A stretch of 32,000 bases of DNA from positions 330,001 to 362,000 of the forward strand of contig OY969902.1 in the NCBI GenBank assembly GCA_963704435.1, given 5' to 3'. The translations under genes and the position numbers were made by a program. The stretch comes from an uncultured archaeon. Its GTDB lineage: Archaea > Micrarchaeota > Micrarchaeia > Micrarchaeales > CABMGC01. Below are positions 1 to 32,000 of this stretch, piece by piece. The notes under the pieces were generated by a model. That model did no database searches. It was not told where the DNA came from and saw only the letters and a list, made by a program, of their open reading frames with translations. How positions within the stretch are numbered: position 1 is the first letter of the stretch; each line of letters begins with the position of its first letter.

Positions 1-350
1 GCATAGGAGGAGGTGCAGGCGAGGTATTGGTCCCCCCTGCTGCTCTGCGTCGCTCCGAAGCCGGAGATGACTATGTTTCCCGAAGGCGCGACCATGTTGG
101 AGACCACGACGGTAGTGACCCCGTTTGAGGTAGTAAACGGGATTATTCCGCCAGCGTAGGGCGACGCGGTGCAGTTGCCCTGGCCCCAGCAATACGGGTT
201 GTAGGCACCTATCTGAAAGGAACCGCTGAGGCCTCCCGGAAGGCCGATTATGCTGAACGTAAGGCTGTTATTCGGTATGGTATTCGATCCGGCGGCCATG
301 CCTGCCATGAGGAGCAGGGCCAGGATAAGGAACCGCCGCGAGATGTTCAT
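1..350 (-). CDS. Secreted hypothetical protein, N-terminal part only (gene runs off the left edge)
   Basis: Not in the ORF track because there is no stop in the window. The reverse-strand ATG at 350..348 opens a frame with no stop down to position 1: MNISRRFLILALLLMAGMAAGSNTIPNNSLTFSIIGLPGG... An RR pair plus a hydrophobic core indicates a signal peptide, possibly Tat-like. Its ATG overlaps the TGA of the upstream ORF (ATGA at 350..347). Confidence 0.5.
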   Translation of the reverse strand, partial: MNISRRFLILALLLMAGMAAGSNTIPNNSLTFSIIGLPGGLSGSFQIGAYNPYCWGQGNCTASPYAGGIIPFTTSNGVTTVVVSNMVAPSGNIVISGFGATQSSRGDQYLACTSSY

Positions 351-679
351 ACGCTCACCGCCAAAGTGCGGGCCCGCAGCTCCGCCGCCGCCTGCCGCAT
401 TTTCAAGACTAATGGCCGCAACAAGGCCACGAGCTGGCTGTCCTTCACCAAGACCAGCGAGTTGCCCTCGCAGATTCCGACGAGGGAGCGTTCGCCATTG
501 AGGGCCAGCTTATCCCGGAGCGTACAAGGGATATAGAGGAATAGAGCACCGTTCTTGCTTTCGACGCGGCAGAGATCGAGAGTCGGCCCTATCCCGAATC
601 CTTTTAATAGGCGGGTGAGCCTTTCCTCATTAGCTGGACTGTTGGGGGCGTTTGCAGCGCCCTCCGATTCCTTTTTCAT
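347..679 (-). CDS. Small hypothetical protein, possible SpoVT/AbrB-like DNA-binding segment
   Basis: 110 aa ORF. The segment FLYIPCTLRDKLALNGERSLVGICEGNSLVLVKD resembles the AbrB/MazE looped-hinge pattern (x-IP-x-x-R-x-x-L-x-L-x-x-G-x-x-L). It is start/stop coupled on both sides (ATGA at 679..676 and 350..347). Confidence 0.45.
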   Translation of the reverse strand: MKKESEGAANAPNSPANEERLTRLLKGFGIGPTLDLCRVESKNGALFLYIPCTLRDKLALNGERSLVGICEGNSLVLVKDSQLVALLRPLVLKMRQAAAELRARTLAVSV

Positions 680-960
680 GGCGCTTTCACCTCATCGCTC
701 TCCGACTTGGGCTGTTTCTTGACCAAAGCGCGGTACCACAGCAGAAGCTGCTCGGCGGGGGTTGGCTGGCCGGTCATCGAATTACCCCGAGGGCGTTGCC
801 GAGCAAGAATCGAACCAATGAGGAACGCGATCGCTCTGTCTTTTTGGCTTCGGCATCCAGTCTTTTCTTCAATGCCGTCGACATTACGATAATTACGCGC
901 TCTTCCTGTGCTTCTCGCATCCGACTCTCCTTTGTATGTCAGTATTATGTGCCGAAGCAT
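676..960 (-). CDS. Hypothetical small ORF, first gene of the coupled operon (start uncertain)
   Basis: 94 aa ORF whose TGA overlaps the next ATG. There are no recognisable motifs. Competing plus-strand ORFs (652..972, 707..892) cover the same GC-rich DNA, so support is weak. An internal Met (MTGQPTPAEQLLLWYRALVKKQ) is an alternative start. Confidence 0.2.
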   Translation of the reverse strand: MLRHIILTYKGESDARSTGRARNYRNVDGIEEKTGCRSQKDRAIAFLIGSILARQRPRGNSMTGQPTPAEQLLLWYRALVKKQPKSESDEVKAP

Positions 961-1012
961 ATATTAAAATAATAAAACCTAAGTAATTATACGACTATAA
1001 GAGGTAATTTAC

Positions 1013-1990
1013 TTGTATAATTCAAAAGGCGCGAATCTGGCCAATGCATCGATATCGAGAATCTGCCTTGTGCTCCTATCCCATCTTGACGAACCGATAC
1101 CGATAAAGCAAATAACCGAAGAAGTCTACGCCGATGCTCGTACTGGCTACAGAGCAATGCCTAATCGAGAGAAAAATAAAGCAGGTCGCAAACGCAACTC
1201 AGGCGAATTCTTCAAAGCAAATTACCAGGAAGTTCACCAATGTTGTGCGGACCTAAAAAAGCAGGGGCTCATAGAAATAACCAAATCAGATAAAGATGGA
1301 AGGCAATCGCTCGTTAAGCTCAATCTGAAAGGCCTTCTCACAAAAATCTTCGGGCCAAGAACCAATAAAAAATCACTCGTTGTGCTAAATAAATCTCTAT
1401 CGCCTATTGAAGAATGGAACCACATAATTGCAAATATTAAAAGCGCCATACTTGGAACTAAATCTCTTATGAAAACGCGCTCTGATTATATCGCTGCAAT
1501 TAAAAAAAGCGGTGGGAGCGAATACGAACGAAATATTGCTTTGCCTGAGAAGGAAAAAGAAATGCAAAAATACGCTAAAGAGCTAACGCAAAAAGAACAA
1601 AGATTAAGGAGTATGCAAAACGATTTGGCAGAGGCAAAGGCCATAGGGAAGTCCTCTGCATTCAGTCTAAATGATTCCGAAATAAATTTTCTTTTGAAAA
1701 GACTTGACTGCACCAATTTGAAAAGAGAATTCAATTGGCTTAGAAAAGGAGGAATGCTTAATTACCTGAATGGCAATTCGAACATTATCAAAATTCTCGT
1801 TGCCGTAATTAAAAGATTAGACTTACCAGGTTCTTGCTATGGTGACTATCACATATCGCTCAAACTACTTGGAATTGACGGAACAGATACTGCGCCAATA
1901 ACTGAAAACGTTCTACTTTCCTTTATTTGGAAAAGTGGTCTTCCCGATGTCGTAGAATTTTACGATAAATTCTATTGGAAAGCGCGGTGA
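1013..1990 (+). CDS. AT-rich hypothetical protein with N-terminal winged-helix-like region (integrated-element cargo)
   Basis: 325 aa ORF with a TTG start at 1013 and no upstream ATG. The N-terminal 110 aa (SRICLVLLSHLDEPIPIKQITEEV...LKKQGLIEITKSDKDGRQSLVKLNLKG) has a MarR/wHTH-like helix-turn-helix plus wing pattern. Composition is much more AT-rich than the flanks. It lies directly next to the integrase. Confidence 0.6.
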   Translation: MYNSKGANLANASISRICLVLLSHLDEPIPIKQITEEVYADARTGYRAMPNREKNKAGRKRNSGEFFKANYQEVHQCCADLKKQGLIEITKSDKDGRQSLVKLNLKGLLTKIFGPRTNKKSLVVLNKSLSPIEEWNHIIANIKSAILGTKSLMKTRSDYIAAIKKSGGSEYERNIALPEKEKEMQKYAKELTQKEQRLRSMQNDLAEAKAIGKSSAFSLNDSEINFLLKRLDCTNLKREFNWLRKGGMLNYLNGNSNIIKILVAVIKRLDLPGSCYGDYHISLKLLGIDGTDTAPITENVLLSFIWKSGLPDVVEFYDKFYWKAR

Positions 1991-1991
1991 A

Positions 1992-3224
1992 TCATTTTTC
2001 CAAAACCTTCATCACGTTCTCCTTCGTCTTGGCGTCCAGCCTCTCCAATAGCAGATTGAAGGCCGCCTTCATGTCATGCAGCTCGCTCCGTAAGCTCTCG
2101 TAGTCGTCCAGTTGCTCGTAGGGTGTCTTATCCAGCGAGCTCGCGCAGTTTATGCAGAAGTGCGCGGTGGGTTCATTTGCGGCATGGCACTTGTAGCACA
2201 GTTTCGCGGTCAGCTTCGGCTTCTCAGGTTCGCCGTTCTGCTTCATGCCCATCGCCCTGAAGAAGTCCTCCTCGACCTGGGCCGTCGACAGCTTACCGTA
2301 ATGCCCTACCATCTTCTCATTCTTCCAGCCGAAGAACTTGACCATCGCGCTTGTCGACATGCCATGTGAAATAAGGTAGGTGCAGCGGGAATACCTCAGA
2401 ACGTGGGCATGGAGGCGCTTTTCGAGGCCGCTGCGCCTTTTCAGGTCCACCAGTAGGGTCTTGACATTCGGATAGTCCATAGCCTGCTGCGTCGGTTCAT
2501 TGTGCCTTATGGTCACAAAGAGCGGGGCCTCGCTCGCAGCCCCCCTCCGCCACTCATTGACGTACCTGGTCAGCGCGGGCACTGAGACCGAGAGGGGCGT
2601 TATCCTGGTTCCGGTCTTCCCGGTGAGTATGATGCGGCTCGGCCCTTTGGATGAGAGGGTCAGGTCCTTCATGCGCAGGTTGAGGACCTCTCCGATCCTT
2701 GCTCCGGTGTCCCATAAAAGGCAGATCAGCGCCCTGTCCCTGACGTTCCTGCATGCGGTCAGCAGTCTCTCTATATCGGTCTCGTCCAGCATCTCCGTCG
2801 GCAGCTTCGCGTTCGTCGCGTTCATGTCCAGCTTGACCCATCCGACGAGCGCATCAGCCTTGGAATCCAGCAGCCACCTCACGAACTGCTTGAAGGTCAG
2901 CTTTATCCGCGCCTTAGAGTAGGAGTTCAGGTCCCTGTCAAGCGACTTGCCCTCGGCGGTCATGGCCTTCAGCCTGTTCACCCTTCGGACTATCTCCTCG
3001 ACGTCCTCTTTGGTAAGCGCCTTGAAGTCCTTGCAGACCCCGAGGCCGCATACCGTGCGCAGCTCGAAGAGCCTCTTGTACCGCGTCCGGTCTTTCCTGC
3101 CGTTCAGGGATAAAAAGTCCTCATACTTTAGGAGGTATGCCCTGTTCGGCTCGCTTACGCCCTTTTCTATATGCTGGAGCTCCGACTTGAGGATGCAGGG
3201 CCCGTTCTCCAGGTACTTTGCCAT
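1992..3224 (-). CDS. Tyrosine recombinase/integrase with C-terminal zinc ribbon and coiled-coil tail
   Basis: Catalytic pattern visible: DTGARIGEVLNLRMKDL (Arg), HAHVLRYSRCTYL (H-x-x-R), FGWKNEKMVGHYGKL (W...Y). C-terminal CYKCHAANEPTAHFCINC is a CxxC...CxxC motif at 2145..2198. The ORF track extends to 3353, but that extension overlaps tRNA-Cys; the Met at 3224 (MAKYLENG...) is the likely start. Confidence 0.9.
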   Translation of the reverse strand: MAKYLENGPCILKSELQHIEKGVSEPNRAYLLKYEDFLSLNGRKDRTRYKRLFELRTVCGLGVCKDFKALTKEDVEEIVRRVNRLKAMTAEGKSLDRDLNSYSKARIKLTFKQFVRWLLDSKADALVGWVKLDMNATNAKLPTEMLDETDIERLLTACRNVRDRALICLLWDTGARIGEVLNLRMKDLTLSSKGPSRIILTGKTGTRITPLSVSVPALTRYVNEWRRGAASEAPLFVTIRHNEPTQQAMDYPNVKTLLVDLKRRSGLEKRLHAHVLRYSRCTYLISHGMSTSAMVKFFGWKNEKMVGHYGKLSTAQVEEDFFRAMGMKQNGEPEKPKLTAKLCYKCHAANEPTAHFCINCASSLDKTPYEQLDDYESLRSELHDMKAAFNLLLERLDAKTKENVMKVLEK

Positions 3225-3288
3225 GCTTCTAATCTGGCCCGAGGGCGGTATTTCAATCTTTCGGGGTAATGGTAAGCTTGACTGCGGT

Positions 3289-3359
3289 AGCCAGGGAAGG
3301 GAGTTGAACCCCTCTTTTCCGCTCTGCAGGCGGACGCATAGCCGATCTGCCACCCTGGC
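3289..3359 (-). tRNA. tRNA-Cys (anticodon GCA)
   Basis: Cloverleaf folded by hand from the reverse strand: acceptor GCCAGGG/CCCTGGC, D-stem GCAG/ATGC (one G-A mismatch), anticodon stem TCCGC/GCGGA with loop CTGCAGA, T-stem AGGGG/CCCTT with loop TTCAACT, discriminator U73 (typical of tRNA-Cys). No encoded CCA. Confidence 0.85.
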
Positions 3360-3433
3360 GGGCGCATATCATCATCTTTAATAAACGAACATTTAAAAAC
3401 AGTTGAAGGCAATTAAGACCGAAGGTAATTTTG

Positions 3434-4585
3434 ATGTCGACACTTTACGAGCCGCTGCCAAAGGAGTTTGTTTCCAAGACTGCATCTTTCGACTACAAGA
3501 CGCCCATGACGCAGGCGCTTGACGGGATAAGCCAGTTCGGCGCGGTCATAGTCGTCAAGGACAAGGAGTATTTCGGCATCGCGGACGGGAGGGCAGTCTC
3601 GAGGAAGGGCTCCGACAGATCCCTGAAGTTCGCGAAGACCCTGCCTGTCGGCAGGTTCGCGAGAAAGCTGCCCGTGCTCGGCCCAGACGTTTCTGTGGGC
3701 AGGACGATAAGCTATTTCCACGAGTTCTCGGCAAAGGCTTTCCCATACCGGGACGCAGGAGGCATAACGGGCATAGTGAAGAGGGATGTGGTCCTCAGGT
3801 CGATAATCTCGCTCCACCTTCTGTCCAAGTCGGTCGTCGGGGACGCGATGTCGACCCCGGTGCTCGCGATAGACGCTGGCGCAAGCCTGTCGCAGGCCAT
3901 GAGCGTGATGTCGCAGAACAAGATAACGCGGCTCATCGTGGTTGACGGGGGGAAGCCCTTCGGACTGATAACGCACAAGGACATATACTCCAATTTCGCC
4001 AGGGCGGATTCGCGGCATCCCGAGCTCACGCCTGAGCCGCGCTCTCTCTCCGACGTGACCGTGAGGCAGGTCGCAAGGACCGAGACGCACTCGATAGACT
4101 ATCAGAGCCCGCTGGAGGACGCGATAAGGAGCCTGCTCGCCAAGGGCATATCCTCGCTCATAGTCACCAGGAATGGAAGGCCCGTCGGGATGCTCTCCAT
4201 TAGGGACGTCTTCGAGCTTGCGGCGTCGAGCATAGAGAAGGTGCGCAGCAGGGTTATCGTCACTGGCATAGACGACAGCACGGTGGGCTACGAGCAGGAC
4301 ATAGAGAACGAGGCCAACAGGATGATAGACAGGATGGACAAGTTCGGCAGGCTGGGAATAAGCTACGCCGCGATAAACGTCAACAGGGTCAAGGAGAGGG
4401 GCTACGAGCTAAAGGCCAGACTGGGCTTCGAGAGGAAGGGCGTGATGTACGCGACGGCCACCGGATACGGCATCGAGGCCACGCTGACCGCGCTGCTGGA
4501 CAGCCTGTTCAAGCAGGTCAAGGAGAAGAAGGAGATGGGTGTGAGCCTCAGGAAGGGCTCCGAGAGATACTATGGCGAGAAATAG
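3434..4585 (+). CDS. CBS-domain protein (four CBS motifs) with C-terminal HPF/RaiA-like module
   Basis: The track start at 3431 is TTG; ATG is at 3434. CBS motifs include VVGDAMSTPVLAIDAGASLSQAMSVMSQNKITRLIVVDGGKPFGLITHKDI and VRQVARTETHSIDYQSPLEDAIRSLLAKGISSLIVTRNGRPVGMLSIRDVFE, plus two degenerate N-terminal ones. The C-terminal 94 aa (4253..4534) follows the HPF/YfiA pattern (see findings). Confidence 0.85.
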   Translation: MSTLYEPLPKEFVSKTASFDYKTPMTQALDGISQFGAVIVVKDKEYFGIADGRAVSRKGSDRSLKFAKTLPVGRFARKLPVLGPDVSVGRTISYFHEFSAKAFPYRDAGGITGIVKRDVVLRSIISLHLLSKSVVGDAMSTPVLAIDAGASLSQAMSVMSQNKITRLIVVDGGKPFGLITHKDIYSNFARADSRHPELTPEPRSLSDVTVRQVARTETHSIDYQSPLEDAIRSLLAKGISSLIVTRNGRPVGMLSIRDVFELAASSIEKVRSRVIVTGIDDSTVGYEQDIENEANRMIDRMDKFGRLGISYAAINVNRVKERGYELKARLGFERKGVMYATATGYGIEATLTALLDSLFKQVKEKKEMGVSLRKGSERYYGEK

Positions 4586-5051
4586 GAACGGGAGCAGGAG
4601 GCTGCAGTCGAGCTTCGAGCTCCTCGTGACGCTGTCGCTCGGCCTTGCGATACTCATGCCGATAGTGGTGATAGCGTTCGTGCAGCTCTCCGCGTCGTCA
4701 TCGTCGCTCTCTGCGATAGAGTCCCAGCAGGCCGCGAGCAAGCTCGCGAGCGTCGCAGTCCTCGTGGGGAGCCAGGGCGCCCCTGCGAAGCAGCTGGTGC
4801 AGATATCAGTCCCTCCAAACGTGAGGTACATCTACATAGGCAACGCAAACAACACCGTGGGCCACGAGGTGATATTCGTCGTCGCATCCTCATCGGGCCC
4901 TAGCTACGTCACCGCGTACACGCCCGTGAACGTCAGCGGCAGCCTCGGGAGCCTGGCCTCGGCAGGGACGTACCTTGTGAACGTGACCGCGCAGTCCTCA
5001 TGCCCCACGAACACGCTGCTGGCGTGCGTCTATATGTCCTCGAAACCATGA
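4572..5051 (+). CDS. Small pilin-like protein with class III signal peptide
   Basis: 159 aa. The N-terminus MARNRNGSRRLQSSFELLVTLSLGLAILMPIVVIAF has a basic stretch, then Q-S-S-F-E (Glu at +5 if cleaved before Q), then about 20 hydrophobic residues. The remainder is Ser/Thr/Val-rich with N-x-S/T sequons. Overlaps the CBS gene by 14 nt. Confidence 0.7.
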   Translation: MARNRNGSRRLQSSFELLVTLSLGLAILMPIVVIAFVQLSASSSSLSAIESQQAASKLASVAVLVGSQGAPAKQLVQISVPPNVRYIYIGNANNTVGHEVIFVVASSSGPSYVTAYTPVNVSGSLGSLASAGTYLVNVTAQSSCPTNTLLACVYMSSKP

Positions 5052-5165
5052 TCTACTGTCAGATATGTGAAATGGGTGACAGTCAGATAGTGAGCAATTG
5101 CCCATCTTGGCTAGTTGTTTAAAATATCCCTGCTAAAATGAAATAAATTTAGATTTAGTAGGGTT

Positions 5166-5177
5166 AAATTTAAATAT
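5166..5177 (+). promoter_or_regulatory. TATA-like box upstream of the AAA+ gene
   Basis: The sequence aaatttaaatat is centred about 26 nt upstream of the ATG at 5198, spacing typical of an archaeal promoter driving a leaderless or short-leader mRNA. Confidence 0.35.
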
Positions 5178-5197
5178 CTTAAGGTGCAATTCACAGC

Positions 5198-6457
5198 ATG
5201 GAGAATATCATTCCAAGAGAACTGGAAGCGAAAATTTTAAGATTTGCCAAGGATAAGGAGATTATAATCATAAGGGGGCCGCGCCAAGCTGGCAAAACAA
5301 CATTGCTGAAGCTGATAGCTGAGACCGTAAAATCAGAGAAGGTTTTCATCGATTTGGACATTCCAGAGAATAGAAACGCCCTTGCAGACTCCCCTATGGA
5401 TTTCATAGATCGGTTTGGGAAGGGCAGAAAGCTAACTTTGTTTCTAGATGAAGTCCAGCGCGTCACCGACGCTGGGGAAAAACTGAAAATAATATACGAC
5501 CAGTTCGCGGACAAGGGCGTAAAGGTGTTCGCTTCGGGTTCGTCCTCATTAGATATCAAGACGAATGTGCTTGGTTTTCTAGTTGGTAGAGCATTAATAT
5601 TTGACCTTCTTACTCTCGGATTCGGGGAATTCCTGAACTACAAAGACGAAGGCCTTTTCAACATATTCAAAATGCGGAACGACGAAGTAATGGGCTTCAT
5701 AGCGCAAGGCAATCCGATAAAGAAGCCTGCATTCACGTCCGAGATCCTAAAGTATTGGAAAGAGTACGTCTTGTTCGGAGGTTATCCGGCGGTAGTAAAG
5801 ACCAGAAGTGCCGAGGACAAAAAGATCAGGCTGAAAAACATATACGGCACATACATAGAGAAGGACATTGTCTCTTTTTTTGGGATAGGGAAGTCCTCGC
5901 TTTTTGAGGATTTTGTTGTAGCTTTGTCATTCAACACCGCAAACAGCCTTACTCTCTCATCGGTTGCCGCGGACTCAGGCATAACCCACTACGCCGCGAA
6001 AGAGTTCCTCAATATCTTGGTCGGTACGTACGTCATTGGAATCCTAAGGCCATACTATCGCAATGCCACCACTGCGATAAAGAAAGCGCCGAAGGTGTAT
6101 TTTATTGACCTTGGCCTTAGGAACGCCGCAATCGGAAACTACTCTGTCTTCGATAAGCGTGATGATAGGGGCAAGATCGGAGAGAATTTCGTATACAGGG
6201 AACTCATAGGGATGGGTTATGAGATAAACTACTGGCGCACAAAAAGTGGCGCAGAGGTGGATTTTCTAATAAAAATCGAACAGGGCATCATTCCGGTGGA
6301 GGTAAAGCTGGGCGGAGCGCGAACACTTGGCAAAAGTTTCTACAGCTTCATAGAGCGATATAAACCCAAAAGGGCGCTTATCGTGACGCTAGACCATTTT
6401 GGAAAGGAAAAAATAGGGGGTACTGAAGTATATTGGGTGCCGATATTCTACCTCTAG
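5198..6457 (+). CDS. AAA+ ATPase with C-terminal PD-(D/E)xK-like domain (COG1373/DUF4143-type architecture)
   Basis: Walker A IIIIRGPRQAGKTTLLK and Walker B LTLFLDEVQ. The C-terminal YWRTKSGAEVDFLIKIEQGIIPVEVKLG fits a D...E-x-K nuclease-fold motif. The gene and its flanks are clearly more AT-rich than the neighbouring pilin genes. Confidence 0.9.
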   Translation: MENIIPRELEAKILRFAKDKEIIIIRGPRQAGKTTLLKLIAETVKSEKVFIDLDIPENRNALADSPMDFIDRFGKGRKLTLFLDEVQRVTDAGEKLKIIYDQFADKGVKVFASGSSSLDIKTNVLGFLVGRALIFDLLTLGFGEFLNYKDEGLFNIFKMRNDEVMGFIAQGNPIKKPAFTSEILKYWKEYVLFGGYPAVVKTRSAEDKKIRLKNIYGTYIEKDIVSFFGIGKSSLFEDFVVALSFNTANSLTLSSVAADSGITHYAAKEFLNILVGTYVIGILRPYYRNATTAIKKAPKVYFIDLGLRNAAIGNYSVFDKRDDRGKIGENFVYRELIGMGYEINYWRTKSGAEVDFLIKIEQGIIPVEVKLGGARTLGKSFYSFIERYKPKRALIVTLDHFGKEKIGGTEVYWVPIFYL

Positions 6458-6561
6458 CGTGTTTCAGGCATCATAAGCAGGTTAGCGGTTGTGTGTAACC
6501 GCCCGCATGATGGGCCGCAAAAACGTTTAAGAGCGTGTCCATCGATATTGAGCTGAGTTTG

Positions 6562-9500
6562 ATGGCCCGCAGTAAGCTCCAGTTATCCATAGAGTTCATG
6601 ATGGTCTTCTCCTTCGTGCTCGTGGTCTTCACCTTCCTGTTCGCGCTCGTGGCCACCCAGAGAGCGCAGACGCTGAACAGCCAGGAGTTCGAGCAGGGCC
6701 AGCTTGTCGCGCAGAGCGTGGCGGCGCAGCTCGACAGGGCGCTGCAGGCGGGGAACGGGTACTACGCCGCGATACCAATCACGAGCGCGCTGGGCACTCT
6801 GAACTACAAGCTGGCGATAACCAAGGGCGGGGCGGTGGTCGTCAACACCACGATAAACAAGCAGGTGACGCAGGCGATATCCTACAGCTCCGTGAAGCAG
6901 GTGGTCTCGAACCCGTCGTTCATACCCGCAGGTCTTCCTACGAACGCGGTGAGCTACTACCTGATGCCGATAGCCAACGGCACGCTGACGATACAGAACT
7001 CATTCGGGACAATCTGCGTCGACTATGCATGCCCAACCACGAGCAACACGGCAACCAACGTCAGCATGTCGGAGCAGGTAGTGCACGCAGCAAACTTCAA
7101 CGGGCAGAGCAGCTATATACAAGTAAACAATCCCTTCAGTACCAGTTGGTATTTTTATTGGCATTACGGGAGTGCTAATGTGGTTGCAGCAATAGTCGGC
7201 TCTACGGTGTATTCGTCCACTACACTTCATCCGAATGTGTGGTCGCACGTCTGCTTTACTTATTTATCTGGTTCGGGAACGCTAAATATCTATGCCAATG
7301 GTGCTCCAGCTGGCTCAGGTTCGGCGACAGGTGGTAGTACCCTATCAGTATGTGCATGGATTTATCCAACAAGCAGCGCGATAGGAGACATCACAAGCAG
7401 TGAAGATTCTACCAACTATGCGCTAATCGGTGCAAGAAACCCAACCACCAACCTCTTTCAGGGCTCCATCTCCAACGTCCAGATATACAACATCGCCCTT
7501 TCATCGAGCCAAGTTTCCGCACTCTACGCAGAGGGCATAACAGGCAGCCCACTCGCAGGGGCGGGGAATATCGGATGGTGGCCGCTCAACGGCAACGCGA
7601 ATGACTACTCAGGCAATGGCAACAATGGAAACGTCATAGAATCAATGATGTACACCACAGTGGCGCAGCTCTCCGCAAAAGTAACGAACCCGCTTGGCCA
7701 GCCGCTCGCAAATGCGCTTGTAGGATTTACTACCACTCTCGGCAACCTCACAAAAGGCCAGGTCGCCATTAACTACACCAACGGAAACGGCATCGCGACA
7801 GCGTTCCTGGACCAGCAGGGGAACAGCGGCCAGGCGCTGGTGAAGGCCACCGCATACAACGGCAATACGGCGCTGCAGGGCAACCTGGTAAGCTGGTATC
7901 CGCTCAACCTGGACCAAGGAAGCACGGTCCCCGACCTTAGCGGCAATGGCAACAACGGGGCGATGCTCTACACTAGCTGGAGCGACCCGAACTACGTGGC
8001 TGGATTTGACGGGCAGAGCAGCTATATTTCAACTTTCTCAAATAATTTTCCTACGGGCTCAAGTGCCTATTCGGTATTCGCTTGGGTTTATTTGACTTCC
8101 AATGTCCCAACAGCCATTCAGGCAATAGACTATTATGGGACCCAGGGCACGAGCTACGCGACGCGCATCTTCTCAACGGTTGGGCAGACACTTTGTTTCT
8201 TTGGAGGATCCGATACTTTCCAATCAACGCTAACAGTCCCTCTAAATACCTGGACGCTTGTTGGAGTGACCTATCAAGCATCCTCAACGCAAGTCACAAT
8301 ATACATGAATGGACAGTCGCAGATAGGAACACTGAGCGGAAGTACCGCGTTAAATACCCCTTCAGGGACGATAAACTATGTTGGCGGGAATCCCACCTAC
8401 TTGTGGTGGTTTCCGGGCAGAATTGCAAATGTACAGATGTACAGCACCGCCCTTTCGGCAAACCAGGTCCAGCAGCTCTACCCGAGCGGTATTTCCAGTC
8501 CTCCAATCGCGGGCTCGGGGCTCGTCGGTTGGTGGCCGCTCAACGGCAACGCGAACGACTACACCAGCAATAACAACAACGGTGCCATTTACGGGAACCT
8601 TAACTTCGCAAGCACGTCCTCGATTCCAAGCCCAAATGCGAACGCCACGAGCATGTTTGCCGGGGGATTCAACGGAATCAGCAGTCAAGTGACGGTAGCC
8701 TCTACCGCAATTCCGAACGCTGCCACTCTTATAGCATGGATATATCCCTATAACGTAATAGGAGAATCGGGATGCTCCAAGGAAGCCAGCGGTTGCATAT
8801 CCATAATGGGATACTCTCCGGCCTCCGCAGAATATGATCTTTGGCTTTATCTCACCAATGGGCAGCTCGGAGGCACGGCATACAGCACGACGTATCCCAT
8901 GCTTCACGGAGGCACCACCATAACTGCAAATAATTGGTATCAGGTCGCCATGACTGCATCAAATACGCTTGGCACTCTCTCTCTGTATATCAACGGCGTG
9001 AACGTGGGAACGAATGCTATAGTGAGTCAGGGATTTTGGACTGGCGGGAATCCGGAAATCGGAAATCTGAGAGCAGGGCAGACTACTAACTTCAATGGCC
9101 TCATCTCTAACGTCCAGCTCTACAACTCCACCCTGAACGCAAATCAAATCCGCACAAGCTACAGTGAAGGGATAGGCGGCCTTCCGCTCACTGCGAACCT
9201 CATCGGATGGTGGCCGCTCAACGGAAACGCGAACGACTACTCCATGGTGGGGAACAATGGGACCGCATCGAACGTCGTTTATCCCGCAATTCAGACGATG
9301 GGAGGAGGAATTCCCACCTATTCGCTGGGCTCGTACGGCGCGAACTTCAACGGCCAGAGCAGCTACGTAACCTTCGGAAACAGCATCAACCCTGGATTTG
9401 GCAGCTTCACTGTCGAGGGCTGGGCTTATGCCACAAACTACACCTACCCGAGGACGCGCATCCCCATAGGGAGCTACACGAGTTCCGGCAGCGGCTTGCC

Positions 9501-9912
9501 AGGATGGGGCATAGACGACGCCTATACTGCAGGCGCCATCACGATATATTTTTCGGACGGGACAAATAGGCTAAGCACCAGCATCCCTTGCGATCCGGGA
9601 TACAAGCCCACCGATACCCTGAACAGGTGGGCGCAGGTGGTGGTCGTTTTCAACAGGACATCGGGCAAGGCGATCGCATACGTAAATGGGGTGCAGCAAT
9701 CGACGCAGGTCTCCATCGCCGCGGTAACGGGAAACGTGTTTAACTCATATGCTGGAGAGCTCGGGCTCGTCGCCGGCTGGTACCTTAGCGGTTCGATGGC
9801 GGACGTCCAGCTATACAACGCCGCGCTGAACGCTAACCAGATCAAGCAGCTCTACCAGAGCCAGATGCCGCCCAGCGCCAGTGCAGCCGTTCCTTTGAGT
9901 TGGGTCCCATGA
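6562..9912 (+). CDS. Giant pilin-signal protein with four LamG (concanavalin A-like lectin) modules and one Ig-like insert
   Basis: Track start 6535 is GTG; the ATG at 6562 gives MARSKLQLSIEFMMVFSFVLVVFTFLFALVA (class III signal-like, Q+1...E+5). There are four modules, each starting near FNGQSSY/FDGQSSY and ending ISNVQIYNIALSSSQVSALYAEGITGSPL, IANVQMYSTALSANQVQQLYPSGISSPPI, ISNVQLYNSTLNANQIRTSYSEGIGGLPL and MADVQLYNAALNANQIKQLYQSQ. An Ig/Big-like segment (AKVTNPLGQPLANALVGFTTTLGN...NGIATAFLDQQGNSGQALVKATA) lies at about 7633..7890. Confidence 0.9.
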   Translation: MARSKLQLSIEFMMVFSFVLVVFTFLFALVATQRAQTLNSQEFEQGQLVAQSVAAQLDRALQAGNGYYAAIPITSALGTLNYKLAITKGGAVVVNTTINKQVTQAISYSSVKQVVSNPSFIPAGLPTNAVSYYLMPIANGTLTIQNSFGTICVDYACPTTSNTATNVSMSEQVVHAANFNGQSSYIQVNNPFSTSWYFYWHYGSANVVAAIVGSTVYSSTTLHPNVWSHVCFTYLSGSGTLNIYANGAPAGSGSATGGSTLSVCAWIYPTSSAIGDITSSEDSTNYALIGARNPTTNLFQGSISNVQIYNIALSSSQVSALYAEGITGSPLAGAGNIGWWPLNGNANDYSGNGNNGNVIESMMYTTVAQLSAKVTNPLGQPLANALVGFTTTLGNLTKGQVAINYTNGNGIATAFLDQQGNSGQALVKATAYNGNTALQGNLVSWYPLNLDQGSTVPDLSGNGNNGAMLYTSWSDPNYVAGFDGQSSYISTFSNNFPTGSSAYSVFAWVYLTSNVPTAIQAIDYYGTQGTSYATRIFSTVGQTLCFFGGSDTFQSTLTVPLNTWTLVGVTYQASSTQVTIYMNGQSQIGTLSGSTALNTPSGTINYVGGNPTYLWWFPGRIANVQMYSTALSANQVQQLYPSGISSPPIAGSGLVGWWPLNGNANDYTSNNNNGAIYGNLNFASTSSIPSPNANATSMFAGGFNGISSQVTVASTAIPNAATLIAWIYPYNVIGESGCSKEASGCISIMGYSPASAEYDLWLYLTNGQLGGTAYSTTYPMLHGGTTITANNWYQVAMTASNTLGTLSLYINGVNVGTNAIVSQGFWTGGNPEIGNLRAGQTTNFNGLISNVQLYNSTLNANQIRTSYSEGIGGLPLTANLIGWWPLNGNANDYSMVGNNGTASNVVYPAIQTMGGGIPTYSLGSYGANFNGQSSYVTFGNSINPGFGSFTVEGWAYATNYTYPRTRIPIGSYTSSGSGLPGWGIDDAYTAGAITIYFSDGTNRLSTSIPCDPGYKPTDTLNRWAQVVVVFNRTSGKAIAYVNGVQQSTQVSIAAVTGNVFNSYAGELGLVAGWYLSGSMADVQLYNAALNANQIKQLYQSQMPPSASAAVPLSWVP
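7571..7628 (+). repeat. LamG-junction DNA repeat, copy 1 of 5
   Basis: tcggatggtggccgctcaacggcaacgcgaatgactactcaggcaatggcaacaatgg encodes GWWPLNGNANDYSGNGNNG. Confidence 0.8.
8525..8582 (+). repeat. LamG-junction DNA repeat, copy 2 of 5
   Basis: tcggttggtggccgctcaacggcaacgcgaacgactacaccagcaataacaacaacgg; about 37 of the first 40 nt match copy 1 by eye. Confidence 0.8.
9203..9260 (+). repeat. LamG-junction DNA repeat, copy 3 of 5
   Basis: tcggatggtggccgctcaacggaaacgcgaacgactactccatggtggggaacaatgg; about 38 of the first 40 nt match copy 1 by eye. Confidence 0.8.
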
Positions 9913-10448
9913 AGGCGCAGTTCTGGTCTTTCGATGCAATATTCGCGATGGTGATATTCATAGCCGCGCTGGTCCTGCTGACGTTCGTCTGGAACAGCAT
10001 GAGCAACCAGTTCTCTCTCGCGTCCGGATTCGGCGTCGTGAACATGCAGGCCCAGCTGCAGAGCCTGCAGAACAGGATAATCACGCAGGGCGCACCCGCA
10101 AACTGGAACTCTCAGGTCAATGTCTCGAAAATCTCAACGTGGTCAAATGTGAGCATAGGCCTGGGAACAGGCGGAGGATCGTCGCTCTCGGTAAACAAGA
10201 TAATGACCTTTGTGGCGATGTCCGACCACAACAGCACGGCGTACCAGGCCACGAAGCCGCTTCTCGGAGTTGGCTATGATTATTATATCACAATATACGA
10301 AAGCAATGTGACGATTGGATTGGGGATTCCCCCATATGCGCACAGCCCAACAGCAATTCAGGTCGCAAGGCAGTCCGTAGTGGTAAACGGAGCACCTGCG
10401 CAGATGCAGATAATTGTCTGGACGAACAAGACCTTCGGTGTCAGTTGA
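9909..10448 (+). CDS. Small pilin-like protein with class III signal peptide
   Basis: The ATG at 9909 overlaps the upstream TGA (ATGA at 9909..9912). N-terminus is MKAQFWSFDAIFAMVIFIAALVLLTFVW (K-A then a hydrophobic stretch). 179 aa with several N-x-S/T sequons. Confidence 0.75.
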   Translation: MKAQFWSFDAIFAMVIFIAALVLLTFVWNSMSNQFSLASGFGVVNMQAQLQSLQNRIITQGAPANWNSQVNVSKISTWSNVSIGLGTGGGSSLSVNKIMTFVAMSDHNSTAYQATKPLLGVGYDYYITIYESNVTIGLGIPPYAHSPTAIQVARQSVVVNGAPAQMQIIVWTNKTFGVS

Positions 10449-12604
10449 TGAAAGGCGTGATGTTCACACTCGATGCGCTCTTCGCGCTGCTGATAGCGGC
10501 AGCAGGCATCTCTGTGCTGCTGTACTTCAACTACTATGCGCAGAACCCCTCCACGATTCCATACTCAAATGCGCAGTCAATCCTATATGACTTGCTATCG
10601 ACGCCCGTACAAAGCATCCAGAACAGTAGCGTACTCGCAAAGACCATGGCCAACCAGTTCGCAGGCGCAAATGAGACCTGGGCGCAGCTCATGGGCGGCG
10701 TAGCAAGAAACAGCAGCAATCCCATAGGTCCCATAAGACCGCTCATATCGTCAGTCTTCACGTCCGCCAACCCGATAACGACCGGAGTCGTCGCAGACTA
10801 CGGGAATATCTATTTCGCTTCAGGCAGCGGGCTCTATGCGGTAAACGCTACATCTAACCAGTCAATATGGAGCGTTTATGAAAGCGCTAGCGTCGTATCT
10901 GCCCCTGCGCTGTACCGCGGAACGGTGATATTCGCAACTTCCACGAATCTTATCGCCGTGGATGCGAGAACGGGTTCGACTCTCTGGAGCACAGCGATAT
11001 CTGGATTTACTCCTACTTCTTCAATAGCAGCCTATGACAACAGGGTGCTGTTCGGCGCTACGGACGGTAACGTGCACGCATATTATGCCAATAACGGGAC
11101 AGCCTTGTGGACATATTCTGTTGGGGGCTATCCAACGCTGATAACCGTGGCCTCAGGAAGTTTTGCAGTAAAAACTTCAGCGAACAATATCTTCCTCCTG
11201 TCTCAATTTGGAACTACGGCAAACCAGATCTGGAGCACGACCCCTCCCTCGCCTCCGACCAACGGCCTGGTTAGCGTCGGCAGCGCAATATATTTCGGAA
11301 CGAGCACGACCGCCAATGCGATAGCTATCAATTCTGTGCAGGCTGGCGGGTTTCCGGCGAGCGTGCCATCTGCGACAAGCGGAGTGGCTGCTTACAAAAG
11401 TTATGTAATATATCAAGGAGCTACAACAATCAATGCGCTTTCTACCTCTGGCGCACAGTATTGGAGCTTAAACCCGGTGCCCTCTTATTTCGGCAGCGGA
11501 ATAGCTAACGCAACTCCCGCAGTTTCAGGAAGCATGGTCTACACGCTCTGGGCGAACGGATTGGCGGGGCAGTACCTCAACAACGGAACGGTGGCGTGGT
11601 TCGCTCCGGTTACCGCGACACTCCCGTACATGGCGCTCGCGTACGGCAGGCTCTATGTGGTTTCCGGAAGCCAGGTGATTGCATACGGATCCTGCAACGC
11701 CCCCTTTAACGCGTCGATGCTCACCTCGATAGCCACTCTTACGCTTAATTCGCAATCGGGATGCGCGCTTGCGCTGTCTAACGTTGCGTATCCTGCGGCG
11801 AACTATACTGTGTTCGCGGGCAACGCCTCGAGCCGGAGAATCCAGGTTGCGAACTTCAACGGCGGGACAAGCAACTATGTGATTGCCACCTCCCCATCTG
11901 GATTAACGGGTAGCGGCTCAATCTGCGCATGGTTCTATCCATCTGCATCACAGATGTCTTATGCATACACGATAGGCGACTTTGGGACTTCGGGCACCGA
12001 TACGCATGAACTTGACCTTCTGATAAATGGAGGAATATTTCAGGTTTTGAATGCTGTTGGAGGGACAGAATACGCCCTAACCACGGCCTCTCCCGCATTG
12101 GGAACTTGGCATTTGGGTTGTGCAACCTGGACAGGTTCTAACATGTATCTCTATCTTGACGGAGTCCCTCCTGTTTCTAACGCGTATGGAACTACGGATC
12201 CTCTTGATTGGTCGTCCATCTCCTATATTGGCGCCAGGCCAGGCGCAGGCAACCAGGTATGGCTGGGACAACTATCAAACTTCCAGATCTACGGATCCGC
12301 CCTCTCTGCTAATCAGGTGCAAGCGCTCTACCAGGAGGGCATCTCAGGACCTCCAATCAGCTCGGCCAGCCCCAGAGCGTGGTATCCGCTCGAAGGGGAC
12401 ACGAACGACTATGCAGGATTCAGCTCGGGATATGCGGCTAACGTGAACTTCGTGGCGCAGAACGCGATCTCGCCACACTTCTCGAACGCCTATTCCATAA
12501 GCGAGTCCCGCACCCTGCTGCCGCTGCTGAACTATTCAAGATTGACATATAACGCAATAGGCGCGTACGGAGTCTATCCTGTAGGTGTTTATTCATGGAG
12601 ATGA
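10448..12604 (+). CDS. Pilin-signal protein with PQQ-like beta-propeller repeats and one C-terminal LamG module
   Basis: The ATG at 10448 shares its A with the upstream TGA (10446..10448). N-terminus is MKGVMFTLDALFALLIAAAGISVLLYF. Repeated blades of the type GNIYFASGSGLYAVNATSNQSIWS, GTVIFATSTNLIAVDARTGSTLWS and NRVLFGATDGNVHAYYANNGTALWT span about 10790..11693. A LamG module follows (ANFNGGTSNYV ... LSNFQIYGSALSANQVQALYQEGISGPPI). Confidence 0.9.
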   Translation: MKGVMFTLDALFALLIAAAGISVLLYFNYYAQNPSTIPYSNAQSILYDLLSTPVQSIQNSSVLAKTMANQFAGANETWAQLMGGVARNSSNPIGPIRPLISSVFTSANPITTGVVADYGNIYFASGSGLYAVNATSNQSIWSVYESASVVSAPALYRGTVIFATSTNLIAVDARTGSTLWSTAISGFTPTSSIAAYDNRVLFGATDGNVHAYYANNGTALWTYSVGGYPTLITVASGSFAVKTSANNIFLLSQFGTTANQIWSTTPPSPPTNGLVSVGSAIYFGTSTTANAIAINSVQAGGFPASVPSATSGVAAYKSYVIYQGATTINALSTSGAQYWSLNPVPSYFGSGIANATPAVSGSMVYTLWANGLAGQYLNNGTVAWFAPVTATLPYMALAYGRLYVVSGSQVIAYGSCNAPFNASMLTSIATLTLNSQSGCALALSNVAYPAANYTVFAGNASSRRIQVANFNGGTSNYVIATSPSGLTGSGSICAWFYPSASQMSYAYTIGDFGTSGTDTHELDLLINGGIFQVLNAVGGTEYALTTASPALGTWHLGCATWTGSNMYLYLDGVPPVSNAYGTTDPLDWSSISYIGARPGAGNQVWLGQLSNFQIYGSALSANQVQALYQEGISGPPISSASPRAWYPLEGDTNDYAGFSSGYAANVNFVAQNAISPHFSNAYSISESRTLLPLLNYSRLTYNAIGAYGVYPVGVYSWR

Positions 12605-15195
12605 AGTCAATCCTCAGGAGGTCGCACAAGGCACAGCTAATGACAATACTGGTGCTGGTGCTCTTCATGCTCATGCTGGCTGAGCTGTTCGCGTTCGCTC
12701 TGCTGAACGTGAACTCGAACAGCATGGCGCAGCAGCTCACAGTATCGCTCAGCACGAACAATTACGGCAGCCTTCTTAAGCAGAGCGCGGGAGCATTCGC
12801 GCAGGCGAGCATGTATGGCGCCCTTGCGGCGATAACGAATTACGAATACAGCCCTGCGCTCAGGAAGGGCAACTTCATAGCCAATTTCAGCCAGTACATG
12901 TCGTATCTCATGACGAACGGGATTCTCCCAAACGATGTCTCGGGATATCCGCAGAACGCGATGGGAAATCTCACTCTCGCAAGCTACAACGCTTCCATAT
13001 CAAAGCTCGTGGGTTTCGCCTCGCAGAACGTAATCGTGAACGAGACCGCGCCCAGGATCTTCCAAACGGATCCGTTCCATCTGCGCGTATCATACACGGA
13101 GAACATAGCGATAAACGCGTCAGGAAGCATCTACAGGTATAGCATACCCGTCAACGCGTCGATAAACCTCAACAATACGCCCGACCTCTTCTACGCGCAG
13201 CAGGGCATTCTCAGAACGGTAAAGTTCGCGAGCGCAAGCAATCTGACTTCTGTCGTCTCGGGCTCTTATGCCACTTCGGGCAACACTATCGACTATGCCT
13301 ATGGCACGGTATACGCAATCTCAAGCAGTTCCACGAGCAGCGCCACCTGCTCGGGCGGCTACGTAGCTGGCATGCCCTCCCAGTTCAACTCCGCGCTCGC
13401 GAACTCCCTGATAATATCCACTTACAACGCGTTGAGCCTAAGCTCATGCATAACCAGCTATGGGGGCCTCGTATCCTATATCGCGCCTTCGAGTCTACCG
13501 GCCATGCCTTATCTCACATACTCCTCATCATCAGGAGTCGTGGCGAGCCTGCCCACAGGCATGCACGTCCTGCTCTACGGCCCGGGGATGGACGTGCTGA
13601 ACATAGAGAACCTGAGGAACGCGGTCATGAACGCCAACTACTTCCCTTCGCAGTTCACGCCCTCGTTCATCGACAGGGCGAATGCGAACTTCGCCGACCA
13701 GTCGCCCAACGGCATATTCTCCTTCAACAACTACAACACCCAGATTGCGAGCTTCAACGGCGCCAGCAGTTTCGTGGATGTACCATACAATTCCGTAATC
13801 GAGGGCATGACGAGCAACATCGCCGTGAGTGCATGGGTTAGTACGGCTTCGTCCTCAGCCCAGGTTATCTTCTCGGCGTGGGACGGCACCAACGGCTACC
13901 AGCTATACTCGAATAGTGGCAACGTTATCCTATGGTCCAATGGCGGCGGATCCCTCGTCTCTCCCAAGCGCGTCAACGACGGCAACTGGCACTACATAGT
14001 CGGAGTCTACACCAGCTCCATGAAGTACCTCTATGTGGATGGCGTGCTGGTCGCCAGCGGATCAGGCACACTCTCCGCCTCGACCAAGGATGCGCAGATA
14101 GGCACACAGTGCTCCGGTTCGGGCGGCACTACCTGCAGCGACTTCTTCTCCAACTCCATCGCTAATGTACAGCTATACGGCCTGCCGTTAACGGCGGCGC
14201 AGGTCCAGCAGATCTACCAGGAGGGCATCTCCGGCCTCCCGATAGCCAACGCGGGATTGGTCGGGTGGTGGCCACTCAACGGGAACGCCAACGATTTCTC
14301 TGGCAACAGCAACAACGGTGTGCCAAACTACGTTACATATAGATTGCCCTCAAACTATGCCCGGGACAGCATTCTCGTCGCCAATACGCCAATGGCTCCC
14401 CAGCCGCTCCCAGGAATCCTTTCCTGCACGTCGAACAGCCAGTGCGCGAGCAACAGCCTGCCGATGCTTTACCTCAGCTACATGCCGCTCGCGGTCCAGA
14501 GCGGGATCATGCAGTCAGGGGGATTCAACGGCTGGACCAACTACATAAGCGTGTCTTCCAGCGCTCTGGACACGGGCAGCGCGGTCACGATGGTGGTCTG
14601 GAGCGACCAACTCGGATCAGGGAACCAGGGGACGCGCGGCATAATGTTCTCGCAATATTCGACATATCTGGACGTTTGCTACAGCGGCGCGCCGCTGTTT
14701 GCTGTCGAGAACTTAGGAGGCACCCAGATACTCGCGCAGGGGGGGACCTGCCCTACCGCAGGGGTGTGGAGGCAGTATGTTGGCACCTATGACGGCTCAA
14801 CGATGCGGCTGTACATAAATGGCGTTCAGGTAGGAAGCAATTCCCAGAGCGGCACGCTGGGTCCCGCGGCAGTGAATATCGGGGAATACTACGCCGGCAG
14901 CTACAATTTCAATGGCCTGCTATCGAACGTGCAGCTCTACAACGCAGCCCTGTCCGCGACCCAGGTGAGCAGCCTCTATCAAGAAGGCATCGCGGGCATA
15001 CCGTTAACGGCGAATCTCGTCGGATGGTGGCCGCTCAACGGCAATGCCAACGACTACAGCGGCAACGGGAACAGCGGGGTTCCGGTCAACGGAGTCATCT
15101 ATCCTTACTTCTCGGGAACGTACAACGCCCCGGGCTTGTCGTCCATCGCCACGACGGCGAACGAGTGGCAGGCGCTCGGCCTTGCGAACACGTGA
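12595..15195 (+). CDS. Pilin-signal protein with two LamG modules
   Basis: ATG at 12595; an alternative ATG at 12601 forms an ATGA overlap with the upstream stop. The N-terminus ...RRSHKAQLMTILVLVLFMLMLAELFAFALL has K-A then a hydrophobic stretch. LamG modules end IANVQLYGLPLTAAQVQQIYQEGISGLPI and LSNVQLYNAALSATQVSSLYQEGIAGIPL. The protein stops shortly after a final GWWPLNGNANDYSGNGNSG motif. Confidence 0.9.
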   Translation: MEMKSILRRSHKAQLMTILVLVLFMLMLAELFAFALLNVNSNSMAQQLTVSLSTNNYGSLLKQSAGAFAQASMYGALAAITNYEYSPALRKGNFIANFSQYMSYLMTNGILPNDVSGYPQNAMGNLTLASYNASISKLVGFASQNVIVNETAPRIFQTDPFHLRVSYTENIAINASGSIYRYSIPVNASINLNNTPDLFYAQQGILRTVKFASASNLTSVVSGSYATSGNTIDYAYGTVYAISSSSTSSATCSGGYVAGMPSQFNSALANSLIISTYNALSLSSCITSYGGLVSYIAPSSLPAMPYLTYSSSSGVVASLPTGMHVLLYGPGMDVLNIENLRNAVMNANYFPSQFTPSFIDRANANFADQSPNGIFSFNNYNTQIASFNGASSFVDVPYNSVIEGMTSNIAVSAWVSTASSSAQVIFSAWDGTNGYQLYSNSGNVILWSNGGGSLVSPKRVNDGNWHYIVGVYTSSMKYLYVDGVLVASGSGTLSASTKDAQIGTQCSGSGGTTCSDFFSNSIANVQLYGLPLTAAQVQQIYQEGISGLPIANAGLVGWWPLNGNANDFSGNSNNGVPNYVTYRLPSNYARDSILVANTPMAPQPLPGILSCTSNSQCASNSLPMLYLSYMPLAVQSGIMQSGGFNGWTNYISVSSSALDTGSAVTMVVWSDQLGSGNQGTRGIMFSQYSTYLDVCYSGAPLFAVENLGGTQILAQGGTCPTAGVWRQYVGTYDGSTMRLYINGVQVGSNSQSGTLGPAAVNIGEYYAGSYNFNGLLSNVQLYNAALSATQVSSLYQEGIAGIPLTANLVGWWPLNGNANDYSGNGNSGVPVNGVIYPYFSGTYNAPGLSSIATTANEWQALGLANT
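14261..14318 (+). repeat. LamG-junction DNA repeat, copy 4 of 5 (most diverged)
   Basis: tcgggtggtggccactcaacgggaacgccaacgatttctctggcaacagcaacaacgg, located in the third large gene. Confidence 0.7.
15019..15076 (+). repeat. LamG-junction DNA repeat, copy 5 of 5
   Basis: tcggatggtggccgctcaacggcaatgccaacgactacagcggcaacgggaacagcgg, close to the 3' end of the third large gene with no LamG body after it. Confidence 0.8.
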
Positions 15196-15231
15196 GCTTT
15201 ACCGAGCTGCACCCCCTTCCGCCTCTCGGGA

Positions 15232-16233
15232 TCATGCTCCGCTGACGCTGGTGAATATCCCGCCTATCACCACGCTGACCACGAAGAACACCACTATCCC
15301 TATCACCAGGAACGCGGGCAGGTACCTGAGACCCTTCAGCACCGACCCCGTGGATATGGCGCTGACTATGAACGACCCGAAACCGGATATCAGCAGCACG
15401 GCTGCGATGGAGAAATCATAGTACTCGCTAGTGGTTATCTGCGGAGGGCTGGGCTTGAGGAAAGAGATGCCCTGCGTCGGAAGGCCTCCGGGGTTCTGCC
15501 TCAGTATCCCCGCCCATACCGAGTTGGTCATCGTGATCATCTGGGAGGTAAGCGCGTAGAGCACGGGCGTTCCTATTATCGTCGCGAACGCTATGAAGAT
15601 GGTGTACATGAAAAGCTGTCCTGATATCTCCTTGCCCACCATGGCCTGATTCCTCATGTCCTTCGAGAGCTGGTTCAGGAGGTCGGTCATGCCTCCGCCG
15701 TACTGTATGCCCTCGATCATGAGCCTGACCGTGTGCTGCAGCTGCACCGACCGGTAGGTCCTGGACAGGTTTATCAGCGCGCTCTGCAGGGTGGCGCCGG
15801 CGTACAGGTCCTTGTTCATCTCCTTGACGTCGTCGCTGAAATAGCCGAAGTCCGGCCTCGCGGCCAGCAGCATGGACTTGTCCAGGGCGACACCGCTCCT
15901 TACGTTGGCTGCGGTCAGCTGCAGGTAGTCCGGCAGCACCGTCTCCACGAAGTTCTTCCTCTGCTCTATCCGGAACTCAAGGATGGCGTATATGATGATC
16001 TCGTACGCCGCTGCCGCGATGAATGCGGCGAGCGCGGCAAGGCCGGCGTTGAGCTTCATGATCAGGACGAGAGCGAAAGGCATGGCTGCGAATATCCCCA
16101 GCCCGCCGATTATCGCGATCTGGAGGAACCGGTTGAGGTCCATCTTTATCCCGGAGAGCTTCAGCTCCCTGGACAGCACGGTACCCAGGCTCCTCGATAC
16201 GAGCTTCTCGAAATCTATCTTCATCCGATTCAC
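15232..16233 (-). CDS. Type II secretion system F-family (FlaJ/TadC-like) pilus platform membrane protein
   Basis: 333 aa polytopic protein. A cytoplasmic helical T2SS-F-like block (LPDYLQLTAANVRSGVALDKSMLLAARPDFGYFSDDVKEMNKDLYAGATLQSALINLS) is flanked by TM segments. The GTG at 16233 overlaps the upstream TGA; an alternative ATG is at 16224. Confidence 0.85.
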   Translation of the reverse strand: MNRMKIDFEKLVSRSLGTVLSRELKLSGIKMDLNRFLQIAIIGGLGIFAAMPFALVLIMKLNAGLAALAAFIAAAAYEIIIYAILEFRIEQRKNFVETVLPDYLQLTAANVRSGVALDKSMLLAARPDFGYFSDDVKEMNKDLYAGATLQSALINLSRTYRSVQLQHTVRLMIEGIQYGGGMTDLLNQLSKDMRNQAMVGKEISGQLFMYTIFIAFATIIGTPVLYALTSQMITMTNSVWAGILRQNPGGLPTQGISFLKPSPPQITTSEYYDFSIAAVLLISGFGSFIVSAISTGSVLKGLRYLPAFLVIGIVVFFVVSVVIGGIFTSVSGA

Positions 16234-17675
16234 ATCGCGAAAGTGGGCCTCGACGACCTCACTATGTTAAGGAATATTATCTGCAGGAAGGTTATGCCCA
16301 CGAGCACCATCAGGAGCGTCGATACGTTTATGGTGAACAGGTTGACGAAAGTCGTGAGTATCGCGGCTATCGCTATCCCCATGCTCGGGAATATGACTCC
16401 GAAGAGCATGTAGAACATGGCGAGCGCGTTGAGCCTCTGCCCGTAGCGCCTCATGTCTATGACCCTCTCCTGCGACGCCTCCTCCACCACGCCCTGGAGC
16501 GCGTCCACCACGTCGGCCCCTGCCTTGAGGCTGACGCTCGCCTGGAGCATCACCCTCTTGAACGTCTTGGACTTGCTCTTGCTGCTGACGTCGTCTATCG
16601 CCTGCTCTATCGGGGAACCGACCTGCACCAGCTCAACAACCTTCGCGAACTCCTTGCTCGCGGCGCCGTAGCCTGTGCTCACCGCGGCCATGGCGTTGAA
16701 CAGCGGCATCCCGGACCTCATGCTTATGACCATGTCCCTCGCTGCGAAGAGGATGTCGCGCTCTATCTCATTGCCGATTATGGTGCTCCGGTCGATAGGG
16801 TACCTTATGAACTTGTTGAAGAGCGCGGGATAGCTTGCTCCTCCAAGGAGCACTGCGAGCAGGATCGGCACGGCTGGCTCAAAGGGAAAGAACTGCAATA
16901 GCAACATGGCGACGGCCACTGTTATCACCGCGACGATGATCATGGTGTTTATGAACATCTTCTTGACGAAGGCGTACGGGGATTCCTTTATTCCCTGCGC
17001 CCTGAGTGCCGCCTCAAGGTCCTTGTGCTTCGCGGCGACGCTGGCGAAGTATATCTGGATGCTTCCGGGCCTCTTGTATCCGGGCTTCGCCGCGGGCCCC
17101 TGCGCTCCGGGAGCGGCCGGGCGGGCCTGCGCGGTAGCTGCCTGGGCCGCGGGCTTCCTTGCCGGGCCGAACGGCTCGAACTTCCTGACTGGCGCCGGCT
17201 CCGGCCGCGCGCTGAAGACCGGCTTCATCTCGGGCAAGGTGGTCTTCTTCGGACCGAAAAGCGAAAGCGGCTTCTTGGGAGGGGGCGCGGCGGCTGGCTT
17301 TGCCTCCGGGAGCGGCTTCATCTCCGGAAGCCGCGTCTTCTTTGGCCCGAAGAGGGAGAACGGCTTGCTCGGCGAAGGCGGAACGGCCGGCCTTGCGACC
17401 GGAATCGGCTTGGCCGCTGGCGGCTTGGGCTCCTTTGGCTTGAAAAGCGTGAACTTCTTTGGAGGAGACGCTGGCGCGGGTGCCTTCCAGATTGGCGCGG
17501 GCTTCGGCGGCGTTGCAGCCATCGGCGCACCTGCCTGCTTGCTCCCGAATATTGGCTTGGCCCTTACCTTGAAGAACCCGATCTTCTTCGGTTTGGTGAA
17601 TCCGACGACGTTACCCGTCCCCGCTTCGGTGCCCTTAGCGCTTTCCTTCCTCTTGAAAAGGACCATCGGAATCAA
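16230..17675 (-). CDS. T2SS-F-family (FlaJ/TadB-like) platform protein with long Pro/Ala/Lys-rich N-terminal extension
   Basis: The C-terminal half has TM segments plus a T2SS-F block (IERDILFAARDMVISMRSGMPLFNAMAAVSTGYGAASKEFAKVVELVQVGSPIEQAIDDV). The first roughly 205 aa are low complexity with repeated F-x-L-F-G-P-K-K motifs. Track start 17675 is TTG; ATG at 17666 (MVLFKRK...) is an alternative. Confidence 0.85.
   Translation of the reverse strand: MIPMVLFKRKESAKGTEAGTGNVVGFTKPKKIGFFKVRAKPIFGSKQAGAPMAATPPKPAPIWKAPAPASPPKKFTLFKPKEPKPPAAKPIPVARPAVPPSPSKPFSLFGPKKTRLPEMKPLPEAKPAAAPPPKKPLSLFGPKKTTLPEMKPVFSARPEPAPVRKFEPFGPARKPAAQAATAQARPAAPGAQGPAAKPGYKRPGSIQIYFASVAAKHKDLEAALRAQGIKESPYAFVKKMFINTMIIVAVITVAVAMLLLQFFPFEPAVPILLAVLLGGASYPALFNKFIRYPIDRSTIIGNEIERDILFAARDMVISMRSGMPLFNAMAAVSTGYGAASKEFAKVVELVQVGSPIEQAIDDVSSKSKSKTFKRVMLQASVSLKAGADVVDALQGVVEEASQERVIDMRRYGQRLNALAMFYMLFGVIFPSMGIAIAAILTTFVNLFTINVSTLLMVLVGITFLQIIFLNIVRSSRPTFAM
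17220..17366 (-). repeat. In-frame tandem duplication inside the platform-protein N-terminal extension
   Basis: KPFSLFGPKKTRLPEMKP and KPLSLFGPKKTTLPEMKP lie 31 aa apart. The DNA repeat is visible on the plus strand as ggcttcatctc.gg.a....gtcttctt.gg.ccgaa.ag.ga.a.cggctt occurring twice. Confidence 0.8.
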
Positions 17676-17694
17676 GCATTACTTAGTCGCAAAC

Positions 17695-17703
17695 ATTTTT
17701 ATA
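17695..17703 (-). promoter_or_regulatory. TATA-like box upstream of the platform-protein gene
   Basis: Reverse strand reads tataaaaat, about 24 nt upstream of the TTG at 17675 and about 33 nt upstream of the ATG at 17666, within the 43-nt gap after the preceding ORF. Confidence 0.3.
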
Positions 17704-17718
17704 GGCGCGTCGGCAATG

Positions 17719-18351
17719 TCAGCCGCGCTGCAGCGTCAGGCCCATGGCCGTCGCAATCTCGATGGCCTTTTGGTTCCTGAGCGCCACGAGTTCCTTCTGC
17801 TCATCACTCAGGCCCTTGGTGTCCTCCCTCATCGAGGCCGCGTAGAGCCACCGGATCTCATTGGCTATTATCCCGAGCTGCTTCTTGTCGAACGTCCCCT
17901 CGGCCATGCCCTGCTCTATGCTCTCCAGGTCGGACAGCTGGTCCTGCACGGACAGCTTCGGCATGACGAGCTTCCTTGCGGAGATCCCTGCCAGGTCGCC
18001 CTTGACCGATTCCCCGAGCTCCCTCCCTGCGCCGCCAACGACGCCGCTGAGCGCCCTCGCGGCGCCCTCCGCTTCATTCCCGAGGGACGGCTTCCTGACG
18101 GCCGGCGCCTGAGGTTCCGCGCGCTGCGCCGCTGCCTTCTGCGCCTGCGGCTGCTGGGCGGCAGCCTCCGCGGTCTTCGCCTCCACGCTCTCGAGCAGCG
18201 CGCTCACCTCCGAATACGCGACGGCCCTTATCTCCATCCCCTTCGAGAGCATCGCGTCTATGTCGATGGCGGCGGTCCCGGTGCCGCCCGCTGCCGCCTC
18301 CCCTATGAGCGCCGCCGCCTTCTCGTAATCGCTCGCATCGTCCGCGGTCAC
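17719..18351 (-). CDS. Hypothetical Ala/Glu/Gln-rich protein between the ATPase and platform genes
   Basis: 210 aa. The GTG start at 18351 overlaps the ATPase TGA (GTGA at 18351..18348). The N-terminal two thirds are low complexity. The C-terminal roughly 70 aa look helical (LSDLESIEQGMAEGTFDKKQLGIIANEIRWLYAASMRED...). No family recognised. Confidence 0.55.
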   Translation of the reverse strand: MTADDASDYEKAAALIGEAAAGGTGTAAIDIDAMLSKGMEIRAVAYSEVSALLESVEAKTAEAAAQQPQAQKAAAQRAEPQAPAVRKPSLGNEAEGAARALSGVVGGAGRELGESVKGDLAGISARKLVMPKLSVQDQLSDLESIEQGMAEGTFDKKQLGIIANEIRWLYAASMREDTKGLSDEQKELVALRNQKAIEIATAMGLTLQRG

Positions 18352-19874
18352 GCCAATCCCTTCTCGACCACGTCGCGCGAGTAGGCCACGTCCGCATCGA
18401 CGATCTTCATCACCTTGTCCCTGTCCTTGTAGTAGTTGGCGACGACGAACCCGGAGGAGTCGACGTCAAAGACGTTGTTCTTGACCATCCAGTTCATGAC
18501 CTTCCGCTTATCCTCCAGGCTCTGGTTAAGCTCCGCCCTGTTGAACCCGCCGTATAGCGTTATCATCTCGCTGAGCCTCGCGAGCTCGGAGATCTGGGAG
18601 AACGTGTCGTTGCGCATGTCCCACCTGTAGTTGATGCTGACGTCGCCGTTCCTCGACATCTCGCCGAACTCCAGCACCCTCCTTATGCCGAGCCTCCTGT
18701 GCCTGAACAGCGTGATTATCCCCCCGAAGGCGTTCATCATCAGCTTCGGGACCTCGATCGGCGGATTCGTCATCCTGATCACCGTGTCCTGCGCGTTGTC
18801 CGCGTGCACCGTCCCGTACACCGCGTGGCCCGTGTGTATCGCCTCGAACAGGGTCTCCGAGTCGTTCTTGGTCCTCACCTCTCCCACCAGCATGACGTCC
18901 GGCCTCTGCCTGAGCGCGTTTATCATGAGGTTGTAGAGCGTGACCTCGCCCTTGCCCTCGGGGTTTGGCTGCCTCGTCAGCATCGGGATCCAGTGCAGGA
19001 ACGCCGGAAGCGTGAGCTCGCGCGTCTCCTCGACCGAGATGACCCTGTGGTTCGCGGGTATGAATATGCTCATCGCATTCAGGAAGCTCGTCTTCCCGCT
19101 CGCCGTTCCCCCTGAGATGAGCAGGCTGATCTCGTTCTCAACGCAGAGCCAGACCAGCGCGGCGAGCTCCGATGATATGGTCTTGTTGGCCACCATCGCG
19201 GGCATCGTCCACGGGTTCTTCCCGAACTTCCTTATCGTTATCGTGTTGCCCTTCTGCGATATCGGATACAGGGTGGCGTTGACCCTCGATCCGTCGGGCA
19301 GCTCCGCGTCCATGAGCGGGGAGAGGTTGGACACCTGCCTGCCTATCCTCCTGCCTATGGCCTCCGCGTTGTCGTATATTATCGTCTCGTCGGCTATCGT
19401 TATGTTCGTCTTGCACCACCCGAACGTCTTGTGGTACACCCACACCGGCTCCTTCGACGTGTTGACCGCGATCTCCTCGAGGTTCTCGTCCGCGAGCGGG
19501 GCCTCCAGGTCGCCCAGGCCGAGCATGAAGTTTATTATGTAGGCTATGAGCACCCTCTTGGTGTCCTCCGACGACCCGGGCAGGTACCTCTCTATCACCA
19601 TCTCCGAGGTCTCCTCGTACCTCTTCGAGAGCGCGTCCACGTACTCCTTGTCCTCGATCTTCGACGGGTCTATGGGCACCATCGACAGGAGCTCCTGCCT
19701 GAGCGACACCAGCAGCACCTTCGTCGCGTCGCCGAGGCCCCTGGTGGTGACCTCATATATGGGCGTGAAGTCGCCCTTGTCGAGTATCCTGACCTTCACG
19801 TTGAGGCCGTGCGCGTCAAGCTCGTACGCTGCGTATTCCTTCTCCGCAACCCCTGGCTTCTGCGCGTCTGGCAT
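18348..19874 (-). CDS. FlaI/PilB/GspE-family type IV pilus (secretion) ATPase
   Basis: Walker A LISGGTASGKTSFLNAM, Walker B and His box RPDVMLVGEVRTKNDSETLFEAIHTGHAVYGTVHA, and an N-terminal FlaI-like domain (NLEEIAVNTSKEPVWVYHKTFGWCKTNI). Confidence 0.95.
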   Translation of the reverse strand: MPDAQKPGVAEKEYAAYELDAHGLNVKVRILDKGDFTPIYEVTTRGLGDATKVLLVSLRQELLSMVPIDPSKIEDKEYVDALSKRYEETSEMVIERYLPGSSEDTKRVLIAYIINFMLGLGDLEAPLADENLEEIAVNTSKEPVWVYHKTFGWCKTNITIADETIIYDNAEAIGRRIGRQVSNLSPLMDAELPDGSRVNATLYPISQKGNTITIRKFGKNPWTMPAMVANKTISSELAALVWLCVENEISLLISGGTASGKTSFLNAMSIFIPANHRVISVEETRELTLPAFLHWIPMLTRQPNPEGKGEVTLYNLMINALRQRPDVMLVGEVRTKNDSETLFEAIHTGHAVYGTVHADNAQDTVIRMTNPPIEVPKLMMNAFGGIITLFRHRRLGIRRVLEFGEMSRNGDVSINYRWDMRNDTFSQISELARLSEMITLYGGFNRAELNQSLEDKRKVMNWMVKNNVFDVDSSGFVVANYYKDRDKVMKIVDADVAYSRDVVEKGLA

Positions 19875-19878
19875 CCGA

Positions 19879-21081
19879 TCACTTAGCTATATCGTCCATG
19901 TCCTTTTTTATCTTTTCCAGGCCCGCGGTGGCTTCGCCCTCGCGCATCCCCGCTTCGCCCAGCTTCGACTCGACGTCCTCCAGCTCCTTCTCCCTCTTCC
20001 CCGCGTCGAGCCTGCCCAGCGCGTCTATCGCCTTCAGCTGGTCGGAGAGCTCGCTCAGCTGCTTGGAGAGCTCGTCGCGCTCCTTCTCGGCGCCGGCTAT
20101 GTCGGTCTTGACCTTGTCCAGCTTGTCCCCGAGCTCCGCGAACCCGCCGAAGCGGCCCTTCATGTCCGCGAGCACCGTCCTCAGCTCGGTTATCCTCTTG
20201 TTCGCCGCGGCGTAGGCGTTGCCGACCTCTCCGCTGGCTTTCGCTATGTCGTCGAGCATCTTCTCCCGCTCCCTTGACGCACGCCTCCTTATGGCCTCCG
20301 AGTCGCGCTCGTACGCCTTCGACTGGGTCGTCAGGTCCTCCACCTCCTTCTGGCGCTGGAACACGAGACGCTTCATCGACGCGTCCTCCTGCCTGAGCCC
20401 GTCGAGCGTCTCCGTGAAGCTCCTCCTGCTCGACGCGACGGCCTTGTCGAACTCCTTGTCGAGCTTTCCGATCGTCTCCTCCGCGTCGCTGATCCTCTCG
20501 CGCATGTCGGCGATCATGGCCCTCGCCTCCTCGTCGCCTCCCGTGCGCTTCGGCGCGGCGGCGCGCTGGTCGAGCGCAAGCATGCTCTTGTTCAGCGCGC
20601 CGACGATCCCGTCTATGTAGTCCTTCCTGTCCTTCAGCCTGCGGTACGCCGCCTCCAGCTGCGAATCCAGACGGTTTATGCTGTCGAGCGCGGTCTTTAT
20701 CTCTCCGGCCCTGCCCCGGTATGCCTCCTCGGCGCCGGCCTCGAAGCGCTTGAACTCGTCTATCTTCGCGGTTATCTGGTTTATTATGTTGACCTGCGCA
20801 GCGAGCTCGGTCTCCGCTATGTTCTTCTTGAGCTCGGCCGTCTTCTTCGCTTCCCCGACGCCTGCGCCCGCCTCGGCGCCGGAGACCAGGGAGACGTACA
20901 TCTTCCCGACTTTGTAGGTTATCTTGACGATCTTCGCCTTCTCCAGCGCGTCCGCCCAGGCCTCCACTATCCCGGGACCAACCCCGAGCGTGATTGCGAG
21001 CGCGGACGATTCCGTCTCGCCGTGCTCGTTAAGGTACTTGACCAGGTCGTCGATGCTGGTCGTTATGCGCTGGTCGGCCAT
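19879..21081 (-). CDS. Winged-helix-like N-domain plus roughly 320 aa coiled-coil protein
   Basis: The track ORF extends to 21258, but the Met at 21081 (MADQRITTSIDDLVKYLNEHGETESSALAITLGVGPGIVEAWADALEKAKIVKITYKVGKMYV) matches the start of the paralog upstream and has its own TATA-like box. The rest is heptad-like and rich in E/K/R/A/L (AELKKNIAETELAAQVNIINQITAKIDEFKRFE...). Its stop lies 4 nt before the ATPase start. Confidence 0.8.
   Translation of the reverse strand: MADQRITTSIDDLVKYLNEHGETESSALAITLGVGPGIVEAWADALEKAKIVKITYKVGKMYVSLVSGAEAGAGVGEAKKTAELKKNIAETELAAQVNIINQITAKIDEFKRFEAGAEEAYRGRAGEIKTALDSINRLDSQLEAAYRRLKDRKDYIDGIVGALNKSMLALDQRAAAPKRTGGDEEARAMIADMRERISDAEETIGKLDKEFDKAVASSRRSFTETLDGLRQEDASMKRLVFQRQKEVEDLTTQSKAYERDSEAIRRRASREREKMLDDIAKASGEVGNAYAAANKRITELRTVLADMKGRFGGFAELGDKLDKVKTDIAGAEKERDELSKQLSELSDQLKAIDALGRLDAGKREKELEDVESKLGEAGMREGEATAGLEKIKKDMDDIAK
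20996..21068. repeat. 73-nt perfect direct repeat, copy 1 (partner 21295..21367)
   Basis: gcgagcgcggacgattccgtctcgccgtgctcgttaaggtacttgaccaggtcgtcgatgctggtcgttatgc is identical in both copies, while the flanking homologous sequence is diverged. Confidence 0.9.
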
Positions 21082-21100
21082 GGGTACGCATAGGGTGTTG

Positions 21101-21110
21101 TTATTTAAAG
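21101..21110 (-). promoter_or_regulatory. TATA-like box upstream of the coiled-coil gene
   Basis: Reverse strand reads ctttaaataa, about 20-29 nt upstream of the ATG at 21081. Confidence 0.35.
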
Positions 21111-21170
21111 CCTTAACGCTTCTGTTCTGGGAAAAACAACGGTGGAGCTTCGCGCCCAGAACCTGCTGCC

Positions 21171-21386
21171 TCAGCCCTTGGCGACCGGCGCGAGGTACAT
21201 CCTTCCCCTCTTGTAGATTACCTTCGTCATCTTCGCCTTCTCCAGCGCTCCCGCCCACGCCTCTATTACCGCCTCGCTCACTCCGAGAGTGCCCGCGAGC
21301 GCGGACGATTCCGTCTCGCCGTGCTCGTTAAGGTACTTGACCAGGTCGTCGATGCTGGTCGTTATGCTCTGTTCGTCCGAGGACAT
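21171..21386 (-). CDS. Stand-alone winged-helix-like protein, paralog of the coiled-coil protein N-domain
   Basis: 71 aa: MSSDEQSITTSIDDLVKYLNEHGETESSALAGTLGVSEAVIEAWAGALEKAKMTKVIYKRGRMYLAPVAKG. It aligns residue for residue with the first roughly 70 aa of the downstream gene. Confidence 0.7.
   Translation of the reverse strand: MSSDEQSITTSIDDLVKYLNEHGETESSALAGTLGVSEAVIEAWAGALEKAKMTKVIYKRGRMYLAPVAKG
21295..21367. repeat. 73-nt perfect direct repeat, copy 2 (partner 20996..21068)
   Basis: Same 73-nt string as copy 1, offset by 299 nt. Confidence 0.9.
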
Positions 21387-21438
21387 AGGGTTGCATTTGC
21401 AGCTGAATGAATTTATGCCTTTCCGGTGCGCGCTGGTC

Positions 21439-22194
21439 TCAGCCCAGCGGAGCGGATGCGCCGACTCCGGACGCTATGAAATCGGCCATCTCCTCCCCTA
21501 TCGCAACCTCTGGGGAGATGACCCTCCTCGCACCCGCCCGCTCCATCTTGGATATGTCCTCCAGCCTTTTCACCCTGGAGATTATCCTTATCCGGGAATT
21601 TGCGCTGCGCGCGGCGAGCGTCACGAACGTGTTCTCTATGTCATTGTCGTCGAGAGCGAGCAGGACCGCCGCCTCCCCTATCCGCGCGCCCAGGAGCGAC
21701 TCCTGCTGGGTCGGGTCCGCATGCAGCGCCAGGAATCCGTCCTTGATGGCCTTCCTCACGCGCAGCCCGTCGTTGTCCACGAAGACGACTCCTATGCCCT
21801 GGGCCCTGACCTGCTTCGCGAGGTTTAGCCCTATGCCGTTTATCGGGGTTATTACCATGTGCTTTGACTCCACCCTTATCCTCTGCCTTGAGACCAGGTA
21901 CCTCAGGTCTATGCTGCCGAGCAGCTGGTAGAACAGCGTGGTGAATATGATCGTGAATGCGATATTGCCTATCGCTCCTATCGTTACGGCGGTGAGTATG
22001 AACGGGTTCTTCGCGTCGACGAGGCTGGCGCTCGGAGGAAACGTCGCGCCGACTACGTTGAACATGCTGAACAGCACCGCGGCGCCTATGCCGAAGTTGG
22101 CCGCGTAGACGAGCGCGACCGATGCCGCGAACACCACCACTATCACCGCTGCGGACAGCAGGTGTATCATCCGGAACCTGACCATGCTAAGCAC
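21439..22194 (-). CDS. Membrane protein with two or three TM segments and a C-terminal RCK/TrkA-N domain (channel-like, no GYG filter)
   Basis: The N-terminal hydrophobic segments are IHLLSAAVIVVVFAASVALVYAANF and ILTAVTIGAIGNIAFTIIFTTLFYQLL. The RCK-like domain is HMVITPINGIGLNLAKQVRAQGIGVVFVDNDG...ADPTQQESLLGARIGEAAVLLAL. GTG start at 22194, or ATG at 22185. Confidence 0.8.
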   Translation of the reverse strand: MLSMVRFRMIHLLSAAVIVVVFAASVALVYAANFGIGAAVLFSMFNVVGATFPPSASLVDAKNPFILTAVTIGAIGNIAFTIIFTTLFYQLLGSIDLRYLVSRQRIRVESKHMVITPINGIGLNLAKQVRAQGIGVVFVDNDGLRVRKAIKDGFLALHADPTQQESLLGARIGEAAVLLALDDNDIENTFVTLAARSANSRIRIISRVKRLEDISKMERAGARRVISPEVAIGEEMADFIASGVGASAPLG

Positions 22195-22963
22195 CGCACT
22201 CCCTGGCGAGGTACTCTCCCATCTCTAGCCCCGCGAGATGTTCGGGTATCACCGCTATGTCGACCCCTATCGTGTGGGCCTTCCTCCTGACGTGCTCGTC
22301 CTCGAGCCGGCACGCTATCTTCACACTGGCGTTGAGGTTCCGCACCGCGAGCGCGCCCATCACGTTGTCGGTGTCGTCATCGGACAGGAACGCGACCGCG
22401 CGTGCACGGCCCACCCCTGCGCGCTTCAGCACCTCAGGCTCAAGGAAGTCGCCAACGATGTTCGGAATCTTGTTGTCGCTCAGCTCTCCGCTCTTGCTCC
22501 TCTTCGCGACGATCACTATGTAACGCGTGCCCGCGGCCTTGAGCTTCTTGACCAGCGACTCGGTAATGCTGTTGTACTCCCCTATTATGATGTGGTCGGA
22601 GAGCGAGCGCGCCCTTATCTCATTCACGAACCCCTCCACGTTCGCGTACTGCAGGAAGTCGATGACCGCGGCGAGTATGAAGCTGACCACGAGTATCCTG
22701 CTGAGGTTGTCGACCAGCACGACCGCTATCACGGACAGGGTCCCGCCCAGGCTGAGAGCGTGCGTCCCGAACACGAACGCAGCGAGGTCCGTCGACGCCG
22801 CGACGTTCTGGACGTCGAAGAACGCCTCGAGCTCGAAGTAAGCCGACAGGTACGCGTCCTTGGTCAGGGACCAGAGGACGAGCAGCGAGACGAGTATCAC
22901 CACCAGCGTTATCACGAGGGTTATCGCCATGACGCTGAAAGTGTTGTCCCTCTCCTCCGGCAT
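22187..22963 (-). CDS. Membrane protein with TM segments and a C-terminal RCK/TrkA-N domain (channel-like, no GYG filter)
   Basis: TM segments FSVMAITLVITLVVILVSLLVLWSL and TLSVIAVVLVDNLSRILVVSFILAAVIDFL. The RCK-like domain is HIIIGEYNSITESLVKKLKAAGTRYIVIV...GDFLEPEVLKRAGVGRARAVAFLSDDD. Confidence 0.8.
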   Translation of the reverse strand: MPEERDNTFSVMAITLVITLVVILVSLLVLWSLTKDAYLSAYFELEAFFDVQNVAASTDLAAFVFGTHALSLGGTLSVIAVVLVDNLSRILVVSFILAAVIDFLQYANVEGFVNEIRARSLSDHIIIGEYNSITESLVKKLKAAGTRYIVIVAKRSKSGELSDNKIPNIVGDFLEPEVLKRAGVGRARAVAFLSDDDTDNVMGALAVRNLNASVKIACRLEDEHVRRKAHTIGVDIAVIPEHLAGLEMGEYLARECGA

Positions 22964-22970
22964 AGAAACA

Positions 22971-23396
22971 CTACGTTCCCTTGATCAGCTCCTTGAACAG
23001 CTCGTCGCTCGCTGACTTGTTGGGTGTCGCCACGAAGTTCGCACCTGCCTCCTTCAGCTTCTCCTTCAGGAGCTCGTTGTTCGCCCTTGTCGCGATCAGT
23101 ATCTTGTCGTTCAGGTTCTTAGCTGCTATGACCGCGAAGAGGTCCTTGGCGTCGTTGTCCATCGCTATCGCGATTGCCCTGGCCCTCTCTATGCCGGCGG
23201 TCTTCAGCACCTTGGATGACGTGGCGTCTCCCTCGACGACGGTGAGACCCCTCTCCCTCAGAATCTTGGCCTTGTCGTGGTCCGTCTCGACCATGACGAC
23301 CCTTATGCTGTGTTCCTGCAGTATGTCGACGACCTTCTCCCCGACGAGACCGTATCCGCACACAATTACATGATCCTTGAACTCGCTTTCGGCCAT
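22971..23396 (-). CDS. Soluble TrkA-N/RCK domain protein
   Basis: DHVIVCGYGLVGEKVVDILQEHSIRVVMVETDHDKAKILRERGLTVVEGDATSSKVLKTAGIERARAIAIAMDND is a Rossmann G-x-G-x-x-G with the typical TrkA-N layout. 141 aa with no TM segment. Confidence 0.9.
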   Translation of the reverse strand: MAESEFKDHVIVCGYGLVGEKVVDILQEHSIRVVMVETDHDKAKILRERGLTVVEGDATSSKVLKTAGIERARAIAIAMDNDAKDLFAVIAAKNLNDKILIATRANNELLKEKLKEAGANFVATPNKSASDELFKELIKGT

Positions 23397-23556
23397 GAGA
23401 TTTCCTCAAACACCGGTTCCAGCGCATTTGTCAGCGCAGTCTTGCCGTGCAGTGTTGGTTAATACGTTTATTCTAATAAACGTTCCATTTCCTGCGTCAT
23501 CCCAATCGACCTGGGCAAGAACCACAGCCGAGCAGGAAGAAAGGGAAATGGGCTGA

Positions 23557-24150
23557 TTACCGCTTCTTTCCGCTGCGGGATGAGATGACCTCTCGCATCA
23601 GCTTCCGGTAGGACTGCAGGGCGTTCGTCTGCTCCTCCTTCAGCGTCTTGTTGCCTATCTTGCCTTCCAGACGGGTGTATATCACGACATCGATGTAGTC
23701 CGCCGACTTCACTATCTTGGCCTCGATCGTCTCCCTGGCCTTTTCCTCCGCGACGAGCCTCTTGTACTCGCCCTGCATGCGGCTGTCGCCGATCAGGTTG
23801 ATGGTCTTGTTGAGAGTGTAGTTAGTGAGCTTGTCCAGCGCGGTCCTGAGCTGGGCCGAGTGCGGCACATCGTACTTCAGCTCGTGCGGTATGTCCCCGG
23901 ACGTGACCTCCTCGATATCGTGGACCAGGGCCATGCGCAGCACCCGCTCCGGGTCGTTCCTCACGCCTATCTCGTTAAGGTAATCTGACAGCACCATCGC
24001 GATCAGCGCAGTACTGCCCAAGTGCTGCATCACGGTCTGCGGCCTGATGAATCTCTTAGTGTTGTACCGCGTTATGGCGCCGAGCCTGTCCACGGAGAAC
24101 TCCAGGAAGCCGTCGACGAAGCTGTCGATCTTGGCGAGCTCCTTCTCCAT
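23557..24150 (-). CDS. HD-domain phosphohydrolase (YfbR-like 5'-nucleotidase pattern)
   Basis: The pattern is RYNTKRFIRPQTVMQHLGSTALIAMVL ... LRMALVHDIEEVTSGDIPHELKY, giving H...HD...D metal-ligand spacing. Confidence 0.8.
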   Translation of the reverse strand: MEKELAKIDSFVDGFLEFSVDRLGAITRYNTKRFIRPQTVMQHLGSTALIAMVLSDYLNEIGVRNDPERVLRMALVHDIEEVTSGDIPHELKYDVPHSAQLRTALDKLTNYTLNKTINLIGDSRMQGEYKRLVAEEKARETIEAKIVKSADYIDVVIYTRLEGKIGNKTLKEEQTNALQSYRKLMREVISSRSGKKR

Positions 24151-24223
24151 TCGCGCACCCCTGCGTCATCCTTCGATACGAAGGTATATATCTGTTGGTC
24201 AGCGCCGCGGAGATGCAGGCGGT

Positions 24224-24790
24224 CTACTTCTTCGAGACGAATTCGTTGCCCCTTATGTAGAACCTCAGCAGCTTTTCCTGTCCCTTCGAGAGCCCTATCC
24301 TCGTGGTTCTGACCGTCTCGAACCGCTTATTGCTGCCTTCTATGAACAGGTTGCTAGTAAGGAGATCAAGGCCGTCGTGACTCTTGTTTATGCCCAAAGC
24401 CTGGGTCAGCTTGCCAGGGCCATTCGTGAGGTTGATTGTCTCGCTGGTTCCCCTGCGCCTTTTCATCAGCGCCAGGCCTTCAAGGGGCTCCAGCGCCCTT
24501 ATCAGGACCGCCCCGAGCGGGCCCTTCTTCGCGATGACGTTCAGCATCCAGTGGTTCCCGTAAGTGAAGTATACGAAAGCGTGGCCCGGCGGAAGCAGAA
24601 GAGACTTGGGTATGCTCCGTGCCTTACGGAGCCCGATCGCGCCGGGGTCGTTGCGCCCGAGGTAGGCCTCGGTCTCCACGATCTTTCCCTTGAGGGTTCT
24701 TCCCCTTGATTCGCAGACCAGGACTTTCCCGAGCAGTCCCCTCGCTACGACGCGCGGATCTCTGGAATAGAAGCTCCTCGAAAGTCTCAT
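24224..24790 (-). CDS. mpg: DNA-3-methyladenine glycosylase (MPG/AAG family)
   Basis: Family hallmarks: FYSRDPRVVARGLLGKVLV, KIVETEAYLGRNDP, PGHAFVYFTYGNHWMLNV, AVLIRALEPLEG and LTNGPGKLTQALGI. Confidence 0.9.
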   Translation of the reverse strand: MRLSRSFYSRDPRVVARGLLGKVLVCESRGRTLKGKIVETEAYLGRNDPGAIGLRKARSIPKSLLLPPGHAFVYFTYGNHWMLNVIAKKGPLGAVLIRALEPLEGLALMKRRRGTSETINLTNGPGKLTQALGINKSHDGLDLLTSNLFIEGSNKRFETVRTTRIGLSKGQEKLLRFYIRGNEFVSKK

Positions 24791-24867
24791 GGCAAATTCA
24801 TCCCGCGAGATACTATTGAATGGATATCCTAATTTATTCCGAACCTATGAATAATAATTATACATAA

Positions 24868-24881
24868 AGTTTATATATATT
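24868..24881 (+). promoter_or_regulatory. TATA-like box upstream of the nucleotidyltransferase gene
   Basis: agtttatatatatt is centred about 24 nt upstream of the GTG at 24899, which suggests a leaderless transcript. Confidence 0.35.
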
Positions 24882-24898
24882 CTCACCATACATAAATC

Positions 24899-25507
24899 GT
24901 GGCCGACTATAAACAGATGCTGATTGATGAGCAAGCGCACACCTACATAAAAGACGCGAAGAGGCTGCTCGGCCGGACGGACGGAAAGCAGCTCAGCTCA
25001 AAGGAGGTGATTAACGAGCTGATAGGAAGGCGCGTCAGGTATCTGAGATTGGGGAAGGAGATAAAAGGCTACATAAATGAGTTTGTCAGCAACGCAGCAA
25101 GCGACCGGAATGTTCGCGGGCTGCTTCTCTTTGGTTCTGTTGCCAAAAACACCTTCGGAAGGTATAGCGACATCGATATCATGGTCCTCGTAAACGTTGA
25201 GGACGCACTAGGATACCTGAATAAGATCAACAAAGCGATAAAAGATGCAGAACCCGCTAGGGAGAATCTGGTCGGCAAGGGACTTTATTTGCGCATAAGC
25301 CCGTTGGTGCTGTCCACTTCCGAATTGGATCATTTCAGGTCGATATATATAAATTTCGTAGAAGAGGGCATTATATTATTTGAAAGGATGGATTCTCTAA
25401 CCGATTTCCTTAATAATATCAAAAGGAACGTTAACTATGAGCACATCCAGATAAATGACGTGCCGGTAATAAAATGGAAGATAAACAAGTCGCTGCCGAC
25501 GCAATAG
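24899..25507 (+). CDS. Minimal nucleotidyltransferase (MNT) domain protein, antitoxin-like partner of HEPN
   Basis: GLLLFGSVAKNTFGRYSDIDIMVLV is the G-S-x(9-10)-D-x-D polymerase-beta-type NTase signature. GTG start. The 3' end overlaps the HEPN gene by 34 nt. Confidence 0.85.
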   Translation: MADYKQMLIDEQAHTYIKDAKRLLGRTDGKQLSSKEVINELIGRRVRYLRLGKEIKGYINEFVSNAASDRNVRGLLLFGSVAKNTFGRYSDIDIMVLVNVEDALGYLNKINKAIKDAEPARENLVGKGLYLRISPLVLSTSELDHFRSIYINFVEEGIILFERMDSLTDFLNNIKRNVNYEHIQINDVPVIKWKINKSLPTQ

Positions 25508-25899
25508 AAAGTGCCAAGCGGTGGCTACGGTCCGCGGAGCTGAACGCGAAAGCAGGCAACTACGACTCGGCGCTCTACAGCCTGGAAATGGCAAACGAGA
25601 TAGCGTTTAAGGCAGTGCTTATCACTCTGGGTGTTGATGCCCCGAAAACGCACAACATATCGGACGTATTTGCCAAATCGGTGAGCGCGGATAAGAAGGC
25701 GTCGAAGATATTCGAGGGAAGGATGGACGCTGCGATAGACACCTTCCGGTCCCTGCTTGAATTGCGCAGCATAAGCGGTTACATATATGAAACCAGGTAC
25801 GATGTGCGCGCATTAAAGGGCAAGTATAACTCATACGCGAAGCCAGTGGAAGACATAGTTGGAACGTGCGAAAAGGCGGTTAAGGAGAGAAAAGAGTAA
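25474..25899 (+). CDS. HEPN domain protein (toxin-like partner of MNT)
   Basis: AKRWLRSAELNAKAGNYDSALYSLEMANEIAFKAVLITLGVDAPKTHNISDVF shows the typical HEPN helix pair, and the conserved LLELRSISGYIYETRYD segment is present. Confidence 0.85.
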   Translation: MEDKQVAADAIESAKRWLRSAELNAKAGNYDSALYSLEMANEIAFKAVLITLGVDAPKTHNISDVFAKSVSADKKASKIFEGRMDAAIDTFRSLLELRSISGYIYETRYDVRALKGKYNSYAKPVEDIVGTCEKAVKERKE

Positions 25900-26205
25900 T
25901 AGCTCCAGCATATCCTAAATTCTCTAGAGATATGTCCTTTTCATTTAAATGGCCTGCAATCCATGATTTCCGAGGCCATACCTAGATACGTAGGAAACAA
26001 AATCTTAAGAATTCGCTATATGAAACCCCCTTAGAAACAAGATGTAGCTTCAGCATATCTAAACTGCCAGTTCAGTTTATGTTCTTCTGTCGTCGAAGGG
26101 CTCAGAGATATAAGCGCTGAGAGATTTAGTGCATTACAATTAAACCTGTCTTAAGTTTGGGCCGGGGTACGAGATTATTAAACATTAACACTTTAATGAC
26201 CTCCT

Positions 26206-26225
26206 CCCCCGACTAAAGTCGGGGG
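26206..26225. repeat. IS end hairpin (tnpA-distal 3' side, right-end-like)
   Basis: cccccgac-taaa-gtcggggg: a perfect 8-bp stem with a 4-nt loop, 14 nt beyond the tnpA stop. Confidence 0.75.
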
Positions 26226-26238
26226 TATCCCCTGCGCT

Positions 26239-26694
26239 CTAGGCGGCAAGTCTCATTTGTCCGTACTGATCCTGCTTTCTGATGTAATTTTGTATCGTCT
26301 CCTCGTTCTGAGGGCCTACGCTTCCGTTACTGTATCCTTCACTCCAGAAATGCCCTCTCCAATACCTAAGTCGATGGTTTGGCATTTCTTTGAAGACCAC
26401 GTACGCCGAATATCCCTTCAGCAGTTGCACCGCGGTTGAAACTGACATAGTATTTGGTACGTCAATCTCAAGATGCACGTGTTGAAAGTCTTCTCCGACA
26501 GCGAATTCTTTAATTCCGATTCCATGTCTACGCGCGGCGTCATAAATCGCATCGTGTATTATTCGGCAGGTCTCTGGATTTTTGAACATCCTGTATCGAT
26601 ATTTCGACACAAAAACCATGTGCTGCCAGTTGTACCTGTGGATGCATGCCGTCGCGCTTTCCTTTATATCCCTTACATTGTTTACACTATTCAC
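26239..26694 (-). CDS. tnpA: IS200/IS605-family Y1 (HUH) transposase TnpA
   Basis: 151 aa. WQHMVFVSKYRYRMF, the HUH motif FQHVHLEIDVP, and C-terminal HFWSEGYSNGSVG carrying the catalytic Tyr region. The size is typical of TnpA. Confidence 0.9.
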   Translation of the reverse strand: MNSVNNVRDIKESATACIHRYNWQHMVFVSKYRYRMFKNPETCRIIHDAIYDAARRHGIGIKEFAVGEDFQHVHLEIDVPNTMSVSTAVQLLKGYSAYVVFKEMPNHRLRYWRGHFWSEGYSNGSVGPQNEETIQNYIRKQDQYGQMRLAA

Positions 26695-26801
26695 AATAAC
26701 ACTTCGGCGGCAGAAACTTCAGGACCGCAAAAATTCTGGGGCCACACTGCCGTCGCTAATCCTTCTCAGAATTTGTTAAAAATAGAGCAGGAACACTCAA
26801 A

Positions 26802-26854
26802 GTGGGGTCAATTCCTGTCCGCGGGCTAAAGCCCGTGGTATACCTTGACCCCAC
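26802..26854. repeat. IS end compound hairpin (tnpA-proximal 5' side, left-end-like)
   Basis: Outer stem gtggggtcaa/ttgaccccac (10 bp). Inner stem ccgcgggc/gcccgtgg (7 of 8 bp) with a taaa loop. Confidence 0.75.
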
Positions 26855-26938
26855 ACCCCCTAATGAGTTTTATTTCCAGATGAAAGCCCTGAGAGGGTCA
26901 CCTCGTCTGGGTTAAGGACCATCTTTTCTCAGGATTCC

Positions 26939-26973
26939 CCAGTTCGAATCAGGATGCGACAGATTCGAACTGG
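26939..26973. repeat. Perfect 12-bp inverted repeat with 11-nt spacer, T-arm-like sequence
   Basis: ccagttcgaatc-aggatgcgaca-gattcgaactgg. On the minus strand it reads GCCAGTTCGAATCTG, which resembles a tRNA T-arm. It lies 23 nt downstream of tRNA-Gln. Confidence 0.8.
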
Positions 26974-26995
26974 CTCTCGACGACAAGAATTTCTC

Positions 26996-27068
26996 TAGCT
27001 CCAGCCAGATTCGGACTGGCGTTCCCAGGTCCAGAGCCTGATGTCCTTGACCACTAGACGATGGAGCT
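26996..27068 (-). tRNA. tRNA-Gln (anticodon CUG)
   Basis: Hand-folded: acceptor AGCTCCA/TGGAGCT (A1-U72, as in archaeal tRNA-Gln), D-stem GTCT/GGAC, anticodon stem TCAGG/CCTGG with loop CTCTGGA, T-stem GCCAG/CTGGC, T-loop TCCGAAT (C at position 55), discriminator A. Confidence 0.85.
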
Positions 27069-27126
27069 ACGCTTCCCTCATTTGTTGTTCAATGTTTAAT
27101 AACATTCTCATGCCAATTCCTGATTC

Positions 27127-27825
27127 ATGGCCACGTTGCGCGGCTTCAGCCTATCCAGGGAGCTTGAGGATATAGTGGTGGCGGACCTGGCGCTGACGGT
27201 CGCGTTCACGCTCGTGCTAGGCGGAGGCGCGATGGGCATCTCCTCCGCCGGCCGGACTCTTCCGCAGCTTGTCGTAATCTCCTTCGTGGCGGTGACGCTC
27301 TCGTTCGTTCTCCATGAGATGATGCACAAGTACGTTGCGCAGAGGTTCGGCGCGATCGCCGCATTCAGGAGGTCCGACACGGGCATACTCATAACGCTGG
27401 TCACGAGCTTCGCGGGCTTCCTTGTGGGCCTGCCGGGCGCGACCGTCATATACACGAACAGCTTCACGAAGAGGGAGGATGGAATCGTGTCCATCGCGGG
27501 CCCGCTAACGAACTTCGCGGTCTTCGCCGTGTTCTTCGCGCTGAGTATCTTCGCGACGCACGCCGGCAGCTTCGTGCAGCACCTGATCACCACCACGATG
27601 CTGGTCAGCCTCATAATCGCGTTCTACAACATGCTGTCCGTATACCCGCTGGACGGCAGCAAGGTGCTCAGGTGGAACAAGCCCGCCTACGCCATCATGC
27701 TAGTGACGCTGTTCGCGCTGCTGGCGCAGCTGGTCGGGTTGAGCGCGATACTGTACGGCCTGGCCTTCATGCTGGTCGCGGCGTTCGTCATATCCATCTT
27801 TTTCAGGGGAATGATGAGGTTCTAG
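27127..27825 (+). CDS. Site-2 protease family (M50) membrane zinc metalloprotease
   Basis: HEMMH (HExxH) sits inside a TM segment, with the second motif FYNMLSVYPLDGSKV (NxxPxxxLDG). There are multiple TM segments. Confidence 0.9.
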   Translation: MATLRGFSLSRELEDIVVADLALTVAFTLVLGGGAMGISSAGRTLPQLVVISFVAVTLSFVLHEMMHKYVAQRFGAIAAFRRSDTGILITLVTSFAGFLVGLPGATVIYTNSFTKREDGIVSIAGPLTNFAVFAVFFALSIFATHAGSFVQHLITTTMLVSLIIAFYNMLSVYPLDGSKVLRWNKPAYAIMLVTLFALLAQLVGLSAILYGLAFMLVAAFVISIFFRGMMRF

Positions 27826-27904
27826 CGCGCGCCCTGCGCCATCGTGCAACGGGCTTTATTAATTTTTACGGCGCAAACAATCTATCGTCTTATTGGTGTG
27901 ATTG

Positions 27905-30058
27905 ATGGTCAATGGAATGGAGCTCACGGTAAGCGACGCCCTCATAACCGACTCGGGCAGGGGACTCGCCAGGCTCGACGCGCGCTCGAGGAAGCTCCTG
28001 GACGTCGCGTCGGGCGACGTCGTCGAGATCAAGGGCAAGGGCAAGTCCACGGCCGCGATAGTGTGGCAGGCCCACCCGAGCGACGAGGGCCTTGGCTTCA
28101 TCAGGATCGACGGCTACCTCAGGCAGAACATAGGCGTCGGCATAGGCGACAAGGTCTTCGTCTCGAAGGCCGAGGTCAAGGACGCCGAGAAGGTCGTGAT
28201 AGCGCCCCCGATGGGCCAGAAGCCGCCGCTCTCGCCCGACTTCGCCAACTACGCGAGGATAAGGCTCGAGGAGAGGCCGGTCGTCAGGGGCGACTCGATA
28301 CCGATAGCCATGTTCGGGATCGTCTTCAACTTCATAGTCGTGCAGGTCTCGCCGCACGGCGTCGTCAAGATAACGAAGAACACGCAGCTCACTGTCAAGG
28401 AGGAGCCCGTGTCCGAGTCCGAGGTAAGGATAGCCGATGTCCACTACGAGGACCTCGGCGGGCTCAGGAGCGAGATACAGAAGATAAGGGAGATGGTCGA
28501 GTACCCGATAAGGTACCCCGAGCTGTTCGAGCGACTCGGCATAGAGCCGCCCAAGGGCGTGCTCCTCTACGGCGCGCCAGGGACCGGCAAGACGCTGCTC
28601 GCGAAGGCTGTGGCCAACGAGAGCGACGCGCATTTCATCCTGATATCCGGACCCGAGCTGGTCAGCAAGTTCGTGGGCGAGAGCGAGGAGAAGCTCAGGG
28701 CCATCTTCAGGGAGGCGAACGAGAAGGCGCCGAGCATAATATTCATGGACGAGATAGACGCGATAGCGCCCAAGAGGGAGGACGTGACGAACGAGGTCGA
28801 GAGGAGGATGGTCTCGCAGATGCTGACGCTCATGGATGGCATGGCCACCAGGGGCCAGGTCATAGTCCTAGCGGCGACCAACAGGCCCAACGCAGTCGAT
28901 CCCGCGCTGCGCAGGCCGGGGAGGTTCGACAGGGAGATAGAGATAGGAATACCCGACATGCCATCCAGGAAGGAGATACTGCAGATACACACGAGGAACA
29001 TGCCACTCGCCAAGGACGTGAGCGTCGACGAGCTGGCCGCGATAACCCACGGATACACCGGCGCGGACATCAGCGCGCTGGTCAAGGAGGCGGCGATGAT
29101 CTCGCTCAGGGACATATGGCCCAAGATAATCGAGAAGGACAAGATATCCGAAGAGATATTGCTCAGCCTCACCGTCACCAGGGAAAACTTCCTTGAGGCG
29201 TTGAGGAGCATCATGCCGAGCGCGCTCAGGGAGGTCTTCGTGGAGAGGCCCAACGTCGGCTGGAGCGACATCGGCGACATGGAGAGGGTCAAGGAAGAGA
29301 TAAAGGAGGCCGTGGAGCTTCCGCTCAAGGATCCGCAGGCTTTCGAGAGGATAGGCATAAGGCCGATCAAGGGCATACTCCTGGTAGGCGCGCCCGGGAC
29401 CGGAAAGACGATGCTGGCTAAGGCGGTGGCCTCGGAGAGGGAGTCGAACTTCATATCGATAAAGGGGCCCGAGATACTGAGCAAGTGGGTCGGAAGCAGC
29501 CAGGAGATAATACGGGAGCTGTTCAGGAAAGCCAGGCTGGCGGCGCCGTGCATAGTCTTCATAGACGAGATAGACGCGATAACGCGGACAAGGGGCAGCG
29601 AGAACGAGAGCCCGATCCACAGGGATGCGCTTGAGGCGCTGCTCGTGGAGATGGACGGGCTCCAGGACAGGAAGAACGTCGTCGTCCTCGCCGCGACCAA
29701 CAGGCCTGAGGACATAGACCCGGCACTGCTCAGGCCGGGAAGGTTCGACAGGATAATAGACATACCGATGCCGAACGCGGTCACGAGGATGGAGATACTG
29801 AAGGTCCACACGAAGCGCATGCCCATCGACAAGGACGTCGATCTCACGGAGCTCGCGAACGAAACGGAGAACTACACCGGCGCCGAGATAGAGAACATAG
29901 TGAGGGAAGCAGGGATGAACGCCATAAGGAACAAGAGGTCGATAGTCAGGAAGGACGATTTCGACAAGGCCATGCAGGAGATACGGCCCGCGGTCCCGAA
30001 GGAGGTCACGGAAAGGATACGGCGCTTCAAGGAGGAGCCCGAGAGCATGTACAGATGA
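27905..30058 (+). CDS. cdc48: CDC48/VCP-type AAA+ ATPase (two AAA domains)
   Basis: The N-domain is LTVSDALITDSGRGLARLDARSRKLLDVASGDVVEIKG. Two Walker A motifs (GAPGTGKTLLAKAVA and GAPGTGKTMLAKAVA), two Walker B motifs (IIFMDEIDA and IVFIDEIDA), and SRH motifs with PALRRPGRFDR and PALLRPGRFDR. Track start 27902 is TTG; ATG is at 27905. Confidence 0.95.
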   Translation: MVNGMELTVSDALITDSGRGLARLDARSRKLLDVASGDVVEIKGKGKSTAAIVWQAHPSDEGLGFIRIDGYLRQNIGVGIGDKVFVSKAEVKDAEKVVIAPPMGQKPPLSPDFANYARIRLEERPVVRGDSIPIAMFGIVFNFIVVQVSPHGVVKITKNTQLTVKEEPVSESEVRIADVHYEDLGGLRSEIQKIREMVEYPIRYPELFERLGIEPPKGVLLYGAPGTGKTLLAKAVANESDAHFILISGPELVSKFVGESEEKLRAIFREANEKAPSIIFMDEIDAIAPKREDVTNEVERRMVSQMLTLMDGMATRGQVIVLAATNRPNAVDPALRRPGRFDREIEIGIPDMPSRKEILQIHTRNMPLAKDVSVDELAAITHGYTGADISALVKEAAMISLRDIWPKIIEKDKISEEILLSLTVTRENFLEALRSIMPSALREVFVERPNVGWSDIGDMERVKEEIKEAVELPLKDPQAFERIGIRPIKGILLVGAPGTGKTMLAKAVASERESNFISIKGPEILSKWVGSSQEIIRELFRKARLAAPCIVFIDEIDAITRTRGSENESPIHRDALEALLVEMDGLQDRKNVVVLAATNRPEDIDPALLRPGRFDRIIDIPMPNAVTRMEILKVHTKRMPIDKDVDLTELANETENYTGAEIENIVREAGMNAIRNKRSIVRKDDFDKAMQEIRPAVPKEVTERIRRFKEEPESMYR

Positions 30059-30129
30059 CGCTGATTTGAGGTGTTTTCATAAAAATAGTATATTCGGATG
30101 CGAAGAGCGGAAGGACGGCGCAGACGGAG

Positions 30130-30489
30130 GTGCCGAAGGACAGGGAAGCGATGCTCATAGGCAGGAAGATGGGCGAGACCGTCGAAGGCTCGCTCATAGG
30201 GCTCGAGGGCTACAAGCTCACGATAACCGGCCTGAGCGACAAGACGGGCGCGCCGTCAAGGAGGGAGGTCGAGTTCAGCAGGAAGGCGTCGCTGCTGCTA
30301 AGCGGCGGGCCGGGCATAAGGCATCCCAAGAAGGGCGTCAGGGTCAGGAGGCTCGTCAGGGGCAACACGATAAGCGTCGACACCGAGCAGATAAACACGG
30401 TGATAGCTGAGTACGGGCCCAAGGGCGTCGACGAGATATTCCCGAAGAAGGCCAAGCCTGAGGGCAAGACGGAGGGGGAGAAGGCCTAG
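30130..30489 (+). CDS. rps6e: 30S ribosomal protein S6e (start problematic, see finding)
   Basis: LIGRKMGETVEGSLIGLEGYKLTITGLSDKTGAPSR ... LLLSGGPGIRHPKKGVRVRRLVRGNTISVDTEQINTVI matches the S6e pattern. GTG at 30130 is the first canonical start, but S6e-like sequence continues in frame upstream to 30070. Confidence 0.9.
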   Translation: MPKDREAMLIGRKMGETVEGSLIGLEGYKLTITGLSDKTGAPSRREVEFSRKASLLLSGGPGIRHPKKGVRVRRLVRGNTISVDTEQINTVIAEYGPKGVDEIFPKKAKPEGKTEGEKA

Positions 30490-30500
30490 GCCTTCGACTG

Positions 30501-31727
30501 ATGTTTATGGACGATTTCCCGAAGCAGAGCCAGCTGAACATAGGCACGCTGGGCCACGTCGACCACGGAAAGACGACGCTAACGTACGCGATAACGCACG
30601 TGTGGACCGACGTCCACAGCGAGAGCATAAAGCGCAGCATGACGATAAAGCTCGGGTACTCGGACGCGGTGATATACCTGTGCGGCGACGCGGCGGGGGC
30701 CGCGGCCTACACCACCAGCGAGAAGTGCAAGAACGGGAAGCCGTCCAGGCCGGTGCGCAGGATATCCCTGCTCGACGCGCCCGGACACGAGACCCTCATG
30801 GCCACCGCGATAGCCGGCTCGAACATAATCGACGCCGCGCTCTTCGTGATAGCCGCGACGGAGCCGTGCCCGATGGCGCAGACCAAGGAGCACCTCATGC
30901 TGATAAACGCGCTGGGCATAAAGAAGGTGATAGTCGTCCAGACCAAGGTCGACATAGTGGGCAGGGAGCAGGCGCTCAAGCACCACGCGCAGATAACGAA
31001 CTTCCTGAAGGGGAGCAGCATCGAGGACGCGGAGATAATACCAGTGATGGCGAACAAGAACATAAACGTCGACGCGGTGCTCGAGGCGATTGCCAAGATC
31101 GAGATGCCGGTCAGGGATACGACGTCCGAGCCCTCGATGTACGTCGCGAGGTCGTTCGACGTGAATAGGCCGGGCACCAAGACAAAGGACCTGCGCGGAG
31201 GCGTCGTGGGGGGCTCGATAATACGCGGGAAGTTCAAGGTCGGGGACGAGATAGAGATAAGGCCGGGGATAAACGCATCGAAGGAGAAGCAGAAGAGGGA
31301 GGTCTATACACCGATAATAACGAAGATAGAGAGCCTGCTCGCCGGGAAGGACGAGCTCGACGAGGCGATCGCCGGCGGGCTGATCGCCGTAGGGACCGGC
31401 CTCGACCCGTCGCTCACGAAGGCGGACGCGCTCGTGGGTCAGGTCGTCGGGCGGGCGGGCAAGCTGCCCGAGTGCGTCAACGACATCGAGATAAAGTACT
31501 CGTCGCTGGACAGGAGCGACCTGCCCAAGCAGGCGTTCAGGCCCAATGAGCCGCTGCTCCTTGGCATAGGGACCGGCACGAACGTGGGATACGTGAAGAC
31601 CGCGAAGAAGGGCGCGCTCGGGATAGAGCTGAGGCACCCCGCATGCATAGACAGGAACACGAAGATCTCGATACTCAGGAACTTCTCACAGAGATGGCAC
31701 CTGTCGGGATACGGGACGCCTGCATAA
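30501..31727 (+). CDS. eif2g: Translation initiation factor aIF2 gamma subunit
   Basis: G1 is GHVDHGKTTL, G3 is LLDAPGHETL, G4 is VVQTKVDIV. Domains II and III follow. 408 aa. Confidence 0.95.
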   Translation: MFMDDFPKQSQLNIGTLGHVDHGKTTLTYAITHVWTDVHSESIKRSMTIKLGYSDAVIYLCGDAAGAAAYTTSEKCKNGKPSRPVRRISLLDAPGHETLMATAIAGSNIIDAALFVIAATEPCPMAQTKEHLMLINALGIKKVIVVQTKVDIVGREQALKHHAQITNFLKGSSIEDAEIIPVMANKNINVDAVLEAIAKIEMPVRDTTSEPSMYVARSFDVNRPGTKTKDLRGGVVGGSIIRGKFKVGDEIEIRPGINASKEKQKREVYTPIITKIESLLAGKDELDEAIAGGLIAVGTGLDPSLTKADALVGQVVGRAGKLPECVNDIEIKYSSLDRSDLPKQAFRPNEPLLLGIGTGTNVGYVKTAKKGALGIELRHPACIDRNTKISILRNFSQRWHLSGYGTPA

Positions 31728-31735
31728 GGATGGCT

Positions 31736-32000
31736 TCAGCCGATGCCTAGCTTCTTCGCCTTCCTTCCTATCTCTTCGACGAACAGCTGCCTCTCCCTTT
31801 CGCTGCCGAGTCCGTATTTCTTCGGGACGCTGAATCCGGATGCGTGTGGGTGCCCCCCTCCACCGAACGCCATGGCAAGCTTCGATATGTCATTCCTCTT
31901 GCTCCTCACGCCGGCGCTGCGCCTGCGGGTCTTGATGAAAATTGCTACGTCCGAATGAGCCCTTGCCATTATGGCCGCACATGCGTCATTGGTGTCTACC
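31736..32000 (-). CDS. DHH-family phosphoesterase, C-terminal DHHA1 part (gene runs off the right edge)
   Basis: AMAFGGGGHPHASGFSV is the DHHA1 GGGH..A.G signature. The frame stays open upstream of the Met at 31969 to position 32000 (...VDTNDACAAIMARAH...). Confidence 0.75.
   Translation of the reverse strand, partial: VDTNDACAAIMARAHSDVAIFIKTRRRSAGVRSKRNDISKLAMAFGGGGHPHASGFSVPKKYGLGSERERQLFVEEIGRKAKKLGIG

Follow-up and report, generated by a model that had tools for sequence, protein, structure and literature searches.

A type IV pilus-like gene cluster conserved across Micrarchaeota encodes giant pilin-like proteins with LamG modules

In clade 1 of the archaeal type IV pili (T4P), typified by the Epd pilus of Methanococcus maripaludis, an ATPase and two TadC genes accompany a number of minor pilins whose signals have Q+1 and E+5 (PMC4858521; PMC3875500), and FlaFind-positive large surface proteins of the ConA-like DUF2341 (COG5306) type, bearing class III signals, are modelled as tip adhesins (Makarova et al., 2016; PMC4858521). 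In the Micrarchaeota, the locus MIA14_0170-0177 of Mia14 (Ca. Mancarchaeum acidiphilum), which runs from the ATPase through one unlisted gene, two TadC genes and two more unlisted ones to a 'secreted T4P component' and a final gene, has been placed in the group of Methanococci, Methanothermobacteria and Thermococci (Makarova clade 1, Epd type), with the expanded LamG genes (18 copies of arCOG07813) linked to pilus loci and a role in host interaction proposed (Golyshina et al., 2017; PMC5498576). In bacteria, "modular pilins" with lectin modules are already established, S. sanguinis PilC being a modular pilin with a ConA-type lectin in a tip complex (PMC9934059) and PF13385 being among the commonest modules, candidate phyla radiation bacteria included (PMC8179133). 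That bacterial set was defined by the N-methylation motif (IPR012902), with archaea outside the survey (PMC8179133).

The locus analysed here lies in a window of 32,000 nt, the whole stretch of DNA examined, and its sequence marks it as a type IV pilus-like cluster of a kind conserved throughout the Micrarchaeota, tiny symbiotic archaea of the DPANN group; it has been partly described earlier and is no new kind of machine. Five pilin-like genes lie on the plus strand, each beginning with a short basic leader, a [K/R]-[G/A/L] site and 18-23 hydrophobic residues, while the minus-strand assembly genes G-K' converge on C-D-E-F and comprise two T2SSF genes, a FlaI/CpaF-type ATPase and three uncharacterised genes (Table 1). 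C, D, E and F overlap start to stop (ATGA 9909-9912 for C/D, TGATG 10446-10450 for D/E, ATGA 12601-12604 for E/F), and on the minus strand G/H and I/J each overlap by 4 nt with K ending 4 nt before J. A preliminary description of this DNA had recognised the type IV pilus-like character of the locus, and its five N-termini, all three overlaps and its assembly operon, whose uncharacterised members are I, K and the 71-aa ORF, are borne out here. The range that it gave, 4572-21386, does hold the conserved locus but also includes B, a local insertion outside it, and the start of K, put at 21258, was revised to 21081 by repeat analysis.

Table 1. Features of the locus, with positions in the window
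Feature	Position	Strand	Description
A	4572..5051	+	159-aa pilin-like protein; leader MARNRNGSRRL, then QSSFELL (Q+1, S+3, E+5)
B	5198..6457		AAA_14/DUF4143, inside locus range; GC of the 5-6 kb bin 0.44
C	6562..9912	+	1116-aa modular pilin-like protein; leader MARSKL, then QLSIEF
D	9909..10448	+	179-aa small pilin-like core component; MKA, then QFWSFD
E	10448..12604	+	718-aa modular pilin-like protein; MKG, then VMFTLD
F	12595..15195	+	866-aa modular pilin-like protein; leader ends ...SHKA, then QLMTIL
G	15232..16233	-	TadC/PilC-type platform protein; Pfam T2SSF 55.5 bits
H	16230..17675	-	Second platform protein, Pro/Lys-rich N-terminal extension; Pfam T2SSF 50.9 bits
I	17719..18351	-	210-aa acidic protein between ATPase and platform genes; in 41 loci
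J	18348..19874	-	FlaI/CpaF/GspE-family secretion ATPase; Pfam T2SSE 109 bits
K	19879..21081	-	400 aa, small N-terminal domain, then long coiled coil; in 31 loci
K'	21171..21386	-	71-aa stand-alone copy of K N-terminal domain
Direct repeat	20881..21079 and 21180..21378		199 nt, 81% identical; K and K' regions

The order C-D-E-F then G-H-I-J-K was found in dozens of Micrarchaeota genomes, cultured A_DKE among them. In related loci with enough flank around D, both platform genes G and H were present in 45 of 50 and ATPase J in 44 of 50, in keeping with the co-occurrence of LamG-pilin and ATPase/platform genes that had been proposed as a check, and the giant LamG proteins are genetically tied to these genes. 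C was present in 54 of the 62 loci around D, A adjoins in 41/59, and a CBS-domain gene (Pfam CBS, 89 bits) accompanies A in all 43 A-carrying loci. D is the secreted gene with the tightest linkage to the machinery (97 homologues, 143 genome loci and 972 profile hits in searches), standing alone next to G-H-I-J-K in several lineages. Published data for the A_DKE co-culture reveal transcription of the locus genes at TPM 0.7-5.0 against 1.4 for SMC, a housekeeping-like level, with A missing from that locus. As first reported, no A24 prepilin peptidase occurs in the window, nor were EppA or FleN/MinD genes found there; a Pfam scan of other sizeable ORFs of the window gave unrelated families or no match.

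The N-termini (A, RRLQSSFELLVTLSL; C, SKLQLSIEFMMVFSF; D, MKAQFWSFDAIF; E, MKGVMFTLDALF; F, HKAQLMTILVLV) carry motifs kept in 43-78 orthologues per family (53 for C). Across the families position -2 is K/R in about 100% and -1 is G/A/L; +1 never varies from Q in A, C and D, and an acidic position is occupied by E at +5 in A and C and by D at +6 in D and E. F has no acidic residue at +5/+6, its orthologues having K/R at -2 and G/A at -1 in 58/58 and fitting a FlaFind-like pattern in 48/58. Q+1 with E+5 and a leader of 5-13 aa is the signature of Methanococcus Epd pilins of the EppA type (PMC3875500), which the combination of Q+1, E+5 and a short leader here matches. We infer that the predicted prepilin sites would be cleaved by an A24 peptidase. 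Leu occupies -1 in this genome's A and C, to our knowledge not a documented prepilin-peptidase site; in Pfam, the N-termini and the homologues of A matched no class III signal family when E values as high as 10 were allowed.

A, the candidate major pilin, is the most conserved secreted component (57-74% identity), with Q12, S14, E16, C144 and C152 invariant among homologues, some of which have been named 'UPF0333 family' by JGI. Its sequon N120-x-S122 is conserved, N120 being nearly invariant. The preliminary description called N-x-S/T sequons dense, as expected of N-glycosylated surface filaments, but their number does not exceed that given by composition: against shuffles C has 10 observed and 21 expected and F 8 and 15.5, with A, D and E near expectation. 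The N-terminus of D is near-invariant (Q4, S7 and D9 invariant; M1, F5 and W6 at at least 90%). AF2 models of A (pLDDT 88.6; helix 7-68, then a beta domain) and D (pLDDT 86.4; helix 2-57, then an alpha/beta domain) predict a globular domain after one unbroken helix of 55-60 residues, which would be like type IV pilins, but Foldseek of both models against solved pilins in the PDB gave nothing significant (best E 3e-2 and 6e-3, which look like chance). D also aligns with the N-terminal module of E (hhalign probability 90%, E 1.5e-6), consistent with E being a D-like module carrying grafted domains.

That known pilins are matched by neither profile nor structure, that A and C have Leu at -1, and that LamG proteins are greatly expanded in Micrarchaeota, with A_DKE encoding a further ConA-like protein of 5095 aa outside the locus, would all suit plain membrane-anchored adhesins, in which the signals would be uncleaved anchors and C, E and F surface lectins merely beside a pilus operon. 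A simple anchor, however, needs no phylum-wide K/R at -2, small residue or Leu at -1, Q+1 and acidic +5/+6, and both the start-stop overlapping with D and a linkage to ATPase/platform genes throughout the phylum argue for co-function of C, E and F; with the N-module of E also paralogous to D, such anchoring is considered distinctly improbable.

Together C, E and F carry seven Laminin_G_3 modules in Pfam. C opens with an N-terminal module of about 175 aa, and an Ig-like insert separates the first of its LamG modules from the other three (four Laminin_G_3 at 55-71 bits each on slices, cut-off 27.6). E consists of the D-like module, a PQQ_2 beta-propeller (70 bits) and one LamG, and F of an N-terminal domain of about 380 aa without family assignment followed by two LamG modules. 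Pfam thus agrees with the LamG and propeller folds first proposed, and the Ig-like insert is seen as well, but as a weak Big_1/invasin-like match (27.5 bits) below the cut-off of 34.9. DUF2341 was absent from the Pfam matches at E<=0.01. In the A_DKE orthologue of E the propeller is missing and there are two LamG modules, indicating module turnover on conserved N-modules, and the large sizes are retained phylum-wide. The three giant proteins probably serve attachment.

The ConA-like superfamily includes glucanases, the A_DKE ConA-like protein Micr_00291, outside the locus, is labelled GH16-related by InterPro, and some genomes keep D alone beside the machinery, all of which could fit a type II secretion-like exporter with D (perhaps with A) as pseudopilus piston and the LamG proteins as released glycan-binding or glycan-degrading cargo. 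Type II cargo bears Sec/Tat signals, however, not prepilin-like N-termini, whereas C, E and F share the conserved site of the pilin-like proteins, and Pfam reported only Laminin_G_3-type lectin modules and no glycoside hydrolase family in them, making an exporter highly improbable.

J matches PDB 2OAP (E 8.7e-63), and the A_DKE orthologues of J, H and G are Micr_00442 (arCOG01819 CpaF), Micr_00444 (arCOG01812 TadC) and Micr_00445 (arCOG01811 TadC). I had no match in Pfam or NCBIfam. K, with a probably winged-helix-like N-terminal domain, gave only weak matches of coiled-coil type (SMC, FlaC_arch), and a role as cytoplasmic partner is suggested; K' resembles the Csa3 HTH region weakly (E 1e-4, below cut-off).

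Archaea offer a precedent in the Sulfolobus bindosome (Bas; mentioned in PMC3875500), whose large functional surface proteins carry class III signals and rely on a T4P-like ATPase and membrane protein. In a comparable bindosome-like or pseudopilus device, the class III signals would let J, G and H insert the LamG proteins into a short structure that stays within the S-layer and the 20-25 nm pseudoperiplasm, giving a fixed lectin coat or capture array and no long filament. C, E and F far exceed any shaft subunit in size, many lineages have the locus without A, and two to four LamG modules as beads on a string could alone span the 20-25 nm gap reported for A_DKE. Bindosome components are, however, ABC-transporter sugar-binding proteins and no substrate-binding-protein domains were found here; the gene sets differ, with J scoring 136.5 bits against BasE (cut-off 1000) yet 253.6 bits against NCBIfam FlaI, itself under the equivalog cut-off of 550. 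Furthermore, the small pilin-like gene A is conserved and often adjacent, and ARM-1, which has a D homologue, bears thin pilus-like filaments in cryo-ET (bioRxiv 2024.05.20.594898), leaving a bindosome-like device unlikely. TafC of the Haloarcula Tat-fimbriae shares a LamG-type region, with partial NCBIfam matches of 19-65 bits (cut-off 410) restricted to the LamG part, but Tafi are Tat-dependent and assembled by strand donation (PMC11821415) and no twin-arginine signal occurs here.

Clade 1 is among the closest likenesses, in ATPase and two platform genes, in Q+1/E+5 signals and in large ConA-like surface proteins, a likeness of gene content and motifs with J placed at family level. The modules here differ, a propeller accompanying arrays of as many as four Laminin_G_3 modules in one protein. 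The putative shaft subunit has 159 aa and is locus-linked where that of clade 1 is stand-alone and of about 70 aa, and -1 is often Leu where clade 1 has Gly. The Mia14 locus shares phylum, layout and a CpaF-family ATPase, its order corresponding to J-I-H-G-F-E-D-C, an orthology resting on layout and the arCOG01819 annotation of the A_DKE orthologue; its published table neither lists LamG genes as pilus components nor gives them class III signals, and the four-gene coupled operon and its phylum-wide conservation were not described (PMC5498576). The preliminary description took the gene set for no named pilus type, which the clade 1/Epd assignment of this Mia14 locus contradicts (PMC5498576), and saw its reading endangered should the locus belong to a pilus class known to have these large subunits; the Mia14 locus and the model of Makarova et al. 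(2016) together supply such a class in part (PMC5498576; PMC4858521). Bacterial modular pilins (PilC with a ConA-like lectin, PilB with vWA) likewise join a prepilin N-terminus and short pilin module to a grafted lectin module, have a small non-modular pilin partner and are predicted to form a tip complex capped by a subunit without the acidic residue, but PilC is of 52.8 kDa with one lectin module, whereas three of four coupled genes here are modular and encode 718-1116 aa.

The reading that we favour, and hold to be fairly probable, is a Micrarchaeota-wide type IV filament (pilus-like) system in which arrays of lectin modules are borne by a minor-pilin-like complex and probably attach the cell to its host. 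The machinery, conserved prepilin-like N-termini, coupling, synteny and D/E paralogy count for a filament, as do module turnover, A_DKE transcription, the ARM-1 filaments and the precedents of PilC, PF13385 modular pilins and clade 1 surface proteins. Counting against it are the missing class III Pfam match, Leu at -1, the lack of a Foldseek pilin match, the absence of a peptidase from the window, D alone in several lineages and the A_DKE locus without A; we also know of no pilus purified from any Micrarchaeota and of no ligand for any LamG module of these proteins.

In the favoured filament system, G and H would make up a heteromeric platform; with it, ATPase J and the cytoplasmic partner proteins I, K and K' would pull prepilin-like proteins from the membrane and polymerise them via their long N-terminal helices. 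The products of the coupled genes C-D-E-F would form a minor-pilin-like complex, priming assembly and finally sitting at the filament's distal end, with D as plain core subunit, E as its paralogue with grafted propeller and one LamG, C and F bringing four and two LamG modules, and F, a candidate capping subunit without the acidic residue, as the likely cap. The shaft would be formed by A or by an unlinked small pilin. Either a filament or a short stalk through the S-layer would result, presenting seven concanavalin-type lectin modules and a propeller, and if so its most plausible use would be the binding of glycans or glycoproteins of the Thermoplasmatales host or of the biofilm matrix.

The window is archaeal, carrying genes for CDC48, aIF2-gamma and ribosomal protein S6e together with two tRNAs, and two gene sets converge in it between 4572 and 21386, with pilin-like proteins encoded on the plus strand and assembly proteins on the minus strand. 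The translational coupling of C, D, E and F reported in the preliminary description is present at each overlap (ATGA at 9909-9912, TGATG at 10446-10450 and ATGA at 12601-12604), while G/H and I/J overlap by 4 nt each. A search for a terminator between the convergent operons found none.

Features of the pilus-like locus and their positions in the window
Feature	Position	Strand	Description
A	4572-5051	+	159 aa
B	5198-6457	+	AAA_14/DUF4143 ATPase
C	6562-9912	+	1116 aa
D	9909-10448	+	179 aa
E	10448-12604	+	718 aa
F	12595-15195	+	866 aa
G, H		-	T2SSF platform proteins
I		-	210 aa; no family
J		-	T2SSE ATPase
K		-	small N-terminal domain, then long coiled coil
K'	21171-21386	-	71-aa ORF

J is a secretion ATPase of the PilB/FlaI/GspE/CpaF family, scoring 109 bits against Pfam T2SSE (cut-off 24.9) and matching PDB 2OAP (E 8.7e-63) and FlaI 4II7 (E 5e-55); all 120 sequences listed in a homologue search with J were from Micrarchaeota, with no outgroup among them. 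G and H are polytopic platform proteins with T2SSF scores of 55.5 and 50.9 bits, respectively (Pfam, cut-off 25.2). H carries a long Pro/Ala/Lys-rich N-terminal extension (residues ~60-175; window ~17153-17498) with repeated SLFGPKKTxLPEMKP-like units, missing from the 345-aa orthologue in the cultured Candidatus Micrarchaeum sp. A_DKE. At the far end of the minus-strand set a 199-nt direct repeat (20881-21079 and 21180-21378, 81% identical) duplicates the N-terminal domain of K, probably winged-helix-like, as the separate ORF K', and the correct start codon of K is the ATG at 21081. Immediately beside this operon (21439-23396) is a row of three TrkA_N/RCK-domain genes, of which two encode membrane segments. 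A low-GC island next to tRNA-Gln (24899-27069) contains an IS200-like Y1 transposase gene as well as a nucleotidyltransferase/HEPN pair. On the other side of the locus a tyrosine integrase gene (1992-3353, minus strand) abuts tRNA-Cys (3289-3359) beside a low-GC ORF (1013-1990), and the region 1013-3359 is probably an integrated element.

Pfam searches with the whole proteins and with slices confirmed the seven LamG modules, one Ig-like insert and one beta-propeller earlier ascribed to C, E and F. C has four Laminin_G_3 modules and a weak Big_1/invasin-like insert (27.5 bits, under the 34.9 cut-off), E has a PQQ_2 beta-propeller and one LamG module and F has two LamG modules, with no Pfam family in the N-terminal ~175 aa of C, ~105 aa of E and ~380 aa of F or anywhere in A or D. 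The dense N-x-S/T sequons claimed for these proteins did not survive comparison with shuffles of each sequence; they are depleted in C (10 against 21 expected) and F (8 against 15.5) and at shuffle expectation in A, D and E, and as the counts are not above composition, sequon density was rejected as evidence of glycosylation. All five proteins contain much Asn, Ser and Thr and are nearly uncharged (K+R 2-5%, D+E 2-4%), a composition that, together with the sequon pattern, may reflect acid exposure.

A class-III-like motif is kept at the N-terminus in 43-78 orthologues per family, with basic leaders (the residues before the predicted cleavage site) of 3-13 residues followed by 18-23 hydrophobic residues. 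At position -2, two residues ahead of the hydrophobic stretch, practically every orthologue has K or R, and position -1 is G, A or L, with Leu frequent in A, C and D. The latter three families share an invariant Q at +1; orthologues of A and C carry S at +3 with E at +5, those of D and E carry S/T at +4 with D at +6, and in F orthologues the acidic residue is missing. In the present genome -1 is Leu in both A and C, and to our knowledge no cleavage is known at such a site. Neither the five N-termini nor those A homologues that JGI labels 'UPF0333 family' matched the class III models of Pfam and NCBIfam at E up to 10. AlphaFold models built from the family alignments (pLDDT 88.6 for A and 86.4 for D) predict for each protein one 55-60-residue helix that starts at the N-terminus and leads into a compact domain, which is all-beta in A and alpha/beta in D. 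Type IV pilins have this general architecture. Foldseek searches with these two models retrieved no solved pilin resembling either. As such, with neither a class III model nor a solved pilin matched and with Leu at -1, the predicted class III signal of A, C, D, E and F is well supported at the motif level and not proven. Among the M. maripaludis (Methanococcus maripaludis) pilins processed by EppA the signature is Q at +1 and E at +5 after a leader of 5-13 residues, a signature missing from Sulfolobus and Haloferax pilins (PMC3875500). Profile comparison identified D as homologous to the N-terminal module of E (probability 90%, E 1.5e-6), so that D and E are paralogous in this part, while the similarity between A and C is limited to the first 30 residues. 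That C, E and F are plain membrane-anchored adhesins which happen to adjoin a pilus operon would fit the failure of the class III models and is improbable; the motif is conserved in each family and the N-terminal module of E is a paralogue of D.

Homologues of D, wherever named, belong to Candidatus Micrarchaeota or Micrarchaeaceae. A scan with one genome per species gave 143 D loci, and the 80 listed are almost all Micrarchaeota MAGs together with the cultured A_DKE; a more distant homologue was found in the cultured ARM-1 and one carries the label Woesearchaeota. When the window proteins were compared with these loci by tblastn the order Z-A-C-D-E-F, then the converging G-H-I-J-K, recurred repeatedly. 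Counting only loci with enough flank, C lies upstream of D in 54/62, G and H lie downstream in 45/50 and J in 44/50, and 41 of 59 contain A. The orthologues of C (mostly 760-1310 aa), E (570-930 aa) and F (610-1215 aa) are likewise large, such that the giant sizes are ancestral. It follows from this linkage of C, G, H and J to D and from these sizes that the expected co-occurrence of LamG-pilin genes with the ATPase/platform pair holds in related genomes. J, G, H and A show the highest identity to relatives and C, E and F the lowest, as conserved stems with changing outer modules would give. In some Micrarchaeota lineages (loci L060 at 10001-12112, L030, L043, L044, L061, L063, L067 and L078) D alone adjoins G-H-I-J-K, with E and F missing from the locus and in several of them C as well, and D seems to be the one partner that the machinery cannot lose.

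Gene B falls inside the range assigned to the system in the preliminary description, and it lies between A and C in the present genome only. It was rejected as a component since it is not at this position in the other loci, and B-like matches occur in only four of them, all weak (23-26% identity). As A directly abuts C in related genomes B looks like a recent insertion; it sits in a low-GC stretch (0.44 in the 5-6 kb bin, ~0.55 around it), and no flanking repeats were found around it.

The evidence for transcription comes from the literature on a relative. In A_DKE the orthologues are Micr_00441 to Micr_00449 (Krause et al., 2022, Supplementary Data S5; PMC8975820), with the ATPase annotated arCOG01819 (CpaF), the platform proteins arCOG01812 and arCOG01811, C as arCOG07813 (LamG) and D without annotation, and all genes of the locus were transcribed in co-culture at TPM 0.7-5.0, similar to SMC or signal peptidase (PMC8975820). 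The A_DKE locus (L079, 7176-15698) does not include A; its E lacks a propeller and contains two LamG modules, and its C and F have three LamG modules each. A second pilus locus lies ~20 genes away in A_DKE, with a FlaI-type ATPase (Micr_00422) and a 68-aa pilin (Micr_00425), and elsewhere a 5095-aa ConA-like protein adjoins the S-layer gene (Micr_00291/00292). The main texts of the A_DKE and ARM-1 papers make no mention of pili or LamG. In Candidatus Mancarchaeum acidiphilum Mia14 two type IV pilus systems were described, together with an expansion of LamG-like genes, some linked to pilus loci and probably serving host interaction (Golyshina et al., 2017; PMC5498576). The gene spacing of the Mia14 pilus locus is the same as J-I-H-G-F-E-D-C of the present one, and this counterpart was assigned to a Methanococci/Methanothermobacteria/Thermococci group (Golyshina et al., 2017; PMC5498576). 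Pfam scans found no A24 prepilin peptidase within the 32-kb window, and the single A24 peptidase of Mia14 (MIA14_0570) is encoded elsewhere in its genome (PMC5498576).

Clade 1 of archaeal type IV pili (Epd pili) comprises an ATPase, two TadC proteins and at least five minor components with class III signals, and also large DUF2341/COG5306 surface proteins, which are FlaFind-positive and depicted as adhesins at the tip (Makarova et al., 2016; PMC4858521). The putative clade 1 assignment itself comes from the literature, indirectly, via the group of the Mia14 counterpart and arCOG01819 on the A_DKE orthologue. A PilB3_C match at 23 bits hints at clade 2. The likeness lies in the two TadC proteins (G and H), in C, D, E and F as components class-III-like at motif level with A nearby, and in the EppA-type Q+1/E+5, invariant in A and C, with Q+1 and D+6 in D and with E and F deviating. 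The differences are that C, E and F match Laminin_G_3, with DUF2341 not reported by Pfam at E<=0.01, that the EppA peptidase and FleN/MinD ATPase were not found in the 32-kb window, and that the stand-alone major pilins of clade 1 are ~70 aa whereas A, the candidate shaft pilin here, has 159 aa and a gene linked to the locus. DUF2341 and Laminin_G_3 belong to the same ConA-like fold class. The locus represents, in Micrarchaeota, a pilus class that has already been outlined for archaea and whose adhesive subunits are ConA-like. The core reading of the preliminary description is sound, and its remark that the gene set matches no named archaeal pilus type is not supported, the class having been outlined by Golyshina et al. 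and Makarova et al.

It is also an archaeal parallel to the bacterial modular pilins. Under the Raynaud/Pelicic definition C, E and F each combine a conserved N-module with PF13385, joined by PQQ_2 in E, and the N-module of E is homologous to the stand-alone D; the difference is that the bacterial N-terminal methylation motif IPR012902 was found on no N-terminus with Pfam or NCBIfam, as is expected for archaea. PF13385 is among the commonest modules in >1,200 modular pilins, CPR bacteria included and archaea not covered (PMC8179133), and the pilin PilC of Streptococcus sanguinis, which bears a ConA-like lectin module, shares a tip complex with a small pilin (PMC9934059). Tat-fimbriae TafC was rejected as a match, the scores of 19-65 bits (cut-off 410) coming from the LamG part only and the Tat signal required for TafC membership being absent. 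The Sulfolobus bindosome (Bas) was likewise rejected, with J scoring 136.5 bits against a BasE cut-off of 1000, and no bindosome-type substrate-binding-protein domains were found in the locus proteins by Pfam or NCBIfam. A short bindosome-like structure in place of a pilus is rather unlikely.

Gene content, motifs, synteny, domain identities, the paralogy of D and E and the helix-plus-domain models are results of the present analysis; what we infer beyond them is the cleavage, polymerisation, tip position and ligand of the following scheme, the most likely one for the locus. The prepilin-like proteins would be assembled by the ATPase, the two platform proteins and cytoplasmic partners, once an unlinked A24 peptidase has removed their leaders. 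C, D, E and F, made together, may form a priming complex that stays at the far end of the filament; F, with the acidic residue near its N-terminus missing, would cap this complex by analogy with GspK and S. sanguinis PilA, and the shaft beneath it would be built by A or another small pilin. With the priming complex at the far end the LamG arrays and the propeller would be held beyond the S-layer, able to bind host or matrix glycans. The alternative that the machinery is a secretion system with the LamG proteins as its cargo is very improbable; the giants themselves bear the prepilin-type motif.

The locus is not a new kind of machine and the picture is partly in print already. What appears to be previously unstated is that the LamG giants themselves bear a conserved prepilin-type N-terminus, that together with the small D they make a four-gene coupled set kept phylum-wide, and that outer modules are exchanged between lineages. 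It is proposed tentatively, and with more doubt than confidence, that the coupled C-D-E-F set is a phylum-wide host-recognition tip of a Micrarchaeota pilus. If so, the set would correspond in archaea to the four-minor-pilin priming complex of bacteria, with three of its four subunits turned into giant lectin carriers, host range (Thermoplasmatales and others) would be determined by the LamG and propeller modules swapped onto the conserved pilin stems, and the set would offer a possible molecular basis for the 'pili-like' contacts between ARMAN cells and their hosts. Modular pilins are frequent in the ultra-small CPR bacteria, which are analogous to the DPANN archaea, and the locus takes the modular pilin idea, established for bacteria, to an extreme in archaea, where an operon encodes seven or eight lectin modules. 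We know of no Micrarchaeota attachment structure that has been assigned to genes. Conserved throughout the phylum and with transcripts in a cultured strain, the locus provides named, testable candidates, Micr_00446 to Micr_00449 of A_DKE with Micr_00448 as the small core subunit, and bears on how DPANN archaea recognise and hold their hosts.

Follow-up and report, generated by a model that had tools for sequence, protein, structure and literature searches.

In the window (the whole 32,000-nt stretch of DNA that was analysed) we identified a + strand gene for a 383-aa protein that joins four CBS-type units to a C-terminal module with the fold of the hibernation factors HPF and RaiA. It follows a short divergent intergenic region and overlaps the gene that opens a pilin/adhesin cluster. 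The features of the locus are:

3360..3433, no strand assigned: divergent intergenic region of 74 bp, separating tRNA-Cys (- strand) from the 383-aa gene
about 3376-3384, inside the intergenic region: TATA-like box TTTAATAAA, from sequence
3392-3399, inside the intergenic region: TATA-like box TTTAAAAA, from sequence
3421-3428, inside the intergenic region: purine box GAAGGTAA, from sequence
3434..4585, + strand: probable hibernation-factor gene (CBS tetrad and HPF/RaiA-like domain, HibA/AHA family), 383 aa, stop codon 4583-4585
3467..3613, + strand: CBS1, degenerate, residues ~12-60 (AlphaFold secondary structure and column counts; no Pfam CBS stretch)
3647..3811, + strand: CBS2, degenerate, residues ~72-126, with conserved G113-h-h-[KR]-R117 (model and column counts)
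3836..3997, + strand: CBS3, canonical, residues 135-188, motif G177-L-I-T180-H-K-D183 (best Pfam CBS stretch, 135-186)
3998..4057, + strand: extended loop after CBS3 (ARADSRHPELTPEPRSLSDV), residues 189-208, matching in position the 'PTC loop' of HibA and 'loop 3' of AHA
4058..4237, + strand: CBS4, canonical, residues 209-268, motif G252-M-L-S255-I-R-D258
4253..4555, + strand: C-terminal HPF/RaiA-like module (AlphaFold models, Foldseek, PF02482, hhalign)
4556..4582, + strand: C-terminal tail GSERYYGEK, residues 375-383, disordered in the model (pLDDT about 31)
4572..5051, + strand: downstream pilin-like gene, 159 aa, overlapping the 383-aa gene by 14 nt and first of the pilin/adhesin cluster

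The reading frame at 3434-4585 is conserved, with homologues spanning 38-89% identity. The start was placed at ATG 3434 rather than TTG 3431 because homologues share the N-terminal sequence MSTLYEPLP. Open reading frames on the opposite strand (3413-4090 and others) were rejected as high-GC artefacts, given conservation of the + strand product. The TATA-like boxes of the intergenic region may act as the promoter of the 383-aa gene. An all-A/T octamer lies 21-42 nt 5' of the start codon in 8/8 loci compared, and a GGAAAGGT-type box was found again upstream in most of the eight. The protein has an overall pI of 9.6, and the AlphaFold models of the whole protein and of its C-terminal module are of moderate confidence (mean pLDDT 77-80).

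The N-terminal module is a CBS tetrad. In the AlphaFold model we identified four CBS-type beta-alpha-beta-beta-alpha units, whereas the Pfam CBS family (PF00571, E 1.9e-25) gives two significant stretches, corresponding to CBS3 and CBS4, and no above-threshold match in the CBS1/CBS2 region of the 383-aa protein. The first-pass annotation, made from the DNA letters alone, had described two canonical and two degenerate CBS motifs, and this is accurate since Pfam scores two stretches while the model has four. CBS3 and CBS4 alone keep the canonical G-h-h-[ST]-x-x-[DN] motif. CBS1 carries instead a conserved G48-h-h-D51-x-R53 in place of the canonical ribose-binding motif. Column counts give G-h-h-[TS]-x-x-[DN] for CBS3 across the family, with D, N or E at position 183, and D258 of CBS4 is unchanged in 25/25 sequences. 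In Foldseek searches with this module the top matches are ribosome-bound CBS tetrads (SriA-D and Dri), followed by MJ1225 and AMPK gamma (E 1e-16 to 1e-13; TM about 0.6 for AMPK gamma against the tetrad model).

The C-terminal module has the topology of HPF in two independent models. When it was modelled alone, the best 17 PDB matches were all HPF, RaiA, pY or RafH (17/17), led by E. coli HPF (6h4n_x; E 7.6e-6, TM 0.77, rmsd 2.6 A), with Listeria HPF (TM 0.74) and chloroplast pY also among them. Only HPF-type folds match at E < 0.02; among natural folds of other kinds, dsRBD and LptE come first, at E >= 0.05 and with poor TM. The lack of a significant HPF/RaiA match, for example with an ACT or other small alpha/beta domain in its place, was what the first-pass annotation had named as counting against it; this did not come about, and such a domain is rejected because none ranks above E 0.05 in the same Foldseek search. 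The terminal helix (residues 347-374, 28 residues) exceeds that of E. coli HPF and is followed by the disordered 9-residue tail, an arrangement also described for AHA and HibA. Alignments to E. coli HPF contain small insertions around beta2-beta3 (1 and 3+1 residues); the HPF/RaiA domain of HibA has two archaea-specific insertions relative to bacterial RaiA (PMC13324472).

At the sequence level the 383-aa protein scores 15.1 bits against PF02482 (Ribosomal_S30AE; E 0.04), under the Pfam gathering threshold of 23.7. Nevertheless, 15 of the 18 C-termini in the family match PF02482 at E <= 1 (best 8.6e-5), and it is the sole Pfam family matched by the module. E. coli HPF ranks first when the C-terminal profile is run against PDB sequences, and hhalign of this profile with E. 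coli HPF gives E 2.2e-4. A search of 1.84 billion proteins with the profile recovered stand-alone relatives of 108-114 aa (E 3.3e-7 and 2.4e-4), and these, P0092 and P0109, clear the PF02482 cut-off (24.5 and 24.7 bits). The first-pass annotation had recognized a 94-residue string as HPF-like by eye; the string is exactly where it was described (residues 274-367, nt 4253-4534). Given the sub-threshold score, the resemblance of this one sequence is weak, and it is the fold and the family-level evidence that carry the HPF assignment.

Fusions of a CBS tetrad with an HPF domain have been characterized in two other archaeal groups. These are HibA (P. abyssi PAB0961, Thermococcus TK1186; PDB 9SR9-9SRF and 9T7H; Madru et al., Nat Commun 2026, PMC13324472) and AHA (AMPKgamma-HPF from Archaea, Haloferax volcanii HVO_2384; Souza et al., bioRxiv 2026, PMC12934967). 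Both silence and protect ribosomes, as shown by cryo-EM, by knockouts and by inhibition of translation in vitro. Binding to 70S and 30S, inhibition of translation and protection of stationary-phase ribosomes were reported for HibA of P. abyssi and T. barophilus and for AHA of H. volcanii (PMC13324472, PMC12934967). The HibA survey included about 130 Micrarchaeota genomes in its supplementary data (PMC13324472), and the HibA CBS module forms a monophyletic clade, HibA-CM, that is sister to CM-5. The CBS module of the 383-aa protein may belong to this clade, as its fused architecture indirectly suggests.

The 383-aa protein is homologous to, and collinear with, P. abyssi HibA. Using phmmer, residues 14-373 align with residues 12-379 of PDB 9SR9 chain H (E 5.6e-14), and hhalign of the family profile with the same protein gives 340 collinear columns across both modules (probability 99.2%, E 9.9e-20). 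The C-terminal profile is not significant against HibA's C-terminal domain alone (hhalign E 0.043, probability 1%). Thus, most of the full-length score comes from the CBS module, and we do not claim sequence-level orthology for the HPF modules by themselves. It is possible that a CBS tetrad and an HPF-like domain were fused here independently of HibA. We conclude, with a probability of about 0.85, that the 383-aa protein is orthologous, or closely related within the family, to the HibA (Thermococcales) and AHA (Haloferax) hibernation factors. Four CBS domains fused to an HPF/RaiA-like module had been proposed as a possible ribosome hibernation factor, and the architecture (modelled CBS units, HPF-type fold matches, HibA homology) is confirmed, while the functional reading is supported, through homology to an experimentally established factor.

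Comparison with HibA shows agreement in length (383 vs 392 aa), in the collinear order of the two modules, in the canonical nucleotide motifs at CBS3/CBS4, where HibA binds AMP and ATP, and in the presence and position of a loop after CBS3. The two proteins differ in that identity is only about 23%, the C-terminal domains are barely alignable alone, and the PTC-loop sequences are dissimilar. Their hosts also differ, being an uncultured, probably Micrarchaeota-like (DPANN) archaeon of mesophilic or acidophilic type in the present case and a hyperthermophile for HibA. Furthermore, the 383-aa gene heads a pilin/adhesin cluster, and this member is known here from sequence and models. Set beside its published description, AHA shares the CBS-tetrad and HPF fusion, a terminal helix longer than that of E. 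coli HPF, and an AMPK-gamma-like tetrad with two canonical sites in CBS3/CBS4, the location of two AMP in AHA. A 406-aa acidic-rich CBS chain in PDB 9L96 (with 9L98/9L9C/9L9V) also aligns through the C-terminal module of the 383-aa protein, and may be a haloarchaeal orthologue.

In fold and topology the C-terminal module agrees with bacterial HPF, RaiA (YfiA) and plastid pY, with sequence similarity that is weak but consistent, and it presumably takes the same position at the A and P sites of the 30S subunit, as in HibA and AHA. Unlike the bacterial proteins, which are stand-alone (~95-115 aa) or long HPFs with a C-terminal dimerisation domain, the 383-aa protein carries an N-terminal CBS tetrad with the HPF module of ~100 aa behind it. 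Its longer terminal helix and sub-threshold Pfam score are further differences, and 100S dimers are not expected. Also related are SriA-D/ARC-P and ARC-A (Methanosarcina, Methanolobus) and Dri (Pyrobaculum), ribosome-bound CBS tetrads that bind adenine nucleotides. SriA-D and Dri match the first 268 residues of the 383-aa protein best in structure. These factors lack the HPF-like domain; Sri/ARC proteins have 260-340 aa and work in pairs, and Dri has two tetrads in ~650 aa (chain 9e6q_3, 655 aa), in contrast to one tetrad in 383 aa. In phyletic distribution they and HibA/AHA largely complement each other.

By homology with the HibA and AHA cryo-EM structures, the basic C-terminal domain would occupy the 30S subunit's mRNA/tRNA channel, covering the A and P sites, and the long terminal helix and tail would extend toward the mRNA exit channel. 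The N-terminal four-CBS disc would dock on the 50S subunit, in the space that tRNAs normally fill, and the loop at residues 189-208 would enter the peptidyl-transferase centre. In this way, a single polypeptide could clamp an empty 70S ribosome, with translation blocked and rRNA shielded from nucleases during starvation or stress, until it is displaced by mRNA and tRNAs once growth resumes. The assignments of ribosome binding sites and of loop function are made by analogy with the homologues. In HibA the PTC loop comprises residues 190-207 (PMC13324472), and loop 3 of AHA inserts into the PTC (PMC12934967). The 20-residue loop of the 383-aa protein aligns to HibA ~186-210 and has pLDDT <50 at residues 189-202. 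Its sequence is not conserved in alignments with HibA, and it may reach the PTC.

The canonical CBS3 and CBS4 may form one or two adenine-nucleotide sites. Retention of the motifs in these two domains is consistent with the location of AMP and ATP at the CBS3/CBS4 interface of HibA and AHA (PMC13324472, PMC12934967), and the 383-aa protein may bind such nucleotides, as its homologues do. Nucleotide binding could tie availability or release of the factor to the energy state of the cell. The first-pass annotation had proposed that the fusion would couple energy charge to ribosome silencing. That idea is established only in part: homologues bind AMP, ADP and ATP, with AMP tightest in HibA, but in the HibA study neither AMP nor ATP clearly affected binding to the ribosome (PMC13324472). 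Nucleotide-controlled release is speculative, even for the HibA/AHA family.

Downstream, a class III (type IV pilin-like) signal (MARNRNGSRRLQSSFELL, RRLQSSFELLVTL) precedes a hydrophobic helix in the 159-aa product, for which a Pfam search gave no match. The cluster that begins with its gene codes for five surface proteins of type IV pilin-like and LamG/PQQ adhesin-like kinds, and PilB/PilC assembly genes adjoin it. Another 8 loci have a counterpart of the 159-aa gene (38-68% identity) directly 3' of the hibernation-factor gene. The genome scan with the single 383-aa protein gave 4 loci. In nine loci from eight organisms, the hibernation-factor gene either overlaps (by 2-20 nt) or directly precedes the gene with which a type IV pilin/adhesin cluster begins. 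No TATA-like box was identified within 100 nt upstream of the pilin gene in the high-GC loci. The distant member P0031 (Nanopusillaceae, 26% identity) is found beside the exosome genes Rrp4/Rrp41 instead of pilins. The conserved operon partner of the 383-aa gene is the pilin cluster and not translation genes, which counts against a hibernation role.

The pilin association could be taken to mean that the protein, instead of being a general ribosome factor, regulates its own type IV pilus/adhesin operon post-transcriptionally and in a locus-specific way, binding RNA through a dsRBD-like C-terminus under adenine-nucleotide control. HPF and dsRBD folds are alike, dsRBD proteins are among the weak fold matches, and the linkage persists down to 38% identity. 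However, the dsRBD matches are far weaker than those to HPF, operon membership does not require functional specificity, the Nanopusillaceae member has other neighbours, and HibA and AHA act on ribosomes in Thermococcales and Haloferax. We therefore give this explanation very little weight. Equally improbable is that the protein is a CBS-domain metabolic or transcriptional regulator whose C-terminus is a generic alpha/beta dimerisation or ligand-binding domain with no ribosome role. Such a function would suit the JGI name 'predicted transcriptional regulator' on several homologues, the sub-threshold PF02482 score, the frequent occurrence of CBS tetrads in non-ribosomal contexts, and a weak NCBIfam match to HhpR (a CBS tetrad; E 0.0013). 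The HhpR match reaches only 18 bits against a cut-off of 520; NCBIfam has no specific family for the protein, and every match falls in the CBS region, far under cut-off. No DNA-binding domain was found in the Pfam search of the 383-aa protein, and a generic domain would not account for C-terminal fold matches at E < 0.02 that are HPF-type only, or for a HibA alignment that is collinear across both modules.

A further alternative is a Sri/ARC-like factor, whose CBS tetrad would itself attach to the small subunit and obstruct the decoding centre. The C-terminus would then be no more than an 'occlusion element' of the mRNA channel, and not an HPF-type plug of the A and P sites combined with a CBS disc on the 50S. 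SriB/SriD chains are the best whole-model Foldseek matches (9znf_4, E 1.2e-16; 9zng_7), the lowest E-values in sequence searches belong to the Sri chain 9zni_6, and ARC/Sri proteins also have a small C-terminal element. Yet these matches, to chains of 263-281 aa, span the CBS tetrad only, and repeated CBS stretches inflate the scores. Alignment continues through the C-terminal module only with HibA and the 9L96 chain, and that module (about 100 aa) folds like HPF. Published phylogenies group HPF-fused CBS modules with the LSU-binding clade. A Sri/ARC-like mode of action is thus also highly unlikely, and membership in the HibA/AHA family is the reading that we prefer.

The CBS-HPF fusion is of a kind already known. 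HibA and AHA were described experimentally in 2025-2026, so its recognition here is a correct rediscovery and not a new kind of system. It shows that reading of raw sequence can recover a recently validated architecture, in which an AMPK-gamma-like nucleotide sensor and the universal HPF ribosome-silencing domain share one polypeptide. The 383-aa protein and its relatives deserve the name HibA/AHA-family hibernation factors, in place of 'CBS domain protein', which is also in use, or a transcriptional-regulator label.

The gene neighbourhood is a separate matter. Linkage to a pilin cluster is not mentioned in the HibA and AHA papers, based on term searches of both. The 383-aa gene and the pilin cluster are probably co-transcribed, as had been suggested from their overlap, because the overlap or adjacency is conserved in the nine loci and the pilin gene of the high-GC loci is not preceded by a TATA-like box. 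A broader proposal is that, in Micrarchaeota-like DPANN, a HibA-type gene is the promoter-proximal, translationally overlapping head of a conserved pilin/adhesin operon, such that silencing and host attachment form one programme. We consider this proposal doubtful and put it forward tentatively. If true, cells would express ribosome silencing together with the host-attachment apparatus, in a dormant, host-seeking episymbiont state. A hibernation factor at the head of a pilus/adhesin locus in a small-genome DPANN episymbiont could, hypothetically, hint at survival between hosts.

The overlap of 14 nt had been noted correctly, as the ATG of the pilin-like gene is at 4572 and the stop codon of the 383-aa gene ends at 4585. 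Measured overlaps are 11-14 nt, with 2 nt in locus L012 and 20 nt in locus L013. The alignment and junction sequences show that the conserved ..RYYGE codons of the C-terminal tail contain the ATG of the next gene.

The CBS-HPF gene of the window runs on the + strand from the ATG at 3434 to a stop ending at 4585 and encodes a basic (pI 9.6) protein of 383 aa. A TTG one codon 5' of this ATG is a possible start, but homologues begin with the same MSTLYEPLP as the product of the ATG. The gene is real: 28 full-length homologues (37-89% identity) were identified in metagenomes, and the identical protein occurs on seven contigs, one of 839 kb. The first-pass annotation had described this ORF, placed the C-terminal string correctly at nt 4253-4534 (which are residues 274-367), and noted a 14-nt overlap with a pilin-like gene (the next ORF starts with the ATG at 4572); its observation is borne out in all particulars. 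Pfam PF00571 (CBS) matches with an E-value of 1.9e-25, with two significant stretches (CBS3 and CBS4), and four CBS units are present in an AlphaFold2 model (25 family sequences, mean pLDDT 76.9).

We identified a whole-protein match to the archaeal hibernation factor HibA. In the PDB sequences, a single collinear phmmer alignment joins residues 14-373 to residues 12-379 of 9SR9 chain H (E 5.6e-14), and it covers the C-terminal module as well as the four CBS motifs. This entry and its sister entries are Pyrococcus abyssi 70S-HibA complexes (PMC13324472). Alignment of the family profile to the same chain (hhalign) gave a probability of 99.2% and an E-value of 9.9e-20 over 340 columns, with 23% identity. 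HibA is present in 47% of archaeal genomes and in all major lineages (PMC13324472). The independently described AHA (Haloferax volcanii HVO_2384) has the same architecture, and 3,160 homologues are reported from 2,723 species in 17 phyla (PMC12934967). For the modeled N-terminal 268 residues, the best matches are SriA-D and Dri, CBS tetrads that bind ribosomes, followed by MJ1225 and AMPK gamma; the same relatives were reported for the AHA tetrad (PMC12934967). The C-terminal profile does not match the HibA C-terminal domain alone significantly (hhalign, E 0.043), and thus the full-length HibA score is largely driven by the CBS domains. These alignments do not prove a common rather than parallel origin of the fusion.

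The only Pfam match of the C-terminal module is PF02482 (Ribosomal_S30AE), at 15.1 bits (E 0.04), which is below the cut-off of 23.7 bits for that family; the sequence evidence for HPF/RaiA from the window protein alone is therefore weak. At the family level the signal is consistent, as PF02482 is matched by 15 of 18 C-termini, with a best E-value of 8.6e-5, and any other family by two of them at most. E. coli HPF chains top a profile search of 177,635 PDB sequences (E 0.04-0.3), and hhalign of the C-terminal profile to E. coli HPF spans beta2 to alpha2 (E 2.2e-4). Among 1.84 billion representative proteins, this profile recovered 86 clusters at E <= 1e-3. Most are 360-390 aa long with the match at the C-terminus, and thus share the same fusion. 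The few remaining clusters hold stand-alone 105-135-aa proteins; of these, P0092 and P0109 are above the Pfam threshold for PF02482.

The predicted structure is decisive for the HPF identity of this module. A separate model of residues 268-383 (pLDDT 79.8) was compared to the PDB using Foldseek, and the best 17 matches are all HPF, RaiA/pY, RafH or "ribosomal subunit interface protein" chains. The top match is the HPF chain of the E. coli 100S ribosome (6h4n_x; E 7.6e-6, TM 0.77, rmsd 2.6 A), and the first unrelated natural folds (dsRBD, LptE) appear from E >= 0.05 with poor TM. No ACT-like fold was found in the search; an ACT or other small alpha/beta fold, the outcome that would have counted against the original proposal, was rejected, as no such match ranks above E 0.05. 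The modeled terminal helix (residues 347-374) is longer than that of E. coli HPF, as was also noted for AHA (PMC12934967).

The model includes a 20-residue, low-confidence loop after CBS3 (residues 189-208, ARADSRHPELTPEPRSLSDV) that aligns to the HibA region with the "PTC loop" (HibA residues 190-207); "loop 3" of AHA inserts into the PTC, as does the HibA loop (PMC12934967). The canonical CBS ribose-binding motif G-h-h-[ST]-x-x-[DN] was identified in CBS3 (G177-LIT-HK-D183) and CBS4 (G252-MLS-IR-D258, where all 25 sequences have D258). In its place, CBS1 has G-h-h-D-x-R and CBS2 has G-h-h-[KR]-R. HibA has one AMP/ADP/ATP site at the CBS3/CBS4 interface (Kd 12, 65 and 113 uM, respectively; PMC13324472), and AHA binds two AMP at the CBS3-CBS4 junction (PMC12934967). 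The restriction of canonical motifs to CBS3 and CBS4 is consistent with these nucleotide sites.

The window protein thus has the features by which HibA and AHA can be recognized: the CBS tetrad, HPF fold, collinear homology, CBS3 loop and long terminal helix. Unlike bacterial HPF/RaiA, it carries a fused CBS tetrad, and its own score is below the Pfam threshold for PF02482. Two other kinds of ribosome-bound CBS-tetrad hibernation factor were considered and ruled out, as Sri/ARC proteins lack the HPF domain that is present here and Dri has two tetrads rather than one. CBS-HPF hibernation factors are already known: the publications date from October 2025 to April 2026, and Micrarchaeota genomes were part of their broad phylogenomic surveys (PMC13324472). 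The first-pass suggestion of such a factor, reached without database searches, was right, and its interpretation is supported.

The protein probably works like members of the HibA/AHA family. By homology, the HPF-like domain would plug the mRNA/tRNA channel of the 30S subunit where the A and P sites lie, and the CBS disc would take tRNA space on the 50S subunit with its loop inserted in the PTC. A single chain would clamp the empty 70S ribosome, block translation and protect rRNA. For HibA and AHA these steps have been shown by cryo-EM, by the phenotypes of knockouts and by inhibition of translation in vitro (PMC13324472; PMC12934967), and from these two factors we infer the ribosome-silencing steps for the window protein. 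Energy sensing, as originally proposed, is the least secure step of the mechanism. Nucleotides do bind in HibA and AHA, but AMP and ATP had no clear effect on ribosome binding or conformation distribution of HibA (PMC13324472). A study of the ARC proteins, related stand-alone CBS factors, argues for nucleotide-dependent regulation.

Homologues P0001, P0006 and P0009 carry the public names "predicted transcriptional regulator" or simply "CBS domain-containing protein", and PF02482 is precomputed for only 2 of 32 homologues. Under-annotation is systematic across the family. A 406-aa "CBS domain-containing protein" in PDB 9L96 (chain a; also 9L98, 9L9C and 9L9V) matches the family profile (E 2.3e-30), aligning through CBS4 and the whole C-terminal module, with a second stretch of 206-374 vs. 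221-388. This chain is rich in acidic residues and therefore may be a haloarchaeal HibA/AHA orthologue. No papers citing these four entries were found in the literature searched.

The nearest genome-resolved relatives of the protein (40-68% identity) are from Candidatus Micrarchaeota MAGs or unclassified archaea. The gene heads a complete type IV pilus/adhesin locus (4572-19874):

3289-3359, - strand: divergent tRNA-Cys, separated from the CBS-HPF gene by a 74-bp A/T-rich spacer
4572-15195, + strand: five downstream genes, each product with a short charged segment then a hydrophobic helix at the N-terminus
From 4572, + strand: first of these, a 159-aa pilin-like protein (RRLQSSFELL...)
15232-19874, - strand: two PilC-like T2SSF genes and a PilB-like T2SSE ATPase, convergent with the five + strand genes
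21439-23396, - strand: three consecutive TrkA_N (RCK, NAD-binding) genes (251, 258 and 141 aa), immediately following those for pilus assembly

The five + strand products have class III signal-like N-termini and are, in order, the pilin-like protein, a 1116-aa LamG protein (ATG 6562), a 179-aa protein, a 718-aa PQQ/LamG protein and an 866-aa LamG protein. LamG domains occur in three of the five, in one case together with PQQ-type beta-propeller repeats. Around orthologues of 65, 47, 39 and 38% identity the gene order is again archaeosortase, archease, CBS-HPF gene, pilin-like, LamG, ~179-aa gene and PQQ/LamG gene, and in eight further loci the CBS-HPF gene is immediately followed by the pilin-like gene. 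The archaeosortase-archease-CBS-HPF-pilin order and type IV pilus/adhesin locus were seen in L005-L007 and L009-L013, at identities down to 38%.

The spacer upstream of the CBS-HPF gene holds TTTAATAAA and TTTAAAAA boxes, and a fully A/T octamer lies 21-42 nt 5' of the start in all eight loci examined. The CBS-HPF and pilin-like genes overlap by 11-14 nt in L005-L007, 2 nt in L012 and 20 nt in L013. In four loci (the window, L005, L006 and L007) the pilin ATG is inside codons of the conserved C-terminal ..YYGE; it is contained in the TAC TAT GGC codons of (R)YYGE (window 4556-4585). The tail may therefore be conserved as much through the constraint of the overlapping genes as through its function in the protein. 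No TATA-like box was found within 100 nt upstream of the pilin-like gene in the four high-GC loci, and therefore co-transcription, as suggested in the first-pass annotation, is plausible.

The linkage is lineage-specific. A 26%-identical, 367-aa relative (P0031) in a Nanopusillaceae MAG (GCA_049973735.1; L015, 5001-7490) has a weak PF02482 match at 251-349 and adjoins exosome genes. It is directly followed by Rrp4-like (S1/KH) and Rrp41-like (RNase PH) genes with shared stop/start, an RNA-metabolism context unlike that of the Micrarchaeota genes, which lie with pilins. Searched by term, neither the HibA nor the AHA paper was found to refer to synteny, operons or gene neighborhood (PMC13324472; PMC12934967). 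This divergent DPANN-type member and its conserved place at the head of a pilus/adhesin operon are undescribed. It is unlikely that the operon link represents a functional programme, and we consider this a modest lead.

Several parts of the window are, or adjoin, probable mobile or accessory DNA:

1013-1990, + strand: wHTH/MarR-like gene
1992-3353, - strand: tyrosine integrase with zinc ribbon
5198-6457, + strand: AAA_14/DUF4143 ATPase gene (GC 0.44), between the pilin-like and first LamG genes
24899-25507 and 25474-25899: nucleotidyltransferase and HEPN pair, a toxin-antitoxin-like MNT/HEPN module
26239-26694: IS200-like Y1 transposase, in a low-GC (0.46) stretch (24899-27069)
26995-27069: tRNA-Gln, adjoining the MNT/HEPN and Y1 transposase stretch

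Starting at 3289, where tRNA-Cys has its 3' end, the window is 100% identical to L001, a contig from the same organism. The sequence before this point is unrelated, and L001 there encodes archease, DUF87 and a 245-aa protein instead. The window-specific part, which holds the integrase and a low-GC (0.39) segment, looks like a strain-specific element integrated at tRNA-Cys, its other end beyond the window. The AAA_14/DUF4143 gene occurs at its position only in the contigs of this organism (the window and L001-L003), and is absent there in L005, L006, L007 and L013; thus, it is a recent insertion in an otherwise conserved cluster. The stretch at 24899-27069 is probably another mobile or accessory patch.

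Follow-up and report, generated by a model that had tools for sequence, protein, structure and literature searches.

We analysed a window of 32,000 nucleotides from an uncultured member of the Micrarchaeota, a tiny symbiotic archaeon, and all positions given here refer to this stretch. The open reading frame under study (10448-12604, plus strand) is uninterrupted and encodes 718 residues counted from the ATG, or 719 if translation starts from the TTG at 10445. It belongs to a cassette with five pilin-like genes, of which it is the fourth. Start and stop codons overlap along this cassette, and about 75 Micrarchaeota species keep its gene order.

The first cassette gene (3431..4585, plus strand) encodes a CBS-domain protein (Pfam CBS, E 2e-25) and extends past the start codon of the gene that follows. 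It was found at the equivalent position in loci L001-L004 and, by tblastn, in 38 loci, and its product may have a regulatory role. The next gene encodes a 159-aa pilin-like protein (4572..5051, plus strand) with the N-terminus [KR]-[LAG]-Q-S-S-F-E-L-L, in which Q, S and E are present in 100% of 38 loci. Pfam gave no match for this protein. Its N-terminus combines Gln at +1 with an acidic residue at +5, indicating the pattern of EppA-type archaeal pilins (PMC4187195), and on sequence grounds the protein is a candidate major pilin or core subunit. An AAA_14/DUF4143 ATPase gene (5198..6457, plus strand; both domains by Pfam) is inserted in the cassette. Its GC content is 0.44, compared with about 0.53-0.61 in the flanking kilobases, and it is missing at the equivalent position in L001-L004; this ATPase is outside the pilus system.

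The second pilin-like gene, which follows this insertion, encodes a giant protein of about 1116 aa (6562..9912, plus strand) with five LamG repeats (Laminin_G_3 x5, E 1e-62). It starts with [KR]-[LAG]-Q-I-A-L-[ED]-[FY], the Q being found in 100% of 38 loci, and its stop codon overlaps the following start. The following 179-aa pilin-like protein (9909..10448, plus strand) begins with M-[KR]-[ALG]-Q-F-W-S-x-D, in which Q, S and D are present in 100% of 74 loci. Its AlphaFold model is a "lollipop" made of a helix (residues 2-57) and a four-stranded sheet (pLDDT 85), and it is likely a minor pilin. A Foldseek search of this model against the PDB returned nothing significant (best E 0.01, ribosomal proteins at chance level), and a profile search of PDB sequences gave no match and no pilin. 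The last cassette gene (12595..15195, plus strand) overlaps the end of the ORF under study by 10 nt and encodes an 866-aa pilin-like protein with two LamG domains (Laminin_G_3 x2, E 3e-37) and the N-terminus [KR]-[GA]-[QIF]-L-M-T in 72 loci. When the window was scanned for further pilin-like starts, the pattern returned the cassette genes alone.

The genes beyond the cassette lie on the minus strand. Two of them encode the halves of a platform, each with a single T2SSF domain: a TadB/TadC-like protein (15232..16233, minus strand; Pfam T2SSF, E 7e-15) and a protein with a Pro/Ala/Lys-rich N-terminal extension (16230..17675, minus strand; Pfam T2SSF, E 2e-13). They are followed by a conserved soluble accessory protein (17719..18351, minus strand), which is at the equivalent position in 36 loci, has no Pfam match, and shows no apparent hydrophobic segment in its sequence. 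The next gene encodes a type IV filament assembly ATPase (18348..19874, minus strand; Pfam T2SSE, E 2e-31). It matched FlaI (E 4e-75), TadA (E 5e-50) and BasE (E 1e-39) in NCBIfam, each below the equivalog cut-off. Beside it lies a conserved coiled-coil protein (19879..21258, minus strand) with weak coiled-coil-type matches only, found at the equivalent position in 44 loci. Among the 53 loci whose flank covers 6 kb or more, 44 (83%) have the two T2SSF genes and the T2SSE ATPase directly downstream of the cassette; in the other 9 the cassette is not next to the machinery genes.

Domain architecture and predicted fold

An earlier note had described this ORF as a prepilin-like N-terminus followed by a propeller of about seven blades and a LamG module. 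This description holds, apart from the number of blades. Pfam identified PQQ_2 at residues 107-294 (E 1e-18, exceeding the cut-off) and Laminin_G_3 at residues 473-625 (E 5e-20). The AlphaFold2 model, built from a 40-sequence alignment (mean pLDDT 83, pTM 0.84), places a helix at residues 7-26, the propeller at residues 100-413 and the jelly-roll of the LamG domain at roughly residues 453-630.

The propeller (10745..11692, plus strand; residues 100-415) was recovered by Pfam, AlphaFold, Foldseek and PDB profiles. Counting strands in the model, we found eight blades of four strands each, with strand 100-105 closing the last blade; the earlier blade number was thus slightly low, and the structure prediction suggested at that time, for which seven or eight blades were expected, did produce a propeller. 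The best PDB matches in Foldseek are the eight-bladed BamB, YxaL and tetrathionate hydrolase (E about 1e-17), with a TM of about 0.75 on the target for BamB and YxaL, and the profile search of the PDB gave BamB with E 2e-22. Of the two proteins with which the earlier note had suggested a comparison, BamB was matched and PilY1 is absent from the top matches.

Upstream of the propeller, a flexible linker (residues 28-38) and a short helical region (39-72) are encoded at 10529..10744 (plus strand). The AlphaFold confidence falls below a pLDDT of 50 at residues 26-37 and 79-89, and reaches about 90 in the helices at 39-51, 54-57 and 62-72. Downstream of it, a helical linker (11693..11803, plus strand; helices 424-433 and 437-447) carries near-invariant C416 and C439, each present in at least 90% of sequences, and these two residues may form a disulfide. 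The protein has four cysteines, all beyond the propeller limits.

The LamG, or concanavalin A-like, jelly-roll (11804..12343, plus strand; residues 453-632) matched an S-layer domain, an arabinanase module, pentraxins and a neurotoxin Hc domain in PDB profiles. It is the most variable module of the protein, with a mean pairwise identity of 29%. The conserved C-terminal beta region runs to the stop codon (12344..12604, plus strand) and contains the motif W-x-P-L-x-G-D-x-N-D-Y, a long hairpin at 684-717 (AlphaFold strands 684-700 and 703-717) and the ending G-V-Y-S-W; W645, Y655, N695 and W717 are invariant. Only about 5% of residues are charged. The positions of some N-x-S/T sequons are conserved. 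Their number showed no enrichment (12 sites versus 10.5 ± 2.8 expected from composition), and only this positional conservation is informative.

The N-terminus and its class III signal features

The protein starts with M-K-[GA], followed by about 24 hydrophobic residues with a buried acidic residue. We compared this region in 79 Micrarchaeota homologs, and found that K2, F6, T7 and D9 are conserved in 100% and that position 3 is G or A in 97% (77/79). The M-K-G and hydrophobic-helix start is real and no product of chance. The predicted leader is the three-residue M-K-G (10448..10456, plus strand), with cleavage expected after G3, and the hydrophobic helix (10457..10528, plus strand; residues 4-27) is the best-conserved region of the protein. 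Its mean pairwise identity is 65%, compared with 29-44% in the remaining parts, which disfavours a generic or passive membrane anchor.

The N-terminus fits the description of a class III signal, in which a short basic leader with [KR]-[GA] at its end precedes a hydrophobic stretch of about 20 residues. Judged from its sequence, it behaves like an archaeal class III (prepilin-type) signal. Together with the conserved type IV filament operon, this agrees with the prepilin-like start that had been proposed. In hhalign, the N-terminus could also be aligned to the start of the 179-aa neighbour, with E 1.2e-4 and a probability of only 54%. We searched the first 60-69 residues of all five pilin-like proteins against Pfam at E up to 10, and the full-length proteins against NCBIfam at E up to 1; neither search returned a pilin family. 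Curated pilin N-terminal models are short, and divergent pilins are often missed.

By the structural definition of a pilin, a long helix packed on a beta-sheet head, the protein does not qualify: in the AlphaFold model the helix stops at residue 26 and leads through the helical stretch 39-72 into the propeller, with no pilin head domain. Compared with the definition of bacterial modular pilins, the protein has extra modules that vary among relatives, an archaeal-type leader, and no match to a bacterial pilin model in Pfam or NCBIfam.

The other cassette pilin-like proteins all carry the related motif [KR]-[GAL]-Q. Gln at +1 is invariant in three of the four and predominant in the fourth, and an acidic residue at +5 or +6 is invariant or near-invariant in three. 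EppA substrates follow a rule of +1 Gln and +5 acidic residue (PMC4187195), and the match of the cassette motifs to this rule supports the pilin reading of the protein. For three other cassette proteins, many homologs carry Leu at position -1; this is unusual for known archaeal prepilin peptidase sites and counts against the pilin reading. PibD cuts leaders of 3-4 residues (PMC4187195), and a FlaK-like peptidase was reported in a cultured Micrarchaeon (PMC5498576). We found no prepilin peptidase gene among the larger ORFs of the window and no EppA gene in the window.

Comparison with known systems

The locus has the features listed for Epd-type loci (PMC4858521, bioRxiv 10.64898/2026.04.22.720090): two single-domain T2SSF genes, a T2SSE ATPase, five pilin-like genes and LamG repeats. 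Clade 1 or system 1 (Epd-type) pili occur in Methanococci, Thermococci and some DPANN. The likeness extends to the platform split into two TadC-like genes, to several minor pilins with +1 Gln and +5 acidic residues, and to large jelly-roll proteins predicted as adhesins (PMC4858521; PMC4187195; bioRxiv 10.64898/2026.04.22.720090), and DUF2341 is found in some variants of the family studied here. No Epd-type 70-aa major pilin was identified in the locus. Some DPANN 4A loci likewise carry two platform genes (bioRxiv 10.64898/2026.04.22.720090).

In bacteria, two reports (PMC8179133, PMC9934059) describe modular pilins of many architectures, for which a tip position is proposed, including Streptococcus sanguinis PilB, with a vWA module, and PilC, with a concanavalin A-like/LamG lectin module. 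As in these proteins, an adhesive module is grafted on a pilin-type N-terminus, and the LamG domain here and the PilC module are members of one superfamily, ConA/LamG. However, bacterial modular pilins have a complete small pilin module (helix and sheet) and the IPR012902 motif, whereas our protein has an archaeal-type signal, no predicted head and an added propeller. Outside its list of pilin architectures, PMC8179133 mentions a beta-propeller for PilC/PilY1 only.

The relation to PilY1/PilC of bacterial type IVa pili would be one of functional analogy, both being large propeller proteins found with minor pilins and proposed to act in adhesion. The PilY1 family also carries variable modules including DUF2341 and vWA (PMC8179133, PMC4858521). 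PilY1 is, however, a non-pilin docked on minor pilins, whereas the protein studied here bears its own pilin-like N-terminus. Membership in the PilY1 family was rejected: no PilY1 family was matched in Pfam, none was among the top Foldseek or PDB profile matches, and the eight-bladed propeller is BamB/PQQ-like. The PilY1 propeller (Pfam PF05567) is a modified seven-bladed one. The eight-bladed fold and the PQQ-like repeat family are common to BamB, YxaL and the protein, but BamB belongs to the bacterial BAM complex, as an outer-membrane lipoprotein; since organism and context are unrelated, the likeness is limited to the scaffold. Another candidate, TafC of the Tat-fimbriae of Haloarcula, gave a weak NCBIfam match (19 bits for the protein studied here; all three proteins far below the cut-off of 410). 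This match spans the LamG region alone, indicating a shared domain and not a shared system.

The novelty that the earlier note saw in this architecture for archaeal pili was overstated. Large proteins of the DUF2341/LamG type had been predicted to be PilY-like adhesins of clade 1 pili in archaea (Makarova 2016, PMC4858521), LamG genes had been tied to Micrarchaeota pilus loci (Golyshina 2017, PMC5498576), and modular pilins with a ConA/LamG lectin had been described in bacteria (Raynaud 2021, PMC8179133). The Sulfolobus bindosome and "functionalized" type IV filaments are further precedents.

Proposed role and alternative explanations

Because of the class III signal features and the conserved type IV filament operon, a propeller-plus-lectin ectodomain on a pilin-like helix is the best reading of the protein. 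We suggest, with a probability of roughly 60%, that it is a modular, pilin-like adhesin subunit of a split-platform type IV filament system of the Epd/Tad-like 'system 1' type, conserved across Micrarchaeota. The N-terminal hydrophobic helix would insert the protein into the membrane, and M-K-G would be cut off at the cytoplasmic side by a prepilin peptidase of the PibD/FlaK type, whose gene would lie in another part of the genome. The ATPase and the two half-platform proteins could then pull the helix out of the membrane, so that its invariant F/T/D face would pack with the helices of the four other cassette pilin-like proteins. The most plausible product would be a priming complex or one located at the tip, or else a short fibre. 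Flexible linkers would hold the propeller, the C-terminal beta region and the variable LamG lectin outside the cell for ligand binding; the likeliest ligands are glycans or proteins, either in a biofilm or on a host archaeon's surface. The analysis shows the domain architecture, the fold, the conserved N-terminal motif and the operon linkage, and from these the cleavage of the leader, the incorporation into a filament, the position within it and the ligand are inferred. The binding-type ectodomain, with a BamB-like scaffold propeller and a lectin-like, most variable LamG domain, counts for the adhesin reading, and the three bulky subunits of 718-1125 aa, which are hard to fit in a filament body, count against it.

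The size of these three of the five cassette proteins would suit another arrangement, in which the class III signal and a shared ATPase and platform serve bindosome-like or pseudopilus display, and the protein, instead of standing at the tip of a long filament, would join the other LamG proteins in a short assembly embedded in the envelope or in a surface array anchored in the membrane. Proteins of the Sulfolobus bindosome and 'functionalized TFF' proteins have the same layout as the protein studied here: a short basic leader, a hydrophobic helix of about 20 residues and a large ectodomain with no pilin head. This order of leader, helix and functional domain is described for Sulfolobus sugar-binding proteins and thousands of archaeal binding proteins with class III signals, and here too an ATPase and a platform of the type IV filament kind would do the handling (PMC4187195; bioRxiv 10.64898/2026.04.22.720090). 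The match of the ATPase to the bindosome ATPase BasE, and our failure to find a small stand-alone major pilin gene in the window, point in the same direction. However, the ATPase scores higher with FlaI and TadA than with BasE, and the 159-aa and 179-aa proteins resemble ordinary pilins and could build a fibre. Bindosome proteins are solute-binding and feed ABC transporters, whereas this protein has adhesion-type modules and lies within a pilin operon. Pili-like connections between ARMAN cells and Thermoplasmatales hosts have also been seen by electron microscopy (cited in PMC5498576). We regard bindosome-like display as rather doubtful.

It is very unlikely that the protein is an ordinary signal-anchored or Sec-secreted surface protein, mechanistically unlinked to the pilus and merely co-regulated with neighbouring surface proteins. 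Such a protein would be consistent with a helix as short as about 20 residues, with an N-terminus lacking a pilin HMM match, and with the minority of loci where the machinery is not adjacent. It would leave unexplained why the basic, small and buried Asp residues are (near-)invariant, why the helix is so extremely conserved relative to the ectodomain, and why related motifs are common to all five proteins of a strictly ordered, translationally coupled cassette linked to the machinery in most loci. We give hardly any weight to an extracellular enzyme, in which the propeller would act as a PQQ-dependent dehydrogenase or tetrathionate-hydrolase-like catalyst and the LamG domain as a carbohydrate-binding module. 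Tetrathionate hydrolase and quinoprotein dehydrogenases are indeed among the structural and sequence matches, and LamG-type modules accompany glycoside hydrolases such as arabinanase. But the enzyme models score below their cut-offs (PF01011, 15.5 bits versus 26.7; TIGR03075, 27 bits versus 480), identity to tetrathionate hydrolase is about 15%, and the best matches, BamB and YxaL, are non-enzymatic scaffolds. Methanol and ethanol dehydrogenases have a vicinal Cys pair, and such a pair is absent here since the propeller contains no cysteine. Moreover, the cultured Micrarchaeon has no complete PQQ synthesis pathway (PMC5498576).

Family spread and a possible role in host attachment

Host recognition and attachment by DPANN archaea are poorly understood. 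As an adhesin subunit, the protein and its cassette would be a concrete candidate for host attachment, joining a pilus-type anchor to binding modules, one of them fast-evolving. As a tentative extension, the five-gene cassette might encode the host-recognition organelle of Micrarchaeota, built as a short fibre or the tip of a pilus, with giant propeller/lectin adhesins as three of its five pilin-like subunits; the fast-evolving LamG modules and lineage-specific added modules would then set the host archaeon to which the episymbiont can attach.

Literature searches on Micrarchaeota pilins and on propeller-bearing archaeal pilins returned no description of the propeller-LamG family, which appears to be confined to Micrarchaeota. 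The design of a pilin helix with adhesive modules is already known in outline, and the propeller-LamG family, which these searches indicate is undescribed, adds an archaeal case, with a propeller and no pilin head, to the diversification of type IV filaments by grafting modules on a pilin helix. The N-terminal 100 residues also occur in 120 cluster representatives, some of them proteins of 910-1402 aa that have extra LamG domains, DUF2341 or a second propeller; one such module-enriched variant occupies the same cassette position in its own locus.

Domain architecture and predicted fold

The ORF at 10448-12604 (+) is intact and encodes 718 residues with the N-terminus MKGVMFTLDALFALLIAAAGISVLLYF. 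Pfam found PQQ_2 propeller repeats at residues 107-294 (E 1e-18) and a Laminin_G_3 domain at residues 473-625 (E 5e-20), both above the curated cut-offs. To predict the fold, we built an AlphaFold2 model from an alignment of 40 homologs, and the model was confident (mean pLDDT 83, pTM 0.84). It places a helix at residues 7-26, a low-confidence linker after it (pLDDT <50 at residues 26-37), short helices at residues 39-72, a second flexible stretch of pLDDT <50 (residues 79-89), a propeller at residues 100-413, a two-helix linker at residues 424-447, a LamG jelly-roll at residues ~453-630, and a C-terminal beta region with a long hairpin at its end (residues 684-717). These results confirm an earlier note, made from the sequence, which described a pilin-type N-terminus followed by a PQQ-like propeller and LamG. 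The propeller expected there was indeed predicted, at residues 100-413, but its about seven blades become eight by strand count in the model, where strand 100-105 closes the ring.

Foldseek matched the model to the eight-bladed BamB, YxaL and tetrathionate hydrolase structures in the PDB, with E about 1e-17. A profile search against PDB sequences also related the propeller to BamB (E 2e-22), and the LamG part to the lectin-like domains of S-layer, arabinanase, pentraxin and neurotoxin Hc entries. The linker between the propeller and LamG holds a nearly invariant cysteine pair, charged residues are few (~5%), and sequons are conserved at N75, N133, N216, N452 and N695. The low charge, the sequons, the Cys pair and the variability of LamG fit an extracellular binding role.

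The region that follows LamG (residues 633-718; window 12344-12601) is also conserved. It starts with a W-x-P-L-x-G-D-x-N-D-Y motif and closes with a beta hairpin of 17+15 residues and an invariant Trp. A related motif, W-W-P-L-N-G-N-A-N-D-Y, is located after each LamG repeat of the neighbouring proteins.

The N-terminus and its cassette partners

Conservation peaks in residues 1-27, with 65% mean pairwise identity compared to 38% in the propeller, 29% in LamG and 44% in the C-terminal region. In a passive membrane anchor one would expect constraint to be at its weakest; the pattern instead suggests specific contacts. K2, F6, T7 and D9 are identical in all 79 homologs from the collected loci, 77 of which have G or A at position 3.

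Five pilin-like genes lie in series here, this gene being the fourth, and all four other products have related starts. The 159-aa protein (4572-5051, +) begins with [KR]-[LAG]-Q-S-S-F-E-L-L in 38 loci (Q, S and E 100%), the ~1116-aa LamG protein (6562-9912, +) with [KR]-[LAG]-Q-I-A-L-[ED]-[FY] in 38 loci (Q 100%), the 179-aa protein (9909-10448, +) with M-[KR]-[ALG]-Q-F-W-S-x-D in 74 loci (Q, S and D 100%), and the 866-aa LamG protein (12595-15195, +) with [KR]-[GA]-[QIF]-L-M-T in 72 loci. At the predicted -1 position, where the known prepilin peptidase sites of archaea carry Gly or Ala, Leu occurs in 20/35, 15/38 and 21/74 homologs of the 159-aa, ~1116-aa and 179-aa proteins, in which the +1 Gln is invariant. 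This suggests that the peptidase is unusual in its specificity or that processing takes place at another site. Reported hallmarks of the Methanococcus pilins cut by EppA are a +1 Gln and an acidic +5 residue, and PibD reportedly cuts leaders down to three residues (PMC4187195).

Residues 1-44 of the 179-aa family align with residues 1-44 of the propeller-LamG family in a profile-profile comparison, at E 1.2e-4 and a probability of only 54%. The model of the 179-aa protein (pLDDT 85) has a 56-residue N-terminal helix and then a small domain with a four-stranded sheet, which is how type IV pilins are generally shaped. Foldseek gave it no significant PDB match, its sequence profile matched no solved pilin in the PDB, and none of the five proteins matched the curated pilin N-terminal models of Pfam and NCBIfam. 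From motif, conservation and context, rather than from a family model or experiment, we concluded that the propeller-LamG protein has a class III-type signal and is one of a group of pilin-like proteins.

Organization and conservation of the locus

The cassette runs in the order CBS protein, 159 aa, ~1116 aa (five LamG), 179 aa, propeller-LamG protein and 866 aa (two LamG), with start/stop codon overlaps along the series. Convergent with it are two single-domain T2SSF platform genes (15232-16233 and 16230-17675), a conserved soluble protein (17719-18351), a T2SSE ATPase (18348-19874) and a coiled-coil protein (19879-21258), all on the minus strand. The cassette order is conserved in four loci found by exact protein look-up (L001-L004) and, as traced by tblastn, in most of the 82 loci. 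Platform and ATPase genes lie beyond the last cassette gene in 44 of the 53 loci with at least 6 kb of flank past that gene.

A platform split over two genes is a stated hallmark of the archaeal clade 1 / system 1 (Epd-type) filaments reported in methanogens, Thermococcales and DPANN (PMC4858521; bioRxiv 10.64898/2026.04.22.720090). Two platform genes also occur in some DPANN 4A loci (bioRxiv 10.64898/2026.04.22.720090). We assign the locus to clade 1 / system 1 provisionally. No prepilin peptidase gene was found among the larger ORFs of the window; in a cultured Micrarchaeon, the single FlaK-like peptidase is reportedly encoded apart from the pilus loci (PMC5498576).

The cytoplasmic CBS-domain protein (3431-4585, +) is the first cassette gene in 38 loci, and the 3' end of its gene overlaps the 5' end of the first pilin gene. 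It may regulate the filament system. Other archaeal type IV filament loci with an adjoining CBS protein are mentioned in the literature (bioRxiv 10.64898/2026.04.22.720090). The second platform protein (481 aa) has a long Pro/Ala/Lys-rich N-terminal extension (window about 17080-17620) with the repeat unit P-[FL]-S-L-F-G-P-K-K-T-x-L-P-E-M-K-P; its homologs in L001 and L004 are ~80 residues shorter. The cassette is rearranged in four Micrarchaeota loci (L043, L046, L047 and L048), where the counterparts of the 1125-aa and 179-aa genes are located upstream of the propeller-LamG homolog on the opposite strand and no machinery genes are nearby.

Proposed mechanism and alternative explanations

Beyond the domain architecture, we infer a role and mechanism as follows. 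A prepilin peptidase would remove the M-K-G leader, and the hydrophobic helix, in which the Asp at +6 is invariant, would pack with the helices of the four partner proteins while all are drawn out of the membrane by the ATPase and platform. The flexible linkers would then display the propeller, LamG and the C-terminal region. Given that the set of five includes three very bulky subunits, a place in a tip or priming complex, or in a short fibre, is more plausible than one in the filament body.

The main alternative is that the cassette proteins form an envelope-embedded assembly similar to the bindosome, and not a pilus. A leader, a helix and a functional domain without a pilin head is the exact layout of the Sulfolobus sugar-binding proteins, and also that of thousands of recently catalogued class III signal binding proteins (PMC4187195; bioRxiv 10.64898/2026.04.22.720090). 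The conservation pattern and the motifs common to the cassette proteins make it unlikely that the protein is plainly signal-anchored. Nor is the propeller likely to be an enzyme, given that quinoprotein models score far under their cut-offs, no cysteines occur within it, and its nearest folds are scaffolds.

Comparison with known systems

Overall, the interpretation in the earlier note is partly supported: its observation stands, and the PilY1 relationship does not. Pfam matched no PilY1 domain, and no PilY1 structure was among the top Foldseek or PDB profile matches, so that the PilY1-like reading is reduced to a functional analogy. The propeller types differ, and PilY1 docks on pilins whereas this protein is itself pilin-like. 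Bacterial modular pilins come nearer, above all S. sanguinis PilC with its ConA/LamG lectin module, but their pilin module is complete and their leader bacterial (PMC8179133, PMC9934059). In clade 1 loci, large DUF2341 jelly-roll proteins have already been proposed as PilY-like tip adhesins (PMC4858521), and in Micrarchaeon Mia14 a LamG gene expansion with links to pilus loci was reported (PMC5498576).

We found no description of this family in the literature searched on Micrarchaeota pilins and propeller-bearing archaeal pilins. As far as these searches reach, the novelty lies in the family itself, which spans the phylum and has a BamB-like propeller fused to a pilin helix in front of it, in the unit formed by the five cassette genes, and in the module accretion. 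The design principle would be no surprise to a specialist, but with this family host attachment in Micrarchaeota gains a concrete candidate that can be tested.

Distribution and modular variants

The window encodes the archaeal markers CDC48 and aIF2-gamma. About 44 database proteins share the full-length architecture, and their named sources are Micrarchaeota and a few bins labelled Marsarchaeota. The best database identity is 54%, indicating that the source Micrarchaeon has no close representation in the searched collections. When one genome per GTDB species was scanned, 78 loci contained relatives; full-length matches were exclusively in Micrarchaeota-type MAGs, and the only two matches outside were short propeller fragments.

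The first 100 residues alone matched 120 proteins among 1.84 billion cluster representatives. Most are of similar size (700-790 aa). A second size class (910-985 aa) and a few proteins of 1064-1402 aa contain a further LamG, a DUF2341 segment or, as second propeller, a lactonase-like one, and the 1402-aa variant occupies the same cassette position. The N-terminal part thus behaves like a carrier that stays constant, and the ectodomain like a series of modules that can be extended.

Probable mobile elements and other neighbouring genes

An AAA_14/DUF4143 ATPase gene (5198-6457) separates the first pilin-like gene from the second, in a stretch where GC falls to 0.44. The related loci L001-L004 lack it at the matching position, and it looks like a recent operon insertion. 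Immediately upstream of the cassette, a tRNA-Cys gene (3289-3359, -) is overlapped by the 5' end of a gene for a tyrosine integrase (1992-3353, -), which is adjoined by an ORF of low GC (0.39) with a weak MarR-like match; this region (1013-3359) probably marks the border of an integrated mobile element. A toxin-antitoxin-like nucleotidyltransferase/HEPN pair and an IS200-type transposase gene (24899-25899 and 26239-26694) are located in a low-GC stretch and adjoin tRNA-Gln (26995-27069). Directly past the pilus machinery, three TrkA_N (RCK) domain genes follow one another (21439-23396, -), an arrangement also found in L001.
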